Shown here: in pieces, positions 1 through 64,000 of the stretch
Position numbering within the stretch: the first letter of the stretch is position 1
Layout of the letters: every line of letters starts with the position of its first letter
Source: Phycisphaeraceae bacterium
GTDB taxonomy: Bacteria; Planctomycetota; Phycisphaerae; Phycisphaerales; Phycisphaeraceae
Reading direction: 5' to 3'
Assembly: GCA_963674705.1 (NCBI GenBank)
Contig: OY771506.1
Location: forward strand, 3,072,001-3,136,000
DNA length: 64,000 nt
Program-made: the position numbers and the translations under genes
The notes under the pieces: generated by a model
The model's database searches: none
What the model was told of the DNA's origin: nothing
Seen by the model: the letters and a program-made list of their open reading frames with translations, nothing else

Positions 1-142
1 TCTCGTGACGTCACGAAAATTGGGCGGGTCCGGGCAAGCGCCGGTCCTGGGTTGTTATTGGGCCAGCAAAATTGGCCGGCAGGAGAAAGACACACGCTGA
101 AGAACAGGTCCACCGAGGACGAGTTAGCGTCGGTCTACCTTT

Positions 143-153
143 ATTATACCACA
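143..153 (-). promoter_or_regulatory. Extended -10 promoter (TGnTATAAT) firing leftwards
   Basis: The minus strand reads TGTGGTATAAT; no good -35 is visible and the target gene would lie outside the window. Confidence 0.45.
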
Positions 154-269
154 AACAATTACCCCACTGTGCGCACGTTGTGACCGATGAATGAGCATGA
201 TTGACCCATCGGTGGCATGGCGAGGGGCATGCGATTCTCGTCGGGTAGATATGCAGGATTGTGGACAAG

Positions 270-567
270 CGGAAGCTTAAAGGAAGCTGAGCGGGAGGTG
301 AATCGGCCAACCTTCCGTAGAGAATATGCTTTATTTATAGTGATATATGTATATATACGGAAGCACGGAAGCTACTCGGAAGATATACATGTAGTCCGTT
401 TACTTGTGACATCTGACATCACATGGATGGCCAATATATATATCTGGGGAGTTTCTTGGAACCTGCTTCCGTGCTTCCGGCATCTTGCACTTGGCCCTAT
501 GTATATAAGCACTTAGCGCACGGAGGCAGTTCTCTCTGAGCATCCTCTCAGGTACCGGTCTGCTTCC
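270..567. repeat. Cluster of (C)GGAAG(C) motifs with a 15-bp inverted repeat and TA-rich tracts (iteron/ori-like)
   Basis: Motif copies at about 270, 282, 312(rc), 358, 366, 377, 465(rc), 473(rc) and 562(rc). CGGAAGCACGGAAGC at 358-372 is the exact reverse complement of 465-479. Confidence 0.55.
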
Positions 568-789
568 TGAGACTTGTATACGCCCTGTTGTTGCGCGCAC
601 AAGAGAACCCGTCACCAAGTTAGCTTTGTCACTTATGTCAAAGGGATTCAAACTTCTGGTACAATAAAGGTATGGCGGTATGACATGAGTCCGCACGATC
701 CATAGCGCGCAAGCGCAAACGCGGATCAACCGCCACATGCAAAACCCACAGCGTCCTGTGACCCAGCCTCTAACTGGCTTGATGGTTCT

Positions 790-1353
790 ATGCGCGCAGC
801 GAAGCAGGAGATATCTATGTACTCAACCCGTAACCGTCGGCCTGATCGGTTCCATCTGGTCCATCATTGCCTAGCCCTTTTGCGCGACCGAGGCTGGTTC
901 AGCGCAACACAACTCGCGAACATGTTGTATTACGGCTCGGGCAAACCCCACCAGGAACAACGTAAGCGCGTGCGCTGGATGCTGCAGCGTTACGTCGACG
1001 CGGGCATCATCGAAGAGCACGAAGCCGCCTGCAAGATCTACCGCCACCGTGACGTAACTGAAGACGACGTAAACAAGAACTTGCTACTCGAGTTTGAGAT
1101 ACACGCCTGTCGCCGTTGGTCGAAGTCAGACCAGATGTTTCTGCGATTGGTGGAGGACAGGCTGGATATATTGATACCGCCTGACGCCGACCCGCTGCGA
1201 TTCACGCCGCTGGGTAATCTGATGCCCCACTCGATGCTTGATCCGGACTGGGATGATTGGGGACGACCGGTAGAGAAGGGGCCGCCCAGCGCCCTGGCAT
1301 ATGTGCGAAATCCGGTCACAAATGTGCCGTTAGATAAAAAAGCCGTGTCGTAA
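790..1353 (+). CDS. Hypothetical protein, possible winged-helix DNA-binding protein
   Basis: 187-aa ORF (alternative ATG at 817 with an AGGAG RBS). The FSATQLANML...RVRWMLQRYVDAGII pattern resembles a wHTH. Confidence 0.55.
   Translation: MRAAKQEISMYSTRNRRPDRFHLVHHCLALLRDRGWFSATQLANMLYYGSGKPHQEQRKRVRWMLQRYVDAGIIEEHEAACKIYRHRDVTEDDVNKNLLLEFEIHACRRWSKSDQMFLRLVEDRLDILIPPDADPLRFTPLGNLMPHSMLDPDWDDWGRPVEKGPPSALAYVRNPVTNVPLDKKAVS
1277..1310 (+). repeat. 34-bp imperfect direct repeat, copy 1 (within the 3' end of ORF 790-1353)
   Basis: 29/34 identical to 4459-4492. Confidence 0.8.
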
Positions 1354-1475
1354 GCTGCGCCTCCTCCAAGATCATTATCCGATCTTTCGGCTAGGATATC
1401 ATACCGGGGAAGTTAGAGTCTGATTCATTTAGAAGATAAACAAATCCGGCAAGGTCGGGGTTTCGACCGTCTGCT

Positions 1476-2216
1476 ATGATGCCTGCGAAGGTAATCAACA
1501 TGCGGACGCCAATCATGGAACAGCGGCAACTCCAACCCGAGCGCATGGATGATCCTACACTGGATAGTAGCCTGCACCGCCAGGCTCTCCGAGGCCTGGC
1601 ACGGATTAATTGTTTTTCGCGCAGCGCCGCGATGATCTGGAATCCATTGCGTGCACAACTGGCCCTTCGCCACTGCAATGTTTCGGCTAAGCGTGTGCTA
1701 GACGTCGCCTGTGGTGGCGGTGATGTGACACTGGAGCTGCAGCGGCTTGCTGATCGCGATGATGTGAATGTCCGCGTCGATGGTTGCGACATCAGCCCCA
1801 TCGCCGTCCAGACTGCGGCCCAATTGGCTGATAAGCGCGGTACCCGCTCCACTTTCTTCAAACACGATGCGCTATCCGGATCGCTGCCGCAGGGCTATGA
1901 CGCGGTTGTCTGCAGCTTGTTCCTGCACCATCTAGACAACGACCAGATCGTTGATCTTCTCAACCGCATGGCTGAAGCCACAAACGTGATCGTGGTCAGC
2001 GATCTAGAACGCAGTCGCTTCGGCTATCTCGCGGCAAAAATCGGGACACATGTGCTTAGCCGATCTTCCGTCGTACATTACGACGGACCCGTTTCGGTGC
2101 AGGCGGCGCTGACCGTCGATGAGGCGCACCGCCTGGCGTTCGCGGCAGGACTCGATGGTGTTTCTGTAGACCCCATATTCCCATGCCGCTGGCTCTTGAC
2201 GTGGAGTCGGCCATGA
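1476..2216 (+). CDS. SAM-dependent methyltransferase (type III PKS-associated)
   Basis: VLDVACGGG motif I, CSLFLHH, and N-terminal ERMDDP. The true start may be 1500 or 1515. Confidence 0.9.
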   Translation: MMPAKVINMRTPIMEQRQLQPERMDDPTLDSSLHRQALRGLARINCFSRSAAMIWNPLRAQLALRHCNVSAKRVLDVACGGGDVTLELQRLADRDDVNVRVDGCDISPIAVQTAAQLADKRGTRSTFFKHDALSGSLPQGYDAVVCSLFLHHLDNDQIVDLLNRMAEATNVIVVSDLERSRFGYLAAKIGTHVLSRSSVVHYDGPVSVQAALTVDEAHRLAFAAGLDGVSVDPIFPCRWLLTWSRP

Positions 2217-3343
2217 TCGGTGACTTCGACGCGGTGGTGATCGGGGCAGGACCGGCTGGTTCGGTCTCAGCTTATACGATGGCCCGTCGTGGCTCGCGTG
2301 TCCTGCTCGTTGACAAGGCGTCGTTCCCGCGCGAGAAGGTCTGTGGCTGTTGTCTTAATGCACGGTCACTGGCGATACTGGATCGGCTGGGGCTTGGCGA
2401 TCTGCCGTCCAGGCTTGGGGCTCGTACAATCAAGCGTTTACTTCTGAGCTATGGATCTCGCCACGCCACGATACCGCTTTCCGGCAGCGTCAGTCTCTCG
2501 AGGCTTGCACTGGATCAGGCGCTGATCGAACGTGCCCAAGAAGCTGGCGTCAAGTTCTTAGACAAGACTTGCGCCGCAGTAGGCCCTGCAAGCACCAAGT
2601 CACGCAGCGTCATGCTTCGTTCGAGTGAAGTGGGGTCCGTGAACACGAACGCGAGAGTTGTCCTGTTGGCCGACGGACTTACAGGTACGGCCTTGAAGAG
2701 CGACACGTCGCGCCTGAACCAGGTCGCATCTTGGTCGCGTATGGGCGCGGGGGTAGTCATTCGGCATGCCCCCGATGCTTACGCGCCGGGCAGTGTCTAC
2801 ATGGCATGCAGTCAAGATGGTTATGTTGGGTTGGTTCGTCTGGAGGATGATCGGCTGGACATCGCGGCGGCTATGGATGTGGGCTACTTGCGGGAGGCAG
2901 GGGGCCCTGGTCCGGGTGTGGTGTCGCTTTTGAAAAAGACGGGAATGCCGATGATCTCCGGCCTAGAGGAACAGCGGTGGCGCGGCACAGGCCTATTGAC
3001 GCGGTCCAGACTTCATGTGTATGACGAGCGCCTACTCGTGCTAGGCGACGCAGCGGGTTACGTCGAGCCGTTTACAGGTGAGGGGATTGCTTGGGCCCTC
3101 ACTGGTGCCGAGGCGGTGGTCGACATAGCGATAGAAGGTATTAACTCTTGGCATCCGACATTGGGTAAGGCATGGGAAAAACGGTACCGGAAGCTGGTCC
3201 ACCGTCGCCAGACCCGCTGCCGGCTTGTGGCGTTTTGGTTGCGTCACCCGACGCTGAGCGCACCTGCTGTCGCCTTGCTTGGCCGTTCACCGCAACTGGC
3301 TAAACCATTCATCCGCACGCTGACGCAGATCGCATCCGCTTAA
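2213..3343 (+). CDS. FAD-dependent oxidoreductase (geranylgeranyl reductase-like)
   Basis: VIGAGPAG Rossmann motif, FPREKVCG, and GDAAGYVEPFTGEGI. ATGA overlap with the upstream stop. Confidence 0.92.
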   Translation: MIGDFDAVVIGAGPAGSVSAYTMARRGSRVLLVDKASFPREKVCGCCLNARSLAILDRLGLGDLPSRLGARTIKRLLLSYGSRHATIPLSGSVSLSRLALDQALIERAQEAGVKFLDKTCAAVGPASTKSRSVMLRSSEVGSVNTNARVVLLADGLTGTALKSDTSRLNQVASWSRMGAGVVIRHAPDAYAPGSVYMACSQDGYVGLVRLEDDRLDIAAAMDVGYLREAGGPGPGVVSLLKKTGMPMISGLEEQRWRGTGLLTRSRLHVYDERLLVLGDAAGYVEPFTGEGIAWALTGAEAVVDIAIEGINSWHPTLGKAWEKRYRKLVHRRQTRCRLVAFWLRHPTLSAPAVALLGRSPQLAKPFIRTLTQIASA

Positions 3344-3359
3344 CACTCTGGAGTTGCTC

Positions 3360-4460
3360 ATGCAGGCAGACATACTAGGCATCGCGACCGCTCGCCCCAA
3401 AGGAGTTTTTAGCCAGGAGCAGGCCTTGGCTATGGCTTGTAACCGAAGCACCCAAGACTCCCGCCAGTCGGACTTGCTTAAGCGCATGTACACCAATAGC
3501 ACGATCCGCCAACGCGCCAGTGTATTGGTTGAAGATGTCGACAACCCGCTTGAGTCACTGGAACGGTACTACCCCGTCCCACGCGACGGCAACGGGCACG
3601 GCCCGCCGGTCTCCCAGCGGATGCAGCGTTACCAGCGCGACGCGGGGTCACTCGCCTGTCAGGCGTCAAGCCTGGCGCTTGCGTCGGCCGGCATCGAGCC
3701 CGACACAGTAACGCAAGTCGTGGCTGTCTCATGCACAGGTTTTGTCTCACCCGGTATCGACACCGCGCTGATCCGCGGGCTGGGCCTGCTTTCCACCACT
3801 GGCCGGACGATGATCGGCTTCATGGGTTGTCATGGGGCGATTAACGGCATGCGGGTCGCCTCAGCGTTGGCAACCGCTTCACCGGAGGCATGTGTGCTGC
3901 TATGCGCGATTGAATTGTGCACACTGCACTTTCAATACGGCTGGCACCCTAGTCGGGCGCTTGCCAATGGGCTGTTCGCCGACGGCGCCGCTTCGGCAGT
4001 GATTATCCCGACGAATTACAGCAACCGTGCATCTGATACATGGCGAATCCATGCAACCGCATCGTGTTTGCTCCCGGATACCGAAACAGACATGGGCTGG
4101 TCAATCGGTGATCACGGGTTTGAGATGACACTGAGCCACCGTGTACCCGACCGGATTCGTGAACACCTGCAGGGCTGGTTAGCCGGGTGGTTGATGGAAC
4201 ACAACCTCGCTATTGGCGACGTAGCGCATTGGGTGATTCATCCCGGAGGTCCCAAGATCATCGATGCCGTCGAGTCTGCGCTAGGTCTGTCTCCGCACGA
4301 CACGGTTACCTCACGCGAGGTCTTAGCCGAGTGTGGCAACATGTCATCTCCCACAGTGCTTTTTATCCTGCAACGAATAGCGAAAACGCAAGCGGAGTGT
4401 CCCTGCGTGATGCTGGCGTTCGGGCCGGGCCTGGTCGTAGAGGCGGCACTGCTTTTATAG
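3360..4460 (+). CDS. Type III polyketide synthase (chalcone synthase-like)
   Basis: Catalytic triad contexts GFMGCHG (Cys), HPGGPK (His) and GNMSS (Asn); also LFADGA and FGPGL. GGAG RBS before the ATG at 3360. Confidence 0.96.
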   Translation: MQADILGIATARPKGVFSQEQALAMACNRSTQDSRQSDLLKRMYTNSTIRQRASVLVEDVDNPLESLERYYPVPRDGNGHGPPVSQRMQRYQRDAGSLACQASSLALASAGIEPDTVTQVVAVSCTGFVSPGIDTALIRGLGLLSTTGRTMIGFMGCHGAINGMRVASALATASPEACVLLCAIELCTLHFQYGWHPSRALANGLFADGAASAVIIPTNYSNRASDTWRIHATASCLLPDTETDMGWSIGDHGFEMTLSHRVPDRIREHLQGWLAGWLMEHNLAIGDVAHWVIHPGGPKIIDAVESALGLSPHDTVTSREVLAECGNMSSPTVLFILQRIAKTQAECPCVMLAFGPGLVVEAALLL

Positions 4461-4492
4461 GGCCCCCCCAGCGCCCTGGCGTACGTGCGGAA
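4459..4492 (+). repeat. 34-bp imperfect direct repeat, copy 2 (encodes GPPSALAYVRK)
   Basis: 29/34 identical to 1277-1310; all five differences are synonymous third-position changes. Confidence 0.8.
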
Positions 4493-4585
4493 ACGTCAGT
4501 AAGAAGACTTCGATTTATTGTCTGGCATCATCATCTACGAGCCCCCACGTCATGCCTTTCAATGCGTAAGGGCGGTTCTAAAATG

Positions 4586-4594
4586 TGTTATAAT
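4586..4594 (+). promoter_or_regulatory. Extended -10 promoter upstream of the DUF5131 gene
   Basis: TGTTATAAT. Confidence 0.4.
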
Positions 4595-4860
4595 GAAGTT
4601 ATGAGAGTGTGACTTTGGTCATGTCTTCGGGGGCCTCAAGCCGGGTAGACAAAATTCTAATCGTTATGAGGTCTTTCGTGCTGTGACTAAGCACTTTAGG
4701 CAGAGTGTGATCGTATGCGCGGATCCCGAGTCAATGCATGAATGAGAACAGAGTATTTTAGAAATCGCCGCCGATTGTTTCGGCCGCTTAAGGAGAGTCG
4801 GTATGACATCAAGAATCGAAACCTTCAACTATGGAACCTTCATATGGAGTAATGGATACG

Positions 4861-5691
4861 ATGGGCATTAAAACTAAAATTCAGTGGACGGACTCGACCG
4901 TGAACCCGACGATGGGCTGTGACGGTTGTGAACTGTGGTGTAATCAGAGACGCAGTTGCTACGCCGGCAAGCTTCATGATCGCTGGGGGAAAACAAATAA
5001 GGGTCTCTCTGATACCTTCGATCAACTGGCTTGTTATCCAGGCCGCATGGAAAAGGCAGCCAGATGGTCGAGTTTGGAAGGACGCTTGAGAGAAGGCGAG
5101 CCGTGGAAGATTAAACTGCCGCGGATGATCTTCGTGTCGGATATGTCGGATGCTCTTTCTAAAGATGTTTCGTTCGAGTATCTGAAAGAGGAGGTGATTG
5201 ATGTGGCCGCCTCAGCAATGGGGCAGCAGCATAACTGGCAATGGCTGACCAAGCGGCCGGAACGTATGGCGGAGTTTGCAGTGTGGCTCGCCGACATGAA
5301 TGAGTCCTGGCCCTCAAACTTGTGGGCGGGCACGAGCCTGACGACGAACGGGACACGATCACGGATCGCTCCTCTGTTGAAGGTGCCGGCCGAAGTCCGT
5401 TTCCTGTCGGTTGAGCCTCAGATCGAAGACATTGATTTGACCGGCTATCTTGGTGGGATCTACTGGGTGATTCAAGGCGGCGAGTCAGGTAACGACGCGA
5501 GACCCTTTGAGGTAGAGTGGGCAGATAAGATGCGGCGGCAGTGCGAGGATGCTGATGTGCCGTATTTTCTAAAACAATTAGGAGCGTCCGCCTATGAGCA
5601 CGGTGAACCGATCGAGCTCAAAGACGGCCACGGCGGCGACTGGATCGAATGGGACGAGCGGCTGCGTGTGCGGCAGTTCCCTCGATTCTGA
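4861..5691 (+). CDS. DUF5131 / phage Gp37-Gp68 family protein
   Basis: TKIQWTDSTVNPTMGC...C...CYA, IFVSDMSD, LTKRP, RFLSVEP, WVIQGGESG and FLKQLG motifs. The ORF is open from 4831. Confidence 0.9.
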   Translation: MGIKTKIQWTDSTVNPTMGCDGCELWCNQRRSCYAGKLHDRWGKTNKGLSDTFDQLACYPGRMEKAARWSSLEGRLREGEPWKIKLPRMIFVSDMSDALSKDVSFEYLKEEVIDVAASAMGQQHNWQWLTKRPERMAEFAVWLADMNESWPSNLWAGTSLTTNGTRSRIAPLLKVPAEVRFLSVEPQIEDIDLTGYLGGIYWVIQGGESGNDARPFEVEWADKMRRQCEDADVPYFLKQLGASAYEHGEPIELKDGHGGDWIEWDERLRVRQFPRF

Positions 5692-5698
5692 TCATCGA

Positions 5699-5720
5699 AT
5701 TTTCGATACGTATCGAAAAT
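5699..5720. repeat. Perfect 22-bp palindrome
   Basis: ATTTTCGATAC|GTATCGAAAAT. Confidence 0.85.
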
Positions 5721-5733
5721 GTTCATATGCAAG

Positions 5734-5762
5734 GAGGCGGGCCGTATGGTCCGCCTCTTTCT
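5734..5762 (+). terminator. Intrinsic terminator of the DUF5131 gene
   Basis: GAGGCGGGCC-GTAT-GGTCCGCCTC followed by TTTCT. Confidence 0.6.
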
Positions 5763-5979
5763 ATCAAATATATTTAGCCATGTGCTATTTTGACCTCACT
5801 CTCAGCAAGAGCTGCAGCAACATAGTTGAAGGTTCGAAGAGGGGCTGGGTAGTTGGTAAGTTTCACGCAAACTGAATCCGAAAAAATATAATCGCACGAT
5901 ATGTCACACGCAGCTAGTTCCATTTGGGCTCTTGATCGTAATAACCTTTCGATAATCCAAGTCACCACCCGCTGAGCCG

Positions 5980-5993
5980 TCTATGAGCAAGCC
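5980..5993 (-). mobile_element. IS110/IS1111-type right-end sub-terminal repeat
   Basis: The minus strand reads TTGACAACGGCTTGCTCATAGA (an outward -35 plus the repeat). The 14-mer TCTATGAGCAAGCC recurs at 24563 ahead of an IS110 N-terminal fragment. Confidence 0.7.
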
Positions 5994-6182
5994 GTTGTCA
6001 AGCGGGCCTAATCTGTGGGCTGGATCCAACCATCTATCCGGCATCGATCTCATGGGTCGTGCCACTAGTCTGTATACGTAAACCCGCCTCATTCACCACA
6101 GCAAGGTCCAGATTGGCCTTACGGCCCAGCTCGAGGTCGGGTGTGATCTGCCCAGCAGACCCCTGTTCGGATCTATCCACCA
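5994..6182 (-). ncRNA. Candidate IS1111-type bridge/seek RNA region
   Basis: About 190 nt of non-coding sequence between the transposase stop and the right-end repeat. It contains GCCGGATAGATGGT, resembling the end junction ATAGACGGT, and a GGCC-GTAA-GGCC hairpin. Confidence 0.5.
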
Positions 6183-6620
6183 CTACGTCGCCCAACGCCA
6201 AGTCTCGCCGCTGCGCAGCATCGCCAGCATGCAACGAAGCAGCTTGTGTGCGGTTGCCACCACGGCGATCTTCTTGCGTTCCGGCTTCCCGTTCATGACA
6301 CGATTGAAGTAGTCACGCATCGCCGAGCACTTCCTGATGATTTGCCAAGTCGCTTCGACCAACAGCTTCCGGACTGTTGAGGGCCCCTGCCGAGTGATGT
6401 GACCCAGGCGATTGACCCCGGCGCTGGCGTCCTGCGAGGGCACCAACCCGAAGTAGGCGCCGATTCGATTGATGCACGCAAAACGTTTCGGGTCGTCGAT
6501 GTATGCCAGCACCGCCTCCGCGATACGCACACCCACCCCCGGGATCGTCGATAGTAACGCAATGCCGGGGTGGTGTTGCGCCAACCGGTCCAGGCGATCC
6601 GTCACGGTAGCCACGGTCAC
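6183..6620 (-). pseudogene. IS110-family transposase, C-terminal fragment
   Basis: TIPGVG, AYFGLVPSQDASAG, GHITRQGPSTVRKLLVEA and KKIAVVATAHKL motifs. The N-terminal DEDD domain is absent here. Confidence 0.88.
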
Positions 6621-6754
6621 GAGAGAGCCGCAGGCGTTGTAAGGCGTATCGAGCTTGTCACGCTTGGCGTTTTCCACGGCGCGGTACCAGTCTTTACCGC
6701 TGCGCAGGTGCATCAATTGATCGACGGACCAGCGGTCGTTGGGGCGGGCGCCGC

Positions 6755-7300
6755 GATCAGCACGTGATAACGAACCAGACCACCGAGCGTCCACACTTCC
6801 ACCGTGAAGAAGTCGGCTGCCGCGAGGTGTTCCCAGTGCGCCTTGAGGAAGGTCTCCCAGCTTCCGCGTTTGCTCCGCTCCGGCGACGGTTCGATCCCGT
6901 GCGCCTTGAGAATCCGGCCGATCGTTGTGTCGCTGACCCGGTGGCCCAGATTCAATAGTGCGCCTTCGATACGGTCGTAGCCCCAATCCTTGTTCTCCGT
7001 CGCCATGCGCACCAACAAGGCCCGGATCTCTTTCATCACACCTGGACGGCCTGGGCCGCGGTTCTTGCTGCCATCGTACTTCCTGGCGATCAAGCGTCGG
7101 TGCCAACGCAGCAGTGTGTCGGGCGTAACCAGCGTGCCCAGTTCTCGCAATACCTTGCGTCCCAACACCTTAGCTTTGACCGCAAGCCGCCGCCGCTGGT
7201 CATCGGTAAAGCGCAGGCGCTTCTCACCAAACTGCTCGCGAAGAACCCGGTTCTCTTCTTTAAGGTAGTCAATCACAGACTGCTGCTGGCGATTGATCCA
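6755..7300 (-). pseudogene. Truncated rve-type transposase/integrase (IS3/IS481-like), HTH region
   Basis: [20 protein letters not shown]...[11 protein letters not shown]...[10 protein letters not shown]...AADFFTVEV, broken before the DDE core is complete. Confidence 0.8.
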
Positions 7301-7430
7301 GACCTCTTCGATAAGGTCCAGAAACTCCTTAAGCTCAACGGTAGAACCGGCGGTGCGGAGGACCGCAACAAGTACGGGGCTATCCTGCGCGGGCTGCTGC
7401 GGTGCAAGACCTGCGGGACCGCGATGAACC
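7292..7430 (+). pseudogene. Large serine recombinase fragment (end of recombinase domain and start of Zn-ribbon)
   Basis: [13 protein letters not shown]...[21 protein letters not shown]. Confidence 0.65.
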
Positions 7431-7588
7431 GCGCGTTCGGTTTGCTGGCCAAGCGGTGGAAGAACTTGACGTCTTCCGGTATGCAGCGGTTGAAGTTATT
7501 ACCCGAATACCGGCTAGCTTGCGCGCGAATTCATAGTGTGATCCGTATTTCACCCGCGCCAGTAAGCCCCACATCTGTGGGACGTTGA

Positions 7589-9211
7589 TTATTCATCCGC
7601 AAGCCGGACCAATTCCGCTTCTACGGAGTCAAACATGTAACCGATCATCAGCGCCCGGCGTGACGGCCGGATCATGCCGGAATAGACGCGCTCGTACTCC
7701 TCGCGCAATGCCCGCATCTGTTCAAGAATCCGCGACGCCTGATCACGGTGTGCCTGCGGGTCAAAGCCATCTGTCCGGCTCAGCAGAATGAGCTGCGACG
7801 CCTCGGCCCGGTTAGTCAGGTTACGCGCGGCGAGTTCCCACAATTCCAGTCGGTATTCACCTTTCGAGGTAACCCGCATGAGCGATCTGATCTGATCTAG
7901 GCTTCTGGCGTAAGCCCGCCGCCGTGCACGGGCGGTCTCGATATGTTCATCGAACCCACCTTCTGCAATGATAGAGGCCAGTGTCTTCTCGACGTGGTCC
8001 GCGGGCACGGGCAGGCAAGCCTTGCCGATCCCAAGCGATTGCGTGTGGGTGAAAAGGCAAGGTTCAGACAAGCCCTCCACCGCTTCCCAGAAGCGGTCAT
8101 CTTCTAAGCCGTAGGCGCACTTCACGTACCGGTCTCGGAACTCGGCCATAGTAGACTCGGGGTTCTGTGACAGGAAGCCAACCGCGGCGATGTGGGCGTG
8201 CTGTAACTCCCAAGGGTGAAGGTGGACCGACCAGCTTGTCAGCACCGTGCCGCACAAGGCGGGTGTCTTCAGCCCCTTCGCAGCCGAGTCCCATGTATTG
8301 TGCAACTGGCGTTTGTGTCTGGGCGAAAAGACATTGTCGCCGTCGCAACTTGATCCGGGGCAGGTGACAACCTTAAAGCCCTTGTCGGCCAGGAAGTCGG
8401 CTGTATAGAACGTTTCCGGGTCGACGCCGGGCGCGTCTCCGTTTGGGAACAAATATTTGCCAAACAGATCAAGGTCTTTTGGTGTAAACTCGTTCCTGTT
8501 TCGCAAGCCCCGCTTGTCACCCCAGATATATACCCTGCCGTTGCCGCGCCAGACGTCATACATCCAGTCAAACAGCATCACATCACGCGATAGCTCATCG
8601 ATCGCACCGTTGTGGTGCAGCGCCATGTCCGCCCAGATGATGGGTGTTGCGCCGCGTTCGATCAGTGGCTCAGATATCGTGTTGACATGCTGAATGAATA
8701 TCTGTGAGACACTCAGGTCGTGCTTGTTCCTTGCACTCTGTTGCACATGGTCAAGTCGGCGGGCCTCGTCGCAGCCGATGTGGAAATAACGTACTTCGCC
8801 GAAAAGATCGAGGTACTCCGCTATCCAGTCGTGCAACAGCAGTACGACGGCCGGGTGCAGCGGGTTGTATTGCGTCGTGTCGTCAGGATGGGCGCGGAGG
8901 CCGGCGTACTTTTCGTGCCGCAGGACGTACTCCGCATGGCCGAGCGTCTGCAGCAGCGGAATGTTGTCGAGGCCTAATCCTTTGGCATGCTCGAGCAGCT
9001 TGCGGAATTCATCCTTGGTCAGCGCATCGGGCTGGTGTGCCTCCGGTATAGTCTGCCACTCGATGCCGCCTTCCAGCTCCCAGACGACCGTGTTGTAGCC
9101 CATCTCGGACAATGTTGTCAGCCAGGCCTCAAGATAGTCTGCACGGTACTGCGCCATATTCATGTCGATATGGAAACCGATGATACGCCTTTCAATCGTC
9201 TTTAGAACCAT
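7589..9211 (-). CDS. GH20-family hexosaminidase (HexD-like)
   Basis: IPLLQTLGHAEY, HIGCDEA catalytic motif, and IIWADM. Confidence 0.85.
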   Translation of the reverse strand: MVLKTIERRIIGFHIDMNMAQYRADYLEAWLTTLSEMGYNTVVWELEGGIEWQTIPEAHQPDALTKDEFRKLLEHAKGLGLDNIPLLQTLGHAEYVLRHEKYAGLRAHPDDTTQYNPLHPAVVLLLHDWIAEYLDLFGEVRYFHIGCDEARRLDHVQQSARNKHDLSVSQIFIQHVNTISEPLIERGATPIIWADMALHHNGAIDELSRDVMLFDWMYDVWRGNGRVYIWGDKRGLRNRNEFTPKDLDLFGKYLFPNGDAPGVDPETFYTADFLADKGFKVVTCPGSSCDGDNVFSPRHKRQLHNTWDSAAKGLKTPALCGTVLTSWSVHLHPWELQHAHIAAVGFLSQNPESTMAEFRDRYVKCAYGLEDDRFWEAVEGLSEPCLFTHTQSLGIGKACLPVPADHVEKTLASIIAEGGFDEHIETARARRRAYARSLDQIRSLMRVTSKGEYRLELWELAARNLTNRAEASQLILLSRTDGFDPQAHRDQASRILEQMRALREEYERVYSGMIRPSRRALMIGYMFDSVEAELVRLADE

Positions 9212-9667
9212 CAGTATCGACTCCGAATAAGCGTCGCTGGACCCGAAACCCGCCGGTCATAATGCCAAGGTGGCGCATCATAAACAGGCGTTTTCTGGCA
9301 TTAGCATAGCAAATCCCCCAATCACTCGACATACATGAGTCCCTGGTGTTGTTTAGCGTAAATCGTGGTCAGCCGCTGCAAATCGTTGCCGATGATAGCC
9401 CCGCAGCTTCAATGGGATTATCACGCGTCAAAGCGAAGTTATCGTGGCGGGTCTGAACGGGTAGAAGATGCTGATGACTTACGCGTATCGCCAGTCCGGT
9501 TCATCGAACCTGCTATCGACGGTGATGTTAGCGGTCGCATGCCGGCAGGCATAGGCGGGCTCCGCAGATGGTTGCCGTGTCACCGGCGCGTGGCGACAGG
9601 CAGTCAACGCGAGGGTACACGTTGCGACGGTGGACAGGATGAGGACTTTACCCAACATGAAACGGTC

Positions 9668-11857
9668 CTATGTCGTCGGTGGTATGGGCGTTTGGGTGGA
9701 CTGGCCAGCGCCGTTGGTAGGGGGCTCGGACAGCGGTGTATCGTCGTCGACCGGTCGGGTGACAATGCCGGTGTCGTTGAAATCGCGTTTGAGTGAACCG
9801 AGCGTCATGAAGAGCCTGCGTGTATCGATGATCCCGCCGATCAGGAACCAGATGATCGTGCCTATGCCCAGGACCAGCATCAGGCCCAATCGCCATTCCC
9901 AGTACATCACCCAGTCGTCCTCGGACATATGGCCCCAAAGGCCGTTACGGGCGCCGATGAACTGCACCGTGCCGACGATGAACACGATGAACCAGATGAT
10001 GGTCCAGGCGAGCTTGCCATAGTAGATGAACTTATCTCCGAGGCTGAACTCTCCGGAGGGCAGGATGGCGCGTAGGCCGGAGACAGGCTTGACCACTTCG
10101 CCGTCGTGATCGACCCTGATGGCGTAGCGACCGCGGTGCAACATGCGCTCCATGTTGAACGCCGGCCGCCTGGCAACCAGCCATGCCAGCAGCGAACAGG
10201 TCACGTACCCCACGATCGACAGGCACATGGCGAAGAAGTTGACCCACTGGCCATCCAGCGGGAACTCATCAGGGCCGACCTTCCAGTTGATCCCCCAGAC
10301 GCGCGTCGAGACGCCTTCAAGCCCTGTCCTAACCAGGTCCAGCAGCCAAGGGGCGTCCGTAACCATCCAGGGATACAGTGAGTCCTTCCATAATAGACGC
10401 AAAATCATCCCGCTGACTGCGACGACCCACCCGGTGGTCAGGGCGACCCACGCCCCGCTGGTCGAACCACGCTTCCAGTAGAGCCCGCCAATGATCAGCG
10501 AGCCCGCACCGCCGATGTAGATCGCGCCGGTGATGGCGAAGAACATGAAGATCAGGTCATTCTGCTCATACAGCAGGCTGAAGAAGAAGATGAAGACGGC
10601 TACAAAGAAGATCGAGAACCGCAACATCCGCATGTGTTGTTTGGGCGTGAAGGGCTTCTTGCGGAACGGCAGGATCACGTCCTGAATGAACATGGAGCCC
10701 CAAGAGTGCAGGTAGGTATCGTGCGTGGCGGTGTTGGCCGCCAACATGGTCGCGCACAGAAGCCCGATCATCCCGACCGGCAGTGCCTTGGACAGTACGA
10801 CAGGGACGGTCATCTGCTCGCGGATCTGCGGGTTCTCGATCCCGTCAAGCACACCCATCGCGTTGGCAACGACCTGCTCGTACCCGCTGTGGTGCATGAT
10901 GACGAAAGCCCCGATCGGCAGGAACATGGCCACGACGGTGAACACCAGCCCCCGCCACTCACCGAGGATCCCGGCCATCTTCGCCTCATGCGCCGTCCTG
11001 GCCGAGGCGTTGTAGCCCTGCGATCCCTGCCACGCCTTCCAACCGTAGACATAAGTGAAGGCGCCGATCAGGAAGAAGAAGATGTTGAATCCCTCGACCT
11101 TGGAGGTCTGGAACGGCTGAATCATCGAGGCGTCCTTGGGCGCTTCTCTGAGCGTGTCTATGATCGTCGACCAGTCGAACATCCAGAAGATCGCGCCCAG
11201 AATGACGATGAACACGATATTGGTGAAGACGCCCTGTATGAAGTCCGTGACCATAATGGCGATCTGACCACCGATGAACACGAAGAACAGCGCGATCCCC
11301 AGCATCACGACCATGACGCCCGCGTAGACCAGATCGATGTCGCGCCCCAGGATGTTCACGGGGTAGTGCGGGAACCCGCAGAAGTAGATCATGAACCGCG
11401 CGCCTACAGCGGGGAAGATCCCGAAGTTGATGATGCCCGCGAGCCAGCCGAGGATGCCGGCGTAGACCCGGATGCCCTTGCTGTAGCGCACCTCGAAAAA
11501 CTGCGCCATCGTCATCACCCGCGTTTCACGATATCGATAGATCACCCACCCCGACAGCGCAATGATCAATGCCAACGGCGTCATGATGAGGTGCCACCAG
11601 TCGGCAGTGAGGCCCGCCTTGTAGTACATCTCGAAGAAAGCGACGATACTGATCGACCCCAGCCCGGCGGTCCCTTGGGAGATGCACAACAGGTAACGCC
11701 CGGCGCAGCGATTGGCCGCCAGGAAGTCCGCGATGCTCTGGATGCACTTCTTCGTCGAAATCGCCGCCGCGACGATCCCCACCAGCAGGCCCAGGACGAT
11801 GCACCAGTCGATCCAGTGCATGTTTGAAGCGAATACGGCCAAGCTCGGGGTCGGCAT
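9668..11857 (-). CDS. Sodium:solute symporter (SSS family)
   Basis: Many TM helices, DFLAANR, TMAQFFEVRYS, GGQIAIMVTDFIQ and GGLYWKR motifs. Confidence 0.9.
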   Translation of the reverse strand: MPTPSLAVFASNMHWIDWCIVLGLLVGIVAAAISTKKCIQSIADFLAANRCAGRYLLCISQGTAGLGSISIVAFFEMYYKAGLTADWWHLIMTPLALIIALSGWVIYRYRETRVMTMAQFFEVRYSKGIRVYAGILGWLAGIINFGIFPAVGARFMIYFCGFPHYPVNILGRDIDLVYAGVMVVMLGIALFFVFIGGQIAIMVTDFIQGVFTNIVFIVILGAIFWMFDWSTIIDTLREAPKDASMIQPFQTSKVEGFNIFFFLIGAFTYVYGWKAWQGSQGYNASARTAHEAKMAGILGEWRGLVFTVVAMFLPIGAFVIMHHSGYEQVVANAMGVLDGIENPQIREQMTVPVVLSKALPVGMIGLLCATMLAANTATHDTYLHSWGSMFIQDVILPFRKKPFTPKQHMRMLRFSIFFVAVFIFFFSLLYEQNDLIFMFFAITGAIYIGGAGSLIIGGLYWKRGSTSGAWVALTTGWVVAVSGMILRLLWKDSLYPWMVTDAPWLLDLVRTGLEGVSTRVWGINWKVGPDEFPLDGQWVNFFAMCLSIVGYVTCSLLAWLVARRPAFNMERMLHRGRYAIRVDHDGEVVKPVSGLRAILPSGEFSLGDKFIYYGKLAWTIIWFIVFIVGTVQFIGARNGLWGHMSEDDWVMYWEWRLGLMLVLGIGTIIWFLIGGIIDTRRLFMTLGSLKRDFNDTGIVTRPVDDDTPLSEPPTNGAGQSTQTPIPPTT

Positions 11858-11918
11858 GCTGGTTGGATTCCTTCCTGGCGGCTATGCAGATAAGGATGAC
11901 CGGATGCGACCGATACGT

Positions 11919-13931
11919 TCAATCGGCGGCGTCGGAGTGCGTGTGACTCACGGTTCTGTCGGGGCTGGCCATGATCTGATGCTGCATGGCCCGATCCGGA
12001 TCTCGTCCATCCTGTGCAAAGAGTTTGGCCAGCCATAGGTGCGCCAGTTTGTAGCCCGGCGCCATCGACACGCAGGTCTCCAGTGCCTGGATCGCCTGCT
12101 CGGTCTTGCCGGTTTCCGCTAGTGCGACACCGAGGTTGTAATGAGCTCTAGGGAACTGGTGCGTCAGCCCGACCGCACGCAATGCGTAGTCCACCGCCTC
12201 ATCGTAGTGTTTTTTCACGATCGAAACACGGGCCAGCCCGTTGTATGCGACCGAGCTTTCGTCATCATTTCCCAGCAGCTTTTTATACGCACGCTCCGCA
12301 TCGTCCCACTTCGCAAGCTGGCCGTAGGCCTGTCCCAAGGCCCCGAGCAACGCCTCCATATCGGGCGCAATCGTCTCCGCCCGTTTGAGGTATTCAATCG
12401 CCTCCTCGGGCTTTTCCTGACGAAGCTTCACCTGCCCAAGCGTGGCTAGCAGGACGGCGTTAGTGGGGAATGTTTCAAGCAGCTCAAGGAGCAGCGGCTC
12501 ACACAGGTCCGTCTGGCCTGTCAGCAGGTAGCAGCGCGCCAGTTGGAATTTGTATGCGACGGCGTCCTCCTCGTCCTGGACCAGCAGCTCCTGCCAAATG
12601 GGAATCGCCTGGTCTGCTCGCTGGCTATCCGTCAGAGCCTTGGCAAGGTTAATCTTCTGGTCGAACATGGCGTGTTGAACGCTTTTCTGGACATCGTCGC
12701 TCGGTGCATCGATATAACCGAGTTCCACCAAGTGACGGATCGCTTCGGCTGAGGCGACCGGGTCTTCCCTACAGTCCTCCCCGTGCATCCCGTCATCGCC
12801 TTCGACCTGGTCCCAACTGATGATGTGCTCGGCCCGTATCTCCTTGTCGAAGATCTCCAGCCATGGTCGTCCGTCCATATCCGCACCGATAGGCAGGCCG
12901 AACAGCGACAGAATGGTCGGCGTGACGTCCAGCACCGTAGCGCCGTAGACGTGGGTGTCTTGCTTGATCCCGGGCCCCTTGGCGCAGACCACACCGAACG
13001 GCCGGTGCCAGCTCTCGGGGTCTTTGAACCCGTCGGAGTCACTTCGGCCCTTGCCGCTGTGGAAACCGTGGTCGGAAACCAAGATGACGGTGGTATCGTC
13101 CCCAGCGTAGCTTAACATCGCCTCGAGCATCATGTCGTGGTATCGGTAACAGCCGTTCATCACATCCTTGTACAGATCGGCGTCACGCTCGCTGACGCCT
13201 TCTATAGCGGGTGGATGGAAAGGCATGAAGTAGTGCCCCATCAGGTCGATCGCGTCGTAATAGACAGCCATGAAGTCCCACGGCTCGTTGTTCATCAGCC
13301 AGCACGCGGCGGCGTGAACCGTGCTGGCGCGTGCCAGCAACCCGGCGAATGTACCGAGTCGATCGTCCTTCGCCGTATCAATCTCCGCGGCGCGGGGGAT
13401 GAAAGGCAGGATGGCCATGGCGTCGAGCTGACGAGGGTCGACCCGCAGTTTCAGCAGGTCACCCGCCAGGCGTTCCGGGTGGAACATGCCGTCGCTCGAT
13501 GAGGGTGCTTGCTGATCCGGGCCCAGACGCGTCACGTAGCGTTCGGTCACGACCGCGCCGTTGATCGGCTCGGCGGGGTGGCTGGCGTACCATGTGACGA
13601 CGTTGGACTTCATCCCGCTCTGAGAAAGGATGTTCCACAGGGCCTTGGTCTTGCGGCTGGTGCTGCTGACCGGGCGGATGCCGCTGCCGTCAGGCAACGG
13701 TTCGGTGAAGCCGTAGATCCCGTGTTTGTCCGCACGTTTGCCCGTGGCGATCGAGTTCCAGAGCATCGGCGACAGGATCGGGCGGATCGTGGCGAGTTTG
13801 CCACTGACCCCATCCTTGATCATCTGTTCGAGTGTCGGCATCAGGCCCTGTTCGATCAACGGCCTGATCATGACCCAGTCGGCGGCGTCCCAGCCGATCA
13901 GAAGGACCTTCTTGGCTAACCGTTGTGTCAT
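11919..13931 (-). CDS. Alkaline phosphatase/phosphodiesterase superfamily protein with C-terminal TPRs
   Basis: IGWDAADW, LSPMLWNSIATG, DAIDLMGH and VSDHGF motifs, followed by a TPR array. Confidence 0.88.
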   Translation of the reverse strand: MTQRLAKKVLLIGWDAADWVMIRPLIEQGLMPTLEQMIKDGVSGKLATIRPILSPMLWNSIATGKRADKHGIYGFTEPLPDGSGIRPVSSTSRKTKALWNILSQSGMKSNVVTWYASHPAEPINGAVVTERYVTRLGPDQQAPSSSDGMFHPERLAGDLLKLRVDPRQLDAMAILPFIPRAAEIDTAKDDRLGTFAGLLARASTVHAAACWLMNNEPWDFMAVYYDAIDLMGHYFMPFHPPAIEGVSERDADLYKDVMNGCYRYHDMMLEAMLSYAGDDTTVILVSDHGFHSGKGRSDSDGFKDPESWHRPFGVVCAKGPGIKQDTHVYGATVLDVTPTILSLFGLPIGADMDGRPWLEIFDKEIRAEHIISWDQVEGDDGMHGEDCREDPVASAEAIRHLVELGYIDAPSDDVQKSVQHAMFDQKINLAKALTDSQRADQAIPIWQELLVQDEEDAVAYKFQLARCYLLTGQTDLCEPLLLELLETFPTNAVLLATLGQVKLRQEKPEEAIEYLKRAETIAPDMEALLGALGQAYGQLAKWDDAERAYKKLLGNDDESSVAYNGLARVSIVKKHYDEAVDYALRAVGLTHQFPRAHYNLGVALAETGKTEQAIQALETCVSMAPGYKLAHLWLAKLFAQDGRDPDRAMQHQIMASPDRTVSHTHSDAAD

Positions 13932-14038
13932 CTTGATCCCGATTTGGATTCTTCGGTATTAGTAAGTAAAGGGCCAGGCCCACGGTTACGCAAGCCCAGC
14001 CCGAGTGTTGAAACCGTCACAACAGCATCCGTGCCGGG

Positions 14039-14707
14039 TTACGCCGAGCGGCGGCGCAGGCCGATGGCGCCGAGGCCGGCAGCGAGCAGGCCCAGCGACG
14101 CCGGTTCGGGAACCGCGCCGGCAACGATGTCGGTGTCCACAGCGCTCTCGTAGGCGTAGTCGTAGGCGATAAGGTGCGAATTGTACTGGCTCGTGCCGGT
14201 GATTTTCAGCCGGATCCAGGCCCAGTGCAAACCCCCACCCGCGTCTTCCAGTTGAATAGCCGCGTACTGCGGGTCGGTCAGGTTGCGGAAGTTGGTATAG
14301 GAGACATGTAGTCTGTCGAGGGCATTGGATAACGGCGACACGTTCGGGTTGGATGATCCGATGATGTCACCCGCACCGAACGACCGGACATAAGCGTTGT
14401 TGCCCTTGGAGATGTTGGTCATGGTAGTCGTGCCGTTTATCCCAAAGCACCTCATTCGCGCGAACCACCCAGGGCTCGAACCCGGCGCGTACGCGTCGGT
14501 GTGTTGGATCAGCAGGTCATCGGTACCGTCACCATTCATGTCCAAGTAAAACCCAGGATCACCTGTGACCTGGTCGACATCGGGGACAATGTCACCATAG
14601 ATGATCGCCGCCTGCGCGCCTTGAGCGGCGCCGAAAGCACCCAATCCTGCCGCGGCCGAGTAGGCCATCAGTCGCTTAACACTATCCTGCTTCTCTCTGG
14701 TCTCCAT
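14039..14707 (-). CDS. PEP-CTERM surface protein (paralog 2, no dockerin-like module)
   Basis: Signal-like leader ending AQA, C-terminal VPEPASLGLLAAGLGAIGLRRR. Start taken at the METREKQ ATG, which has a GGGAG RBS. Confidence 0.88.
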   Translation of the reverse strand: METREKQDSVKRLMAYSAAAGLGAFGAAQGAQAAIIYGDIVPDVDQVTGDPGFYLDMNGDGTDDLLIQHTDAYAPGSSPGWFARMRCFGINGTTTMTNISKGNNAYVRSFGAGDIIGSSNPNVSPLSNALDRLHVSYTNFRNLTDPQYAAIQLEDAGGGLHWAWIRLKITGTSQYNSHLIAYDYAYESAVDTDIVAGAVPEPASLGLLAAGLGAIGLRRRSA

Positions 14708-14872
14708 CTGCTTTCTCCCATCAATAAGGTGTGAAAATAGTATTCGAACAAACACAATGGACAACATACATCGAAGTTAAACTGTTAGGTTCAAGACGTG
14801 CGTCCTCCTCTCTAACAACCCCCGTTTCTTGTGTGAATCACATGCTGTGTAGCGGGGTATTAGGCCGGCCGT

Positions 14873-14898
14873 AACCGCCCCCGGAGGTCGGGGCGGTT
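14873..14898 (-). terminator. Hairpin downstream of PEP-CTERM paralog 1
   Basis: AACCGCCCC...GGGGCGGTT stem; the U-tract is weak. Confidence 0.4.
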
Positions 14899-14918
14899 GC
14901 AGGCCGGATCGAGTTTGA

Positions 14919-15812
14919 TCACATACGCCGGCGACGCTTACATGCCATGGCGCCGAGACCCACGGCGAGCAGGCCCAGCGTGGCCGGTTCGGGAACGGCG
15001 GCGACGGGCGGCGTGCCGTTGTTCCAGTTGTTCAGCACAATGTCCAGGTCGGATAGACCCACAAATCCATCACCCGTGGGATCGCCTTCGCTCCATTCGC
15101 CCGGAGTTACGTTCTGGTTCCAGTTGGTCAGAACGATATCCAGGTCGTCCAAGCCGACGAAGCCGTCGCCGTTGAGGTCGCCGTCTATCGAGGTGACACC
15201 CATGTCACCGGCAAGAATCCCGGTCACGTTGTACAGGTCGGTCTCGTAGGCGTAGTCGTAGGTCGTCAAGAGAGAATTAGTTGAGCTGGTGCCGGTCACT
15301 TTCATTCGGATCCAAGCCCAGTGCAGGCCCCCGCCCGAATCCGCCAAACGGATCGCCGCGTATTGCGGATCGGTCAGGTTACGGAAGTTGGTATAGGCGA
15401 CATGCACCCGGCTGAAAGGGCTGATGCACAACTGCACGTCTGGATTGGAGTTGCTGATGTCATCACCCGCACCGAACGAACGGACATAATAGAGGTTGCC
15501 CTTGGAGGCGTTGGTCGCCACGCGCGTGTTGCCTAACGGGTAGCACCTGAACCGCTGGTACCAACCGGAGCTCGCGGCCGGCGCGTAGTTGTCGACATGT
15601 ACGATCCTCAAGTCATCGATACCGTCACTATTCATATCCAGTAAAAACTCGGGATCATTTTCGGCCTGGATGATATCGGGGTTGATGTCGCCATAAATGA
15701 CTGACGCCTGAGCGCCTTGTGCGGCGCCGAAAGCACCCAGCCCGGCCGCGGCCGAGTAAGCGAGAAGTCTTTCCAGCGTATCCTGAGTCGATTCATTCTT
15801 GTAATTTGACAT
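14919..15812 (-). CDS. PEP-CTERM surface protein with dockerin-like module (paralog 1)
   Basis: Collinear with 14039-14707, plus two GD.GDGFVGL.DLDIVL.NWN repeats and VPEPATLGLL...KRRR. Confidence 0.9.
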   Translation of the reverse strand: MSNYKNESTQDTLERLLAYSAAAGLGAFGAAQGAQASVIYGDINPDIIQAENDPEFLLDMNSDGIDDLRIVHVDNYAPAASSGWYQRFRCYPLGNTRVATNASKGNLYYVRSFGAGDDISNSNPDVQLCISPFSRVHVAYTNFRNLTDPQYAAIRLADSGGGLHWAWIRMKVTGTSSTNSLLTTYDYAYETDLYNVTGILAGDMGVTSIDGDLNGDGFVGLDDLDIVLTNWNQNVTPGEWSEGDPTGDGFVGLSDLDIVLNNWNNGTPPVAAVPEPATLGLLAVGLGAMACKRRRRM

Positions 15813-15890
15813 ACTTTTCTCCTCAATGCAAAAAGGTAAGACGTGCGGTATTCACATAAAAAAACCAAAGATTCACAATGAATTGGTTTA

Positions 15891-17498
15891 TCAGATTGTG
15901 TAACTCGAGCCTGTTAGTTGATCAAGGCAATTAACACCGCAAACAAATGACGGCGCGTTGGGTTGTTTGGGTTGACTGGCCGGCGGATAATCTTGGGCGA
16001 GTAATTCAGACCTGACCTGGAAGTCATGGTAGTCGCGCATCTTGCGAGGTGACCAGAGGACTTCACTCAGAGCCAGTAACCTCGGCATAACCTGACGGAT
16101 CAGTTGCTCATATGTCTTGATGCATTCTGTCCAAACCGGTGCTTCCCCGCCCAGCACCAGGTCCGCCGCCACCGTCTCCAGGCCCTCGGGGACCGGCTCA
16201 AAGCCATACACTTTTTCGACCGGCAGCAGCGGCATCCAGTCGGGCTTACCAAGTCGGCTCTCTTCGCAACAGGGGTAGTCCATGTAAACATACTCATGGA
16301 ATGAGTTGATCGTCTGCCGTCCCAAACTCGCAGCCATTTCGCTCTGGCCCTCTAGCCATCCCTGAATGATCTGGCCGTCCGGCATCCCCGCCTTCTTGAG
16401 GTTGTCACCCCAGCCGATCGTTCGGACCTTTAGTTGTTCATGGACATAGTTAGTGATCTGCGAAGCAAACCAGAACTCCAGTTCGTCTTCACTCTTAAGT
16501 CCCAACTCATGCATACGTTTTTTACATGACGGGCACTGACTCCAGAAACCAGTCGGCCGTTCGTCTCCTCCGAGGTGGATGTACTGCGGTTCAAACACCT
16601 CCGCGACTTCGGCCAGGACATCCTTAAGAAAAGTGAATACCTCGTCACGTCCGGCACAGTACAAACGACGACCGCCGTCACGTGTATAGGCATTCAACCC
16701 GCCGGCCGCATCAACGGTTATGGATTTGCCGGAGCAAGACAGGCTCGGGATTGCATATAATGCCGAGTTGCAGTGGCCGGGCATATCGATCTCGGGGATC
16801 ACGATGATGTGACGATCATTCGCGTAAGCGACAATGTCACGGACCTGTTGTTGCGAATAGAAACCACCGTAGCGACTGTCGCCCTCACCACGCCAGGCGC
16901 CCACGGACGTCAGTCTTGGATACTTCCGGATCTCCATCCGCCAGGCTTGATCGTCAACGATGTGCCAGTGGAAGCGGTTGAATTTCAATGCAGCGATTCG
17001 GTCGATGATGCGTTTGATTTCCGAAACACTTTGCATATGCCTGGCGGAATCAAGCATAAAGCCGCGCCATGAGAACCTGGGCCGGTCATTGATGTGAACG
17101 CATGGCAGGTACCGAGATCCGCCATGATTGGCGTCACCCGTAGCGAGTTGGAACAAGGTCTGTACGCCGTAGAACGCACCGGCTGGACGCCGTGCCGTGA
17201 TGCTGACACAGTCCTCATTCACAGTCAGTTGATAGCCCTCGTCGCCAATATCACTCAGGCCGGGGTCCTGTATAAGCCGTATCGATCCGTCACTTTTCGA
17301 TCCCAGCGGGTTACCTGATCTGATGCACACATCGGCACCCGACTCGGAGTCGATCCAGTCGGCGAGATATCGTCCGAGCCAACGATACCGTTCGACATCA
17401 TCGACGATCTCCAGGTGTATCACCCTCACGGACGCCAGGGCGAACTGGCCTGGACAGCGCTTGACTTCCACGGGTTTGGGGATCACAGCAAGCCGCAT
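15891..17498 (-). CDS. GH20 beta-N-acetylhexosaminidase
   Basis: DRPRFSWRGFMLDSARH, DDQAWR, PEIDMPGH, HLGGDE and WTE motifs. Confidence 0.95.
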   Translation of the reverse strand: MRLAVIPKPVEVKRCPGQFALASVRVIHLEIVDDVERYRWLGRYLADWIDSESGADVCIRSGNPLGSKSDGSIRLIQDPGLSDIGDEGYQLTVNEDCVSITARRPAGAFYGVQTLFQLATGDANHGGSRYLPCVHINDRPRFSWRGFMLDSARHMQSVSEIKRIIDRIAALKFNRFHWHIVDDQAWRMEIRKYPRLTSVGAWRGEGDSRYGGFYSQQQVRDIVAYANDRHIIVIPEIDMPGHCNSALYAIPSLSCSGKSITVDAAGGLNAYTRDGGRRLYCAGRDEVFTFLKDVLAEVAEVFEPQYIHLGGDERPTGFWSQCPSCKKRMHELGLKSEDELEFWFASQITNYVHEQLKVRTIGWGDNLKKAGMPDGQIIQGWLEGQSEMAASLGRQTINSFHEYVYMDYPCCEESRLGKPDWMPLLPVEKVYGFEPVPEGLETVAADLVLGGEAPVWTECIKTYEQLIRQVMPRLLALSEVLWSPRKMRDYHDFQVRSELLAQDYPPASQPKQPNAPSFVCGVNCLDQLTGSSYTI

Positions 17499-17504
17499 GA
17501 AACA

Positions 17505-18641
17505 TTACTCCGATTTAATCCCGGACAGCACACCGTCCTCAACACTCGACAGCGCGCGGTCAAGCACGGTAAATGCTGCTCCCATCGCAACGCCGTGATC
17601 CCCCAGTTCCGAGGCCAATACAGGGATATGCCGATCGGGTACCGGTACGAGACCCCTATTCAATTCCGATTCAATTAGGTCGAACAACCTTTTGTTACAG
17701 AATGCAGTATTACTGCCGATGATCACGGCTTCCGGATCGAACAAGTCGCAAAGAATGGCGAGCGTGCGACCCGTTCCGATGGCAAGTTTGTGCAGACCCT
17801 CAGTCATGTCTGCTTCGGCCTGTCCCATAAGGAGGACTTCCTCGGCACTGTAACGCTCGACTGACACGATCTCACGCACCAGCTGATGGACTTCACCCGC
17901 GGCGAAGTGGGCGCCACGGTCAAGCTTGCCCCCCACGTAATGCGTTGAGCCGACGCTTATGAAATCGTAAAAACCGCCTACCGCACTGATATGCAGAAGG
18001 ATATAAATAAAGTTCTTCAACGGAACACCGCAGCCGATGCGGCCTTCGGCAACGGCCGCAAAATTGACGTTATTATCCACACGGACATGGGTGTTGAACT
18101 GCTTAGCCAATAAGCTTCCTATCGAATACTTATGTAGCTTGAGCATGGACGAGAACACAACCTGGCCGGTACGCGTGTCCACAATACCGGGGATGCCAAC
18201 ACCCACACCCAGCATCTTGCCTATCGCCTTGTCACGACGCGAACCCCAATCGGTGATGCGATCGCCTAGCGTGCCGAGGATATGGGGCAGATCGTGATCG
18301 ATCTCGAAGTAGTCGTGTTCAAGCACGTTTCCGGCCATGTCCAGGTATGTGATAAAGCCCCAGTCGGTACTGATACCGAGTCCGGCGACCCATCCTCTGC
18401 TGGGATTGACTTCCAGAAGGACCTGTTTTTTGCCGACAGTATTGGACGCACGCTTACCCATGTTGCGGATAATGTTGGATTCCAACAAGTCGCGGACGAT
18501 ATAGGTCATTGTGGACCCGTGCAGACCGGTCATCTCGGTCAATTGCCGGCGTGACAGTGGTCCGTTACGCAGGAGTTGAAGAATCTGCCGACGGCTATGA
18601 AGTGCCGCATTAGTCAGGTTGGATTTGTCGGGTGGCGTCAT
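17505..18641 (-). CDS. ROK-family transcriptional regulator (NagC/XylR-like)
   Basis: N-terminal HTH (LSRRQLTEMTGL), GVGVGIPGIVD, VDNNVN and AGEVH motifs. Confidence 0.9.
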   Translation of the reverse strand: MTPPDKSNLTNAALHSRRQILQLLRNGPLSRRQLTEMTGLHGSTMTYIVRDLLESNIIRNMGKRASNTVGKKQVLLEVNPSRGWVAGLGISTDWGFITYLDMAGNVLEHDYFEIDHDLPHILGTLGDRITDWGSRRDKAIGKMLGVGVGIPGIVDTRTGQVVFSSMLKLHKYSIGSLLAKQFNTHVRVDNNVNFAAVAEGRIGCGVPLKNFIYILLHISAVGGFYDFISVGSTHYVGGKLDRGAHFAAGEVHQLVREIVSVERYSAEEVLLMGQAEADMTEGLHKLAIGTGRTLAILCDLFDPEAVIIGSNTAFCNKRLFDLIESELNRGLVPVPDRHIPVLASELGDHGVAMGAAFTVLDRALSSVEDGVLSGIKSE

Positions 18642-18759
18642 GATCTAATTATTAAAGCAGGCAAAATTACAGTTCACAAAATGTTCCATCGGTCTCTAAC
18701 GTATGAGCAACTGGATGATGTTCATATCACCCGCCATCGCGTAGATCGCACGGCGGTTG

Positions 18760-19584
18760 TTACGGCCTCGGGTCGATCAGGCCGTCCCAACGGATGATGT
18801 CGTAATCGATATCACTTGGTGACTTGCTGTCAACGTGGCTGTCCAGATAGAGAATGTTGCCAGTGCCCCTGTGACGTTCGGGATCGGGGGTGATGCCATC
18901 CAATTCGCCCCCCATCTTTGTCTTGGAGGCGTTATACCACCAAAAAGCATGCTTGCCGTTTTCGGCCGGGGTACTATCTATGTCCATTTTGAGCCGGTGG
19001 CCGTTACTGTCCCAGAACAATGTATAGTTGCTGGCGCCCTTGACTGCGTCGATCTTATCACCCGCCCAAAGCTCGATCGCTTCAAAGCCGCCGCCATACT
19101 GCCCGCCACTGGCAGTAAAGATTGTTTGCCACTGGCCGGTGGTTCTTGGGCTGGCATCCGTATGGCCGGGCCCGAATTCGTTAATGTCGTTGTTGAGCAT
19201 GTAGCTGCCACCGGCCTCGATCGTTTTGACTGCGGGAAGGTCACCTCCGAAAGCGTCCGTGATGGGCTCGGCATCATTGGGGCAGATCAGGGTTGAATCG
19301 GCAAGGTTGCCATTCTCACCTGGTGAGGCAATCTCCGAAGGATACCGATCCGTGAGCAGTCGTGACCAACGCTTGGCCATGGCTGTCCTGACAACAGCCC
19401 GCCGGTCGCTGTCGCCCAACCAAAGCTCATGGGCAATCCCGACCTGCTTGAGCTTGGCCTTACAGACCATGTTCTTGGCACTCTCGCGTGCGGCCCCCAA
19501 AGCAGGCAGCAGGATGCCAACCAACAGTGCAATGATGGATATGACGACCAGTAACTCTATTAATGTAAATGCTTTGCGTGACAT
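18760..19584 (-). CDS. Prepilin-type N-terminal cleavage/methylation protein (DUF1559-like)
   Basis: [15 protein letters not shown] class III signal; C-terminal H-X9-DS variant ([14 protein letters not shown]). Confidence 0.9.
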
Positions 19585-19686
19585 TTCGGGACACTCCCTG
19601 GTTAATCCTGCCTAGTTCCGTATGTAACCTGACTGACATGGGCTGATATGGTCGGTTCACTCATAGTGCCAAGCCATCTGCATACA

Positions 19687-19774
19687 AGATTAATCGCGAC
19701 CATTCTGCCTGTCAATATTAATTAGTTAATATTAATAAATATTTATTGACGGGAGTGAACGGCCTCACTAAAGT
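19687..19774. promoter_or_regulatory. Back-to-back sigma70 promoters with two AT-rich palindromic operators
   Basis: Minus strand: TTGACA(19715-10)-N17-TAATCT. Plus strand: TTGACG(19746)-N17-TAAAGT(19769). Palindromes at 19714-19733 and 19734-19747. Confidence 0.7.
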
Positions 19775-19781
19775 ACACGCA

Positions 19782-20828
19782 ATGAAAGACATACTTCTAT
19801 TGGGGCTGACCTGCATGCTCATGGTGTCTTGTCAATCTTCTGTATCTGAACGCCAGATCCCGGGAGAATTATCACAAACCATTGTTATTGATGAAATTAA
19901 AGGTGAAACAACCCCATCGGGCATACAGGGAATGTGGGTCTGGAGACCCGACGAGATCAACACCGACCAGGCCCAGGACGAACTCTTGAACTTCTGTGAG
20001 CGATTCGGTTTCAACCGGTTACTCGTGCAGATTCACCAGGTGGATGATCGGTCGCCTGTCTACACGATCAAGTATCCGCGGGAATTGACACGGCTGGTCG
20101 CCCAAGCCACGGAGCGCGGCATCAAGGTTGAGGCGCTGGATGGCGCTAACGACATGGCTTTCGCGGCGAACCAACTCCGATCACTGGAGGGCCTCGATGC
20201 ACTTATTGATCTGAACCAATCGATGCCCGAAGGCAAGCGGTTCATCGGCGTCCACTACGACATCGAGCCCTATACCAGCGACTTCTGGAAGTCCTCTCAG
20301 CACAACCGCGATATTGCGATGTTGGACCTTCTTACATTCTACGTCATGGCAAGGCAGAAGCTCGATGATCGTGGTTCCGGGATGCTTTTGGCGTGCGATA
20401 TTCCCATGTGGTACGACACAAAGACCTCCCCGGACGACAACTGCATCGTCACGTTCAACGGCCAAACCAAGAATCTGCACGAGCATATCCAGGATCTTTG
20501 CGACTACGTCGGTATTATGTCGTACCGACAGAATGCGGTGGGCCCCAACTCGGCATCCGAACATATCGCCGGTGAACTGGCCTACGCGGAGATGATCGGC
20601 AAACAGCTGTGCGCAGCGCTGGAGACGGTCGAACTTAAGGATACGCCCGAGATCAGTTTTTACGGGAAGTCACCGGATGAGTTCTGGCGGCAGGTCACGC
20701 TGCTAGAAGAACAACATGCCCAGAGGCCGGGCTACGCGGGCACGCTATTGCATTGCTACCGAGGCCTACGCAATCTGCTGTTGGATCGCCCTATTCGCCC
20801 TGACGGTTCACCAGCTCATGCCCCATGA
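19782..20828 (+). CDS. Putative lipoprotein, glycoside hydrolase-like TIM-barrel of unknown family
   Basis: Lipobox-like LMVSC; GMWVW, GVHYDIEPY, DYVGIMSYR and ALET motifs. Confidence 0.6.
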   Translation: MKDILLLGLTCMLMVSCQSSVSERQIPGELSQTIVIDEIKGETTPSGIQGMWVWRPDEINTDQAQDELLNFCERFGFNRLLVQIHQVDDRSPVYTIKYPRELTRLVAQATERGIKVEALDGANDMAFAANQLRSLEGLDALIDLNQSMPEGKRFIGVHYDIEPYTSDFWKSSQHNRDIAMLDLLTFYVMARQKLDDRGSGMLLACDIPMWYDTKTSPDDNCIVTFNGQTKNLHEHIQDLCDYVGIMSYRQNAVGPNSASEHIAGELAYAEMIGKQLCAALETVELKDTPEISFYGKSPDEFWRQVTLLEEQHAQRPGYAGTLLHCYRGLRNLLLDRPIRPDGSPAHAP

Positions 20829-20949
20829 AATATCGTCGTCAGACGGAACATTAACCACGCGGGCAACCATTTGTCGTTAAGAAAGCCCGGCAGTGTTGTC
20901 GGACAGAGGTCGATAAACAAGTATCCGGTGGATAGGAGACCACGTAGCC

Positions 20950-21822
20950 ATGCGTTTGACAATACCAATCATGATTGCAATCACCACCACAGCCTTGATA
21001 AACCTTAGCCTTCTCGTGTCTTGCGCGCAGGGTGGTGAACCACAGTATCAGCGGTCGCTGGAGTTCGCGGGCCGGCCCTGGCTTGTCAGAAACAGCGATC
21101 AGTTGGTGGGTCCGGGCCCGAACTTCTTCTCGGATGAACCCAGCCAGGTCTGGGTGGATGATCAGGGGCATTTGCACATGTCGATCAAGCCACAGGACGG
21201 CCAATGGCGGTGCTCTCAGCTGCGATCGGACTGGCCTGTGGGGTACGGCGTCTATGAATTCCATTTGGCCGGCGGCGCTGATCAATTCGATCCCAACGTC
21301 GTGATCGGCCTGTACACGTGGGACAGCAACACATCCAAGACCGACGCCAACAGCGAGATCGACATCGAGATCACGCGTTGGAGTCGCACTGATGAACAAG
21401 CCCCGAACCTTTACTACACCGTGCATCCGGGCTGGGGTCCCGACGGCAAGCATGAGGAACGGGCTGACAAGTTACTGATGTCGCTCGATGGCGAATCGTC
21501 TACCCACATTATCACCTGGCATCCGGACCGGATCACCTGTGCAAGCTACCGGGGGGACTTGCCGGATCCGGACAATCTTATTGCCGAGTGGGTCTTCGAC
21601 GACACCAACCCACCCCGCGTCAAGAAGATCTCTGAGGACCAGACCACCGATCCTGTTTTGATTCCCAGACCAAGCCCGACGACTCACATCCAGATGAACC
21701 TTTGGCTGCATAGTGTGCCGCACGTGCAAGGCGTTCCGCCGACCGATGGCAAGCCCGTGGAAATGATCGTGACCGGGTTCCGGTATACCCCAGCGGAGCA
21801 GGCGGAAATCCCCGAACCGTGA
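20950..21822 (+). CDS. GH16-like secreted glycoside hydrolase
   Basis: EIDIE catalytic motif, GYGVYEF, NVVIGLYTW and MNLW; signal/lipobox LLVSC. Confidence 0.75.
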   Translation: MRLTIPIMIAITTTALINLSLLVSCAQGGEPQYQRSLEFAGRPWLVRNSDQLVGPGPNFFSDEPSQVWVDDQGHLHMSIKPQDGQWRCSQLRSDWPVGYGVYEFHLAGGADQFDPNVVIGLYTWDSNTSKTDANSEIDIEITRWSRTDEQAPNLYYTVHPGWGPDGKHEERADKLLMSLDGESSTHIITWHPDRITCASYRGDLPDPDNLIAEWVFDDTNPPRVKKISEDQTTDPVLIPRPSPTTHIQMNLWLHSVPHVQGVPPTDGKPVEMIVTGFRYTPAEQAEIPEP

Positions 21823-22176
21823 AGTGTCCGTCCTACTAGTGGTGTTCGTCAGAAATCTTGGAACATAACCGTTGATCGAATTCCCGGGATATTGAGCGTA
21901 GTCTGCATTAATGTGCCATGTAATGCTAGGATTTCGAGTACCCGGATAACTTACACACCGTTAGTCGGGGTATACTAGCTGATGCTGAAAGAAGCCGGTA
22001 GCGTAGCCCGGCAGAGGTCGTGTTGGCAATATTGGTTCACAGAAGTACTGATTACTCTCGCTTGACGAGGCCACGTAAGACCTACAGCGACTTGGAAAGC
22101 TTGGCCCGATGATGCCCAGAGACTCACGCTCCATACGGACCAGCTCAAGGTCAAGACCAGAAGCAGCGGAATTCAC

Positions 22177-23091
22177 ATGGACTCTGGTATAAAACGTGAG
22201 GGCAGGTCAATCGTTGCGGAAGGACTGATCAAACGGTTCGGCGACCTGATCGCGGTTGACGGAGTCTCGTTTGAACTCCGTGCGGGTGAGACCTTCGGCC
22301 TGCTCGGTCCCAACGGCGCCGGCAAGACGACCACCATCCATATGCTCATCGGGGCGCTCGATCCCGACGGCGGGCGCGTCGTTTTCGACGGGCAGGACAT
22401 GTCCCTCGCCATCCGCCGGCGCATCGGCGTCGCGCCGCAGAGCCTCGCCCTCTACGAGAACATGAGCGGCCAGGGCAACCTCCGATTCTTTGGCTCCCTC
22501 TACGGCCTGGCAGGCTCGCGGCTCAGCGAGCGAGTCGACCTGGCGCTTGAACTCGCCGGTCTCGTCGACCGACGACACGACAGGGTCGCAACCTACTCCG
22601 GCGGCATGAAGCGACGGCTCAATCTCGCCTGTGCCATGGTCCATGGCCCCGACGTCATCTTCCTCGACGAGCCTACCGTCGGCGTCGACCCGCAGTCACG
22701 CAACCACCTCTTCGACGCCATCGAGCGCCTCAAGGACAACGGGCTCACCGTCCTCTATACCACGCACTACATGGAGGAGGCACAGCGACTCTGCGATCGC
22801 GTCGCTATCATGGATCACGGCAGGATCCTCTCGCTCGACACCGTCGACGCACTCATCGACGCTCACGGCGGTGGCTGGGTTATCCGCGCGGAACTCGCGG
22901 ACATCCCCCCGGACACCGCATCGATCCCTGGCACGCTCGACGGAACCACCCTGCGCATCGAGACCGCCGATCCCTCTCGGACACTCGGCGACCTCGCCGC
23001 CTCCGGCGTTCACCTTACCGATCTCTCGCTCGAGCGACCCGACCTCGAGCGCGTCTTTCTCTCACTCACCGGACGAACACTAAGGGATTGA
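22177..23091 (+). CDS. ABC-2 type exporter ATP-binding subunit
   Basis: GPNGAGKTT, YSGGMKRR, FLDEPT and TTHYMEEA motifs. Confidence 0.95.
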   Translation: MDSGIKREGRSIVAEGLIKRFGDLIAVDGVSFELRAGETFGLLGPNGAGKTTTIHMLIGALDPDGGRVVFDGQDMSLAIRRRIGVAPQSLALYENMSGQGNLRFFGSLYGLAGSRLSERVDLALELAGLVDRRHDRVATYSGGMKRRLNLACAMVHGPDVIFLDEPTVGVDPQSRNHLFDAIERLKDNGLTVLYTTHYMEEAQRLCDRVAIMDHGRILSLDTVDALIDAHGGGWVIRAELADIPPDTASIPGTLDGTTLRIETADPSRTLGDLAASGVHLTDLSLERPDLERVFLSLTGRTLRD

Positions 23092-23097
23092 ACCTCG

Positions 23098-24471
23098 ATG
23101 CTTGCCAATGCCTTTCGCATCGCCGTCAAGGATCTCTCGCTCCTCTGGGGCGACAAGATGGGGCTCTTCTTCGTCCTCGCCTTCCCGCTCATCATGGCGC
23201 TCTTTTTCGGCTCCATCTTTGGCGGCGGCGGCGGCGGAACTACCGAGATGGGCATCGCCGTCGTCGACCTCGACGGCTCCGAGGCCTCGCACGACTTCGC
23301 ACGCCTCCTTGACGAGTCCAATTCGCTGTGGGTTTGGTCACCCACCGAACCTGACACCGACGTACCTGTCGAGGTCACCGAGGAACTCGCGCGCCGAAAG
23401 GTCCGCGCCGGCGAGCTTACCGCTTATATAGTCCTGCCGGAGGGCTATGGGGGCGATGGCCCGTTCGCCGGGTTCGGCGCGGAGATCCGCGTCGGCATCG
23501 ATCCCTCCCGCCAAGCCGAGGCCGGATACCTCCGGGGCCTGCTCATGGAGGCCTCGTTCCGACGTTTCCAGGACCTGTTCACCAACCCCGATGCCATGGC
23601 CGAAGAAATCGACAAACTCATCACAGACGTCGACGAGTGGAACGTCGATCCCGCCCAGAAGACGGTCTTCAAGGGTTTCTTCGGCGCGTGGAAGGACTTC
23701 TTGCAGAAAGTCGATCCCGATGTCTATGGCCAGAGCCCCGGCAACGCCGGGGCGGCCGATGACCAGCTACTGGATGCAGGAACGGGTGCGGCAGAAGATG
23801 AAAACGCGGTGAGGGGAGGCTTCAGTCCCGTCACCATCGAGATCGAGGAAGTCATTCGTGAGGGCAGTAACCCGCGCTCCGCCTTCGAGATCAGCTTCCC
23901 GCAGGCGATGATGTGGGCGGTCATCGGCACATGCGCCACATTCGCAGTCACGCTTGTCCGCGAGCGCAAGGAGGGGACGCTCCTCCGTCTCCGTGTCGCG
24001 CCCCATCCGGCCGGCGTCATCCTCGCCGGCAAGGCGTTCGCGTGCTTCAGCACCTGCGTGGGCTCCCTCGCACTGCTCACCGTCATCGGGCACTTGGTCT
24101 TTGGTATGCGCATCGAAAGCTACGGGCTCTATGCGCTCGGCATCTGCTGTACCGGCGTCTGCTTCGCCGGCATCATGATGGCTATCACCACGCTCGGTAC
24201 GACGGAGGAGGCCGTCGGTGGGGCCGGGTGGGGCGTCCTCATCATCGCCGCCATGCTCGGTGGCGGGATGGTCCCGCTCTTGGTCATGCCGCAGTGGATG
24301 ACCTCACTTAGCATGCTCAGCCCGGTCCGTTGGGCGGTCTTCTCACTGGAGGGCGCCGTCTGGCGCGGCCTCACGTTCGAGCAACTCCTCCCCGCCTACG
24401 CCGTGTTGCTCGGCGTCGGCATCGTCGCCTTCGCCCTCGGTGTCTGGGTCTTCCGTTGGCGCGAGGGCTGA
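23098..24471 (+). CDS. ABC-2 type exporter permease
   Basis: N-terminal TM, large extracytoplasmic loop, ERKEGTLLRL and five C-terminal TMs. Confidence 0.92.
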   Translation: MLANAFRIAVKDLSLLWGDKMGLFFVLAFPLIMALFFGSIFGGGGGGTTEMGIAVVDLDGSEASHDFARLLDESNSLWVWSPTEPDTDVPVEVTEELARRKVRAGELTAYIVLPEGYGGDGPFAGFGAEIRVGIDPSRQAEAGYLRGLLMEASFRRFQDLFTNPDAMAEEIDKLITDVDEWNVDPAQKTVFKGFFGAWKDFLQKVDPDVYGQSPGNAGAADDQLLDAGTGAAEDENAVRGGFSPVTIEIEEVIREGSNPRSAFEISFPQAMMWAVIGTCATFAVTLVRERKEGTLLRLRVAPHPAGVILAGKAFACFSTCVGSLALLTVIGHLVFGMRIESYGLYALGICCTGVCFAGIMMAITTLGTTEEAVGGAGWGVLIIAAMLGGGMVPLLVMPQWMTSLSMLSPVRWAVFSLEGAVWRGLTFEQLLPAYAVLLGVGIVAFALGVWVFRWREG

Positions 24472-24562
24472 GCGCTCCGTCAACATTCTGAATATCTGTT
24501 GGGGTGTGATGGCCCACCAGCTTGTTGTCGCATGATCGAGGCATCTTCAACGGTGTACTGAA

Positions 24563-24731
24563 TCTATGAGCAAGCCTCCCGGCAAGGTACGCTGATCTTT
24601 TGATCAACGACCTCTTATCAAGGAGACTTGTCATGGAATACGTTGGCATGGATGTTCATCTACATACTTCAACGCTGCATATTCTGGATGGACAACCCAC
24701 GGCGCAATGTGCGCCGCAGGCGGGCGATTAG
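24563..24731 (+). mobile_element. IS110/IS1111-type left end with N-terminal transposase stub
   Basis: TCTATGAGCAAGCC at 24563, AGGAG RBS, then ATG 24633 encoding MEYVGMDVHLHTSTLHILD (IS110 YxGxDVH motif) with a stop at 24731. Confidence 0.75.
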
Positions 24732-24823
24732 TTTGAGATGATGTTGGTGGCCCACCTATGCAGCGAACACACACGCGCTGGCCTGGCCTTTTACACAGCG
24801 TAGCGCCAATATCATACCGATGC

Positions 24824-25438
24824 TCAATCCGAGACACCGACACAGACCGACCAACTCTCAGCCCACTCCTTACGCAGTTGAGACAACCGGGCAGGGCTGA
24901 TCCCGAAACGCTTGGCTACACGCTTCGCCATCTCACCGGCCGCAAGCGACTCGATCATCTGCCGGTCGCGGGTCTGCAATGAAGCCAGCCAGCGCCCGCC
25001 ATCAACCCGGAGTGCTACTTGTTCTGGGATGGGTGTCTCCCGGTCTGCGACCGCCTCGTGCAGCCAGCCGGAATCGTGTGTGTCATCAGCAGATTCAGCA
25101 TCCAGACTCTGCACACTTCGGCCATGACGCCTACGCCCCAGGTCTGACATGATGTCACGGCCGGCTTGCGAGTTACCTACACGACGACCCGCAACTACGT
25201 GCTTCACCGCATTGCGTGCGAAACCAATGGTGCCGATTAGTTTGAGTCGGCCACGCCGCTTCATGGAGAGGTATGCCTGGAAGCCGGCGGCGATCGCTTC
25301 AGCCACGGCGTCTTCACGCTGTTCAGGGCGCAGATAGGCGAAGCGTCTTCGGGCCATATGCGAGACACGGGGCATCACGGCTAAGAATGAGTTGTGTTCG
25401 TCGGTTGAAGAGGAAATATTTGTTGTGATTGTGGTCAT
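24824..25438 (-). CDS. Sigma-70-like HTH DNA-binding protein of a type seen in planctomycete mobile elements
   Basis: REDAVAEAIA region-2-like helix and C-terminal AKRFGISPARLSQLR HTH; AAGGAG RBS before the ATG at 25438. Confidence 0.7.
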   Translation of the reverse strand: MTTITTNISSSTDEHNSFLAVMPRVSHMARRRFAYLRPEQREDAVAEAIAAGFQAYLSMKRRGRLKLIGTIGFARNAVKHVVAGRRVGNSQAGRDIMSDLGRRRHGRSVQSLDAESADDTHDSGWLHEAVADRETPIPEQVALRVDGGRWLASLQTRDRQMIESLAAGEMAKRVAKRFGISPARLSQLRKEWAESWSVCVGVSD

Positions 25439-25500
25439 GGGGACGCTCCTTAAAGAGACCGTCCCCATGCCGGAGACGGTCGTTGTTGAAAACGACCGCC
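25436..25500 (-). promoter_or_regulatory. Four-segment alternative-hairpin leader sequestering the start codon
   Basis: Three 10-bp pairings, A:B, B:C and C:D. B:C excludes the other two, and D contains the AUG. Confidence 0.65.
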
Positions 25501-25799
25501 CCGGTACGTGCGGGGCGTGCACAAGATTGATGATGTGGATTAGCCGGCGGTATATAACCGCTAATGATTAGGTGTAGGTGAATGACAAAGCCTCACCAAT
25601 ATCGACGATGTGGGAGCGGGGCTTTGGTCGATGGGGAAGGGCTATACCGAGATTTTAATTGTGCGACGGCACGATGAGAACGACCCGTCAATAGACGCTG
25701 GGCGGAGCAAATGGCTCGCGCCGCGGCAAGGGATCGCTTGGGTGACTTGTCACCGATGGTTAAGATCCTCACTATATAATGGCACGTTTTTGAAGATAA

Positions 25800-25958
25800 T
25801 TAAGCACCGGGGCTGACCAAATAGAGCGGTGCCAGCAAGAACCGCTTGCCGGAACCATCACAGATGGTTCCATATTCAGAGAGCTCCACTTTGAAAGCGC
25901 GTTCATACCGCCGTATGCGTTGCCGAAGCTTAGCCGGCTCTTTGGGTAACTCGTACAT
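25800..25958 (-). pseudogene. Probable truncated conserved hypothetical gene
   Basis: MYELPKEPAKLRQRIRRYERAFK...DGSGKRFLLAPLYL ends abruptly after 52 codons. Confidence 0.4.
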
Positions 25959-26294
25959 CAAGCTTGATCCGTCGTCTGATGAGCCTTCATCATAACCTGG
26001 TGGCATGTAGCCTAGCCGACACTGATTACAGGTGGCGAGTACTCGTACACCCAAGTGCAGAATGTCGTAGTAGATAGCACGGCTTAAGGCCTTGCATGTC
26101 CGGCGTTCGCTGACGCTGTCGTGCACCAAACGACGTACCTTCTCCATTGATTAGAGGGCTGAGGACGCCTGCTAATTGCCTGCATAAGTCGAAAAGTGTA
26201 AAAAATAGCAGGCAATTCTGATATAACATAAGCATTTAATATAAAGGTAATTATGGCAATAAAATAATGTTGAACAAGGCCTGTCACGGGCATT

Positions 26295-26321
26295 AGCTCC
26301 CTTCTGCGGGGAGCTTTTTTT
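26295..26321 (+). terminator. Intrinsic terminator
   Basis: AGCTCCC-loop-GGGAGCT followed by a T-run. Confidence 0.7.
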
Positions 26322-26371
26322 ATGGCATAATGTCATCTCAACTGGTCTTGCAGCCCTGATGATCTCGTAAC

Positions 26372-28384
26372 ATGGCAGATACCAGCCTACTTTCCAGGAT
26401 TCCGCTTCGTATCAGCGTTCCGTTGATGCTGGTTACCCCTGTCCTGCTGGTGGCGGTGGTCCTTACCCTTATTGCTTACGTCCAAGGCAGCGCGACGGCA
26501 CGCGAACTGACACGCGGGAACCTGGACCAGATTCACAAGCGGATCGAGGCCCATGTGGATGGGTTGCTGGATACCCCCGCAACCGCCGTCGCGATGAACA
26601 AGGCGTTGATCGAGCAGGGGCGTCTGCCGATAGACGACCTGCCGGCCTGGCGCGACACGATCATTTCCCAATTCCACGCCCAGCCTATCCTCAGCTCGAT
26701 CGTTTTCGGCTCAGCTGACGGCCGGGCAACCTGGGTATGCAGATATGAGGGGGATGACCTACACACTTACTATGCGGTGAATCCACCGGGGGACAACACG
26801 CAACTTGCGGAATACCGCATAAACGCCAAGGCAGAATCCTCCACGCAGCCCACCAACACTTTTCCGTACGACCCGCGTATCCGTCCCTGGTACAAGGCTC
26901 CGACCGAGGCGGGTAAAGCGACATGGTGCGAGCCATTTGTCTTCGTCGGTGGGGCTGACGCGGAATCGGTGACACTCGGCATCAGTTATGCAGAGCCCCT
27001 GTTTGATTCGCAGGGCAAGCAACTTGGCGTGGTCGACGCCGACTTGAGCTTAAACGATATATCGCATTACCTGGCACGCCTGAAGATCGGTGAATGGGGG
27101 CAGGTCTATATCACCGATTGCGATGGGTTGATCATCGGGTCCTCTATGGGGGCAAAGCTGGCGGATGATTCAGGGGAACGGATATCTGCGACTAAATCGG
27201 AGCACGCCTGGGTGCGTGTATCAGCGGACCATATCGGCCACGCGTTCAAGTCATTGCATAGCATTCAATCGCGTTACGAAAAAACAATTGATATCGAAGG
27301 GCATCGCTTCCTGCTGGTGTGTTCGCCTTATGAACATCCGACCGGCATCAGTTGGATGATCGTGACACTGGTCCCGGAATCCGACTTCCTTGCGGGCGTG
27401 CAGGCAGCCAGGCAAAGAGGTCTGATTATTGCTGTGGTCGCCTCATTATTAACGCTGCTGCTCGGGATAGCCGCTGCGATGTGGATGGTTCGGCCGATGA
27501 TGCAATTGAACCAGCATGTCAGGCGGATCGGCGAAGGTGATCTCGATCAGGAGATCCATCTCAACCAATCGCCCGAATTGATCAAGCTTTCCAACGAGAT
27601 CAACGAGATGACGGCCGGGCTCAGGGACAGGATGCGGATGCGGCATTCACTGGCGGTCGCGATGGATGTTCAGCAGGCATTACTCCCGGATGGTTCGCCC
27701 AAGGTCAAGGGTGTGGACATCGCGGGGCACAGCACGTATTGCGATGAGACCGGCGGCGACTACTACGACTTCCTTGATATCACGGGCTTGGAAGAATCCT
27801 CTGTGTGCGTAGCGCTCGGTGACGTGATGGGCCACGGCGTGGCGGCGGCGATGCTCATGGCTACCGCGCGAGGCATCCTACGCAGTCATAGCAGCGAGCC
27901 CCGCTCGCTTGCAGACCTGCTTTGTCATCTCAACGAATTACTCGTGCCGGACACCGGCGGCAAGCGTTTCATGACCATGCTGCTGGCGACACTGGATGCT
28001 AAAAACCGCGTATTACGCTGGGCTTCTGCGGGGCATGAACCGCCTTTCTATTACGATCCGCAATCCGGGACCTATCACGAGTTGGATGGTTCGGGTCTGC
28101 CGCTTGGCATCATGCAGGAGGAGGTGTACGAGGAGTACACCTTTGACGACGTACGTGAAGGGCAGGTGTTCTTCATGGCGACGGACGGCGTATGGGAAAT
28201 GCAGAACCCGGATGGCGAGCAGTTCGGTAAACAGCGCGTGCGTGAATTGATTGAAAGCCATCACACTGAATCCGCCGAGCAGATCAGCCGTCACATCCGG
28301 GATGCACTGATTGCTTTCCGTGGAGACGATTCACGTGATGACGATGTGACATTCGTTATCCTGCGCGTGATGTCGGTCGGGTAG
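26372..28384 (+). CDS. Membrane sensor PP2C/SpoIIE (RsbU-like) phosphatase with Cache and HAMP domains
   Basis: Two TMs, YDPRIRPWY Cache motif, HAMP, GGDYYDF, GDVMGHG, TDG and DDVT. Confidence 0.93.
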   Translation: MADTSLLSRIPLRISVPLMLVTPVLLVAVVLTLIAYVQGSATARELTRGNLDQIHKRIEAHVDGLLDTPATAVAMNKALIEQGRLPIDDLPAWRDTIISQFHAQPILSSIVFGSADGRATWVCRYEGDDLHTYYAVNPPGDNTQLAEYRINAKAESSTQPTNTFPYDPRIRPWYKAPTEAGKATWCEPFVFVGGADAESVTLGISYAEPLFDSQGKQLGVVDADLSLNDISHYLARLKIGEWGQVYITDCDGLIIGSSMGAKLADDSGERISATKSEHAWVRVSADHIGHAFKSLHSIQSRYEKTIDIEGHRFLLVCSPYEHPTGISWMIVTLVPESDFLAGVQAARQRGLIIAVVASLLTLLLGIAAAMWMVRPMMQLNQHVRRIGEGDLDQEIHLNQSPELIKLSNEINEMTAGLRDRMRMRHSLAVAMDVQQALLPDGSPKVKGVDIAGHSTYCDETGGDYYDFLDITGLEESSVCVALGDVMGHGVAAAMLMATARGILRSHSSEPRSLADLLCHLNELLVPDTGGKRFMTMLLATLDAKNRVLRWASAGHEPPFYYDPQSGTYHELDGSGLPLGIMQEEVYEEYTFDDVREGQVFFMATDGVWEMQNPDGEQFGKQRVRELIESHHTESAEQISRHIRDALIAFRGDDSRDDDVTFVILRVMSVG

Positions 28385-28416
28385 GGGGGCACATTCATCA
28401 TCATGAACAAAATGAA

Positions 28417-28444
28417 AAGCCGGCGAACCCATGTCCGCCGGCTT
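28417..28444 (-). terminator. Terminator between convergent genes (possibly bidirectional)
   Basis: AAGCCGGCG...CGCCGGCTT stem, A-rich on its left side. Confidence 0.65.
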
Positions 28445-28477
28445 GGTATGAATACACAACCCCGAAGGGCGTGACTA

Positions 28478-31400
28478 TTACGAGGCGTGACGACGTCGCA
28501 GTAAGGCCAATCCGCCCAGACCCAAAAGTGCAACACCTGTCGGCTCGGGCACAGCTACCTGCGGCGGTGTGCCGGTGTTCCAATACGCCAGAACGACGTC
28601 CAGATCGTCCAGTCCCACAAAGCCATCACCGCTTGCATCACCCTGTGTCCAGGAACCGGCGTTGACGCTCATATTCCACTGGTTCAGGACGATATCCAGG
28701 TCGCCCAGCCCGACAAAGCCGTCGTGATCCAGATCGCCTAGCAATCCTGCAGCGATGGTGACGTTATCTACGCCGTATTGCACATCCAGACCGAGGCCGG
28801 TTAACGACGGCAAAGTCACCTCGTCAAAACCACCAACCACGCTTGCAGCACTGATGATCTGGAAGCTATCTCCGGCAGAAAGAACCAACGCATCATCAAC
28901 CGTCAACGCAAGCGTGCCGCCGAGATTCGCGGCGCCGGTTGCTGTGACTGCCGGGTCTGTTGTGACCGGGATCGTGTCGAACGTGACAGCTAATGCACCG
29001 TCGGTCTGGTTGTAGCTGCCCGCAGCCAGGCCCGCGGTTGAACCCGACCCGACCAAAGCAGCGCCATCGGTGACATTGAACTTACCGACGGTTCCCATAT
29101 CGAGCCGATCGACGACGACAATGCCGTCGGTATCGACGACCACGATGCCGTCACCCAGGCCGAATGAAAGCTCATCGACATCGAGCACGCCATCCGCACT
29201 CACATTTAATCGGCCGACAGATCCAGCAGTGGACGCGATACGAGCGCTTGGGCCTGCGAGCGTACCATTGATGACGGTCAGGTCGGCGTTGTCCGTTGCG
29301 TCCTGGCCGACGACGATCGCGGTTGTCGCGTTTTGTGCGGCGTTGGTGTAGGTGAAGCCGCCGAGGTCGTATGTCACGGTATCGATCTTGATGACCGCGC
29401 TATCCGTCGCCACGTTCGTACCGAACTGCACGGTGTAGCCCACCGCACTGCCGAGGTTCCAGATCGCCGAGTCCGAACCTAATGGCACGAAGCCGTCGCT
29501 CCAGTTAGAGCTGACGTTAAAGTCACCACCCAGGTTGTTCGACCACTGGAAGTCCAGCGGCACCAGTTGCAGGTAACCATCGTCATACGCGATACGTAAT
29601 TCACCCACGCCGAACAAACTATTCAGATGCACCATGGAGGATGTCAACGCATCGTAAGCATAGACATTGATGCCGTTGAGGATCAGTGCCGAATCGTTGA
29701 GGATGCGTAAACCATCGGGGCCGCCCAGGCCGTAAAGATACAACGCTTCGGTCCCTGAACTGCCGCGGTTGCCGTTATCGATGGCGTCGATCAGGTCCAC
29801 ACTCGTGCGTTGTGTGGTCTGCCCGATCACGAGCTGGCCGATACCGAAGTTCCCGGCGGAAGAACCGGTTACGCTCAAATCTTCACCACCGACTTCCAGT
29901 AGCTGCCCACCGGTACCATCCATCCGTACAACGCCGGCATCAAGCACAACGTAAGACTCGGTTGTTTGCTCGAAACTGAAGTCCTCACCGATGTGAAGTT
30001 CAGCACTATTGGATACGGAAAGTGTTGAGTTGGGGCCAAGCTTCAACGAACCGGCAACGTCAAGCGTGCTGTCCAGGTCGGTCGCCGACAGGTTGGCATC
30101 AATATTCACCAACGAGCCAAACTTGATTGTGCCGCCTGTATTCGCCACGAAACGTGTGTTATTCGTTTCGGTGGTCAGGCTGGACAGGTCAAGTGTGCCA
30201 TAGGTCTGTGCGGTGAACTCGAGATAATCGGTGCTACGAGCACCCGCCACAGAAACCAGCCCCGACAAATCAAGTTCGCCATAATCACGGGCGGCGATGG
30301 TATAGACGGGTGAACCCCCCAGGTCCTGGTAGAAGTCCATGGTCTGGATACTCGATAAATCCAACCGCGTACCCGTACCCGTTGCACTGAAGAAGTCACC
30401 TGTGCTGTAGTGTCCAAGCGCATCGTAGCTGCTGGCGGTGATGCTCAGAGACTGGCCACCGTTGAGATTGATCCATGAGCCATCGATGTTGGCCAGCGTA
30501 CCAAGGTTGAGTGTCTGGTTGGCCCCCAGCGAAATCTGTGTACGCTTGATCGTATCGAGATTGGGCGCGTTGATCGTGCCCCCATCCGGCGCGGCAAGCG
30601 TTGAAGTGAATGAACTGCCCGCGCCATCCGCGCTGACCAGCGAAGGCAGATCAAGCGTCTGACCGGCCGCCAACTCAAAGACGTAGCCGCCCTCAATGGT
30701 GGTCAGTTTTGGCAGGTTCAATGTCGTCCCATCAGATGTGAAACGCACATTGCGATAACCCGTGACGGATTCAAGATTGGATATATCCAGCGTGCCACCG
30801 GTTGATGCTTCGAAGCGGACGGAATCACCATACCGTCCACCGATCACCGTCTCCAGCCCGGATAGGTCCAACTCGCCGCCATCACGTGCAGCAATGGCGA
30901 AGATCGGTGAACCACTAGAATCCTGATCGAAGTCGATACTCTTGATGCTTGACATATCCAACAGAGTTCCTGTTCCGGTTGCGCTGAATACATCGCCTTC
31001 CCCGAAGTAATCCAGGGAGTCATAGCTTGTTGCAGTGACCGAGGTAAATGTTTCGCCTCCGCTGATATGGAAACGCGAGCCATCGATCGTGGCAAGCGAG
31101 CCTGTCGTCAACGTCTGACCGGCTTCAACCGTGACCATCGTGCGGGTAACGGATACAAGATTGGGTGCATTGATGGTACCACTATCCGGCGGCGCTAATT
31201 CACCAGTCAGGCTGCTGCCTTGGCCGTTGATTGTGGTCAGGGCCGGCAAATCCAAAGTCTGACCCGCCGCCAACTCGAAGAATACCGCCGAGTCGATCGT
31301 CTGAAGTTCTGGCAGATTCAGGGCTGTGCCATCCGAGGTGAACCGCACATTACGGTTACCCGTGATGGATTGCAGGTTGGAGATATCCAGCGTCCCACCG

Positions 31401-33346
31401 GTCATCACTTCCAGGCGAACCGAGTCACCATAACGCCCGCCAACAATATTCGTCACACCCGACAGATCTACGTGACCGTTATCCCTTGCAGCGATGGCGT
31501 AGATCGGGCTGCCACCCTTATCCTGGTCGAAGTTCATGCTGGTCAAGGTCGACAAATTGAGAACAGACCCTGTGCCGGTCGCGGTGAAGAAGTCACTGCC
31601 GCCGTAGAAGTCCGATGAGTCGTAGCTGGTGGCTGTCACAGCGTTGAACACCACGCCACCACTGACGTAGATACGCGAGCCGTCGATATTACCGAGACTG
31701 CCGATATTCAGCGTCTGCCCCGCGCCAAGCGTCAGTGTGCCTTGTGTAAAGCTGTTTAATGAAGGCAGGTTGACCGTGCCGCCGACTTCGATGGAGATAT
31801 CAACATCATCCATCTGTGTCAGGTTGTTGGCCGAGATGCTTCCGCTTGCAGGTGCTTTGAAGGTCGACTCATAGCTGCTGCCCGTGCCGTCGAAGTTTAT
31901 TAACGACGGCAGGTCAAGTGACTGGCCCGTAGCTAATTCAAACGTCACCGCCGACTCGATCGTCGCAAGACTGGGCAGCGCAAACGCGGTCCCGTCCGAA
32001 GTGAATCGCACGTTACGTGATCCGGTGATCGAAGCCAGATTCGTCAGTGGGATCGATCCGCCGTTAGTGACACTGAACTGGAGTGTGTCACCATACAAAC
32101 CACCAATGATATTGGTCAGCCCGGACAGGTCCACCACGCCGCCGTCACGCGCCGCGATCGTGTAGACCGGTGAGCCACCTTTATCCTGATTAAAGTCGAG
32201 ACTCGTCAAACTCGACAGATTGAGGACCGAGCCGGCCCCTTCTGCTGTGAAGAAGTCGCCACCGCTGAAGTAATCGAGCGTGTCATAGGTTGCGGCCGTG
32301 ACGCCGTTGAAAACGTGACCGCCGCTGATGAAAATGCGTGAGCCGTCGATGTCGCTCAGGGACCCGGTCGTCAGTGTCTGACCTGCGCCCACCGATAGCG
32401 TGGTGCGCTGCATCGTGGTCAACGAAGGCATATTCAAGGCACCGCTGTCTGGCGGAGCCAGTTCGGTTGTATAGCTTTGGCCTGCACCATCGACACTGGT
32501 AAGTGACGGCAGGTCGATCGTCATGCCGTTGGTATACTCAAAAAGTACCCCGGCGGAAATGGTTTGAAGTGCCGGTAGATTCAGAGCGGTTCCGTCTGTT
32601 GTAAACCGCACATCCCTAGACCCCGTGATCGAATTCAGGCTCGAAAGGTCAAGCGTTCCACCAGTTGCGACCTCGAATCGGAGTGTATCGCCATAACGCG
32701 CGCCGACGACATTAGTGAGTCCCGAAAGATCGAGCGTTGCACCATTGCGAGCCGCGATCGATGTGATCGGAGAACCGTTCGAATCTTTGTCATTGTTGAT
32801 CGTCAGAATGCTGGATAGATCGAGCATTGTTCCGGGATCAGTCGCTGAGATCAGGTCACCGCTGGCCAGACTTGTGTTGGTATAGGATGCTGCATTGACC
32901 ACCACGGTTGCGCCGCCTGATGCAATGATGCGTGACGCCGTACCTGAGAGCTGTGATGCCGCGGAACTGGCGGTGAATGTCCCGTTGCTGGTGGTCAGCA
33001 AACCCGCGATATTCGCCGAATCGGTTACCGCCAGATCGCGCCCCGGATTAACCGTCAGCGTCGCCCCCGATCCGAGCGTCAACTGGTACACCGTGTTCCC
33101 AACCGTCGGCACATCGAATGTCACCGACTTACTTGCCGGGATGTTGACAACGTATGTGTCAACCAGCGTATCGATCGGCACGACACCGATATCCCAGTTC
33201 AGGGGATCGTTGTAACTCACCCCATCCCCGCCTCCGGTCCAGTTGGCGTTGAATACCGCCGCCGAAGCCTGTGAACAGATCAGGCTGGCACCCAATAGAA
33301 GACAAGCGCACGAACCGCTACGTAACGTCCTTGGTCGGCCGTTCAT
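28478..33346 (-). CDS. Giant repeat-containing surface protein with dockerin-like module and PEP-CTERM
   Basis: Signal peptide, five ~200-aa repeats rich in L.LP.L/LDLS.L motifs, dockerin-like pair and VPEP-TM-RRR tail. Confidence 0.9.
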   Translation of the reverse strand: MNGRPRTLRSGSCACLLLGASLICSQASAAVFNANWTGGGDGVSYNDPLNWDIGVVPIDTLVDTYVVNIPASKSVTFDVPTVGNTVYQLTLGSGATLTVNPGRDLAVTDSANIAGLLTTSNGTFTASSAASQLSGTASRIIASGGATVVVNAASYTNTSLASGDLISATDPGTMLDLSSILTINNDKDSNGSPITSIAARNGATLDLSGLTNVVGARYGDTLRFEVATGGTLDLSSLNSITGSRDVRFTTDGTALNLPALQTISAGVLFEYTNGMTIDLPSLTSVDGAGQSYTTELAPPDSGALNMPSLTTMQRTTLSVGAGQTLTTGSLSDIDGSRIFISGGHVFNGVTAATYDTLDYFSGGDFFTAEGAGSVLNLSSLTSLDFNQDKGGSPVYTIAARDGGVVDLSGLTNIIGGLYGDTLQFSVTNGGSIPLTNLASITGSRNVRFTSDGTAFALPSLATIESAVTFELATGQSLDLPSLINFDGTGSSYESTFKAPASGSISANNLTQMDDVDISIEVGGTVNLPSLNSFTQGTLTLGAGQTLNIGSLGNIDGSRIYVSGGVVFNAVTATSYDSSDFYGGSDFFTATGTGSVLNLSTLTSMNFDQDKGGSPIYAIAARDNGHVDLSGVTNIVGGRYGDSVRLEVMTGGTLDISNLQSITGNRNVRFTSDGTALNLPELQTIDSAVFFELAAGQTLDLPALTTINGQGSSLTGELAPPDSGTINAPNLVSVTRTMVTVEAGQTLTTGSLATIDGSRFHISGGETFTSVTATSYDSLDYFGEGDVFSATGTGTLLDMSSIKSIDFDQDSSGSPIFAIAARDGGELDLSGLETVIGGRYGDSVRFEASTGGTLDISNLESVTGYRNVRFTSDGTTLNLPKLTTIEGGYVFELAAGQTLDLPSLVSADGAGSSFTSTLAAPDGGTINAPNLDTIKRTQISLGANQTLNLGTLANIDGSWINLNGGQSLSITASSYDALGHYSTGDFFSATGTGTRLDLSSIQTMDFYQDLGGSPVYTIAARDYGELDLSGLVSVAGARSTDYLEFTAQTYGTLDLSSLTTETNNTRFVANTGGTIKFGSLVNIDANLSATDLDSTLDVAGSLKLGPNSTLSVSNSAELHIGEDFSFEQTTESYVVLDAGVVRMDGTGGQLLEVGGEDLSVTGSSAGNFGIGQLVIGQTTQRTSVDLIDAIDNGNRGSSGTEALYLYGLGGPDGLRILNDSALILNGINVYAYDALTSSMVHLNSLFGVGELRIAYDDGYLQLVPLDFQWSNNLGGDFNVSSNWSDGFVPLGSDSAIWNLGSAVGYTVQFGTNVATDSAVIKIDTVTYDLGGFTYTNAAQNATTAIVVGQDATDNADLTVINGTLAGPSARIASTAGSVGRLNVSADGVLDVDELSFGLGDGIVVVDTDGIVVVDRLDMGTVGKFNVTDGAALVGSGSTAGLAAGSYNQTDGALAVTFDTIPVTTDPAVTATGAANLGGTLALTVDDALVLSAGDSFQIISAASVVGGFDEVTLPSLTGLGLDVQYGVDNVTIAAGLLGDLDHDGFVGLGDLDIVLNQWNMSVNAGSWTQGDASGDGFVGLDDLDVVLAYWNTGTPPQVAVPEPTGVALLGLGGLALLRRRHAS

Positions 33347-33851
33347 CGTTGTAATCCTCCTTCTCCAAGCGATGAGTTGTGAATAGCACGTTGAATGTCA
33401 ACCGCCTCGATAGGTGGCGGCCAGATGATGCTCTATGGTCAGAAAGGCTGATATTCAATCCGACTGATTGGCCTCCCCCCACCGACGACATAAAAAGACT
33501 CAAAAGGTGTGAAACGTCTATCAATGTACTCAATGCATGGACAGAAGCCAAGCGCATTGAGCCAAACTGTCCGATAATAAATGGTTTATGAGATACTGGG
33601 ACATGCTTTTTGTGCAGATTCGCGATTCGATCTTGTGATTGAGCAGCAGTATTCGTCAATGGTGTTGCTGAGAGTTCAGATTAATAGCCGAGGCTTCATA
33701 ACACCCTTTTTGAACAATAATAACGATCAGCGATGAGGATACAGACCTTTATCCGGTAAGCGTTTTATCAAACAACACTGCACGGTCGCCTCGTGATAGC
33801 ATCATGAGGTACAGCAGATGGGCCCGCAGTTAGAAATCTGTCAGATTCGCC

Positions 33852-33878
33852 CAGACGCCTAAGCCCTTCGTGCGTCTA
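33852..33878 (+). promoter_or_regulatory. Candidate ECF-type autoregulatory promoter
   Basis: CAGAC-N16-CGTCTA about 30 nt upstream of the ECF sigma start. Confidence 0.3.
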
Positions 33879-33910
33879 CATTCACGGACAAGGACAGCAC
33901 GGCTCAAGAC

Positions 33911-34582
33911 ATGACAGACACCCAGCCGGATTACGCTGAAGATGGTGACGCCGTTATGCGGGTCGGGGCTGTCAGCGCTTCCGGTGGTCCGGCGGAAAGC
34001 TCCGGGGATTTGCACTTGACCGGCAGCGTTGATGCTGTTGAGAAAATAACGGAGTTCGACACGATCGTCGCCGACCACGAGTCGGCCCTGCTGCGCTACG
34101 CGCGGCACCAGTTAGGCAAAGGCTTTGAAGGCAGGCACCACGATGCACAAGACATTGTCCAGGAAGCATTGCTGCGTCTGCACAGGCAATGGAAGCAGGA
34201 CGGCCTGGCGAGCCTGCAGAACATCCGTGCCTGGCTGATGCGCGTCACGCACAACCTGGTCGTGGATGCAATCCGAAAACGCAGCCGGCAACGCGAAGCC
34301 AGGCTCCGGCTGCACCAGGACGCCGTTGAAACGAGCGCTGATTTGAGCAGCAACGCCAACAGCCTGGAAACCATGGAAAGCCACGAAGCGAAGGACCACG
34401 CGCTTCGGCTGATGCACGACCTGCCCGACACCCAGCAACGCGTCCTGATGCTAAGGCTCAACGACCTGACGGTACGTGAAATCGCAGAGGTATTGAACAT
34501 GAGCCCGGGGAACGTCGGCTACCACATGAACCAGGCGATGATGACCCTCACCCGGCAGATGAAACAGGCCGGGCTCGTATGA
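33911..34582 (+). CDS. ECF-family RNA polymerase sigma factor
   Basis: DAQDIVQEALLRL, RAWLMRVTHNLVVD (region 2) and REIAEVLNMSPGNV (region 4.2). Confidence 0.93.
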   Translation: MTDTQPDYAEDGDAVMRVGAVSASGGPAESSGDLHLTGSVDAVEKITEFDTIVADHESALLRYARHQLGKGFEGRHHDAQDIVQEALLRLHRQWKQDGLASLQNIRAWLMRVTHNLVVDAIRKRSRQREARLRLHQDAVETSADLSSNANSLETMESHEAKDHALRLMHDLPDTQQRVLMLRLNDLTVREIAEVLNMSPGNVGYHMNQAMMTLTRQMKQAGLV

Positions 34583-34619
34583 ATGAAATGCCCCGCAACC
34601 GAGGCGGGAGAACCAAACC

Positions 34620-37600
34620 ATGAACCGCGAACAAGCCGAATCACTGCTGGCCCAACTGCTCTTCGACGACCTCGAAGAGCCCGCGCGCTCGCAGTTGCTC
34701 GAATATCTCAAGACCGACCCCGAACTGAGCGAACAACTCGGCGACATGCGCCTGACCGCCAAAGTCCTGCGCGATGCGATGCAGGAAGAAACCGAACCCC
34801 GGCTGGATGCGCAACACAAGGCAGGCCTTCAGAAGCAGATCGAAAATGACCGGAATCGCACAAAGATCAAGGCGATCCTGACGCATCATGTGGGCAATCG
34901 TTGGGTTGCGTATGCCGCGATGATCGTCATCAGTGCTTTGCTGGTTGGCGTGTTTTTGCCGGCTTTAGGGGTTGCCAGGCGTCCCACCAGTCGGGCGACC
35001 AGCGCGTCGGGCGATTTCGCCCTTTCAGAATATGCCGCCGAACCGCACGAACCGATGCAAGCATTTTCCATGCCCTACAAGTCAGAATCAGACATCGCCT
35101 ATGCTGAAGACCAGTCACGTGTTCAGACGGCACACAAGAAGCTGGCTCGCCAGAATGATGAGCTTTCATTCGTGCAACAGCAAGATACACCGTTATTACC
35201 AGGTAGCTTGCGTGTTAACTCGATGACCACTGAGCCAGAAATAACTGAACGCTTCGCCGGCCGGGGCTACGCCTTTGCCCGTGGTTCAGAGACAGCGCCC
35301 GAATCTTCCAATGAATACTTCTATAGCAGTTCGTCCAACCGTGGTGATCTTGCGGCCGAGACTGAAGAGGTTCGCCGCAGGCGTGATGCGCGTTTAAGTC
35401 AAAGTGGCTCCGTGAACCAGACGGATGAAGCCGGCAGAGAAAATCTGGCAGGGGGGTATGTCCTGGGCCGTGAAGTAGCAGGACTGGAATCGCGTAGTGA
35501 ACTCGACATGCTTTCCAATAACGACTTCGCCGAATCCGCAGGCAAACCAATGGGCGGTGTCGCCGGCGGTTATGGTGGCGGTTATGGCGGATACGATATC
35601 AAGGCGGGAGCAGAGTTCCGTGCACTGAATGATGCACCGGATTCCAGCGCATCTCCTGCTACCGCCGGGGAACCAGTTGCGAGCTACATCGGCGATAAAT
35701 GGTATGCCGACGAATCAGGCACAAGCCGCTCCAGCTCTGTAAACAGCCGCGGCTTTGTAAGCGATTTAGAACCGGCCGCTGAACAAAGCAGTTCACTCAC
35801 GCCACACTTTGGCCTGCCGGGCTCGCCTGCTGACACACTCGAGCGACTCCCCCAGCAGCGCGTCGAACTCACTGACGGTGCGTTAGCTTCTGTGGATTCA
35901 CTGGCAACCGGCTCCAGCCCTTCGACGGTCGCGTCCGCAAGAACATCAACGCCCGATCAGGACAACCTGTGGGCGGCCGGCCGTTTAGGTGTCACGCCCG
36001 CGACGAGTGAACCAACAAGCACGACCGGGTTGTCAGGCGAAGCCGTCGCCCTCAACGCGACGGATCGTGAAACCATGGTCCAAGAGAAGCTCCGCATGGC
36101 TTTGGATCTACAAAGAGAGCAGAATTATGACCAGGCTCTTGATGTCTTGAAAGAGGCGGAGTTCCTCAAGCCAAACGATGTGGCGGCCAACGCCATCACC
36201 GAGATGGTTGAGGAAGCTCGTATTGCTACGAATGCCCGCGATGTCTATCGACGCCGTGATCAGGGGATTGCCCGGCAGAAAGACACAGAAGATGCATCAA
36301 TACCCGAGGGGGAAGTACAAGTACTCAACTTTCCCGCAGATTGGCCGCAAATCACCTCCGGAAAGTTGCAAGCTGACAACGCTGATGCGGTCGACTCCTA
36401 TGCCCGTGCTGTACAAGTAGTCCCGGAACGTGTGGCCAAAGGTGTCGAAAAAGTACCTGAAAAATCCGAACAAGAAGTTAAGGCTGACTTTAAACCGGTG
36501 GATGTAGTGGAGGGCGTCATCGTTCTTGGCGATCAACCCGTACCCGCTGAAGAAGCGCCGCCTGCACGCAAGCCGAAGCTGATGCCGGTCAATCCCTGGG
36601 TGATGACCGCCGATGATCGGCTTTCGACCTTCGCGCTCGATGTGGATACCGCATCTTACAACATCGCACGCCGGTATATCCACGATGGGTTCCTCCCGCC
36701 GAAGTACACCGTGCGGATGGAGGAGTTTGTTAATAACTTCGATTACAACTACCCGGCCGGGCAGGGCGACAGCGAAGCGTTCACCGTGCATGCCGAAGCG
36801 GGCCCGTCGCCGTTCGGCCAGGGCACCGTGCTCGTAAAGATCGGCGTGCGTGGCAAAGTCGTCGGCCGCGATCAGGCAAAGCCCGCGAGCCTCGTCTTTG
36901 TCGTTGATACTTCGGGATCGATGGATCGTGACGACCGTTTGCCGTTGGTCCGTAAGAGTCTTGCGATGGTGCTCGATCAGCTTTCACCGCAGGACCGCGT
37001 CTCCATCGTCAGCTACGGCACGAAAGCGAACCTGCTTATCGAAGCAGCGCCCGCCAGCGATAAGCAGCGCATCCTCAATTCTCTGGAAAACCTTCAAACC
37101 GGAGGCTCGACCAACCTGCTCAGCGGCGTCGAACTCGGTTACGAAGTCGCGCAGCGCCAGTTCATCACCAACGGCGTCAACCGCGTGATCCTCAATTCCG
37201 ACGGCGTCGCCAACGTCGGGCCCAGTGAATCGGATGAGTTGATCGATCAGGTTCAGACACTGCGCCGTCAGGGTGTATCGTTCACCAGCGTCGGTTTCGG
37301 CGCAGGCAACTATGACGACAAAATCCTCGAACAACTCGCTAATAAGGGCGACGGCGATTACATGTTCGTCGGTTCGATCGACGAGGCCAAGCGTTTGTTC
37401 GTCGATGACCTTGCCGCCACACGGCCCATCATCGCCTACGACGCCAAGATCCAGGTCGACTTCGATCCCGCGCGTGTGCGTCGCTACCGCTTGATCGGCT
37501 ATGAAAACCGCGATATCGCGGACAAGGACTTCCGCAACGATACGGTCGATGCCGGCGAAGTCGGATCAGGCCAGTCCGCGACCGCACTCTATGAAGTGGA

Positions 37601-37955
37601 ACTGCTCGGCCCGATGTATGCAACACAAAATGAACCCGATCTCGGTACGGTGTATGTTCGTTACCGCGATCCCGATACGCAGCAGGTCCGCGAGATCGAA
37701 TCACGCCTGACCAACGATCTTGTTACCAACCGCATCCCAAGCGAGGATGAACGCTTCTATCTCGCCGCCTGTGCGGCTCGTTTTGCGGAAGTATTGCGCG
37801 GCAGCGAACACGTGCAGGATCCGGAAACGATTCGGAACCTGCTGCAGCTTCAAACCGTCTTAGATGTTGTGGCCTCGCGTCTGCCAATGGATCAATCTGT
37901 GCAGGACTTCAACGACCTGGTCCGCCGCGCGATCGGTCTGCCACAGGCTCAATAA
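34620..37955 (+). CDS. Membrane-anchored vWA protein (YfbK/DUF3520-like) with anti-sigma-like N-terminus
   Basis: STFALDVDTASY, VRMEEFVNNFDY, MIDAS DTSGSM, SDGVANVG, YRLIGYENR and DAGEVGSGQ motifs; a single TM near aa 100. Confidence 0.9.
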   Translation: MNREQAESLLAQLLFDDLEEPARSQLLEYLKTDPELSEQLGDMRLTAKVLRDAMQEETEPRLDAQHKAGLQKQIENDRNRTKIKAILTHHVGNRWVAYAAMIVISALLVGVFLPALGVARRPTSRATSASGDFALSEYAAEPHEPMQAFSMPYKSESDIAYAEDQSRVQTAHKKLARQNDELSFVQQQDTPLLPGSLRVNSMTTEPEITERFAGRGYAFARGSETAPESSNEYFYSSSSNRGDLAAETEEVRRRRDARLSQSGSVNQTDEAGRENLAGGYVLGREVAGLESRSELDMLSNNDFAESAGKPMGGVAGGYGGGYGGYDIKAGAEFRALNDAPDSSASPATAGEPVASYIGDKWYADESGTSRSSSVNSRGFVSDLEPAAEQSSSLTPHFGLPGSPADTLERLPQQRVELTDGALASVDSLATGSSPSTVASARTSTPDQDNLWAAGRLGVTPATSEPTSTTGLSGEAVALNATDRETMVQEKLRMALDLQREQNYDQALDVLKEAEFLKPNDVAANAITEMVEEARIATNARDVYRRRDQGIARQKDTEDASIPEGEVQVLNFPADWPQITSGKLQADNADAVDSYARAVQVVPERVAKGVEKVPEKSEQEVKADFKPVDVVEGVIVLGDQPVPAEEAPPARKPKLMPVNPWVMTADDRLSTFALDVDTASYNIARRYIHDGFLPPKYTVRMEEFVNNFDYNYPAGQGDSEAFTVHAEAGPSPFGQGTVLVKIGVRGKVVGRDQAKPASLVFVVDTSGSMDRDDRLPLVRKSLAMVLDQLSPQDRVSIVSYGTKANLLIEAAPASDKQRILNSLENLQTGGSTNLLSGVELGYEVAQRQFITNGVNRVILNSDGVANVGPSESDELIDQVQTLRRQGVSFTSVGFGAGNYDDKILEQLANKGDGDYMFVGSIDEAKRLFVDDLAATRPIIAYDAKIQVDFDPARVRRYRLIGYENRDIADKDFRNDTVDAGEVGSGQSATALYEVELLGPMYATQNEPDLGTVYVRYRDPDTQQVREIESRLTNDLVTNRIPSEDERFYLAACAARFAEVLRGSEHVQDPETIRNLLQLQTVLDVVASRLPMDQSVQDFNDLVRRAIGLPQAQ

Positions 37956-37958
37956 CGT

Positions 37959-40900
37959 ATGACTTTCCAAACCCACTGCGGGGTATCTCCGATGAAACAA
38001 GCATTTTCGTTGACCGTCCTGACCGTCCTGATGTGTATATTAGGTCTTGCGTTACCCGCCCGCGCTGACGTTGAGGTAGACAACGCCGCTGTGCTTGCCG
38101 ACATCGACGGATCGAACCTGACATTCACGGTGCGTTTTGAAATCACGATCAAGCAGCGTGATCAGTGGGTCGATGTGGCGGTGGGGGAGCTGGTGCTAGA
38201 CGAGGTGCATTCACCCGAGGGTGGATACACCTTGGAATACGACGCTGAACGAAAGGCTTACCGCATGGGCTTCGGGTCAGCCGGGTCGCGATCTGTCGAG
38301 CTAACGCTTGCCGCGAAGCCCGTGCCGGTCGGAGAAACAGGCTGGCGTGAAGCGAGTTTCGAGATGCCCGCATCGCGCGTGCGCGAATTGGAACTGACAT
38401 CCGATCGCACGGACCTTGAAGTAGAACTCGTCGGTGCGGTACGCGTAGATCGTAAAGTCGACGATGGCAAACTTCACATTACAGGCGTACAAGGTGCGGA
38501 CAAGCGATTTATCGTCCGCTGGAAGCCGACCGTGCGCGACCTGGATGCGGAACTGGTCTTTGCTACCGAACTGAACACCATCGCGAGTGTGCAACCGGGT
38601 GCGATCCGTCTGGATACGCTTGTTATCTATGATGTCGCCCAAGGCAAGTTGCGAGAGCTTTCGCTTCATACGCCCAAGGGTTTGTCGATCACACAGGTGC
38701 TGGGCAACAACATCCGCGACTGGCATATCGAATCGACGCCTGCCGATGAGCCCGACATCCTGCGTGTCGTCTTGAGTCAACCTCAAACAGGCCGGTATGG
38801 CTTGCAGGTTGTCGGCGAGTCGATGGTCTCTACGTTCCCTACGCAAACCAAGCTGCCCGTGATCGAACCGATCGGCGGGACGCGCGCCGGCGGGCGACTG
38901 GCGATCGGCACAGATAGCGCGATCTCGCTACTGATCAAGCAGGCCGGGGGCCTGTCACAGATCGACGCTACAGCCATGCCGCAGATCATCCTGGATAATC
39001 AGCACCCCAGACACACACCGACAAGCAAGGTGTTTTTCTACAGCTTCGCCTCACCAAACTATGAACTGTTGCTGGGTCTGGACCATGTCGAGCCGACGTT
39101 TGATGCGCTTGTCCGTGTGCTTGCAAACATCGGACAGGATGAGATGCGGATCAACACCCAAGTCGAACTCGATATCCGTGACGCGCCGTTGCGACAGGTG
39201 GACATCTCGATACCGGCAGGGTTAACACTGGTGAACGCCACCGGCGCACAGGTGGATGACTATCGGCTCATTGAGGGTGACAACGAAGCCGATGAATCAG
39301 TACGTGTCAGCTTCGCCCAGCCTGTGTCAGGGCACGTCATGCTTGACCTGCGTCTGGAACTTGGCAGGCCGCCGCTTGATCAGACGCTGAAGCTGTATGG
39401 CTTTACTGTCAACGATGCGAGGAGTATGCGCGGTTTCCTTGTGTTGTCATCCGATCAAGGGGTTGAACTCGGGCAGATCACTCACGACCCGCAACAACTG
39501 CGAGAAGTCAACGTCGCTTCGGTGCCGATCCGTGTCGCCTCGGCGCGTTACGCCTTTCGTTTCAGTGACTCGGACTGGGAGGCTGCGTTTACACCGAAAC
39601 AAACACCGCCCAGTGTTCGAGCCGAAGCATTCCACCTGATCTCGCTCGGTGAAGGTGTTGCCTACGGCAACGTCGTGTTGTCCTACTACATCACCGGCTC
39701 GCCGATCGATACGTTGAGCTTCCACGTTGAGCCGAACCTGAAAAACGTCGAGTTTGTCGGCCGGGATGTCCGCAACGCCAAGCAGGATGATGCCGACCCG
39801 AGTTTGTGGACGGTCACACTCCAGCGGCGCGTGATCGGCGATTACAACCTTGCGGTCACGTATTCACAACCCGCAGCCCGCGACGGCGACATCCTCGCAG
39901 GCGGCGTGCAGTGTGTAGAAGTCGAATCTCAGTCGGGCTATCTCGCGGTCGCCAGCCACCTCGACTTAAGACTGTCTCCGCAGAATCCAGCCGAATCGGG
40001 TTTGATCGAACTGGATCGCGAAGAGCTGCCGGCCAACTACCGCCTGCTTGTCTCGGCACCGCTGATAGCCTGCTACAGCTATGCAGGTGAAGTAACACCG
40101 ATGACGATCAAGATCGACGCTTACGATCTCGGCTCGCTCTTGCCGGCCGTCGTCGAACTGACGGAACTGGATACGCGTATCTCAACACAAGATAGCGGAG
40201 AAGCACAATCGTCCACCACCATGACCTTCAAGGTCAAGAACTCGTCCGGCCAATTCTTATCGCTTCGTCTCCCTGAAAATGCAGAAGTCTGGAGTACTCG
40301 CCTGGCCGACGGGTATCAGACCGATGAACAGGGCAATCCAATCCTGGATGAGAAGGGCGTGGCGATCGGTAACTTTAAACGCATCGTCGCTTCACATGAC
40401 AAAAAGACCGGCGAACTGTTGATCCCGCTGCCCCGGCCGCGCGATCCGAACACACCCATGACCATCGAGCTGATTTACGGCCAAGTCCATCCCGACCTTG
40501 GTTTTGCAGGCGATCTGACATTGCAGGGGCCGGTCGGATCGGTGGCGTCAACGTACGACAATTGGAAGGTGACGGTGCCCCCGAATTGGGCGGTTCACTA
40601 TAAATCAGGTGATCTGCGTCCCGAACCACGCGCTGAACATCACGGCAGCGTCTCGCATGTCTTGCGTTACGTGTTTGATAGCTGGGGGTGGGTGGTTAAT
40701 CGGGTTACGGTTCTACTTACGATCCTGGGTGCATTGGCGGTGGCATCTATTGTTCTATTGGTTGTCTGGCTAACCGCGCGCGGCTACTTTTCGCAAGCCG
40801 TTGTGGGCTTGTGCCTGATCCTTCTTTTGCTGCTTGGCATCAGCGCATCAACGGCTCCGAGTATTACCGAATATCTGTCGCAGCCTGACGACCTGACTAC

Positions 40901-43900
40901 GTTGCAATTCAACCAGGTGATGTCCACAACACAAGGCGAAGCGGTCACCATGACGTTGCGCGTCACACCTGCATGGCGGCAATATGCGTCGGTATTCTCG
41001 ACCATCATCGTGCCTGTTGCGGGTTTGCTGGCTATCGTCGCATCGGCCTTTGTATCACGATTCCGCAAGCTGCTTATTGCTGCGGGTCTGGCTGCAATCC
41101 TGTGTGCTGCTTGCCGGCTGCCTGTCCTGAGTCAGGCTTTGGGTCATCTGTTGACGTGGGGTGTCCCCGCGATACTGCTTGCAGTGTTTGTCTGGCGCGT
41201 CTTTATCCCCAAGCTCCGAAGTGTTAAGCAACTCAAACAGGCTGCGGCCGTCGCGACTGTTTTAGCATTATCGCTACTACTTTTAACCGGCTGTGCTTCG
41301 TCAACCAAACCGCCTATCACCTCGGACGGTTCGATTCTCAACCGTGTTGAACTCGACCTGTCTGTCGAAGATGACGCCATGGCGGGTGAACTGCGCGTCG
41401 ATATCAACACATCGCAGCCCACGCGGATCAACATGCTGCAACCCGGCGCGATCCTCCTGTCTGTTGAACCCGATACGGACGCGATCTCGCTTGAATCGGT
41501 CGATGGCAGGTATGACCTGGTTGTTAAGCACCCAGGCAGTTATCACGCAACGATCCGCTTCCTCATGCCCTTGCCGGTGGCTGATCCACAACTTGCCCAT
41601 ACTTTTCAGATGTCTTTGCCACCGTCTTTGACGAACCATGTCGCGTTGACAATCCCGGGCACCGCTTACGATGTGCGTTGTCCGTCGGCTGTGCGGCTAA
41701 GCAAGACGGAGGCTGACGAGCAAACCACGGTGCAGGCGATCATAGGCCATTCGGAACCACTCGTATTTAGCTGGCGGCCTCGTGCTCGTGAACGCTCGTT
41801 AGAAAAGACCGTGCTGTATGCCGGCACAACCGAACTGGTACGCTTCGACACCGGTATCATCGAGCAGGTCTCACGCGTTCGGCTTGACATTGCACAGGGT
41901 CAGGTCGAAACACTGTCGCTGCTAGCCCCCGAAGGCATGACCGTCACCAGCGTGCAGGGCGCAAATATCGGTACATGGCGTTTTGATCCGAAATCAAGAC
42001 AGGTCGAAGCGAAACTCACACAACCCGCCACCGGTTCGTATACCTTTCTCGTCGTGATGCAGCAGGCCGTAACCGATCTGCCTGCTAATGTGAAGTTGTC
42101 CCGCCTGCAGGTCATCGGCGCGGAAAACCAACGCAGTATGATCGGTCTGGCACAGACCGCCAACGTTTATACCGTGGTTGAAGAACATCCCCAGCCAATC
42201 AACGTGGATGACTTTACGCGTGAAGCGTCCGTGCTTATCGCGCCCGTAGCCCAGCAGTTATCCGGCGGCGTGAAGTCGGCTTACCGCGCCGGTGAAAAAG
42301 ATGAAGTGGATGTCACGGTTCATCGCGTTCGTTCCGAACTGCGCACAGCCGAGAACGCCACGTTCGCGATCATGGATGAACGCCTCGTTTACAACGGCAC
42401 ATTCACATTATTAATCAGCAAGGCCGGTCAATTCAGCGTCGACCTGATGATCCCTCAGGGCTACGACATCGACGCGTTGACCGCGAGCCAGGTAAGCCAT
42501 TGGGATGAAGCGGAAACCGATAACGGCCGAGTTGTTACCGTCCACTTCCGCACGCGTACGATCGGCCAGGTTGATCTCGCCCTTGCCTTGTCACGATCAA
42601 TAGGCTCGCTGCCGGACTCGCTGGAAGCGCCGCGTGTCAGCGCGGTCGATGCGATGAAGCACACCGGGCAACTTGTCGTGTCTTCCGATCAAAGTGTGCG
42701 TATTGAAGTAGATAGCCGTACGGGCGTCAGTGAAGTCGATCCCGTGGAGATCGGCGTCAGGACGCCGGGCACGCTGGCGTTCAGGCTATTGCGCCCCGAG
42801 TGGTCGTTGAAGCTGAATACGGAAGTGATCGACCCGGTCATTGATGCTGAGCTGCTTCACACCGCGCGGGTCATGGAAGGGGTTGTACGTCATCGTTGTT
42901 ACATCCGCCACCAGATCCGCCACGCAGGTGCGAAGGTGTTCAGCGTGCGGTTGCCCGAAGATGCGACAGCGGTGGTCGTCACCGGTTCAGAGATCGCACG
43001 CATCAGCCAGCCTGATAACAGTGATGCATCGTTGTACCAGATCGAATTGACGCGTAAACAATTCACACGCCCGTACCAGTTAACCGTGCAATACGAGACG
43101 CCGATCCCCGATGAGGCGCAAACGGTCGTCATCGAACCGGTGATCGTCCCAGGCGCAGAGCGTCAACGCGGTTTTGTCACCATAACGGCCGGGCCCAGGA
43201 TGGAGCTTGCCGAGGTCGGCACGGACAAGACCATGCAGCCCGCAGAAGCACGCACGATCCCGCGCGAATTCGGCGCGGGCGATTTATCTGAAGCTGCGCT
43301 TTGTTACATCACATCCAGTAACGATTACCACTTGGACCTTTCGATAACACGCCACGAAGCAGCCGAACTGTTGGATGCCAACATCCGGCGAGTGAATATC
43401 GAATCCGTCATCAATCAGGCCGGGGCATCGATCAATCGAGTGAAGGTTGAATTGACGGTAGGGGGGAAACGTCACCTGCGAGCAATACTTCCGCATGACG
43501 CAGAGGTGTGGTCACTGATGGTGGGCGCGAAGTCGGTTGTGCCTTCCGTATTGCCATCCGGTTCAAGAACATCATCTGCTCCGGTCTACCTGATCCCCTT
43601 GAGCCCCGATGCCGCAGGGGATATGCCCGTTGAGATTGATCTTGTTTATGCGAGTAAGCAAACCCCAACCGCATTGAACGATTGGACGAGTCTGCAAGGA
43701 CCGAGATTCGACCTGCCTCTGCACAACATCACCTGGACGATCTACGCGCCGCCCGGATTCGTGTACGACAACTTTGAAGGCACGCTTGGCTATGAGGAGG
43801 CTCAGGCCGTTGAGCCGGACGTTGTGCACTTCACGGCAGGAGCCTACCAGAAGCAGGTCCAGCGCATGAACGTCAGGAATCTCAGCAAGGCGCTCGACCT

Positions 43901-44504
43901 TCAAGAGATGGGCGATGCCCTGGCCGCCAAGGGCGATCAACGCGCCGCACGTCAGGCGCTGGAGTCTGCCTGGTACTACTCATTGTCTGATCCGGCGCTG
44001 AATGAAGATGCACGTGTGCAGCTTCACCGGCTTGCCGAGGAGCAGGCCATGGTCGGGCTGGTCGGCAACCGTGGCCGGATCCGCCAGCAATCTGGCGTTC
44101 AGCAGGAAGTGAGCCAATCGGAATCGATCGGCGAACGTTTCGATCGAGATCAGGCCCGCAGACTGCGTAACACCCTAAGCAAGGCCGACAGCGAAAACCT
44201 TCAGGCCATCATTAACCGGATGATCGAATCACAGGAAGCCGCCACGGTCGCCGGCGTACCCTTACTGGTCAACCTGCCGATCCGCGGCGTCCCGCTTCAG
44301 TTCTCACGTTCGATCCAGGTTAATCCCGATGCCCCGATGTGGGTCGCGTTTGACGCCAAACCACCGATGACTTCGCGATTGAATAACGACCTGACCTGGT
44401 CGATCGCGACCTTCCTGGGGCTGCTTTTCATCATCTCCATCAGCGTGATGATCGGGCAATGGGTGCGATCAAACGGATCAGCGATCAAGCCAACTGATGC
44501 ATGA
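37959..44504 (+). CDS. Very large hypothetical membrane protein with internal duplication
   Basis: 2181-aa ORF with a signal peptide (possible start at 37992), a central TM cluster, a C-terminal TM and two homologous halves. Confidence 0.85.
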   Translation: MTFQTHCGVSPMKQAFSLTVLTVLMCILGLALPARADVEVDNAAVLADIDGSNLTFTVRFEITIKQRDQWVDVAVGELVLDEVHSPEGGYTLEYDAERKAYRMGFGSAGSRSVELTLAAKPVPVGETGWREASFEMPASRVRELELTSDRTDLEVELVGAVRVDRKVDDGKLHITGVQGADKRFIVRWKPTVRDLDAELVFATELNTIASVQPGAIRLDTLVIYDVAQGKLRELSLHTPKGLSITQVLGNNIRDWHIESTPADEPDILRVVLSQPQTGRYGLQVVGESMVSTFPTQTKLPVIEPIGGTRAGGRLAIGTDSAISLLIKQAGGLSQIDATAMPQIILDNQHPRHTPTSKVFFYSFASPNYELLLGLDHVEPTFDALVRVLANIGQDEMRINTQVELDIRDAPLRQVDISIPAGLTLVNATGAQVDDYRLIEGDNEADESVRVSFAQPVSGHVMLDLRLELGRPPLDQTLKLYGFTVNDARSMRGFLVLSSDQGVELGQITHDPQQLREVNVASVPIRVASARYAFRFSDSDWEAAFTPKQTPPSVRAEAFHLISLGEGVAYGNVVLSYYITGSPIDTLSFHVEPNLKNVEFVGRDVRNAKQDDADPSLWTVTLQRRVIGDYNLAVTYSQPAARDGDILAGGVQCVEVESQSGYLAVASHLDLRLSPQNPAESGLIELDREELPANYRLLVSAPLIACYSYAGEVTPMTIKIDAYDLGSLLPAVVELTELDTRISTQDSGEAQSSTTMTFKVKNSSGQFLSLRLPENAEVWSTRLADGYQTDEQGNPILDEKGVAIGNFKRIVASHDKKTGELLIPLPRPRDPNTPMTIELIYGQVHPDLGFAGDLTLQGPVGSVASTYDNWKVTVPPNWAVHYKSGDLRPEPRAEHHGSVSHVLRYVFDSWGWVVNRVTVLLTILGALAVASIVLLVVWLTARGYFSQAVVGLCLILLLLLGISASTAPSITEYLSQPDDLTTLQFNQVMSTTQGEAVTMTLRVTPAWRQYASVFSTIIVPVAGLLAIVASAFVSRFRKLLIAAGLAAILCAACRLPVLSQALGHLLTWGVPAILLAVFVWRVFIPKLRSVKQLKQAAAVATVLALSLLLLTGCASSTKPPITSDGSILNRVELDLSVEDDAMAGELRVDINTSQPTRINMLQPGAILLSVEPDTDAISLESVDGRYDLVVKHPGSYHATIRFLMPLPVADPQLAHTFQMSLPPSLTNHVALTIPGTAYDVRCPSAVRLSKTEADEQTTVQAIIGHSEPLVFSWRPRARERSLEKTVLYAGTTELVRFDTGIIEQVSRVRLDIAQGQVETLSLLAPEGMTVTSVQGANIGTWRFDPKSRQVEAKLTQPATGSYTFLVVMQQAVTDLPANVKLSRLQVIGAENQRSMIGLAQTANVYTVVEEHPQPINVDDFTREASVLIAPVAQQLSGGVKSAYRAGEKDEVDVTVHRVRSELRTAENATFAIMDERLVYNGTFTLLISKAGQFSVDLMIPQGYDIDALTASQVSHWDEAETDNGRVVTVHFRTRTIGQVDLALALSRSIGSLPDSLEAPRVSAVDAMKHTGQLVVSSDQSVRIEVDSRTGVSEVDPVEIGVRTPGTLAFRLLRPEWSLKLNTEVIDPVIDAELLHTARVMEGVVRHRCYIRHQIRHAGAKVFSVRLPEDATAVVVTGSEIARISQPDNSDASLYQIELTRKQFTRPYQLTVQYETPIPDEAQTVVIEPVIVPGAERQRGFVTITAGPRMELAEVGTDKTMQPAEARTIPREFGAGDLSEAALCYITSSNDYHLDLSITRHEAAELLDANIRRVNIESVINQAGASINRVKVELTVGGKRHLRAILPHDAEVWSLMVGAKSVVPSVLPSGSRTSSAPVYLIPLSPDAAGDMPVEIDLVYASKQTPTALNDWTSLQGPRFDLPLHNITWTIYAPPGFVYDNFEGTLGYEEAQAVEPDVVHFTAGAYQKQVQRMNVRNLSKALDLQEMGDALAAKGDQRAARQALESAWYYSLSDPALNEDARVQLHRLAEEQAMVGLVGNRGRIRQQSGVQQEVSQSESIGERFDRDQARRLRNTLSKADSENLQAIINRMIESQEAATVAGVPLLVNLPIRGVPLQFSRSIQVNPDAPMWVAFDAKPPMTSRLNNDLTWSIATFLGLLFIISISVMIGQWVRSNGSAIKPTDA

Positions 44505-44680
44505 AGCTTCGGGTGGCGATCATCGGTATGTATAAATGGTGAAACTGGTTAAGAAGGGCTGTCTGGTTATGGCATAAAAAACATATCAAACCATACGGAA
44601 TCAGACCGGAATCGGTTATAATAGTTAGTCTGGCTATTATTTATTCACCACTACAGTTTTTGGGGGCGGAGAGACACCGT

Positions 44681-46465
44681 ATGGCATTTTCTAAGTTCTG
44701 GTCTGTAATCGCGTTAGCTGTTTTGTTCACGGTATCGTCAGCTTCGGCTGATGCTTATGATCCCCCCGCTAGCTACTACAGCTCCGCGACCGGCACGGGT
44801 GCGACGCTCAAAAACCAACTTACGACCATCATGTCCACCGGGCATATTCAGCGCACCTATGGCGACTACAGGTATGCAGCCGCCTTGTTTGAAGCCGATC
44901 CGAATCATTCCGGCAACATCCTGCTGGTTTACAACCGCGCCTCTGTTAGCGCTACCTGGGATGGCGGTATAACCTGGAACCGCGAACACGTCTGGCCACA
45001 GTCGCTACAACCCGGATCGGTCAGCAATAGTTCCAAGGGCAACCTCGGTGATCATCACGCACTGCGTGCCTGTAATCCGAGTATTAATAGTTCCCGCGGT
45101 AACGATCCTTATGGCAACATCGATTCCTCCGGTTCCTACGGCGCGGTGACCGGCGGTTATTACTACCCCGGTGATGCGGATGCCGGCGATATCGCACGGG
45201 CATTGTTCTATTCCGATACACGGTGGACCAGTCTGGGTTTATCTTTGGTTAATACTTATCCCACGGGTTACCAGATGGGTAATCTTGCTTCACTTATCGA
45301 ATGGAACTACGCCGATCCGCCGGATGAATTCGAACGCCGTCGCAACCAGACGATCTACAGCTCAGCCCTTAACCCGAGCTACTATCAGAACAACCGAAAC
45401 GCTTACATCGACCACCCCGAATATGTCTGGTCGATCTATGGCGGTGGGAACAACAACAGTCAGATTTCCGTCGGTGGTGTTGCCAACGCCGATGGCAGCT
45501 CTGCTGTTACAGTGGACCTCGGTCGTGTCATCACCGGCTCGGCCGTCCCTGCCGCTCAATCCGTTAGCGTCATTAAATTCAATAGCAACCCAACCTATTA
45601 CGAGGTTACGACTTCGGGTGACGCGACATCCAGTATCACCGGCAGATACAACGCGTTCGTTTCAGGTGTAGGCATTACCAGTCTTGACGCAGGGCTTAAC
45701 ACCTCCACCGCGACAGCCGGGCTCAAATCAGGCACCATTACCGTCGACAACATCGATATCACCTCCGGCGGCACCGGCATGGGCTCCGCTGATGCCGACG
45801 ACATCATCACCGTGAACCTGGATGTCGTCGATCACGCCCAGGCATCTTTTGCCTCCGGCCTGGATCAGAACCTGCTTACGATCGACTTCGGCAGCGTCAA
45901 TCTCGGCGGCACGCTCGATACAAGCTTCGATATTTTCAACCTCGAACAAACCTTCGGTTACACCGCCGACCTCGACTTGGATTCGATCCTCGGCTTCGGT
46001 GACACCTCGATTCTGACGACTAACCTTTCAGCCTTCAGCGGGTTGACCGCCGGTTATTCCAATGACTTCCTGGCCAGCTTTGATACCAGCACGATGGGTT
46101 CGTTCAGCGCAATGTACACCCTGACGCTTTCCGATGAAGACATCACCGGTGCGACAAATCAGGTGCTAACCCTGCAACTGCTCGGTGAAGTCACAGGGCT
46201 TGAAGGCGATCTGGACGGCGACGGCTTCGTCGGCCTGGATGACCTTGACATCGTCCTGGGCAACTGGAACCAGAGCGTGCCCCCGGCTGCCAGCAATGCC
46301 GATCCATCGGGTGATGGTTTTGTCGGACTGGACGATCTGGATATCGTCCTGAACAACTGGAACGAAGGCACCCCGCCCGCTACGGATGTCGTGCCCGAAC
46401 CGACGATGGCTTGGCTGTTGGGCCTTGGTATTACAGGCCTGATCGCTCGCCGAAGGGCCGCCTGA
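44681..46465 (+). CDS. Secreted endonuclease I-family nuclease with dockerin-like module and PEP-CTERM
   Basis: WNREHVWPQS, DHHALRAC, NSSRGN and NRNAYIDHPE motifs; signal peptide; VPEP tail. Confidence 0.92.
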   Translation: MAFSKFWSVIALAVLFTVSSASADAYDPPASYYSSATGTGATLKNQLTTIMSTGHIQRTYGDYRYAAALFEADPNHSGNILLVYNRASVSATWDGGITWNREHVWPQSLQPGSVSNSSKGNLGDHHALRACNPSINSSRGNDPYGNIDSSGSYGAVTGGYYYPGDADAGDIARALFYSDTRWTSLGLSLVNTYPTGYQMGNLASLIEWNYADPPDEFERRRNQTIYSSALNPSYYQNNRNAYIDHPEYVWSIYGGGNNNSQISVGGVANADGSSAVTVDLGRVITGSAVPAAQSVSVIKFNSNPTYYEVTTSGDATSSITGRYNAFVSGVGITSLDAGLNTSTATAGLKSGTITVDNIDITSGGTGMGSADADDIITVNLDVVDHAQASFASGLDQNLLTIDFGSVNLGGTLDTSFDIFNLEQTFGYTADLDLDSILGFGDTSILTTNLSAFSGLTAGYSNDFLASFDTSTMGSFSAMYTLTLSDEDITGATNQVLTLQLLGEVTGLEGDLDGDGFVGLDDLDIVLGNWNQSVPPAASNADPSGDGFVGLDDLDIVLNNWNEGTPPATDVVPEPTMAWLLGLGITGLIARRRAA

Positions 46466-46560
46466 TCGACAGAATCACGCATCCAGAAATCAAAAAAGTA
46501 TTGCTAATTTACGTTTTGTCACTATCGTGAGATGCGGCTGGTATTCATCAGGAGCATCCC

Positions 46561-48078
46561 ATGAGTAGGTTTTCGCATGGTTCCGCTGCGTCTGCTCGTC
46601 TATGTGGTTTAATCCTCGCGATCTGCACCGGTGCTGCCGGGGCAACCGTCAGCCTCGACATCGACTTCGACAGCGGTTCACTCGACCTCGCTGCGACCAC
46701 TATTTCATCCAGCGGTAACACCATCAATCTTGTCGGCAGGGATAACTATTATGGCGGCGGCCAGTGGCGCTGGTTCTACTTCCGCGCTTCGGGGATCGAT
46801 GGCAAGACACCTTTATTTAACATCAGTGATGACTTCGCCGGCGGCGCATACACCTTGCCTTACCACGCGATGTGCTACAGCTACGACAATGAAACCTGGT
46901 ACGAATTCGACAACAACTACCTGACATCTTCTTCCTGGCGTTTTCAGAACGATTCACCATTCACGCAGGACGAGGTCTACGTCGCCTATAGCTTCCCGTA
47001 TCCCTATTCGCGCACGGCAGACAAGGTGGCGCAATGGAAGCTCAATCCGTACGTCAGCCCCACTATCAGCTCGAACGCCGATCTCGTGATCGGCCAATCA
47101 CCCGGTGGGGTGGATGACCTTGGCCGAACCATCGCTCCCCGAGATATGTGGGCGTTCAAGATCACAGATGACTCGGTATCCAGCAGCGGCAAGACAAAGA
47201 TCGTCTTAGACGCGTCTATGCATGCCGGTGAAGTCCTTTCTAACTGGACTTTGGAAGGCACGGTCGAGTTCCTGATCAGTGATGATCCCCGTGCGATCGA
47301 GTTACGCAAACACGCCGAGTTTTTTGTCTATCCACAGATCAATCCCGACGGGCGATACGCCGGCAACAACCGTTCAACCATCAACAATCCTAATGTCGAT
47401 CCAAACGGATACTGGAAGCCGTACAAATGGACCGATAAACCCGATCTGCAACTCACCGGCGAAGCCATGCTCGCCGACCTGCAGATCGATTCCGGCGGCA
47501 GCGCCGACTACTTCATCGACTACCACTCTTCGATCTGGGACCCTATCGGTGACGACTGGATGTACCTTCACGAGCAACTCGGTCATGTCGATGATCCATT
47601 CTGGCAACGATTAACAGGCCTGGCCCCCGAGCTTGAATGGGCGCAGTCCGGCGGGATCAACAGCTCCACACTCGCCGCTTTCGGCCGCGACTATCTCGGC
47701 GCTCACTTCGATGCGACTTTCGAGACCATGTTCCTTTCGGGACGAAACATCGATCATTACACCACGCTAGGTGAAAACGTCGGGATCGCTTTCTACGAAG
47801 CGCTCGCCCGACTCCAAGGCGACGTCAACGCCGACGGCTTCGTAGGTTTGGCAGACCTAGACATTCTTTTGAATAATTGGAACCAAGCCGTCCCACTGGG
47901 CAGCATCGATCACGGCGACCTGGCCGGTGACGGTGACGGCTACATTGGCCTGTCCGACCTTGATGTCATCCTGAACAACTGGAATGCAGGCTCCCTGCCA
48001 ATGGCGATTGCCATACCGGAACCCGCTGCATTAAGTGTGTTCATAATCGGTACTGGTTTACTCACCAAACGCCGTTGA
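46561..48078 (+). CDS. M14 zinc carboxypeptidase-like protein with dockerin-like module and PEP-CTERM
   Basis: DFDSGSL, WFYFR, HAGE (HxxE), NPDG and DYHS motifs; IPEP tail. Confidence 0.88.
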   Translation: MSRFSHGSAASARLCGLILAICTGAAGATVSLDIDFDSGSLDLAATTISSSGNTINLVGRDNYYGGGQWRWFYFRASGIDGKTPLFNISDDFAGGAYTLPYHAMCYSYDNETWYEFDNNYLTSSSWRFQNDSPFTQDEVYVAYSFPYPYSRTADKVAQWKLNPYVSPTISSNADLVIGQSPGGVDDLGRTIAPRDMWAFKITDDSVSSSGKTKIVLDASMHAGEVLSNWTLEGTVEFLISDDPRAIELRKHAEFFVYPQINPDGRYAGNNRSTINNPNVDPNGYWKPYKWTDKPDLQLTGEAMLADLQIDSGGSADYFIDYHSSIWDPIGDDWMYLHEQLGHVDDPFWQRLTGLAPELEWAQSGGINSSTLAAFGRDYLGAHFDATFETMFLSGRNIDHYTTLGENVGIAFYEALARLQGDVNADGFVGLADLDILLNNWNQAVPLGSIDHGDLAGDGDGYIGLSDLDVILNNWNAGSLPMAIAIPEPAALSVFIIGTGLLTKRR

Positions 48079-48156
48079 TTAGCACATAACCCACCAACAC
48101 ATAGCCCGACCATCCTGGTCGGGTCTTGATCCTATTTGGCATCCATCACCGTCAAA

Positions 48157-48199
48157 TAAAAACCGCCCTTCTCCCGATTTGAATTCGAGAGAAGGGCGG
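48157..48199 (-). terminator. Intrinsic terminator of the PstS-like gene
   Basis: CCGCCCTTCTC...GAGAAGGGCGG stem with an A-run on its left. Confidence 0.75.
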
Positions 48200-48298
48200 C
48201 GGGGTATATGCCACGTGGAATCGGCGTCAGGCCAGTTTATCTTTCTCCCATGTGCTCCTTGATCCGTATTCCACGTTTAAATAAGCCTGCCTGTCGGT

Positions 48299-50965
48299 TC
48301 AGCGACGCTTGAGGATCGCCACGCCACCGAGGCTCAGCAGCGCGAGGCTGGCCGGTTCGGGGATGGCGTTATTGCTGGCGGAGGTCGGCGGGGTGCCGGC
48401 GTTCCAGTTGTTCAGCACGATGTCCAGGTCGTCCAGGCCGACAAAGCCGTCACCCGAGGGATCGGCAGCCGGATCGGCCGGGGGCACGTTCTGGTTCCAG
48501 ACACCAAGGATGATGTCCAGGTCATCCAGGCCGACGAAGCCGTCGCCGTTCAGGTCGCCCGGGAGGCCGCCGAAGTATGCCTGGTCCAATGCGTCGGTGA
48601 TGCCGTCGCCGTTGAAGTCGCCGCCGGCCCAGCCCAGGCCGCTCAGGCCCAGGTTCGTGGTCACGATGCCTTCGTCGGTCGTGTCAACCACGCCGTCGAG
48701 GTTGGCGTCGCCGTAGGCGGTTTCCAGAACCGTCTCGATAACCCAGTCAACATCGTCCTGACCGACGACCAGGTTGCCGTTCATGTCCGCGCTCAGGTCC
48801 ATGTAAACAGCCTGGTCGAGGATCGAGAAGTCACCGAAGTTGGCGTAGACATAGTCGATGTCCATCGCGTCAACGATGCCGTCGCTGCCGGTCGGCTTAC
48901 CGCCCATGCTCACGGCGTTGCCGGCGATGTCAGCAGCGCTGTCACCGGCGTCATAGGTGCCGTTGGCCAGCGTCGTGCCGAAGAAGTTCGCGCCGTACTC
49001 GGTGTCGACTGCTTCGAAAGCGGCGCCGCGGTTGAGCTTGCCGCCGTCGATATACAAACCGTCGGCGAAGTAACGGACGTCGTCTTCGTTGAAGTTACCG
49101 TCGCCGTTGAAGTCGCCGATGATTTCGACAACCAGCCCTGTGCCGGTTTCGGGCTGAGCGACCGAACTCGGCGAAGCGCCGAGGCCGCGATAGTTGGCCC
49201 ATGCCATCATCTTGGCAACGTCAGCGGTCGAGCGAGCGCCGTCATTGTTGAAGTCGCCGGCGATGTGGTTGCGGGCCGACAGGCCGCTGGCGCCATAACT
49301 CACGGCGTTGCCGTCAACGTCTAAGTATTCGTCGTTGATGTTGCCGTCGGTGTAAGTGATGCCGCTGGTGCGTGTGGGGACACGGCCGGCGCCGACGCTG
49401 CCGGTCGCATCAACACTGCCAAGCGTGGAACTCAGGGCGCTGAGGCTGGCCGAGTTCACGTTCGCGTTGTACACAGGATTGGTCTGGCTGAAGTCGATGC
49501 CGTCGACAGCGATACGCTCGATGGCAGCTGTCAGGGTGTAGTTGCTGACCAGCAGTTCACCGGGCGAGCCCTGGTTGTTCGGGTCACCGGGCAGGCTGAC
49601 GAAGTTAGCGATCGAATCCACAATGTTGTTGATGTAACTGGCGGCGGTGTCGTTCGCCATCTTAGGATTGGTGGTGTACAGCGGGTCGCTGGGGTCGCGG
49701 CTGGCGTTTGGATCGCCTACGGTCGCGAACGTTTCCGAACCACCGACCTGCCAGCCATCGTTTACATCAGCGTTGTTGATGATGTTGTCGGCACTGGGGC
49801 GGACATAGGTGTTGCCGTCCGGATTGCCGTCGCCGTCACCATCGATGTCCTTCATGACGTTAAGCAGTTCGTACTTGCCGCCTTCCATATCGGCGATAGC
49901 GCGGCTGCCACCGAGTAGACCCGTGTAACCCACAGCAAGACGACCGTTCTGGACGGTACCTTCCATGCGGGAAGAGCCGCCGAGCGCGTCGGTTGTGTAG
50001 TCCGGACCGAGGATGTCATTGACATCCGAGTCGGTCTTGGCGCTCTGGTTGTCGCCGCGGCCGAAGGAGGGATCGACGCCGATGGAGTTCATCGCACCGT
50101 TACGCGTACCCGAGCCCGAGTCACGGGTCGAGGCCTGCAGGTTTTCACCATTAGGCATACGGCCGGTAACGAACAAGTGCTGAAGCTCGGTCATCTTGAC
50201 ATCTTCCAGGCCGGTGCCGGGGTTGGCGATGAAACCGATGGGCACCCAGGCGATAGTTGTGTCGTAGACGGTGTGGTCGTCCGGTGAAGCCATGTTGGTG
50301 TTCAGGGGCGTGGAGGTGACGCCATCATCCAGGCTCTTGAGCGTGTTGCCCTGGCCGGTTGTGGTTTTCAGAGAGTTGGTGCCATAGGAGGCATCACCCG
50401 GGCGGGCACTCCAGGAGGCAGCAGTAGCCGTCGGGTTGGCTACGAACCAACTGGTCGGGACGTCCATAACGCCGATGTCGATGGAGGTCTGGACGACGGG
50501 TGAACCACCGGGGTTCGAGGCGTTGCCGACACCGGGGACAATCGCGCCGGTCTGGTCAACGTAAGCAACTTGGTTGATGATGCCGCCTTCAGCCGCGAGG
50601 CTGGTGGGCAAGCCACCGGTGCGGCTGTCGAGACGAGCCAGCTGGTAGTTACGCATTTCCGCCAGGCCGTTACCCGAGCCGACGCCACGGTAGTTGAAGG
50701 TGTAGAACGTGCTGGAGAATGCGGCGGTGCCGTATTCCTTAGCGAGCTGCGGCGGGGGAAAGGTACCGAGTGAGCCGGCCAACCCATCACCGTCGACATC
50801 GATGTAGTCGTTGGTGGAAGCGGCGAAGGTGAAGAAGTCATAGAACAGGGTCGCGCCTGAGACGTTGACCTGGCCGGAAGGGTACTGGGCGTTCGCCTGA
50901 CCCGTCAGTGCCAAGGCCGCCGTGCATGTCAGCGCCGTAGCGAGAAGATGCCGAGTGGAAAACAT
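48299..50965 (-). CDS. PEP-CTERM surface protein with PstS/PBP2-like N-terminal domain and multiple dockerin-like repeats
   Basis: NVSGAT, YRGVGSGNG, IAWVPIGFIAN, TRDSGSGT and RLAVGY motifs; several GDFN.DG repeats; IPEP tail. Confidence 0.8.
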   Translation of the reverse strand: MFSTRHLLATALTCTAALALTGQANAQYPSGQVNVSGATLFYDFFTFAASTNDYIDVDGDGLAGSLGTFPPPQLAKEYGTAAFSSTFYTFNYRGVGSGNGLAEMRNYQLARLDSRTGGLPTSLAAEGGIINQVAYVDQTGAIVPGVGNASNPGGSPVVQTSIDIGVMDVPTSWFVANPTATAASWSARPGDASYGTNSLKTTTGQGNTLKSLDDGVTSTPLNTNMASPDDHTVYDTTIAWVPIGFIANPGTGLEDVKMTELQHLFVTGRMPNGENLQASTRDSGSGTRNGAMNSIGVDPSFGRGDNQSAKTDSDVNDILGPDYTTDALGGSSRMEGTVQNGRLAVGYTGLLGGSRAIADMEGGKYELLNVMKDIDGDGDGNPDGNTYVRPSADNIINNADVNDGWQVGGSETFATVGDPNASRDPSDPLYTTNPKMANDTAASYINNIVDSIANFVSLPGDPNNQGSPGELLVSNYTLTAAIERIAVDGIDFSQTNPVYNANVNSASLSALSSTLGSVDATGSVGAGRVPTRTSGITYTDGNINDEYLDVDGNAVSYGASGLSARNHIAGDFNNDGARSTADVAKMMAWANYRGLGASPSSVAQPETGTGLVVEIIGDFNGDGNFNEDDVRYFADGLYIDGGKLNRGAAFEAVDTEYGANFFGTTLANGTYDAGDSAADIAGNAVSMGGKPTGSDGIVDAMDIDYVYANFGDFSILDQAVYMDLSADMNGNLVVGQDDVDWVIETVLETAYGDANLDGVVDTTDEGIVTTNLGLSGLGWAGGDFNGDGITDALDQAYFGGLPGDLNGDGFVGLDDLDIILGVWNQNVPPADPAADPSGDGFVGLDDLDIVLNNWNAGTPPTSASNNAIPEPASLALLSLGGVAILKRR

Positions 50966-51135
50966 TATTAATCTCTCCTTTTCCTCGTTGAGTGGACCCG
51001 CACGTGCGAGTCCTGAAGTTAAGACGATGCTTGAAACGCTGGGCGCACATACCGCGCGGTACGATCAACGCCCGTCATCCTTCTCTCATTTGTGGGCGGT
51101 AAAAAACGCCGCCGGTACTGATTAGTGGTTAATGG

Positions 51136-52179
51136 TTATTCGTTGTAGTCATACACACCGGTATCGCCACCGGTCACGGAATACATCCGGTCTCCCCACT
51201 GACGATTCTGCATGGTCTCCAGGATCGACTCACGCTCGACGTGGCCGTCGGCGAAGAGGAAGTTGCCACTGCCTTCAGCACCCTTGCCGCCGCCACCGCC
51301 ACCGCTGTGGTGCCGGCCGACCGCGTTGATATTGGGACCGCCGCTGGAGATCTGAGAAAGCGCACCGGTGGTCTGTGCGAGCAGTGTGTCGTAATCCTGC
51401 AAACCGAATTCTTCACTGCCGATATTCGCCGGGTCGTAGAACCAGCGGCCGCGTCCATAATTGCTGTCCGGTTCCGTATGGGCAGCCAGACCGGACAAAC
51501 CACGCAACGCCACAATCGGGCGGTGACTCTTCGATACGGATTGATCGCGAATCAGGTGCGTGTTCTCGCTGTATTCCGCGGCAAGGATCGTCTTGCTGAC
51601 GTTGGTCACGTTGCCGACGTTCACCAGTTGGTTCTTACGAGCGGTCTGCGAGTTGAATTTGTTACGTGGGATTAGCGCCGAGTTGCCCGCATAGGCCATA
51701 CGTGACGCCTGCAGGTCCACCGGGCTGTTGGGCGCGTTTTGCCAGTCGTCTCGGTCCTCGCCGGGGTAGGTCCGTGGCATCCCGCCGTTTTCCATCGCCG
51801 GGCACTTGAATGCGTCGTCGCCACCATTCTGTCGGCTGTACACCATGAACGACCAGTGCATATAGCGGTTGTATGGATTGGTGTTGATCTGGTCGCTCCA
51901 CCGCCAGCCGCCGTTATCGTCGTACGGATACACATAACTCGGTGGCAGCAGGTCTTTGCCGTCCGCTGTGTAGCTCATCATCGCCTGTCCGACGCTGCGC
52001 TGATTGCCACCGCAGACGATCGCCTGCGCAGATCGCCTTGCTGCGCCTAGCGCCGGCAGCAGGATGCCGACCAGCAGGGCGATGATTGAAATCACCACCA
52101 GCAGTTCGATGAGCGTGAAGCCTTTTTTCCGGACATCCGTTTCCAAGGTGGAGCGTCTCCGTCGCATCGTCATAGCCAT
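51136..52179 (-). CDS. Prepilin-type N-terminal cleavage/methylation protein (DUF1559-like)
   Basis: [16 protein letters not shown] signal and C-terminal RH...NFLFADGHV. Confidence 0.92.
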   Translation of the reverse strand: MAMTMRRRRSTLETDVRKKGFTLIELLVVISIIALLVGILLPALGAARRSAQAIVCGGNQRSVGQAMMSYTADGKDLLPPSYVYPYDDNGGWRWSDQINTNPYNRYMHWSFMVYSRQNGGDDAFKCPAMENGGMPRTYPGEDRDDWQNAPNSPVDLQASRMAYAGNSALIPRNKFNSQTARKNQLVNVGNVTNVSKTILAAEYSENTHLIRDQSVSKSHRPIVALRGLSGLAAHTEPDSNYGRGRWFYDPANIGSEEFGLQDYDTLLAQTTGALSQISSGGPNINAVGRHHSGGGGGGKGAEGSGNFLFADGHVERESILETMQNRQWGDRMYSVTGGDTGVYDYNE

Positions 52180-52610
52180 ATACCCCTAACTGGTTGTTGC
52201 GTGACAATGGCAGCCGCGCTGCCGAATGAATGGCGCGTAGTAGAAGGGGTGCGTGTTAAGTGGGGATGTCTGGCGTGTTTGAGTTCAGTAAGAAATGCGT
52301 GAATAGCACTTATTACACCTATTATGTCGTTATAAATATAAACATATAAAATAAAATATGTTAGACATATGGATATTATCCTATCTTTCAGATTTTCATT
52401 TCAATAAAGCTATTACCAGCAAACTTATGCATGGAAATTAACATTGATGTGGATAACTCAATGCCGGCCCTTGGAATCAAGCCACGACGCATGCAGAAAA
52501 TCAGATAGATGTGCTCAGACAAGCAAGCAACTGGCAGACAAGTTCGCACTGGCCCGTCTTAGTGCATGTGAACAAACACGTCCGAGAATCAAGATTTGTG
52601 AACATAATTC

Positions 52611-52640
52611 TTGACCAATTCGAGGTATCAGGGTTAACAT
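52611..52640 (+). promoter_or_regulatory. Candidate sigma70 promoter of the pilM operon
   Basis: TTGACC-N18-TAACAT. Confidence 0.4.
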
Positions 52641-52915
52641 ACATTAGATGGATTGGCCATTCGTGACACTCGTCAGATGTGTAGCGTCTGGCCGCCCGGG
52701 TAGTGGGGGATTCCCGCTTTACCCCGGAAGCTGTTGATTCATCCCATTATTTACGACAGGTCCATCCGAACGGTCAACATGCAAGTAGACCACACGTCGC
52801 AGGGTTAGCCAAGATCGCGCTCCGACCCCCGGTTGTTATGCCATGGTCGGTGTTCCCAACCCACGTCGGCGATGTGCGTTAAGATGTTCGGCGTATCTAA
52901 CTGTGGAGGTCCGTC

Positions 52916-55279
52916 ATGGGACGAAAAAATGACAGTTGGGGCATCGAGGTCGGTGCCAATGCCATCAAAGCGGTACACCTGACAAGTACCGGCGGGTCAA
53001 AGGGTAAGGTTCAACTGGTGAGCCACGAGGTCATCCCCTTTAAGAGGGTCCTCACCACGCCCGACCTGAATGTTGATGAGGCAATCCAGGTCAATCTCGA
53101 TCAACTTCTGGCAGGTCACGACCTGAGCAAGAGCACGGTCGTCATCTCCGTGCCGGGGCACATGGCCTTTGCACGTTTCGCCAAGATGCCACCGGTCGAA
53201 CCTAAGAAGATCCCCGGCATGGTCATGTACGAGGCCAAGCAGCAGATCCCCTTCCCGATCGAGCAGGTCGAATGGGACTACCAGATCTTCCAGCAGGAAG
53301 ACCTGCCCGACGTCGAGGTCGGCATCTTCGCGATCACCAAAGAAAAGATCATGAATTACCTGAGCAACTACAACGCGGTCAACCTGCGTGTAGATGCGGT
53401 AACACTCTCGCCTTTGGCGGTATACAACGCCTTTGTTTACGACAACGCGGATGACCCACCGGACGAAGGCGTGATCTACATGGACATCGGCACGACAAGC
53501 ACCGACGTCATCATCGTCGAAGACGGCGGCATCTGGCTGCGAACTCTGCCTATCGGCGGCAACACCTTTACCGATGCGCTGGTCAAGGCATTCAAGCTCA
53601 GCTACCACAAGGCTGAAAAACTCAAGAAGGAAGCCGCCACCAGCAAGTACGCAAGGCAAATCTTCCAAGCGATGCGGCCGGTCTTCGCAGACCTGGTGCA
53701 GGAACTGCAACGCTCGCTCGGTTACTACCAGAGTCTGAACCGTGACGCGAACCTGTCCAAACTCGTCTGCGTCGGCTCGACCTTCAAGCTGCCCGGCCTG
53801 CAGAAGTTCCTCAAGCAGCAACTGTCGATGGATGTGGAACGCCCCGACAGCTTCAAGCGTATCTCCGTCGATGACAAACATGCCTCGGAATTTGCAGACC
53901 AGGCGGTCAATCTCGCCACGGCCTATGGCTTGGCGTTGCAAGGCCTCGGGCTCGAAACAGTCTCGGCGAACATCATGCCCTCGCATATCCTCAAGCAGCG
54001 GATGTGGAAGGCCAAGCAACCCTGGATCGGTACCGCGGCCGCTTGCTTTGTATTGATGGCCGGTATCGCCGGTGGTGTAGCCTATAAGACCGATGGGGAT
54101 TACGGAGAAGCGATCGCGGCTTCTGAGCCTGTCTTTAATCGTGTAGATAGAGAGGCAAACGCTCTGAAGCAGAAGTTCATGGAGATCGACACCAACTCCG
54201 ATCCAAGACAGCGCATCGAAAACCTGCGCAGCATCCTCCACGGCCGTGACATCTGGCCGATGCTGATCGAAGACATCACCAAGGCTACGCAAGCTCTTGA
54301 TCCACAGGGCCAGCAGGCCGTTACGCTGACCAACAACTACGAGCTTATCTCCAAGATCCCACGTAACGAGCGTAAACGCATCTATATCAACTCCATCACC
54401 AACGAGTACAAGCCCGGTGGTGAATCCGCCACCGAAGAAACGACGGACCCGATGCAGGGCGGCATGGGGGGGTACGGCGGTGAGATGGGTGGTTATGGTG
54501 GTGAGATGGGCGGTTATGGCGGCGAAATGGGCGGCTATGGCGGCGAGATGGGTGGCTACGGGATGGGTGGTGAGATGGGCGGCTACGGCATGGGCGGTGG
54601 CTACGGTATGGGTATGAATACCGGCGAAGTCGGCCAGACCTACACCATCGACGACTTCTTCGGGCCGGAAAAAACACGACCCAAGTTCATCATCACCATC
54701 CGAGGCACCACGCCCAACAGCCAAGGCTCACAGTTCCTCGAAGAAAACTTTGTCGGCTGGCTGAAAAAGAACGCTGACGATAAAAATCGACCCTACAAAT
54801 TCCTGCCTGAATCAATCGTGGTAACCAAGTTTGGCCAGGTGCAAGTCGCGACTCCGGACGGCGCTGCAGGCGGTTACGGCGGTGAAATGGGCGGTGGCAT
54901 GGCCGGGGCCTACGGCGGTGAAGCCGGCAACTACGCAGGCGCCAAGGCCGGTGGTTACGGTATGGGCGGTGAGATGGGCGGTTACGGCATGGGCGGCGAA
55001 ATGGGTGGCTACGGCGGCGGTTACGCTGGCGGGGTCGGCGCTACCAACCTCGCGATGCTGCTGCCTCAAAGGCCGCTTGCAGAAGAAGACATCTCAAAAG
55101 ACTATCAGTTTGAAGTCCAATTCGAGGTCGAACTGCGCAATCCCGAAGGCGAAAAGGCTGCGGAAGCAACCCCGCTCGACGGCGACATGCCCGGCGAAGA
55201 ACCGATGCCCGATGACGAGCAGCCCGGTCCCACGGCTGTCCTGCCTCGCTCTGATGAAAACGAAAGGGGCGCATCATGA
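52916..55279 (+). CDS. pilM: Type IV pilus assembly protein PilM fused to a PilN-like TM/periplasmic region
   Basis: WGIEVGANAIKAV, YEAKQQIPFP, WDYQ, MDIGT, ELQRSLGYY and AYGLALQG motifs, followed by ANIMP and a TM. Confidence 0.9.
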   Translation: MGRKNDSWGIEVGANAIKAVHLTSTGGSKGKVQLVSHEVIPFKRVLTTPDLNVDEAIQVNLDQLLAGHDLSKSTVVISVPGHMAFARFAKMPPVEPKKIPGMVMYEAKQQIPFPIEQVEWDYQIFQQEDLPDVEVGIFAITKEKIMNYLSNYNAVNLRVDAVTLSPLAVYNAFVYDNADDPPDEGVIYMDIGTTSTDVIIVEDGGIWLRTLPIGGNTFTDALVKAFKLSYHKAEKLKKEAATSKYARQIFQAMRPVFADLVQELQRSLGYYQSLNRDANLSKLVCVGSTFKLPGLQKFLKQQLSMDVERPDSFKRISVDDKHASEFADQAVNLATAYGLALQGLGLETVSANIMPSHILKQRMWKAKQPWIGTAAACFVLMAGIAGGVAYKTDGDYGEAIAASEPVFNRVDREANALKQKFMEIDTNSDPRQRIENLRSILHGRDIWPMLIEDITKATQALDPQGQQAVTLTNNYELISKIPRNERKRIYINSITNEYKPGGESATEETTDPMQGGMGGYGGEMGGYGGEMGGYGGEMGGYGGEMGGYGMGGEMGGYGMGGGYGMGMNTGEVGQTYTIDDFFGPEKTRPKFIITIRGTTPNSQGSQFLEENFVGWLKKNADDKNRPYKFLPESIVVTKFGQVQVATPDGAAGGYGGEMGGGMAGAYGGEAGNYAGAKAGGYGMGGEMGGYGMGGEMGGYGGGYAGGVGATNLAMLLPQRPLAEEDISKDYQFEVQFEVELRNPEGEKAAEATPLDGDMPGEEPMPDDEQPGPTAVLPRSDENERGAS
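54461..55030 (+). repeat. GGYGGEM / GGYGMGGEM coding tandem repeats in pilM (two blocks)
   Basis: Blocks at about 54461-54615 and 54870-55030. Confidence 0.85.
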
Positions 55280-56745
55280 AAAGCGTCATTGGATGGATCA
55301 AATCGAATGTCGTGATCGTTGTCAGCATCATCCTGATGCTCGCATCTGCCGGTGTGATCGGCTGGTCGGTCATGAAAGGCCGGGCCGCCGCTGATAAGGC
55401 GTCCAAAGATATCAACCAGATGGTCGATAAACTGCGCCGTTACGAAACGAATACTGTCCCGTTCCCGCCCGCTGATGTTGACGCGCCGCCCGAGGACATC
55501 TCTAACGTCGTCATCAATCAGGCGACGCTGGAGCGTCTTGATGATGTCTACGGCAAGATGGACCGGGAATACAAAAAAGTCTTCCAGCCCATCATTGAAC
55601 GCAACAAGAAGGGCCACGACCTGCTCGTTCCCGGCGTGCTGCCCTCTACCGATGCCAACTTCCTGCGCCACGAAACGCGTACCAAGTACCGCCAGGCGTT
55701 CATCGATATGCTCGAGTCGTATGACGAAACGCAGCCGTACGCACCCCGGCTTAACGCGATCACGCCGCTGAATCCCGCCGAGTTGGAATTTGAATTGCGT
55801 CGCGTTGAAGAAGGTTTCCGCCCCAGCGGCTACGGCAATGTAGCAACAGGCGGCGGTATGACGGAGACCGATCGCAAAGCCCTTGAGGATCAAAAGGCCG
55901 AACGTGCTCAGGAAATGCTCGTCGATCGTGCCCGCTCGGCACATATCTACACCGACATCTACATCCAGAGCCCCGGCTTCCCGTTCCAGGTCCAACCCTG
56001 GAGCCTGGCGACAGGCCTGCCGACCTACAAGCAGATCTGGGATGCCCATACCGAGCTATGGGTACAGCAGGATATCGTCCGTGCTATTGGCCTGGCCAAC
56101 GATGTCAGTGATGCGGATAAGAGCGTGATCGATTCACCCGTCAAACGGCTTATCTCGATCACCGTGATCCCCGGCAACGTCGGCACCAGCACGATGGGCG
56201 GCATGGGCGTCGCCAGCATGGACAAGAGCGGTAACGCCGGCGGGGGCATGGGCGGCTACGGCGGCTACGGCATGGGCGGTATGGATGGCATGGGCATGGG
56301 CATGGGGATGGGGATGGGTGGCGGTGCTGCTGCCGAAGCGCCCGTTGCATCTTCAGGCAGCGCCGATGAGAAGCTCGGGGTTGACTTCCACACCGGCCCC
56401 AGCGGCAGGATCTCCAACAGCATCTACGATGTACGCCACGCACGCGTCCTCATGGTTGTTGATTATCAGCAGCTGCCGAAGCTCTTTGACGCTATCAACT
56501 CCGTCAACTTCATGACCGTGCTCGACTGCAAGATTCAGGATGTCGACGAATACCAGGCGCTGCTCGAAGGCTATGTCTACGGCAGCGCTGACGCGGTTCG
56601 CGTTGATATGCTCATCGAATCCATCTGGCTCCGCGAGTGGACCGTTCCCTGGATGCCTAACTCCGTCAAGCAGGAACTCGGTATCGCCGATGCGACCGGC
56701 ACGACGGACACCGCGGACAGCATGGACGGTAATGGTAATTTTTAA
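55276..56745 (+). CDS. Putative PilO-like pilus alignment protein
   Basis: ATGA overlap with pilM, N-terminal TM, LWVQQDI, and a C-terminal ferredoxin-like pattern; the assignment is mainly positional. Confidence 0.6.
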   Translation: MKSVIGWIKSNVVIVVSIILMLASAGVIGWSVMKGRAAADKASKDINQMVDKLRRYETNTVPFPPADVDAPPEDISNVVINQATLERLDDVYGKMDREYKKVFQPIIERNKKGHDLLVPGVLPSTDANFLRHETRTKYRQAFIDMLESYDETQPYAPRLNAITPLNPAELEFELRRVEEGFRPSGYGNVATGGGMTETDRKALEDQKAERAQEMLVDRARSAHIYTDIYIQSPGFPFQVQPWSLATGLPTYKQIWDAHTELWVQQDIVRAIGLANDVSDADKSVIDSPVKRLISITVIPGNVGTSTMGGMGVASMDKSGNAGGGMGGYGGYGMGGMDGMGMGMGMGMGGGAAAEAPVASSGSADEKLGVDFHTGPSGRISNSIYDVRHARVLMVVDYQQLPKLFDAINSVNFMTVLDCKIQDVDEYQALLEGYVYGSADAVRVDMLIESIWLREWTVPWMPNSVKQELGIADATGTTDTADSMDGNGNF

Positions 56746-56823
56746 CTTGTGTGATCGGTCGCATGGCCAGGCCATGTGTATTTGTATGATTGGCTTATCC
56801 GCCGCGTTTGAAAGGGATGAATC

Positions 56824-58956
56824 ATGAACCCTAAAGACTCAGGCTTTATTCAGAAGTATGTTGAAAAGCTCGTGCTAGGCGTCGCTGTTCTATGCTTGCT
56901 CGGGACCGCTTACTACTTCGTCGTGAAGGACCCGTTCCCCGTCAAGGTCGGCAGCAGCAAAGTCGGACCGGATCAGATCACCAAGAAGATAACCGATGCT
57001 GCTAATCGTCTGGAAAGTAAAATAAACTCCGACGAAACGGCCTTGCCCGACCGTGGGATCCCCTCGTATTCCGAAGCGTTTGTCGCGGATTTGCAGGAAA
57101 AACCCACGACACTTGATCAACTCACGCTCCTCGCCGGACCCGGTCTCAGAGACGAAGACATTGATGGCGGCTCAATCATCGTTGAGTACGACCTGCCGCA
57201 TCCGCCCATCGCGGAAGACATCCTTGTGCGTAAGGGACACGCCGTGCTCGGTGACAACATCCCCACGCGTGAGATGGAAGGCCTGATCAAACTCGTCGGC
57301 AACCATCAGCCACGCGACTTTGCTTACGTCAGCGTGGCCGGCACCTTCGATATGGATGAATGGATCGAACGCCTGCAGTCAGGCGACAAGGAAACACGCG
57401 TCCCGGACCGCTGGTGGAACAGCATGATCGGCATCGCCGGCGTGATGCTCCAACGCCAGGAACTCGACGAAGAAACAGGCGAGTGGGGCAACACCACCCT
57501 CATCGATCCACTGCCCGGCCAATTGGCTTCCATGCCCGGCGTGAAGTTCTCCGCCACGACGCAACAGGCCAAGCAGATGATCCAGTTGATCCGCAACAGC
57601 CAGGAAGCCATCGCCCGGCCCGACTTCCCGCAGACCGCGGGTAACGTCCTCTGGAGCCCGCCTAACGAAGAACAGCAGGAACTCGATGCCGAAGGCCAAC
57701 GCAAACTGGCTCGTGTCAACTCCCGTATCCTCAAACTCCAGGAGCAGATCGAAAACCTTCAGGAGCAGATCATCCGTCAGCGTGAGGCGGAAGCTGAACG
57801 AGCCGAACGTGAACGCATGACCGGCGGCCGGGATCGGCAACCAGCAGGCGGGCGTCGTCCTGCCGCACGCCCCGGTGCCGGTGTTGGTGGCGGGGAGTTT
57901 GGTGGTGGTGGCTATGATGAAGGTGGTGGTGCACGTCAAGGACGCGCAACACGACGCCCGGCAGGCCGTGACGCGACCAGGCAACCGGATGCCGAAACCC
58001 CTGAGCAGCGCATGCAATTGCTCCAGGATGACCTGGTCGCCGCCAAGATAGAGCGCAGCGAACTTCTCGGTATCGAACCCGACGTGCTCAACCAGCAGCG
58101 TTACAGCGGTGCTGCAAGAGGCATGGGGGGCTACGGCGGCGAGATGGGCGGCTACGGCATGGGCGGTGAGATGGGCGGCTACGGTATGGGCGGCGAAATG
58201 GGTGGCTACGGCGATGAGATGGGCGGCTACGGCATGGGCGGTGGCTACGGAATGGACCCGTACGGCGGCGGCTACGGCGGCAAAGGCATGGGCGGGTACG
58301 CCCCGGGCATGGATGGCGCGAATCCTCAAAACGCTGAGCCCGAGTCCCGCAAGCTCAAAGTCTGGGCTCATGACCTGAGCATCGAACCCGGAAAAACCTA
58401 CCGCTACCGCATCGTCGTGACCGTGTTGAATCCGCTTTACCGTCAGAAACGTGTTGCCGAAGAACAGCGTGAAGCTAACTATGACCTGATCGCACTGGGA
58501 CCCGATGAGAACGAACTGACCGCATCGCCCTGGTCCAAGCCGGTCACCGTCGATCAGCAACACTACTTCTTCATGGTCAAGGGCTCCACGCAGACAGCCC
58601 GTGTGGAAGTCTGGCACGTTTACAACGGACAGTGGTACAACAAGGAGTTCGAGGTGCGCCCGGGCGACCCGATCGGCCAGAAGGTCATGATGACCGTCGC
58701 CGGTAACCAGGAAGTTGAGTTGGACATGAATGTCGGCCGCATCGTCGTCGACCTTGTTCAGTCAGCGGGGACCGGCACCTTTGGCGCTGCTGACGTTCGG
58801 ATGCTCTACCTGAACCCGCAAGAGAACAAGATCACCGACCGGAGTATCGAGGAAGACCGTGACAACCCGGACCTGATCAGGCTCCGCAACGAAAAAGCCC
58901 TCCAGGCCGAGCTTGCCTTGACCTCTGCGGGTACCGGCGCCCCTCGGGACTTCTAA
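56824..58956 (+). CDS. Hypothetical pilus-associated membrane protein with coiled-coil and Gly/Met/Tyr repeats
   Basis: YVEKLVLG TM and DLSIEPGKTYRYRI...NP (FN3-like) motif; third gene of the pilM operon. Confidence 0.75.
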   Translation: MNPKDSGFIQKYVEKLVLGVAVLCLLGTAYYFVVKDPFPVKVGSSKVGPDQITKKITDAANRLESKINSDETALPDRGIPSYSEAFVADLQEKPTTLDQLTLLAGPGLRDEDIDGGSIIVEYDLPHPPIAEDILVRKGHAVLGDNIPTREMEGLIKLVGNHQPRDFAYVSVAGTFDMDEWIERLQSGDKETRVPDRWWNSMIGIAGVMLQRQELDEETGEWGNTTLIDPLPGQLASMPGVKFSATTQQAKQMIQLIRNSQEAIARPDFPQTAGNVLWSPPNEEQQELDAEGQRKLARVNSRILKLQEQIENLQEQIIRQREAEAERAERERMTGGRDRQPAGGRRPAARPGAGVGGGEFGGGGYDEGGGARQGRATRRPAGRDATRQPDAETPEQRMQLLQDDLVAAKIERSELLGIEPDVLNQQRYSGAARGMGGYGGEMGGYGMGGEMGGYGMGGEMGGYGDEMGGYGMGGGYGMDPYGGGYGGKGMGGYAPGMDGANPQNAEPESRKLKVWAHDLSIEPGKTYRYRIVVTVLNPLYRQKRVAEEQREANYDLIALGPDENELTASPWSKPVTVDQQHYFFMVKGSTQTARVEVWHVYNGQWYNKEFEVRPGDPIGQKVMMTVAGNQEVELDMNVGRIVVDLVQSAGTGTFGAADVRMLYLNPQENKITDRSIEEDRDNPDLIRLRNEKALQAELALTSAGTGAPRDF
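58120..58300 (+). repeat. GGYGMGGEM coding tandem repeats
   Basis: Same unit as in pilM. Confidence 0.85.
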
Positions 58957-58983
58957 CCGGTTTTCAAATCATCTGTAATTGTA

Positions 58984-59017
58984 AGCGGATCGGTTGCGTG
59001 CCGGTCCGCTTTTTTTT
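58984..59017 (+). terminator. Intrinsic terminator of the pilM operon
   Basis: AAGCGGATCGG...CCGGTCCGCTT followed by a T-run. Confidence 0.85.
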
Positions 59018-59155
59018 GCATGATCCGAGCATCCCGACCATGAATGCATGAGCAACCTGATGCCACGGACCATCCCCGGATTACGAAAAGTTTGCCTGGA
59101 AAGTAGGCGATTGTTAGTCTTACACCGTGCCGCTTCTTGATGTGGGGTCTATCTG

Positions 59156-60241
59156 TTGATCAATCTGGCGAGATATAAAGGCATAGTACTTGTAGGCTTA
59201 GGGCTTCTGTGCGCCTTCTTTCTTGTTAACGCATCCTTGTTCGCGTTGTTTGGCTCAGACCCCGAAGTATTCAATGACCCCGAGCATCAACTCGTTTGGG
59301 ATCATCTGGAACGCACGGGCCAGCAGATCGCACGTGCCGAACTTATATTAAAAGACGAATCACCGGACAAAGATCGGCCGCTCGGTGTGGTGCTCGGGCA
59401 ATCCACCACGTTACGAGGCATCGATCGCAAAATTCTCAATGCGCAGGTAAAGCCCCGGCACCGCTGGTTTGTGGTGACCGGGTACGGCAGCAGCTTCGTC
59501 AAATTACGTTATTACGCACAAACACTGATCGCCAGCAATCTGCACCCGAATACCATCGTGCTCGGTTTGCATGAGACCATGCTTGTAGGGCTGGATAAAG
59601 CCGATGATGAAGCGGTGGAGAACGCCATGATCGCTCAATCGGGCCCCCAGGCTGATCCCGAAACGTTCTCAGGCATGTTGTCGCGGATGATGTGGGTCAC
59701 ATCGCAAAGAAGTAACGTCAGTTATTACGTCAACATGACTTTCTATGAAACACGTCTTGCATTGCACTCCGAATTAGGCACAGGTGCGGTTGGCATATTT
59801 GAGCCGGCTGATAATGCATGGGTGACATTGCAACGCAACCGCTTGTCGAAGCGCAGGCCGGACCGGTTCATCGAAAGCAAGAAGAACCTCTGGCAGTCAT
59901 TTGGCTGGTTCGATCCTGAGAACTATACCACGACAAACCGTCACGCGGATGCTTTTCGCGATTTGATTAAGGACCTCAACACACTTAAGCCCCGTCAGAT
60001 TGTCGTTGTCATTATGCCGGTCTCATCCGATCTCAGGCAATGGGTTGGACAGCAGCCGGTGCAGGTCCTCAAAACGATAATCGATGATTTGGATTCAAAC
60101 GCACCCATCCATACCATCGACCTGCGCGACGCTATGGCCGACGAGTACTTCACGGATAACGCGCACCTCAACTACGAAGGCCAAAAACTTTTCAGCGAGA
60201 TGCTGGCTCAAAAGTTGACTGCGTTGAAGTTGAAAAAGTAG
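59156..60241 (+). CDS. Membrane-anchored SGNH-hydrolase-like protein
   Basis: N-terminal TM, VLGQST block I variant, and FTDNAHLN (DxxH). Confidence 0.6.
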   Translation: MINLARYKGIVLVGLGLLCAFFLVNASLFALFGSDPEVFNDPEHQLVWDHLERTGQQIARAELILKDESPDKDRPLGVVLGQSTTLRGIDRKILNAQVKPRHRWFVVTGYGSSFVKLRYYAQTLIASNLHPNTIVLGLHETMLVGLDKADDEAVENAMIAQSGPQADPETFSGMLSRMMWVTSQRSNVSYYVNMTFYETRLALHSELGTGAVGIFEPADNAWVTLQRNRLSKRRPDRFIESKKNLWQSFGWFDPENYTTTNRHADAFRDLIKDLNTLKPRQIVVVIMPVSSDLRQWVGQQPVQVLKTIIDDLDSNAPIHTIDLRDAMADEYFTDNAHLNYEGQKLFSEMLAQKLTALKLKK

Positions 60242-60290
60242 GGGGGGGGCGAATACCACTTTGCACTGGACGGCTTGCCCCGTCATCGGA

Positions 60291-62375
60291 TCATCCCACC
60301 AGGCGTGTGATGTCGTTGTACGTCACAAAGAGGAACACGCACAGCAGCAGCACGAGCCCGACGACTGTCGCGGCCGTCTGGAACCCGACGCTTACCGGCG
60401 ATCCCTTGATCTTCTCGATCGCCAGGAACACCGCCTGCCCGCCGTCCGTGATCGGGATCGGCAGGAAGTTGATCACCGCCAGGTTGATGCTGATCAACCC
60501 GAGGAAGTAAAGCAGGTACTGCCAGCCGCCCTGTGCGATGATCGTGCCCTGATGCACGATCCCAACCGGCCCGGACAACTCCTTTGCAGGCACGGTCCTT
60601 TGGAATAAACGAACAAGCGTCATGTACGTGTTCGTGATCCACTGATGCGTCTTCTTGAAACCCAGTGCGGCCGCTTCCATCGGGTTATCACCGACCACCG
60701 GCACACGCAGCAGGTCGACCAGGATGCCCTCCGGTAATTGTGGATACCAACTCGCTTCCGCAAGCTGCTGCTTCATCGACGACGTCAGCGCAACCTTCAC
60801 CGTCTCCTGCGGCTGCTCCGGCAGATTCAATGCATAGGTCAGCTCGACTTCATTTTGATTTTCTTGCGCCGCCAGATCGGTCAGCTTCCGCTGGAAGTCA
60901 GCCCATGATTCGATAGGCTCGCCGTTCAGCGAAACCAGCTTCGAGCCGCTGACCAGCTTCCCGTGTTCGTTGACAGGGGAGTCGGGCAAGGTGTCGGCGA
61001 TAACAACATTGTCGTAAGCCTGACCCATGCCGATCCCCAGCTTGCCTTTGCGGCTGAGTTTGATCGGCTCCATCTCGATACGCTCGCCCTTGCGTAAGAG
61101 AACCAGACTGACCATGTTGTCGCCTTTATGTGCTTCCTCAGCGACTTTGACGACTTCATCAGGGCTGGGCCAGACTTGGCCGTTGATGCTTTCGATCACA
61201 TCATTGCTTTTGAGGCCGGCTTTTTCGGCGACACTTTTCTCAGAGATAAACGAAATCTCCGTCGGCGGGACAAGCCCCAGCAGGTTGGCCGGTGTTTTTT
61301 CACCGCCGTCCGTCGTCAGCGATGGGGCCGCGGCGGCTTGCACGTCGATCGTCTTGCCCGATTCCGTATCAGTGAGCGTTACCGCCACATGCTTGCCTCG
61401 GGCTTCTCTGACCAGGTCGGAATACTGCGAGGAGCGTTCGACCGGTTTGCCGTTGACCGCGGATATCATCATGTTTTTCGTGATGCCCGCGGCTTTGGCT
61501 TCGCTGCCTTCGACCACCGCATCCACCTTCATCGACAGCGGCGACTCGATGCCGATGTAGTACAGGCCCGATGCTTCATTAACTTCAGGCTGGAGCACAT
61601 AGTGCAGCGGCTGCTCGGCCCCGGCACGTTCGATCGTCATATCCAGCTTCGTCTGGTCATTGGACAGGATGGTCGCGTACTTGACGTCCATCATGTCGTC
61701 GACTTCTTTGCCGTTGATATGTGTGATCTTGTCGTCAGGCTGCAGGCCGAGATACGCCGGGTCGTTTTCATGCCCCTGTGCGTAAACGACAGCGGCGGGG
61801 GAGTCGTCCGCGACACTACCTACCACCGCCGGTGGGAACTTCACGCCCGACATGAACGCAATGATGAAGAAGATCATCCCGAAGATGACGTTCATGATCA
61901 CGCCCGCGGAGATCACCGCGAAACGTGCCGAGACGCTCTTGTTGTTAAACGCGCGCGGGTCTTCGCTACGGGCCGAGGGGTCCATGTCCTCCTGCCCAAG
62001 CATCTTGACGTACCCGCCCAGCGGGATGTAGTTCAAGCGGTATTCGGTTTCGCCCAATCCTAACTCAGCCGCGATCTGGTCCGTCTGCTGGACGGTCGGT
62101 GGGGCGGGGTCCGTCTTGCCATCTGCTTCGCACTTGGCTTTGTACGCGTCCTTGATCCGCTTCTCATACTCCGGCTCGGTTGTCCCGACGCGGAAGCCCA
62201 GGCCCTTACGCCAGGTCAACAGCGAATGCCCGAACCCGATCGCGAATTGCGTTGTCTTGATCCCGACCAGCTTCGCTACCACGAAGTGTCCCAGCTCGTG
62301 GACGAAGATCAGGAAGCCAAAGCCCAGGACGATCAGGGCAAAAGCGAAGAGGCTGTTTTCCATGAGGTATTGCAT
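60291..62375 (-). CDS. rseP: Site-2 (M50) RIP metalloprotease RseP with multiple PDZ domains
   Basis: HELGH, IPLGGYVKM, AGVIMN and NFLPIPITDGG motifs; syntenic with dxr. Confidence 0.95.
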   Translation of the reverse strand: MQYLMENSLFAFALIVLGFGFLIFVHELGHFVVAKLVGIKTTQFAIGFGHSLLTWRKGLGFRVGTTEPEYEKRIKDAYKAKCEADGKTDPAPPTVQQTDQIAAELGLGETEYRLNYIPLGGYVKMLGQEDMDPSARSEDPRAFNNKSVSARFAVISAGVIMNVIFGMIFFIIAFMSGVKFPPAVVGSVADDSPAAVVYAQGHENDPAYLGLQPDDKITHINGKEVDDMMDVKYATILSNDQTKLDMTIERAGAEQPLHYVLQPEVNEASGLYYIGIESPLSMKVDAVVEGSEAKAAGITKNMMISAVNGKPVERSSQYSDLVREARGKHVAVTLTDTESGKTIDVQAAAAPSLTTDGGEKTPANLLGLVPPTEISFISEKSVAEKAGLKSNDVIESINGQVWPSPDEVVKVAEEAHKGDNMVSLVLLRKGERIEMEPIKLSRKGKLGIGMGQAYDNVVIADTLPDSPVNEHGKLVSGSKLVSLNGEPIESWADFQRKLTDLAAQENQNEVELTYALNLPEQPQETVKVALTSSMKQQLAEASWYPQLPEGILVDLLRVPVVGDNPMEAAALGFKKTHQWITNTYMTLVRLFQRTVPAKELSGPVGIVHQGTIIAQGGWQYLLYFLGLISINLAVINFLPIPITDGGQAVFLAIEKIKGSPVSVGFQTAATVVGLVLLLCVFLFVTYNDITRLVG

Positions 62376-62419
62376 ATTGGCGTCCGTCTTATTCTTATTC
62401 GATGCGTTGGTTTGTTTAT

Positions 62420-63625
62420 TTAGCGTGTGGTGGGTAACGGTTCTTCCGCCAGCCGATCCGCAACAAACTCACGTGCCTGCCGATCCGCCTCCAACACGGA
62501 TTCCAGGCTGTCCAGGTCGCTGATCGGGACCTTGTTCAGGGCTTCCTCGGCTAACTCTACGATACGTCCAAAAGCGATCCGGCGTTCGAGAAACGCCTTG
62601 ACCGCCGCCTCGTTCGCCGCATTGAACACCGCCCCGGCCGTGCCCCCGGCCTCGATCACTTCATAGCCTAGACGAGGAGCCTTAAACCTTTGAAAATCCA
62701 CGGGTTCAAAGCTCAACCCTCTTAACATCGACCAGTCCATCGCGTCGCTGCAGCCCCCGGCCCGCTCCGGATACGTCAACGCATACTGGATCGGCGTCCG
62801 CATGTCCGGCGGGCCCAACTGAGCCAGCACCGAGTTATCCGTGAATTCCACGAAGCTGTGCACCACCGATTCCGGATGCACCAGCAGGTCGATCTTCTCG
62901 CCGGGCAACTTGAACAGCCAATGGGCCTCGATCACCTCCAGCGTCTTGTTCATCATCGTCGCCGAATCGATCGTGATCTTCGGCCCCATGTTCCATGTCG
63001 GATGCTTCAGCGCCTGGTCGGCCGTCGCCTGATCCATCTGCTCCTTCGGCGTCGTGCGGAACGGCCCGCCCGATGCGGTCAGCACGATCCGTTTCACGCG
63101 CTGCTTCGCACCGTTGTGGGTATTCAAACACTGGAAGATCGCAGAATGCTCCGAGTCGACCGGGATTAACTCCGCCCCGTGCTCCTTGAGCATCGGTTGC
63201 ACTAGTTGACCCGCCGCGACAAGTGTTTCTTTGTTCGACAGGCTGATCTTCAAACCCTTGCGGATCGCTTCGAGTGTCGGGGCAAGTCCCGCCGCACCAA
63301 CGATCGCCGCCGCACAATCCGTAGCAGGCACTTCACGCACGAGTCGTGTCGCCGCATCATCTCCCGCAAACACCGTGCAGTCAGGCAGCGCATCGCGCAA
63401 CGCCTTTTCCTGTGTGAGGTCCTGAATCGCGACGTGCTTGACTTTAAACCAGCGTGCCTGCTCGATCAGCGTGTTTGCGCTACCGCCTGCGGACAACCCG
63501 ACGACTTCAATCCCCACGCCGGCCGTGCGGTTCAGGTGATCGACCACCGCCAGCGTGTTCGTCCCGATCGATCCGGTCGATCCCAGCACGATCAGCTTTC
63601 GGGTTGTCGGCTTCGTTGAACTCAT
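62420..63625 (-). CDS. dxr: 1-deoxy-D-xylulose-5-phosphate reductoisomerase
   Basis: LGSTGSIG, NKE, PVDSEH, LTASGGPF, HPTWNMGPKITIDSATMMNK and NAANE motifs. Confidence 0.98.
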   Translation of the reverse strand: MSSTKPTTRKLIVLGSTGSIGTNTLAVVDHLNRTAGVGIEVVGLSAGGSANTLIEQARWFKVKHVAIQDLTQEKALRDALPDCTVFAGDDAATRLVREVPATDCAAAIVGAAGLAPTLEAIRKGLKISLSNKETLVAAGQLVQPMLKEHGAELIPVDSEHSAIFQCLNTHNGAKQRVKRIVLTASGGPFRTTPKEQMDQATADQALKHPTWNMGPKITIDSATMMNKTLEVIEAHWLFKLPGEKIDLLVHPESVVHSFVEFTDNSVLAQLGPPDMRTPIQYALTYPERAGGCSDAMDWSMLRGLSFEPVDFQRFKAPRLGYEVIEAGGTAGAVFNAANEAAVKAFLERRIAFGRIVELAEEALNKVPISDLDSLESVLEADRQAREFVADRLAEEPLPTTR

Positions 63626-63999
63626 GCGGACTCCGCGTCGGGATTCGAAATAGCCACGACCTTGTTGCTATAACCCTTGGAAGGTTGATTCACGGTGGTG
63701 ACCACATCTGACTTAGCCTTGGTGCTACGACGCTTGCGCTTCTTGGTTTGCTTTGTCTTACCGGAAGCCGAGTCGGTCGGTTCTTCCTTGGCTTTGTCTG
63801 CGGGCACTTCCGCTTTCTTGTTTTCTTCGGCAGTTTCTTCCTTGGCAGTGTCCGAAGCCTGCTTCTTCTTGCGGCCTCGTCCACGCCGGCTCTTCTTCTT
63901 CACCGTTGTCGCGGCTTCGTCTGCCGACGGCTCTGCCTTCGCGGCTTCTTCTGGTTTAGCTTGTTCAACCTGCTTTTCTTCAGGCTTCACTTGCTCGGC
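63622..63999 (-). CDS. 3' end of a gene truncated by the window edge; Lys/Arg/Glu-rich disordered tail (possibly RNase E/G-like)
   Basis: The frame is open to the window end, contains KKKSRRGRGRKKK, and overlaps dxr by ATGA. The product assignment is only a guess. Confidence 0.55.
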   Translation of the reverse strand, partial: AEQVKPEEKQVEQAKPEEAAKAEPSADEAATTVKKKSRRGRGRKKKQASDTAKEETAEENKKAEVPADKAKEEPTDSASGKTKQTKKRKRRSTKAKSDVVTTVNQPSKGYSNKVVAISNPDAESA

Positions 64000-64000
64000 A

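Follow-up and report, generated by a model that had tools for sequence, protein, structure and literature searches.

The window analyzed here (the whole stretch of 64,000 nucleotides) contains a three-gene type III polyketide synthase (PKS) operon set between the end of one gene, ORF790, and the orphaned end of a second allele of the same family, and this arrangement appears, on balance, to have arisen when two sister elements recombined in a single event. Direct support comes from the enclosing island with its att core and empty site, from a motif of the gene family, from the layout of a PKS-free allele on another contig (L014), and from silent divergence at the level found between alleles. 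A donor element would have borne an ORF790-type 3′ end with the PKS operon behind it; a crossover anchored by homology in or before the conserved motif and, at the PKS stop, a join through short microhomology (AG/AGGG) may then have brought this piece into a recipient element. The last codons of the recipient gene, with the downstream promoter-DUF5131 module, would have been displaced to the far side, recently enough for the motif to show no amino-acid change, and the operon would now ride as cargo when the island integrase moves the entire 31 kb. The junction keeps the ends of two alleles of a gene at the core/cargo border, as if cargo loading had been caught in the act; the present evidence is of a single recombination scar, well preserved, on an island that is ordinary in other respects.

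The operon and its island

The operon consists, on the plus strand, of a SAM methyltransferase resembling mtr/hidA (1476..2216; PF13649, E 2e-15), an FAD-dependent oxidoreductase resembling fdo/hidB (2183..3343; PF01494, E 1.7e-13), and a full-length type III PKS (3360..4460; PF00195/PF02797) with 62% identity to its closest homolog. With these three genes in that order on one strand it is the mtr-fdo-T3PKS cluster described from Planctomycetota, and the genes and order are also those of cyanobacterial hidABC (PMC10896814, available part). Long-chain alkylresorcinols are the predicted product, as deduced from family membership alone. In the available part of PMC10896814, 58 of 96 Planctomycetota T3PKS genes lie in operons of this type, the products are alkylresorcinols, the flanks are unconserved, and horizontal transfer is raised as a question. 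Compared with the operons in that text, the present one is cargo of a mapped integrative island whose site is empty in a close relative, and it is missing from other members of the genus, with no PKS in 10 of 10 same-genus genomes; as carrier of a planctomycete-type alkylresorcinol operon, the island would be a concrete vehicle for the transfer queried there.

The island is 30,922 bp long, lies in tRNA-Leu(CAG), and encloses the operon. Within 4.7 kb of the window's upstream edge, at 3067287-3071926 of the source genome, are its attL, its integrase, a paralog of ORF790 and a primase of the D5/P4 type (D5_N/DUF5906, PHROG primase); its attR, a 14-bp core from the tRNA-Leu(CAG) 3′ end, is at 26280..26293 (plus strand). 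The close relative G004 has a clean empty site at the same tRNA; the island shows a tyrosine integrase beside a tRNA, a tRNA 3′ core at the far end, and an empty site, as an integrative element does. The first-pass annotation had remarked that the insert encodes no recombinase, which holds for the 3.2 kb but not for the island, whose tyrosine integrase is 3.0–4.5 kb upstream of the window start. A replication module (primase/helicase) and metabolic cargo ORFs are present, and no packaging gene was seen among the island ORFs examined. By its layout the island may be likened to tycheposons (bioRxiv 10.1101/2020.12.28.424599), which in the available part of that source share a tyrosine integrase at a tRNA 3′ end, a primase module, metabolic cargo, remnants of older elements, and no packaging gene seen; the present island differs in its host group, probably planctomycetes, in its length of 31 kb, and in having an unnamed family of wHTH-like genes where core and cargo meet.

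ORF790 and the duplicated gene end

ORF790 (817..1353, plus strand) was first called from position 790; its start is most likely the ATG at 817, giving 178 aa as in its homologs. It is a mobile-element family gene of the island and not a host gene. A winged-helix N-terminal domain is predicted from a structure model (pLDDT 80.9) with top fold matches to MarR/ArsR-type wHTH proteins at E 0.03–0.1; the fold search gave no match at E<=0.001, the fold and Atlas searches together gave weak wHTH leads only, and neither a Pfam nor a PHROG family was matched. The region upstream (600..816, plus strand) aligns with positions 40-247 of L014 and is a likely promoter or leader. Four close homologs have 67–86% identity with ORF790. 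There are four family matches in the source genome and nine in another (G007). Tandem paralogs occur in a second island, at tRNA-Leu(GAG) (source genome, 3563577 and 3564174), and elsewhere 3′ halves of family genes are fused to unrelated genes (P0143, P0145, P0155, P0164/L060). Several genes per genome, tandem copies, and fused 3′ halves suggest that stranded ends of this family are common. Homolog loci were found at none of 141 viral-contig candidates and none of 117 genome-contig candidates, and in 1 of 401 genomes of a class sample, the source genome alone. Three apparent matches were discarded: P0139 and P0166, among 43 representatives, were repetitive false matches, and L015, one of two metagenome loci, was spurious (E 1e-5 over 41 residues, on an unrelated gene).

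The end of ORF790 carries repeat copy 1 (1277..1310, plus strand), and copy 2 (4459-4492) begins at the PKS stop (TAG, 4458-4460), where it reads on in frame to KRQ-TAA at 4491-4502. The copies are identical at 29 of 34 positions, the five differences are all silent (GGG/GGC, CCG/CCC, GCA/GCG, TAT/TAC, CGA/CGG), and both encode GPPSALAYVR; all of this had been reported in the first-pass annotation and was reproduced. A degenerate pattern for the repeat matched twice in the window and not once in 100 shuffles, and the whole 5.54-Mb genome holds only these two copies, the runner-up sites having 11/34 mismatches to copy 1 and 10/34 to copy 2. Of the 90 single changes that could occur, 28 would be silent, which gives five silent changes out of five a probability of about 0.003. 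The copies differ silently in 5 of 10 codons, and alleles of the gene differ over its length in 53 of 128 (41%), so the repeat has diverged at the rate of the gene; this points to allele divergence rather than to a conserved DNA site or to the synonymously recoded duplicate originally proposed. Among copy 1, copy 2, and L014 there are 5, 4, and 4 silent changes in the ten codons. In distant family members codons and residues both vary, and GPPSALAYVR is, by this comparison of sequences, a motif of the ORF790 family conserved as protein. The segment at 4459..4502 (plus strand) reads as the final codons, now orphaned, of another allele from the ORF790 family, and it is the sole family remnant in the island apart from two whole family genes. 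An opposite-strand reading, FRTYARALGGP, is also common to both copies and was rejected, as the family alignment and the fold favor the plus strand. A GAPDH-like near match to the 34-mer, with 11 mismatches, was judged to be chance. Integron attC sites are defined by RYYYAAC/GTTRRRY ends; the repeat has none, and this identity was rejected by inspection. Two of the changes between the copies exchange one palindrome for another (CATATG/CGTACG).

The PKS-free allele in L014, a single 2.25-kb contig, is an ORF790 homolog that runs straight into the sequence found after copy 2. Its tail is matched by the sequence that follows copy 1, namely the 14-codon tail and stop of ORF790 (1309..1353, plus strand; score 30). 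The 125 bp that come next correspond to the stretch beyond copy 2 at 4536..4660 (plus strand; score 52, shuffle mean 4.0, sd 8.6); 0 of 1000 shuffles were as good in either case, and register is kept within 1 bp over 170 bp. The latter region, at +75 to +200 from the motif in L014, a bin picked after the alignment was seen, appears to be the native downstream region of an ORF790-family gene. An extended -10-like box, TGnTATAAT, can be read in its sequence at 4586-4594 and is absent from the promoter-scan list; the distance from motif to box is 128 bp here and 127 bp in L014, with the spacer diverged. Farther downstream is a DUF5131 gene (4831..5691, plus strand; PF07505, E 1e-55), and the gene 3′ of the L014 allele has a homolog in G004 (31%, E 5e-30) that is followed by a DUF5131 homolog. 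For the DNA beyond copy 2, the family's 143 other genomes gave no match; six viral matches to a pattern from it shared a short core only and were treated as chance. The uninterrupted layout of L014 supports insertion of the operon at the 3′ end of an ORF790-type gene, as the first-pass annotation had it. The empty-site allele foreseen there was found insofar as a PKS-free gene is joined to the DNA downstream of copy 2, but in this one contig the gene ends in a 14-residue tail of copy 1's type and not in KRQ-stop. The further suggestion that KRQ-stop is an alternative C-terminus of ORF790 was not upheld, this ending occurring in 0 of 4 close homologs and 0 of 31 distant ones (fetched from 43 distant matches).

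Origin of the junction

Recombination between sister elements has a described counterpart in homology-facilitated illegitimate recombination (HFIR), which in the available part of PMC6382021 joins foreign DNA through a homologous anchor and very short microhomology (joins of 3–10 bp), as proposed here; the cases there are from naturally competent Streptococcus, Acinetobacter, Pseudomonas, and Bacillus, whereas the exchange proposed here is from element to element. The first 45 nt beyond copy 2 resemble neither the copy 1 tail nor the L014 tail (404 and 807 of 1000 shuffles did as well), so a one-off event would have to include a further step. A join made at random would also seldom coincide exactly both with the PKS stop and with the start of the motif that the family conserves most, as the present one does.

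An alternative explanation, which we consider unlikely, could be site-specific integration, within a 14-bp block identical in both copies, of a recombinase-less 3.2-kb circle bearing the motif, a replacement tail, and the PKS operon, in which case copies 1 and 2 would be attL and attR and KRQ-stop the displaced end. This resembles the replacement-sequence pattern of icd prophages, fis PICIs, and helper-embedded PICIs, where, in the available part of PMC10111431, a gene end is duplicated round the insert, the target stays intact, and the target may itself be a mobile-element gene, as ORF790 is. Those elements, as described there, each encode an integrase and return to one site across many genomes, whereas the present insert lacks a recombinase and is known from one case only. 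Integration of this kind would also fit the PKS-free layout of L014, to which the expected empty-site hybrid is marginally nearer (4 differences versus 5, 5, and 6), and the x-R tails resembling KRQ that some other members carry (ERA-stop in L008, ER in P0129 and P0132). It would account, too, for the tail of ORF790: ORF790 and P0001 are sister sequences (body identity 86%, support 100/99) that have 1 of 14 tail residues in common, against 5 of 14 for P0001 and P0002, and this discordance, in small numbers, fits a tail swapped at the motif. Against it, KRQ-stop ends no homolog, synonymous sites are conserved no more than the gene background, and there is no candidate recombinase for the motif, the island integrase using a different core, dissimilar in sequence to the 34-mer. 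No second orphan copy, and no other cargo beside one, was found in the family's 143 other genomes, the family being sparsely sampled, and the motif had 0 matches in two collections, of viral and of genome contigs, which may omit the source or very near genomes; it was at 0 of 29 other family PKS loci fetched. An excision joint was absent from the contigs of four of the five runs listed, where contigs drop rare variants and patchy cover of the stretch by runs X3, X4, and X5 makes a missing joint no evidence of absence. Taken together, the lack of a second orphan copy, the motif-free PKS loci, and the missing joint do not bear out the trans-mobilised minimal cassette, nor its expected circle and other cargo, that had been suggested. 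The attL/attR pattern stands as far as the duplicated gene end and intact target are concerned; the proven att pair is that of the 31-kb island, and the target is a mobile-element gene. It is doubtful that the last codons of a winged-helix-like family double as a recombination site, placed where core and cargo meet in such tRNA islands, at which recombinase-free cargo, here an entire alkylresorcinol operon that stops precisely at its last codon, is swapped in trans and the gene repaired by a replacement tail. If the motif were such a reusable site, small biosynthetic clusters would have a new route of mobility that requires no recombinase encoded by the cluster.

Rather than by recombination between alleles, copy 2 could have been left by deletion of a tandem paralog or second element core, the PKS operon having landed between two family genes, an origin we hold to be improbable. 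Tandem paralogs do exist at the tRNA-Leu(GAG) island, collapsed elements do leave 3′ halves (L060), and erosion would halt at the PKS stop and, on the opposite flank, at the promoter. However, those paralogs have 41–47% identity with ORF790 and do not contain the motif in its exact form, whereas the closeness of copy 2 is that of a 76% allele; gradual erosion predicts non-silent changes, of which there are 0 in 5, and the island holds no further remnant of a second core.

It is quite improbable that copy 2 is kept by selection, either as a DNA site, such as a wHTH operator at a fixed distance from a promoter, or as a PKS read-through peptide. The remnant is cut back to the motif, which is in frame with the PKS stop, the spacing to the -10-like box is nearly constant, and one palindrome replaces another. 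However, the variation in five DNA copies all fits protein constraint, with synonymous sites at the gene-wide rate, and one position in three would be in frame by chance. A read-through peptide is further opposed by the PKS proteins among the matches listed, where 0 of 120 have an extension like that of copy 2 and 103 of 120, the present one included, have the same C-terminal length. Finally, chance similarity or an assembly artefact has next to no probability, given the shuffles without a match, the runner-up sites at 10–11 mismatches, the independent match of the downstream DNA to L014, and both copies unchanged on one contig of run X1, which covers 1-6824 with zero differences and, as X1 is possibly the source sample, speaks only against a mis-join.

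Repeat pair and uninterrupted layout

The 34-bp sequences at window positions 1277–1310 (copy 1) and 4459–4492 (copy 2), which flank the methyltransferase–oxidoreductase–type III PKS operon, are identical at 29/34 bases and both encode the protein motif GPPSALAYVR. All five differences are silent and in third position, and copy 2 begins within the PKS stop codon and then reads KRQ-TAA; on re-checking the sequence, each of these features was as the first-pass annotation had described it. There were two copies in the window compared with none in 100 shuffles; the 5.54-Mb genome holds no further copy, its next-best sites having 10–11 mismatches. With 28 of 90 possible single changes being silent, finding 5/5 silent (p ~0.003) excludes both chance and a simple duplication of a target site. 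A single contig from run X1, which may be the source sample, spanned 1–6824 with no differences.

Copy 1 lies in ORF790 (817..1353; 178 aa, 817 being the most likely start), whose sole close homolog with DNA is at the metagenome locus L014 (76% identical, 2.25 kb, no PKS). Pairwise, copy 1, copy 2, and L014 differed by 5, 4, and 4 silent changes, indicating that copy 2 is the recently orphaned last part of another functional allele and no degenerate version of copy 1. A structure that combines two alleles requires recombination between sister elements. A 14-residue tail ends L014, ORF790, and the close homolog P0001, so that L014, lacking KRQ-stop, is not the PKS-free allele ending in KRQ-stop that had been anticipated. 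From +30 to +75 past the motif, L014 matched the tail that follows copy 1 (score 30, 0/1000 shuffles) and not the DNA beyond copy 2 (807/1000). From +75 to +200, a bin fixed only once the alignment had been seen, it matched the DNA beyond copy 2 (score 52 against a shuffle mean of 4.0 with sd 8.6; 0/1000) and not that beyond copy 1 (502/1000). An unanchored local test gave 7/300, and a −10-like hexamer and a 14/15 block lay at the same distance from the motif, within 1 bp, in L014 and in the window. In G004, a same-genus genome, a homolog of the next gene in L014 (31%, E 5e-30) stands before a homolog of the DUF5131 gene, which follows copy 2 in the window (4831..5691). The L014 matches and this shared context point to an uninterrupted layout of gene, tail, promoter-like region, and downstream module, into which the operon was inserted in the source genome, leaving one gene end on each side. 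The original proposal of insertion at the ORF790 3′ end is thus borne out by PKS-free L014.

Origin of the junction

On balance, a one-off exchange between sister elements probably made the junction. The simplest route would combine a single crossover, anchored by homology and falling within or ahead of the motif, with a join through short microhomology where the PKS stops, which would follow the scheme of homology-facilitated illegitimate recombination as outlined in PMC6382021. An alternative explanation is site-specific integration of an att cassette through a circle, which could yield the same picture, as in the elements carrying replacement sequence outlined in PMC10111431. Three observations speak for this site-specific route: the join is exact, both where the PKS stop codon lies and where the motif begins; the hybrid sequence predicted for an empty site lies one change nearer to L014; and the ORF790 tail has 1/14 residues in common with that of P0001, its sister sequence (86% body identity, support 100/99), compared with 5/14 between P0001 and another close homolog, P0002. 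However, the KRQ-stop ending occurred in no homolog (four close, plus the 31 distant sequences fetched of 43 representative matches), the motif is unlike the att core of the enclosing island, and no joint appeared in four runs examined as contigs, which cannot reveal rare circles. Nor was the 34-mer found beside other cargo, as had been envisaged: in 144 same-family genomes the only two other motif matches, both in G007, end ORF790-family genes, scans of viral and genome collections found none, and the motif was absent at 29/29 other PKS loci. These negatives are weak because the family is thinly sampled, but we consider a circle route unlikely. The 3.2-kb unit is not classed as an att-type cassette: of four defining features it clearly shows one (a duplicated gene end around the insert), L014 fits a second (the empty-site allele) in its downstream DNA but not in its tail, for a third (a cognate recombinase and excised circle) no recombinase lies in the 3.2 kb and the contigs of four runs showed no joint, and the searches above turned up no reuse of the site. 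Erosion of a tandem paralog, producing copy 2 by decay, seems about as unlikely. Synonymous sites in the motif vary at the gene-wide rate (4/10 motif codons and 53/128 gene codons silently changed relative to L014), with no extra DNA-level conservation of the motif seen, and retention of copy 2 as a selected cis-site or by read-through is very doubtful.

The ORF790 family

ORF790 matched no Pfam or PHROG family, and its structure model (pLDDT 80.9) has weak likeness to winged-helix regulators (best E 0.03). The family is small, with four close homologs and 43 matches among 50%-identity representatives, and occurs in 5/143 other same-family genomes, often in several copies. The motif is kept in all four close homologs, one with a Gly change, and varies to PPSALAYVR, PPNALAYVR, SPSALSYVR, or PRVLGYL in distant members. 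The 3′ half of a family gene also occurs joined to genes of other kinds, whose identities are mostly our presumption; the partner in P0143 has a weak Pfam match to a transposase HTH. L060 (G008:C35:53104-56295) is a collapsed element in which a tRNA-like gene precedes an N-terminal stub, presumably from an integrase-like gene, that continues in frame into the 3′ 67 codons of a family gene (P0164). A second element at tRNA-Leu(GAG) (G000:C1:3559751-3564671, source genome, outside the window; L005, L007) carries an integrase-like gene, an HTH/Rep-like gene, two tandem ORF790 paralogs, then different cargo; no far end could be located for it. The family genes at L052:9743-10485 and L053:8817-9578 of G007 have several frameshifts with the C-terminal motif intact; these may be assembly errors, because other G007 genes also look frameshifted.

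The operon and its 31-kb island

The PKS is full length, 62% identical to its closest relative, absent from 10/10 same-genus genomes and present in 67/143 same-family genomes. Gene order matches the mtr-fdo-T3PKS operon of Planctomycetota and cyanobacterial hidABC, as described in PMC10896814, and the operon is a further member of this known cluster. Marine metatranscriptome library X5 contained a contig of an ORF790 relative (window 795–965, differing at 14 of 171 bases) along with pieces resembling the oxidoreductase and PKS, with neither transcription nor linkage implied.

The window starts inside an island. Directly upstream of the window start are tRNA-Leu(CAG), a gene for a tyrosine integrase (PF00589), an ORF790 paralog, and a D5/P4-type primase. 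The 14-bp tRNA core recurs at 26280, giving an element of 30,922 bp, and in G004 (left flank 96% identical) the site is empty, the tRNA joining directly to sequence after 26293. The proven att pair and recombinase are therefore those of the 31-kb island, and the PKS operon is cargo within it. In its mode of working, the island is like the cargo-carrying tycheposons outlined in bioRxiv 10.1101/2020.12.28.424599. Modestly new are a mapped mobile vehicle for an mtr-fdo-T3PKS-type operon, an unnamed family of regulator-like proteins on the island's core/cargo border, and a junction preserving both parents.

Between the DUF5131 and GH20 genes lie two interleaved broken IS remnants (5980–7304; IS110-type Transposase_20 and HTH_32 transposase). 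Carbohydrate-use cargo at 7589–20800, with 67–79% DNA homologs elsewhere in the source genome and in G004, includes GH20 and, presumably, symporter-like, sulfatase/phosphodiesterase-like TPR, PEP-CTERM-like, and ROK-like regulator proteins. Outside the window, an array of ~12.4 kb at G000:C1:622407-634804 comprises 30 tRNA genes, all on the same strand.

Follow-up and report, generated by a model that had tools for sequence, protein, structure and literature searches.

A broken IS1111-type element of a Phycisphaeraceae bacterium with a predicted two-loop bridge (seek) RNA whose guides match the terminal repeat of a resident insertion sequence

The window analysed here, a stretch of 64,000 nt within a single 5.54-Mb contig of a Phycisphaeraceae bacterium, contains the remains of an IS110-family transposase gene followed by a non-coding tail, which raises the question whether a guide RNA is still legible in this tail and, if so, at which DNA it was aimed. 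The first-pass annotation had described an intact-looking IS1111-type bridge/seek RNA region with readable guides beside a dead transposase, and this main point is upheld. With high confidence we read the locus as the right end of a broken IS1111-type element, the tail of which is a predicted two-loop bridge (seek) RNA targeting a resident repeat between its bases 5 and 6. Sequence comparison establishes the scaffold, two target guides, the element ends, and the repeat as the predicted target.

The minus-strand fragment at 6183-6615 comprises the 3' 145 codons of an IS110-family recombinase (stop codon 6185-6183), i.e., the Tnp domain (PF02371 of Pfam, E 2e-19), the RuvC domain being absent. 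The IS110 motif G-L-P----S is represented by GLVPSQDAS, with A and not G as the next residue. This fragment is the sole PF02371 match in the genome (5.54-Mb contig, 96.6% complete; here G000), in which neither a PF01548 (RuvC) match nor an intact IS110 recombinase was found. Codons 1-19 are located at 24633-24689 on the plus strand, with 18 of 19 residues identical to the N-terminus of the related recombinase P0005. The C-terminal fragment is 82-85% identical to P0003-P0005 (82% to P0005), and thus both gene fragments are closest to the same proteins. The pieces cover codons 1-19 and about 195-339 without overlap, approximately 175 codons are lost, and of the N-terminal DEDD RuvC domain, which is present in P0003-P0005 (P0005 passes NF033542 with 223.6 versus a cut-off of 140), nothing is left beyond codons 1-19, including the first D. 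The recombinase C-terminus lies in frame within a 307-codon chimeric ORF (6183-7106, minus strand, TTG start) with a hypothetical product. Downstream of the gene, the non-coding tail extends over 203 nt (6182-5980) and not over the roughly 190 nt given before, whereas the upstream non-coding region of the element measures 74 nt. Judged from this layout, the long downstream non-coding region is that of the IS1111 group.

At the right end, a subterminal inverted repeat (5993-5983) is followed by the 3-bp extension AGA (5982-5980), together 5980-5993 on the minus strand. A left end of the same kind of element, its end position being taken from relatives, occupies 24559-24689 on the plus strand and consists of a 7-bp extension (24559-24565), an inverted repeat (24566-24576), a ribosome site (24620-24625), and the codons at 24633-24689. 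Both repeats match at 11/11 positions, or at 13/13 if two extension bases are counted, and are thus within the 11-13 bp of IS1111 subterminal inverted repeats. The extensions, with the same spacing in the relatives, follow the IS1111 rule of 7 bp on the left and 3 bp on the right as given in text passages of PMC11187229. The left ends of the 18 intact relatives with both ends start with (T/A)GA-NN-CT-ATG, of which GA and CT were part of the search pattern, and the right ends of relatives finish with AGA or GGA. Two findings fix the left boundary, namely the match of the left guide and nine copies in two further genomes (G441/G684) whose outer flanks vary. According to this end rule of the relatives, the start of the element is placed at 24559 and its end at 5980. 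The left-end-like piece noticed earlier near 24550, sharing a 13-bp inverted repeat, is indeed present, but its true start lies 9 bp further inward; a start at 24550 breaks the 7-bp rule, and rejoining from there rebuilds no natural empty site. Due to this misplacement by 9 bp, the right-end/left-end junction derived from 24550 differs from the circle junction, and the 9-mer thought to match it did so because its first eight letters are those of the real right-end/target join, the ninth being coincidental.

Just inside the right end, the outward TTGACA of the first-pass annotation was located at 6001-5996 (minus strand) as a -35 hexamer. TTGAC is invariant in 35 relatives, partly imposed by the search pattern, and no full promoter was found around the hexamer in place. 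The computed circle junction offers a perfect -35 and a -10 with only 2/6 matches at 16-18 bp, scored without a planctomycete promoter model.

Related loci, the named ones mostly from Planctomycetota, were gathered by DNA, protein, and motif searches. From 113 parsed right ends, the whole scaffold was present in 62, of which 43 remained after removal of near-duplicates and 39 were used for guide tests; L015, L022, L058, and L076 were dropped since their 5' anchor was not found. These 39 elements, 18 of which have their own left end, include the window copy and a second remnant of the same genome. For the structural alignment, the two copies of this genome and six elements with long inserts or poor anchors were removed from the 43, leaving 35 relatives. 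Since relatives are kin and not independent, the permutation counts below overstate significance.

A covariance model of these 35 relatives, built without the window copy, covers the window copy in full length (model 1-173) at 5980-6151 on the minus strand, the predicted bridge/seek RNA gene plus right end, with 121.4 bits (E 1.5e-32) and one non-standard pair. Ten other copies score 85-147 bits, a range in which the 121 bits of the window copy fall, and two copies are detected in G000. The consensus fold comprises an outer stem around an internal loop and an inner hairpin, followed by a second hairpin with open flanks. The first unit, the predicted target-binding loop (6083-6141), is formed by an outer stem (6141-6132/6091-6083) with compensatory changes in 7/8 pairs and an inner stem (6121-6115/6109-6102). 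In case of the predicted donor-binding loop, the inner stem (6064-6055/6049-6039; 6039-6064 overall) shows two-sided changes in 5/8 pairs. Considering the 21 stem pairs kept, 94.9% of the cells pair, two-sided changes occur in 15, and stem covariation amounts to 0.41 versus 0.20 in shuffled alignments (0/500) and 0.06-0.15 with slid partners, the structure being derived from the same alignment. A conserved scaffold with two guide loops, as expected of a bridge RNA, is thus observed, with a donor loop that is open and lacks a closing stem. The last helix of the model, situated over the inverted repeat, contains one cell with a two-sided change and was not taken as real. Folded alone, the whole tail (z 0.12) and 6151-6010 (z -0.42) are no better than shuffles; only the target loop, a segment chosen after the model, is (z -2.95). 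No Rfam match was obtained in the tail, the two chance-level hits both being located outside of it.

The right-target guide (6122-6130, minus strand) pairs with the top strand of the right flank at 8/9 positions plus one G-U, and at 9/9 with copies of the resident repeat, e.g., G000:2012579. It corresponds to GCTGGGCCGT at 6130-6121, for which nine Watson-Crick pairs and one G-U to 5980-5971 had been reported; this complementarity is real, except that the supposed 10-nt flank begins with 5980, which still belongs to the element as its last base. As best 7-base match to flank bases 2-8 over eight offsets, the guide position reaches 6.26/7 in cognate versus 4.33 in permuted pairs (0/20000, n=39), and at least 6/7 in 34/39 cognate pairs versus 14% of non-cognate ones. 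With one element per distinct target the values are 6.24 versus 3.98 (n=17). A held-out set was obtained from 34 new loci of model searches, of which 12 were parsed, six being duplicates and six new, and yielded 6.17 versus 4.06 (47/20000, n=6). In the duplicate L220, the flank is offset by 4 bases.

The left-target guide TGTGG, followed by core TG and A (6093-6100, minus strand), has the same sense as the left flank and the first bases of the left end. It tracks the left flank at 4.0/5 versus 1.57 permuted positions (n=19, including the assumed pair of the window, which gives 3 of 76 matches), the matches stop at base 5, and each of the three held-out elements with this pair agrees at 4/5. 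In the window copy the fit is 3/5 plus one wobble. The top-strand match (6130-6122) lies 5' of the bottom-strand match (6100-6096) in the RNA, which is the IS1111 order. The first-pass annotation had missed this guide (6100-6093), the right-donor guide (6071-6068), and what kind of target is involved.

The first-pass annotation itself had cautioned that the 10-mer overlaps a hairpin and could be a chance match. The GGCC hairpin in question appears only on folding 6130-6115 in isolation; within the complete loop, as in the relatives, these bases have other uses. That all guide-like matches are chance hits in a decayed tail would be in agreement with their shortness and with a tail that folds like shuffles, but only 7/5000 dinucleotide shuffles of the tail contain such a match, the position-specific covariation holds in 39 + 6 elements, and the model matches over its full length. 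Guide covariation, model match, stem covariation, and the held-out test effectively refute this explanation, to which we concede next to no probability. The check proposed with the original claim, i.e., a covariance model of homologs, a two-loop structure, and covariation of guides with insertion sites, was run and passed.

What was the target? The right flank (5813-5979, minus strand) belongs to a resident IS481/IS3-like element, of which it represents the left end, starting at base 6 of the terminal repeat and reaching into the first transposase codons, with 82% identity to G000:2113552 over 39 nt and 75% over 59 nt. The left flank TGTAC (24554-24558, plus strand) equals the first five bases of the resident repeat and also starts the copy G000:1864674. 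Rejoined (24554-24558 plus 5979-5961), the flanks match seven chosen repeat copies at 17-20 of 24 positions. A pattern from chosen copies gave at least eight matches with at most one mismatch among the 33 matches listed. A whole host element was observed at G000:2012579-2014067, where a 407-aa DDE transposase is encoded within 1489 bp between inverted repeats starting with TGT; no target duplication was seen there. Terminal repeats of the IS481 family begin with TGT. Due to a transposase below both family cut-offs (IS481 NF033577, 135.6 bits versus 224; IS3, 114 versus 160), the host element is termed only IS481/IS3-like. The right-target guide fits the repeat consensus better than the present flank, the poorer fit of which would be explained by one later change or a wobble, and the copy G000:4866005 fits both target guides without mismatch except for wobbles. 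Of seven genome sites fitting the target pattern, four are resident repeats. Since none of the other elements among the 39 shares this target, its assignment for this copy rests on one insertion. The target guides thus fit a resident terminal inverted repeat, that of the IS481/IS3-like element, and the IS1111-type element likely inserted into this repeat between bases 5 and 6.

Next to the left flank, an outer, older copy of the resident repeat (24505-24553, plus strand; 73% over 45 nt to G000:2014067) represents an unoccupied, target-like site. Resident repeats are nested in this way at 24505-24558 of the window and at G000:3594388-3594361, which suggests insertion of the host element into its own ends or next to them. 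A second full-length RNA of the clade is located at G000:C1:2027172-2027341 (L198:773-942; 111.9 bits) without a recombinase gene and is close to the intact element L106. This RNA carries different guides, and the site that they fit, directly downstream of another rve-type transposase gene, also occurs unoccupied near 2050626, 2104403, and 2115114. Both IS1111 remnants of this genome are located in other insertion sequences. A weak third right-end-like motif (G000:C1:2648921-2648951, minus strand, 10 bits) has a flank typical of other clade members. Right flanks starting with GTCCCC, GGCACCC, or GCCACCC are common to many relatives (L063, L073, L082, L036, L004, and others) and give the impression of repeated palindromic elements.

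The second loop was examined for matches to the element ends. The short right-donor guide (6065-6071, minus strand; first four bases 6071-6068) agrees at 3/4 positions with the left end at 24559. In a fixed register, chosen after seeing the data, 25/36 positions match versus 12.5 permuted (without the window), and held-out elements match at 5/6 positions in three elements; a free-sliding test is weak (76-550 of 5000 permutations). The left-donor guide (6030-6037, minus strand) reads ATAGA, core TG, and the predicted handshake base G (6030); ATAGATGGT, reported earlier at 6037-6029, is present and marks this real guide position. It follows the right end in 39/39 elements, with ATAGA in 36 and ATGGA in three. 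Donor guides matching the element ends, as in bridge RNAs, are therefore observed, with weaker evidence than for the target guides.

A different reading holds that only the target loop works, as a short seekRNA of approximately 60-90 nt, that the protein recognises the ends via the inverted repeats, and that the second loop, as a precursor tail, owes its matches to RNA-RNA pairing or to history. In good agreement with it, text passages of PMC11187229 report that an 82-nt ISEc11 seekRNA is sufficient for movement; furthermore, the right-donor match is short and partial (12-14/19 per position), the left-donor guide varies in only 3/39 elements, and the handshake base could pair with the right-target guide rather than with DNA. 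On the other hand, conservation of the second stem is accompanied by compensatory changes, the donor guide changes along with the ATGGA end variant in 3/3 cases and with the AG core in 1/1, and the two variable left-end bases are tracked in one register only (26 versus 9-12 of 38 when slid), with the held-out 5/6 in addition. We regard a working target loop alone as rather unlikely and retain the two-loop RNA as the preferred reading.

The base following donor guide and core (equivalent to 6030) is identical to the third base of the right flank in 39/39 elements and in 6/6 held-out ones. Among the 39, it is C in 14, T in 14, and G in 11 (permuted mean 13, maximum 26), and never A, the base which the circle junction would offer. 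For IS621, text passages of PMC11208158 and PMC13626964 describe a base beside the core whose identity covaries with the non-cognate DNA and which promotes the exchange of strands, and the base observed here is probably the IS1111 mirror of this handshake. However, it complements one of the bases of the right-target guide in 39/39 elements, and RNA-RNA pairing thus explains the covariation equally well. Its position on the bottom-strand guide is what one would expect of an IS1111 RNA that applies the IS621 design to the opposite strand, a reading which by analogy would also explain the reversed guide order described in passages of PMC11187229. We consider it fairly probable that the IS1111 RNAs of this clade mirror the IS621 bridge and possess a natural handshake base (45/45). 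A second handshake base, between target loop and left end, is unsupported (9 same, 10 different). A handshake rule for IS1111 was not found stated in a literature search limited to text passages. Should the base act as a handshake, IS1111 and IS621 RNAs would use a common mechanism on opposite strands, reprogramming of an IS1111 enzyme would require changing that base too, and such a mirror-image bridge would bear on the seek-versus-bridge question.

By analogy with IS621 and ISEc11, the element would have left its former site as a circle, the joined ends of which would have formed a promoter, and the RNA would have bound the DEDD recombinase, its first loop pairing with both target strands and its second loop with the element ends. 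After strand exchange, the base behind the donor guide may have paired with the target, on the DNA strand opposite to that of IS621.

The ends at 5980 and 24559 now lie 18.6 kb apart in inverted order, the flank at 24558 being on the ABC-permease side and that at 5979 on the DUF5131 side. Both gene fragments adjoin a patchwork (window 6616-7560 and 24690-25644) of 138 bp of a cellular-gene paralogue (G000:1961598-1961735), a 551-bp rve transposase piece (91% to G000:4844010), and 830 bp that are 90% like G000:3610958; positions 7305-7440 resemble what we presume to be a serine-recombinase zinc ribbon. The junctions 6616, 6754, and 24690 are spanned without differences by short-read contigs (X1/X2, which may be the source sample, and X3, from another sample of the same study, which spans 24690), and the joins are therefore not an assembly slip. 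As the ends are separated and inverted, some 175 codons are missing, and the search of the genome yielded no intact IS110 recombinase, the predicted RNA is probably idle today.

Of the possible histories we favour, with moderate confidence, a single insertion that was later inverted and trimmed. The left end at 24559 would then probably be the other end of the same insertion, separated from 5980 by an 18-kb inversion and deletions. The pairing of both ends is short of proof, as the left flank fits the guide at 3/5 plus a wobble and the right-donor guide at 3/4. Regarding flanking-gene synteny, the two genes tested were not found in 10 same-genus genomes, and elsewhere they occur on different contigs or far apart; because of this negative result the region looks like an accessory island. 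The GC skew of the segment is -0.024 versus +0.037/+0.023 in the flanks, with 17-kb windows varying by about +/-0.1, and neither skew nor synteny discriminates between the histories. Window 1476-5691 and 7589-24471 contain a type III polyketide synthase cluster, the DUF5131 gene, two GH20 hexosaminidases, a ROK regulator, PEP-CTERM proteins, and an ABC exporter. No intact copy of the exact element was found in G000 or in viral contigs, nor one with the same target among the 39.

The ends could also stem from separate insertions into two resident repeat copies, each of which later lost its partner. At least eight close repeat copies exist in the genome, the left flank starts with TGTA whereas the two classable left-type repeats start with TGTG, and lone ends are usual in the clade: of the 48 right ends for which 1.5 kb or more of upstream sequence is available, a full gene accompanies 10, a partial gene one, and no gene 37 (eight of these with a nearly whole RNA), and among 19 left ends with enough contig, five have a full gene and 14 do not. 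The left-end count covers 30/48 places examined and includes the window and two to three likely chance hits; the loci are L047-L126 and L252-L281. Nevertheless, only one matching left end and one recombinase fragment were found in 5.54 Mb, the ends lie 18.6 kb apart in the orientation expected from one inversion, and the gene pieces do not overlap, which makes two insertions unlikely in our view, if the strongest competitor of the single insertion. Several left stubs in the clade break at codons 21-40. In L051 and L058 the left target is fused straight to the inside of the RNA gene, as from recombination between left junction and an internal site; an origin of lone right ends by recombination at the left junction fits only 2/37 and was rejected. 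L128 and L131 are very short, MITE-like, with two right-end-like repeats head to head.

It is also conceivable that the locus is the scar of an RNA-guided inversion, in which a chromosomal circle fragment with joined ends recombined with a repeat 18.6 kb away. Re-inverting 5980-24558 restores, by geometry, a whole repeat and a joined-ends site, the gene fragments lie in a patchwork of short foreign pieces like a captured circle fragment, and bridge recombinases invert DNA in the laboratory according to passages of PMC11208160. This scenario requires two rare events, though, an ordinary insertion followed by inversion and deletion yields the same end state, and no joined-ends sequence was detected in the genome or among the joints listed from four runs. 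We consider it quite improbable, and just as doubtful the joint proposition of an inversion scar of an IS1111 element preying on the ends of another insertion sequence plus a mirror-bridge handshake of the clade. A single insertion with later inversion and trimming remains our preferred history.

The RNA class itself has been known since 2024, and this RNA is another example. The planctomycete IS1111 clade now has a readable guide set of approximately 45 distinct RNAs with at least 17 different targets and a testable rule, namely identity between the base that follows the donor guide and the target base to the right of the core. In addition, the IS4321-type habit of disabling the end of another element is extended to a new host family.

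Compared with known systems, the element resembles the IS1111 seekRNA elements ISEc11, ISPa11, ISKpn4, and ISPst6 (Siddiquee et al. 2024, PMC11187229), as far as described in passages of that paper, in the downstream non-coding region, the subterminal repeats of 11-13 bp, extended by 7 bp on the left and 3 bp on the right, the top-strand match 5' of the bottom-strand match, the absence of a target duplication, and, in relatives of the clade, a recombinase of approximately 340 aa. It differs by belonging to a planctomycete clade with its own scaffold and no Rfam match, the best plasmid relatives being about 33% identical, by a second loop that tracks the element ends, a role unassigned in the text passages of PMC11187229, and by this copy being broken. 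With IS621/ISCro4 (IS622), according to passages of PMC11208160, PMC11208158, PMC13626964, and 10.1101/2025.05.14.653916, the clade has in common a target loop followed by a donor loop, a 2-nt core, and a core-adjacent base covarying with non-cognate DNA. Unlike in IS621, the RNA is located in the right end, the guide order is reversed, the handshake base belongs to the bottom-strand guide and reads the base to the right of the core, and the donor loop lacks a closing stem in the consensus fold. The IS621/ISCro4 proteins are distant from those of the clade (E 6e-14 to 8e-16).

Concerning target choice, Partridge and Hall (2003) reportedly found that IS4321/IS5075, members of the IS1111 group, target the terminal repeats of the Tn21 family. 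For IS5075, targeting of Tn21 repeats is also given in passages of PMC8269217, and the likeness is that an IS1111 element has the terminal inverted repeat of another mobile element as its target. The present host, an IS481/IS3-like element of 1.5 kb with TGT ends, resides in a planctomycete and is not a Tn21 transposon, and the comparison refers to target habit, not to sequence. ISEc21 of the IS110 group, which targets IS3-family transposase genes (passages of PMC11187229), is unlike the present element in its upstream RNA, its lack of subterminal repeats, and a target inside a coding region rather than at an end, and shares with it the RNA-guided targeting of another insertion sequence.

Follow-up and report, generated by a model that had tools for sequence, protein, structure and literature searches.

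Oppositely oriented remnants of IS1111 type, a bridge-recombinase element, around glycan-use genes in a planctomycete tRNA-Leu island: a probable single target site split by inversion

The window, a stretch of 64,000 nucleotides from contig OY771506.1 of a Phycisphaeraceae bacterium, contains two ends of one type of IS110-family element that lie 18.6 kb apart on opposite strands, around a group of sugar-use genes. We searched the genome for pieces of the element with tblastn and collected at least 120 homologues of its C-terminal piece, of which 107 were parseable. That piece (6183-6615, minus strand) has no start, encodes about residues 195-338 of the recombinase, matches PF02371 (E 2e-19), covers positions 201-342 of NF033542 and is 83-85% identical to the intact relatives P0003-P0005; residues 195-338 of P0004 align at 6617-6186 of the minus strand. 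On the plus strand, the first 19 codons of a recombinase gene (24633-24689) are followed by unrelated DNA, and 18 of the 19 residues are identical to residues 1-19 of P0004. The sequence-only reading had placed a C-terminal transposase piece on the minus strand and a left end, ribosome-binding site and N-terminal stub on the plus strand, and had assigned both to one element. These results bear out the positions and a single type of element: P0004 shows 83% identity in the C-terminal part together with 18 of 19 stub residues, while the next best of the 107 parseable homologues among the matches listed reaches 14. P0003 is as close in the C-terminal part (85%), yet shares only 13 of the 19 stub residues. 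The intact relatives encode recombinases of 338-339 aa, and P0003-P0005 carry a complete DEDD RuvC domain (PF01548), of which the locus retains 19 codons. In the 5.54-Mb genome, PF01548 has no match, PF02371 matches only the one piece, and no other pieces of this IS1111 type were found. The locus is a remnant and not an active IS110 member. The named relatives of this subgroup are mostly Planctomycetota (10 of 11 loci); the best places on plasmids were below 60% identity, giving no close plasmid relative, and DNA of the P0004-type element was absent from the viral contigs and plasmids searched.

The interval between the ends starts with three gene fragments. A 138-bp internal fragment (6616-6753, minus strand) belongs to a gene with a paralog at G000:1960333-1961898 (79% DNA and 85% protein identity). 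It is followed by an internal fragment of an IS481/IS3-like (rve) transposase gene (6754-7304, minus strand; 89-91% identical to two copies in the genome, with an NF033577 score below the cut-off) and by one of a large serine recombinase gene (7305-7440, plus strand), with matches in 56 of 401 genomes that, at the three loci read, sit inside recombinase genes of 526-532 aa. The glycan-use cargo proper (7589-21822; Pfam) encodes a GH20 protein, a sodium:solute symporter, a phosphodiesterase-TPR protein, two PEP-CTERM proteins, a second GH20 protein, a ROK regulator, an N-methylation-motif protein, a hypothetical protein and a GH16-like protein with a weak GH16 match; 9454-20780 is collinear at 64-80% identity with other loci in G004, G007 and G009. 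An ABC-2 type ATPase and permease (22177-24471, plus strand; Pfam) follow, with their closest pairs in other families of the order. The earlier description of a glycan-utilisation cargo with an ABC segment was accurate, and no SusC/SusD family was matched in it. A DUF5131 gene (4831-5691, plus strand; PF07505) is the island neighbour outside the right end, while a backbone gene with weak sigma-factor/HTH similarity (24824-25522; weak NCBIfam matches) lies with its surroundings (24755-25644, minus strand) beyond the left end and is 88% identical to G000:3610958-3611845.

All of this belongs to a tRNA-Leu island of 30.9 kb that starts 4.6 kb left of the window, carries a tyrosine recombinase and a P4-family primase, and ends at attR, a 14-bp direct repeat of the 3' end of tRNA-Leu(CAG) (26280-26293, plus strand). 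None of the relatives compared carries the island. The attachment site is empty in G004, and because the closest relative lacks the island, no outgroup shows the earlier orientation of the interval. Synteny in 30 relatives yielded no close copy of the ABC pair or of the left island part; GH20 and DUF5131 neighbours in G004 were rejected as synteny, since they belong to another locus. We also considered the serine-recombinase fragment and the sigma-like gene as halves of one element and rejected this pairing, because none of 15 serine-recombinase loci contained the sigma-like gene. No recognisable recombinase was seen by eye within 1.5 kb of the sigma-like gene at five loci in other genomes. 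Of the 15 serine-recombinase loci, one has DUF5131 upstream, with the strand arrangement of the present orientation; these loci gave no second witness of an inversion.

The 14-bp motif reported for both ends is present on the plus strand at 5980 and 24563. Alone, its recurrence is within chance, as 139 different 14-mers occur at least twice on the plus strand of the window; it is, however, the sub-terminal repeat of the family, flanking full transposase genes at 22 of 38 informative metagenome loci. The right end (5980-5993, minus strand) consists of an 11-bp sub-terminal repeat (5983-5993) and a 3-bp terminal extension (5980-5982), and the left end (24559-24632, plus strand) of a 7-bp extension (24559-24565), the 11-bp repeat (24566-24576) and the ribosome-binding site. 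The two 11-bp repeats are identical, in keeping with the sub-terminal inverted repeats of about 11-13 bp of the IS1111 group, and intact relatives place the true ends at 5980 and 24559. Extensions of 7 bp on the left and 3 bp on the right were found in 25 of 25 parsed intact elements, a count that is partly circular as the parser required this left-end shape; such extensions outside the 11-bp repeats have been published for IS1111 (PMC11187229). At locus L084, an intact left end directly adjoins a decayed right end, with 3+7 bases between their repeats. The direct orientation of the ends around one gene, usual in the IS1111 group, is not seen here, as the ends lie on opposite strands. In addition, an outward-facing -35 hexamer (5996-6001, minus strand), invariant in 20 of 20 aligned right ends, is predicted to form a circle-junction promoter, by analogy with the role described in PMC11187229.

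Downstream of the recombinase gene piece lies a non-coding region of 203 bp, as in the IS1111 group, in which we predict a bridge/seek RNA with two internal-loop hairpins (6020-6150, minus strand) from a consensus fold and from matches between guides and flanks. The consensus fold of 14 sequences shows two-sided changes in 15 of 24 pairs; the single-sequence fold is no more stable than shuffles (z -0.91), Rfam gave no match for the region, and a promoter and terminator scan returned nothing of use. On the predicted RNA (minus strand) we assigned a right target guide (6130-6121), a left target guide (6101-6091) and a left donor guide (6037-6031), whereas no right donor guide was recognised by eye in the aligned right ends. 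The right guide, the complement of the top strand, precedes the left guide, which matches the bottom strand, in agreement with the rule for the IS1111 group (PMC11187229). Between the right guide and the right flank, 7 of 8 positions agree, a value reached by 1.4% of 280 cross-pairs, compared with 5-8 of 8 in intact elements (n=18). The left guide matches the left flank at 3 of 5 positions, with both core-proximal positions mismatched (one a G-T wobble), and this match is in principle blind to whether one or two insertions occurred; among 20 intact elements, 14 score 4-5, three score 3 and three score 2, with at least 3 in about 9% of cross-pairs. The sequence that the guides give is that of the terminal repeat in an IS481-like family of the same genome: 12 of its repeats score 3-5 and 5-7 against the left and right guides, and the one at G000:4866005 is matched by both (5/5 and 7/7).

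Both flanks carry parts of this family. Outside the right end lies an IS481-like left terminal repeat that lacks its first five bases, together with about 190 bp of the truncated 5' part of the element (5790-5979, minus strand), which is similar in DNA to G000:2012584 and 2113557 and scores 20.1 bits on a profile that ignores the tip. Outside the left end lies the decayed right end of an IS481-like element, reduced to its outer 49 bp (24505-24553, plus strand; 17.6 bits), which aligns with G000:1864674 and 2014067. Between this piece and the left end stand five bases (24554-24558, plus strand) that match the tip of the terminal repeat and are identical to those of the repeats at G000:1864674 and 3594388. 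In the paralogous element, which is 1489 bp long, the transposase is IS481/IS3-like; we use the name IS481-like because the paralog (G000:2012679-2013926) scores below the family cut-offs, with 135.5 bits on NF033577 (cut-off 224) and 113.9 bits on the IS3 model NF033516 (cut-off 160). IS481 terminal repeats start with TGT. Fourteen sites in the genome score at least 20 bits when the tip is ignored, and 11 of them begin with TGT; at the site at 5979, the end of the IS1111-type element stands where the tip should be. Another repeat-like site without a tip, 623 bp to the left of the window, has a score within the range of chance matches. No close intact relative of the target element from which the tip could be read was found in 200 order-level genomes, and 12 pattern matches in 400 phylum-level genomes were discarded, as they lack the TGT tip and look like chance.

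The sequence-only reading had joined the two flanks at a shared ACGG to obtain one open frame. Both places do carry the ACGG, and a frame does stay open across the join, but the motif is not meaningful as a core: the left-hand copy is the last four bases of the IS481-like right end at 24505-24553, with the true left end five bases further right, and the A of the right-hand copy is the last base of the IS1111-type element. The ACGG join is in the wrong register, 8 bp short of the join in the family register. The latter rebuilds an IS481-like terminal repeat including its TGT tip, with 27.1 bits compared with 15.2 bits for the ACGG join, and 27.1 bits are reached by 11 positions in the genome; the five bases before the left end supply the tip in exact register. 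What the correct join rebuilds is a terminal repeat and not a gene. The 67-residue frame had two weak matches among 1.84 billion representatives, both to long repetitive proteins, and no usable Atlas match; as no real homologue emerged and the register is wrong, we rejected it. At the DNA level it is the end plus the 5' part of an IS481-like element. As BLASTP found no alignment between its last 34 residues and the IS481-like protein, this link is one of DNA similarity only. The claim that the flanks were once contiguous is thus favoured, for a different reason from that given: what was interrupted would be a terminal repeat targeted by the bridge RNA.

Both stubs are real and bridged by short-read contigs. 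Contigs without differences cover 5400-6824 and 22310-24869 (both in X2), 23728-25114 (X1) and 24510-24869 (X3), and one with a single difference covers 7256-11326 (X1). An assembly artefact is therefore scarcely credible, since each of the junctions at 5980, 6615, 6753, 7304, 24558 and 24690 falls within a contig that shows 0-1 differences, and those at 24558 and 24690 recur in X3, a second sample of the same study. The check near 24.7 kb and 6.7 kb left one gap: the stretch 6825-7255, which lies in a repeat with copies of 89-91% identity elsewhere, is not crossed by any one of the contigs listed, and X1 and X2 may stem from the source sample itself. Even so, this copy of the repeat has diverged by 9-11% from its paralogs.

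It had also been proposed that a recombinase acting in trans would invert, and not excise, the segment. The geometry is right, in that the hybrid junctions face so that recombination would invert the interval, and the RNA region is intact; the recombinase is what the genome lacks, with no DEDD domain and a single PF02371 piece. Contigs, which drop rare variants, showed neither a strand-change joint nor a rejoined empty site among the joints listed, 15 of 21, in three contig sets. For IS621, recombination between hybrid junctions runs in the inefficient direction (PMC13626964), and since the cargo would turn as a whole together with its promoters, no gene is obviously switched. We therefore regard a live phase switch as very improbable, and predict that the segment is locked because no intact IS110 recombinase is left in the genome.

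Given the element type, the ends, the guide-to-target match and the flank fit observed here, we consider it probable that an inversion of the interval with the sugar and ABC genes split one target site; this and the other likelihoods that we attach are judgements and were not computed. Flipping the interval on paper merges the two debris zones into one and turns the stubs into one contiguous, junction-spanning piece. The main competitor, which we hold to be quite possible though the lesser of the two, is that two IS1111-type copies inserted independently, in opposite orientation, into two IS481-like repeats, with no inversion; each copy would then have lost its right-hand part (in window coordinates) by deletion, and the flank fit would reflect a shared target. 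Single-end remnants are indeed frequent, with a right end only at 13 of 38 informative metagenome loci and, in this genome, a left stub at 2656217 and a right end at 2027341 that both lack a partner. TGT-tipped repeats are selected by the guides wherever they lie, and the flank fit does not prove a single target because a second insertion guided in the same way would also leave a TGT tip. Moreover, the IS481-like pieces at 5979 and 24505 flank the cargo in the same orientation, an arrangement known from composite transposons, and the island is full of doubly truncated fragments. The two-copy explanation, however, presupposes a third IS481-like element reduced to five bases, two insertions in one island while 12 matching repeats stay unoccupied, and deletions that leave complementary, non-overlapping pieces; a count by eye gives 12 differences over 25 positions between the repeats at 5979 and 24505, and this speaks against identical copies on the two sides.

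An inversion could have arisen in three ways, and no junction sequence was found that tells them apart; the claim that a single insertion was broken by inversion and deletion is no more than possible. A bridge-guided flip at a chromosomal end-to-end junction, a homologous flip between two inverted copies, or two independent remnants without an inversion would give the same ends. The most likely maker of the inversion is, in our tentative view, the recombinase's own RNA-guided reaction. Within the island, an IS481-like element would have sat 49 bp inside the end of an older one. About 18 kb away, in the debris beside the sigma-like gene, a tandem copy or an integrated circle would have provided the donor, a junction at which a right and a left end of the IS1111 element abut. 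The recombinase and its bridge RNA may then have joined this donor to the programmed target on the opposite strand, as donor and target on opposite strands give inversion in IS621 (PMC11208160); such joining would invert the interval and leave exactly the two hybrid junctions seen here. Deletions would then have locked the state by eliminating residues 20-194 along with all further copies of the gene. Somewhat less probable is the course put forward in the sequence-only reading, an ordinary insertion broken inside the recombinase gene by an unrelated inversion and a loss of about 525 bp. A single copy suffices for this route, which also explains the complementary, non-overlapping pieces and the rebuilt target, but it leaves the inversion without a visible mechanism: neither of the inner breakpoints coincides with the end of an element, and the gene fragment at 6616-6753 is not carried on in the DNA that follows the stub. 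The least likely of the three appears to be homologous recombination between two full copies in inverted orientation, which then eroded.

What remains at the locus is dead, and nothing suggests that this island remnant has a function today. It defines a widespread IS1111 subgroup with readable guides, of which at least 120 loci were found. Because the guides vary with the target across these loci, natural bridge RNAs with a TG-type core can be drawn from the subgroup. If the locus is a bridge-recombinase fossil, a doubtful but possible history in which a junction was joined to a target 18.6 kb away, the glycan cargo was flipped and decay followed, then the guide RNA, the target halves and the donor halves can all be read in one window, and IS481-like terminal repeats would be a new natural target class. 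If the recombinase made the inversion, the inversion reaction used in engineering would also reshape natural islands and be readable from two hybrid junctions. Both ideas, guide source and natural inversion, have published precedent in general form.

The same 11-bp repeats, 7/3-bp extensions, downstream non-coding region, guide order (right before left) and -35 box in the right end, and the recombinase length of the intact relatives, are found in ISEc11, ISKpn4 and ISPa11 (PMC11187229, PMC11208160), whereas the locus here is broken and its ends are in opposite orientation. Inversions linked to IS110 and the targeting of other elements' ends are already described. Titles cited in PMC11208160 name Tn21 terminal repeats as the target of IS4321/IS5075 and IS1384 repeats as that of IS1383; these insertion sequences are likewise IS1111-type elements aimed at the terminal repeat of another element, the target here being a TGT-tipped IS481-like repeat, for which titles and the starts of abstracts contained no report of IS1111-type targeting. 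Piv invertase systems (PMC11187229, PMC11208160) also combine an IS110-related recombinase with an invertible segment, but keep an intact enzyme and a switch, while the locus here has no enzyme. Natural IS110 loci with cargo, tandem duplications and inversions have been reported, with 229 of 350 inversion candidates validated, in a preprint (bioRxiv 10.64898/2026.08.14.744561), which excluded truncated remnants and whose expanded elements have direct ends, in contrast to the inverted ends without a recombinase seen here. Finally, for IS30, the abstract of PMC9333248 describes an abutted end-to-end chromosomal junction that reacts with a target to give inversions or deletions, a reaction driven by a junction like the one proposed here, but with DDE chemistry and no guide RNA.

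Both fragments of an IS110-family recombinase claimed by the sequence-only reading were present: a C-terminal piece on the minus strand (right end at 5980) and 19 N-terminal codons on the plus strand (left end at 24559). Short-read contigs covered every junction with 0-1 differences, and two of the junctions were likewise bridged by contigs from a second sample, taken in the same study; none of the contigs listed crosses 6825-7255, a stretch inside a repeat. Contig sets X1 and X2 possibly come from the source sample itself, and their contigs therefore check the assembly rather than the biology. Contig depth over 7256-13776 was 10.2 in run X2 and about 6 on both sides, and a further strain or organism present in the sample may also carry this segment.

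The 14-mer common to both ends is the end motif of the element family and is by itself not rare enough; 139 repeated 14-mers occur on the plus strand of the window. Three proteins were close to the C-terminal piece in a homology search (83-85%), after which the next match fell to 71%. One of the three, P0004, was identical to the N-terminal stub at 18 of 19 residues, the next best reaching 14 among the 107 of 120 matches listed that had a parseable N-terminus; P0003 agreed at 13 residues, and P0005 had no start. This comparison with P0004 bears out the earlier pairing of the two stubs as one element type. Named transposase relatives came from Planctomycetota at 10 of 11 loci, which, together with the PEP-CTERM and N-methylation-motif proteins of the window, suggests a planctomycete source. 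Recombinase residues 20-194 were not found in the source genome (96.6% complete), which gave 0 matches to PF01548 and one to PF02371. Elsewhere in this genome (G000), another left end, followed by about 32 codons of an IS1111 subtype unlike that of the window, lies at G000:C1:2656217-2656400, inserted at the boundary of a 75-bp repeat that has dozens of genome copies. A solitary right end (G000:C1:2027150-2027341) retains a guide region that looks intact, and its right guide agrees with the adjoining flank at 7/8 positions.

An end-motif pattern scan of metagenomes yielded at least 120 loci. Flanks were available for 80 of them; after 15 that did not match a right end and 27 that were too short had been set aside, 38 remained. 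These comprised 22 intact elements, 13 right ends alone, two right ends with transposase and no recognised left end, and one internal deletion. The intact relatives start with TG and five bases followed by an 11-12-bp repeat, and end three bases past the repeat; the count of 25/25 for this shape is partly circular, because the parser required it. The same 7+3 rule of terminal extensions is described for IS1111 elements (PMC11187229), and the ends of the window element are therefore 24559 and 5980. The left-hand ACGG lies five bases outside the element, whereas the A of the right-hand ACGG lies inside it, so the ACGG core proposed as the join point is in the wrong register and 8 bp short. The open frame obtained by that join was not borne out as evidence either, since protein database searches with its 67-residue right part gave no real homologue.

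The 203 bp from the stop codon to the right end could be aligned with 19 other right ends. A fold modelled from 14 sequences gives this region two hairpins with internal loops, and 15 of its 24 pairs show two-sided changes. In the first loop, the right-target guide lies on the 5' strand and the left-target guide on the 3' strand, which is the right-then-left order described in IS1111. Guides co-vary with flanks in the intact elements: the right guide matched at 5-8 of 8 positions in 18 elements (L032 omitted), while only 1.4% of 280 cross-pairs reached at least 7, and the left guide matched at 4-5 of 5 positions in 14/20, a count that omits L084, L093 and three elements without recognisable RNA. 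The window guides matched their own flanks at 7/8 (right) and 3/5 (left). Multi-copy relatives in two other genomes, G644 (loci L151, L156, L159, L162 and L165) and G360 (L153, L158, L161, L164 and L166), are inserted at palindromic repeat edges; L165 has a left guide and a left flank that are altered together, a natural reprogramming.

On its right, the window element is flanked by the terminus and 5' part of an IS481-like element, which has paralogs at G000:2012584 and 2113557. Because the window guides match 12 listed terminal repeats of this family, one perfectly, IS481-like tips are the predicted target of the element. At 5979 the IS end takes the place of the repeat's first five bases, and the pentamer preceding the left end at 24559 forms an IS481-like tip in exact register. 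A profile was built from 9 repeats lying outside the window; on it, joining the flanks in the family register scored 27.1 bits, a value reached at 11 genome positions; the ACGG join scored 15.2 bits. IS481 ends begin with TGT, as did 11 of the 14 top sites of a tip-ignoring profile, vs. 1.3% of random positions. Just before the tip, 49 bp represent a decayed right end belonging to this family, and two tips are similarly nested at G000:3594388/3594361. IS481-like ends in the source genome are insertion hot spots, often with the end of another element 27-200 bp inside (G000:C1:2048306, 2085845, 2113552 and 3594388).

The window covers G000:C1:3072001-3136000 of a genome in a single 5.54-Mb contig, and both stubs lie within a 30.9-kb island (G000:C1:3067287-3098293; window -4713 to 26293). 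The island begins at the 3' end of a tRNA-Leu(CAG) situated 4.6 kb to the left of the window, and a 14-bp direct repeat at 26280 closes it. Its genes include a tyrosine recombinase and a P4-family primase, and the site is empty in the closest relative, G004, a member of the same genus with a 91-96% identical backbone. At G000:3.56-3.61 Mb, a related recombinase (44%) and a sigma-like gene (95%) point to another island of like build. Further cargo includes consecutive genes for a methyltransferase, an FAD oxidoreductase and a type III polyketide synthase (1476-4460), a trio resembled by one in genome G022. PEP-CTERM and N-methylation-motif proteins are encoded in the window; two tandem paralogous PEP-CTERM genes (14039-15812) are 74-78% alike at a spacing of 1096 bp, and a short repeat in this pair recurs at 28577-28741, and related genomes contain it at many places. 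Three successive gene fragments of 136-551 bp lie at 6616-7440; all are truncated on both sides, and no cut falls at an element terminus.

Both ends are hybrid junctions as left by a bridge recombinase, yet they lie on opposite strands. When 5980-24558 was flipped computationally, one side became an intact target and the other a contiguous C-terminus, right end, left end and N-terminus within a single gene-fragment zone. The present state likely arose from one target split by an inversion, by any of three routes. In the first, a chromosomal end-to-end junction would recombine, under bridge guidance, with a target on the opposite strand and produce an inversion. Such a reaction has been shown for IS621 (PMC11208160), and IS30 offers a parallel (PMC9333248). 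In addition, a contig at L084:545-590 preserves a relic of an end-to-end junction, with a decayed right end lying immediately next to an intact left end, so the two can abut. Inversion by the recombinase itself is a tentative reading, slightly favoured among the three routes though by itself rather unlikely. A normal insertion broken afterwards inside the recombinase gene, as first proposed, persists as the second route and is a little less likely, and a homologous flip between two inverted copies less likely again.

The simplest rival involves no inversion but two insertions, each into its own repeat, and is a serious possibility that falls short of an even chance. A TGT tip is likewise predicted by this rival, and remnants with one end are common, with two unpaired cases elsewhere in the source genome; however, it requires an extra IS481-like element, complementary deletions, and two hits in one island although 12 repeats were free. 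No deciding outgroup was found among the relatives' genomes, including order- and phylum-level sets, and a second witness of inversion, sought at serine-recombinase loci of other genomes, was not found either.

Recombination between the junctions would invert the segment rather than excise it, as the first reading held; its geometry stands, but a working enzyme does not, as none is left in the genome. Recombination between hybrid junctions is the weak direction in IS621 (PMC13626964), and no alternative joint occurred among the joints listed, 15 of 21, from the contig sets. The locus is therefore best read as locked.

Natural inversions at IS110 loci (bioRxiv 10.64898/2026.08.14.744561), the features of IS1111 (PMC11187229), IS1111-type targeting of the terminal repeats of other elements (reference list of PMC11208160) and the modular circles of ISPpu9 are already published. 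A literature search, mostly at the level of titles, found no IS1111 element aimed at IS481-like ends and no split inverted remnant, and Fig. S5 of the bioRxiv report may show similar cases. The locus is a real, well-resolved fossil of an element of a known kind; what it adds is the predicted target class, IS481-like tips, and a possible flipping of the cargo by the element's own recombinase.
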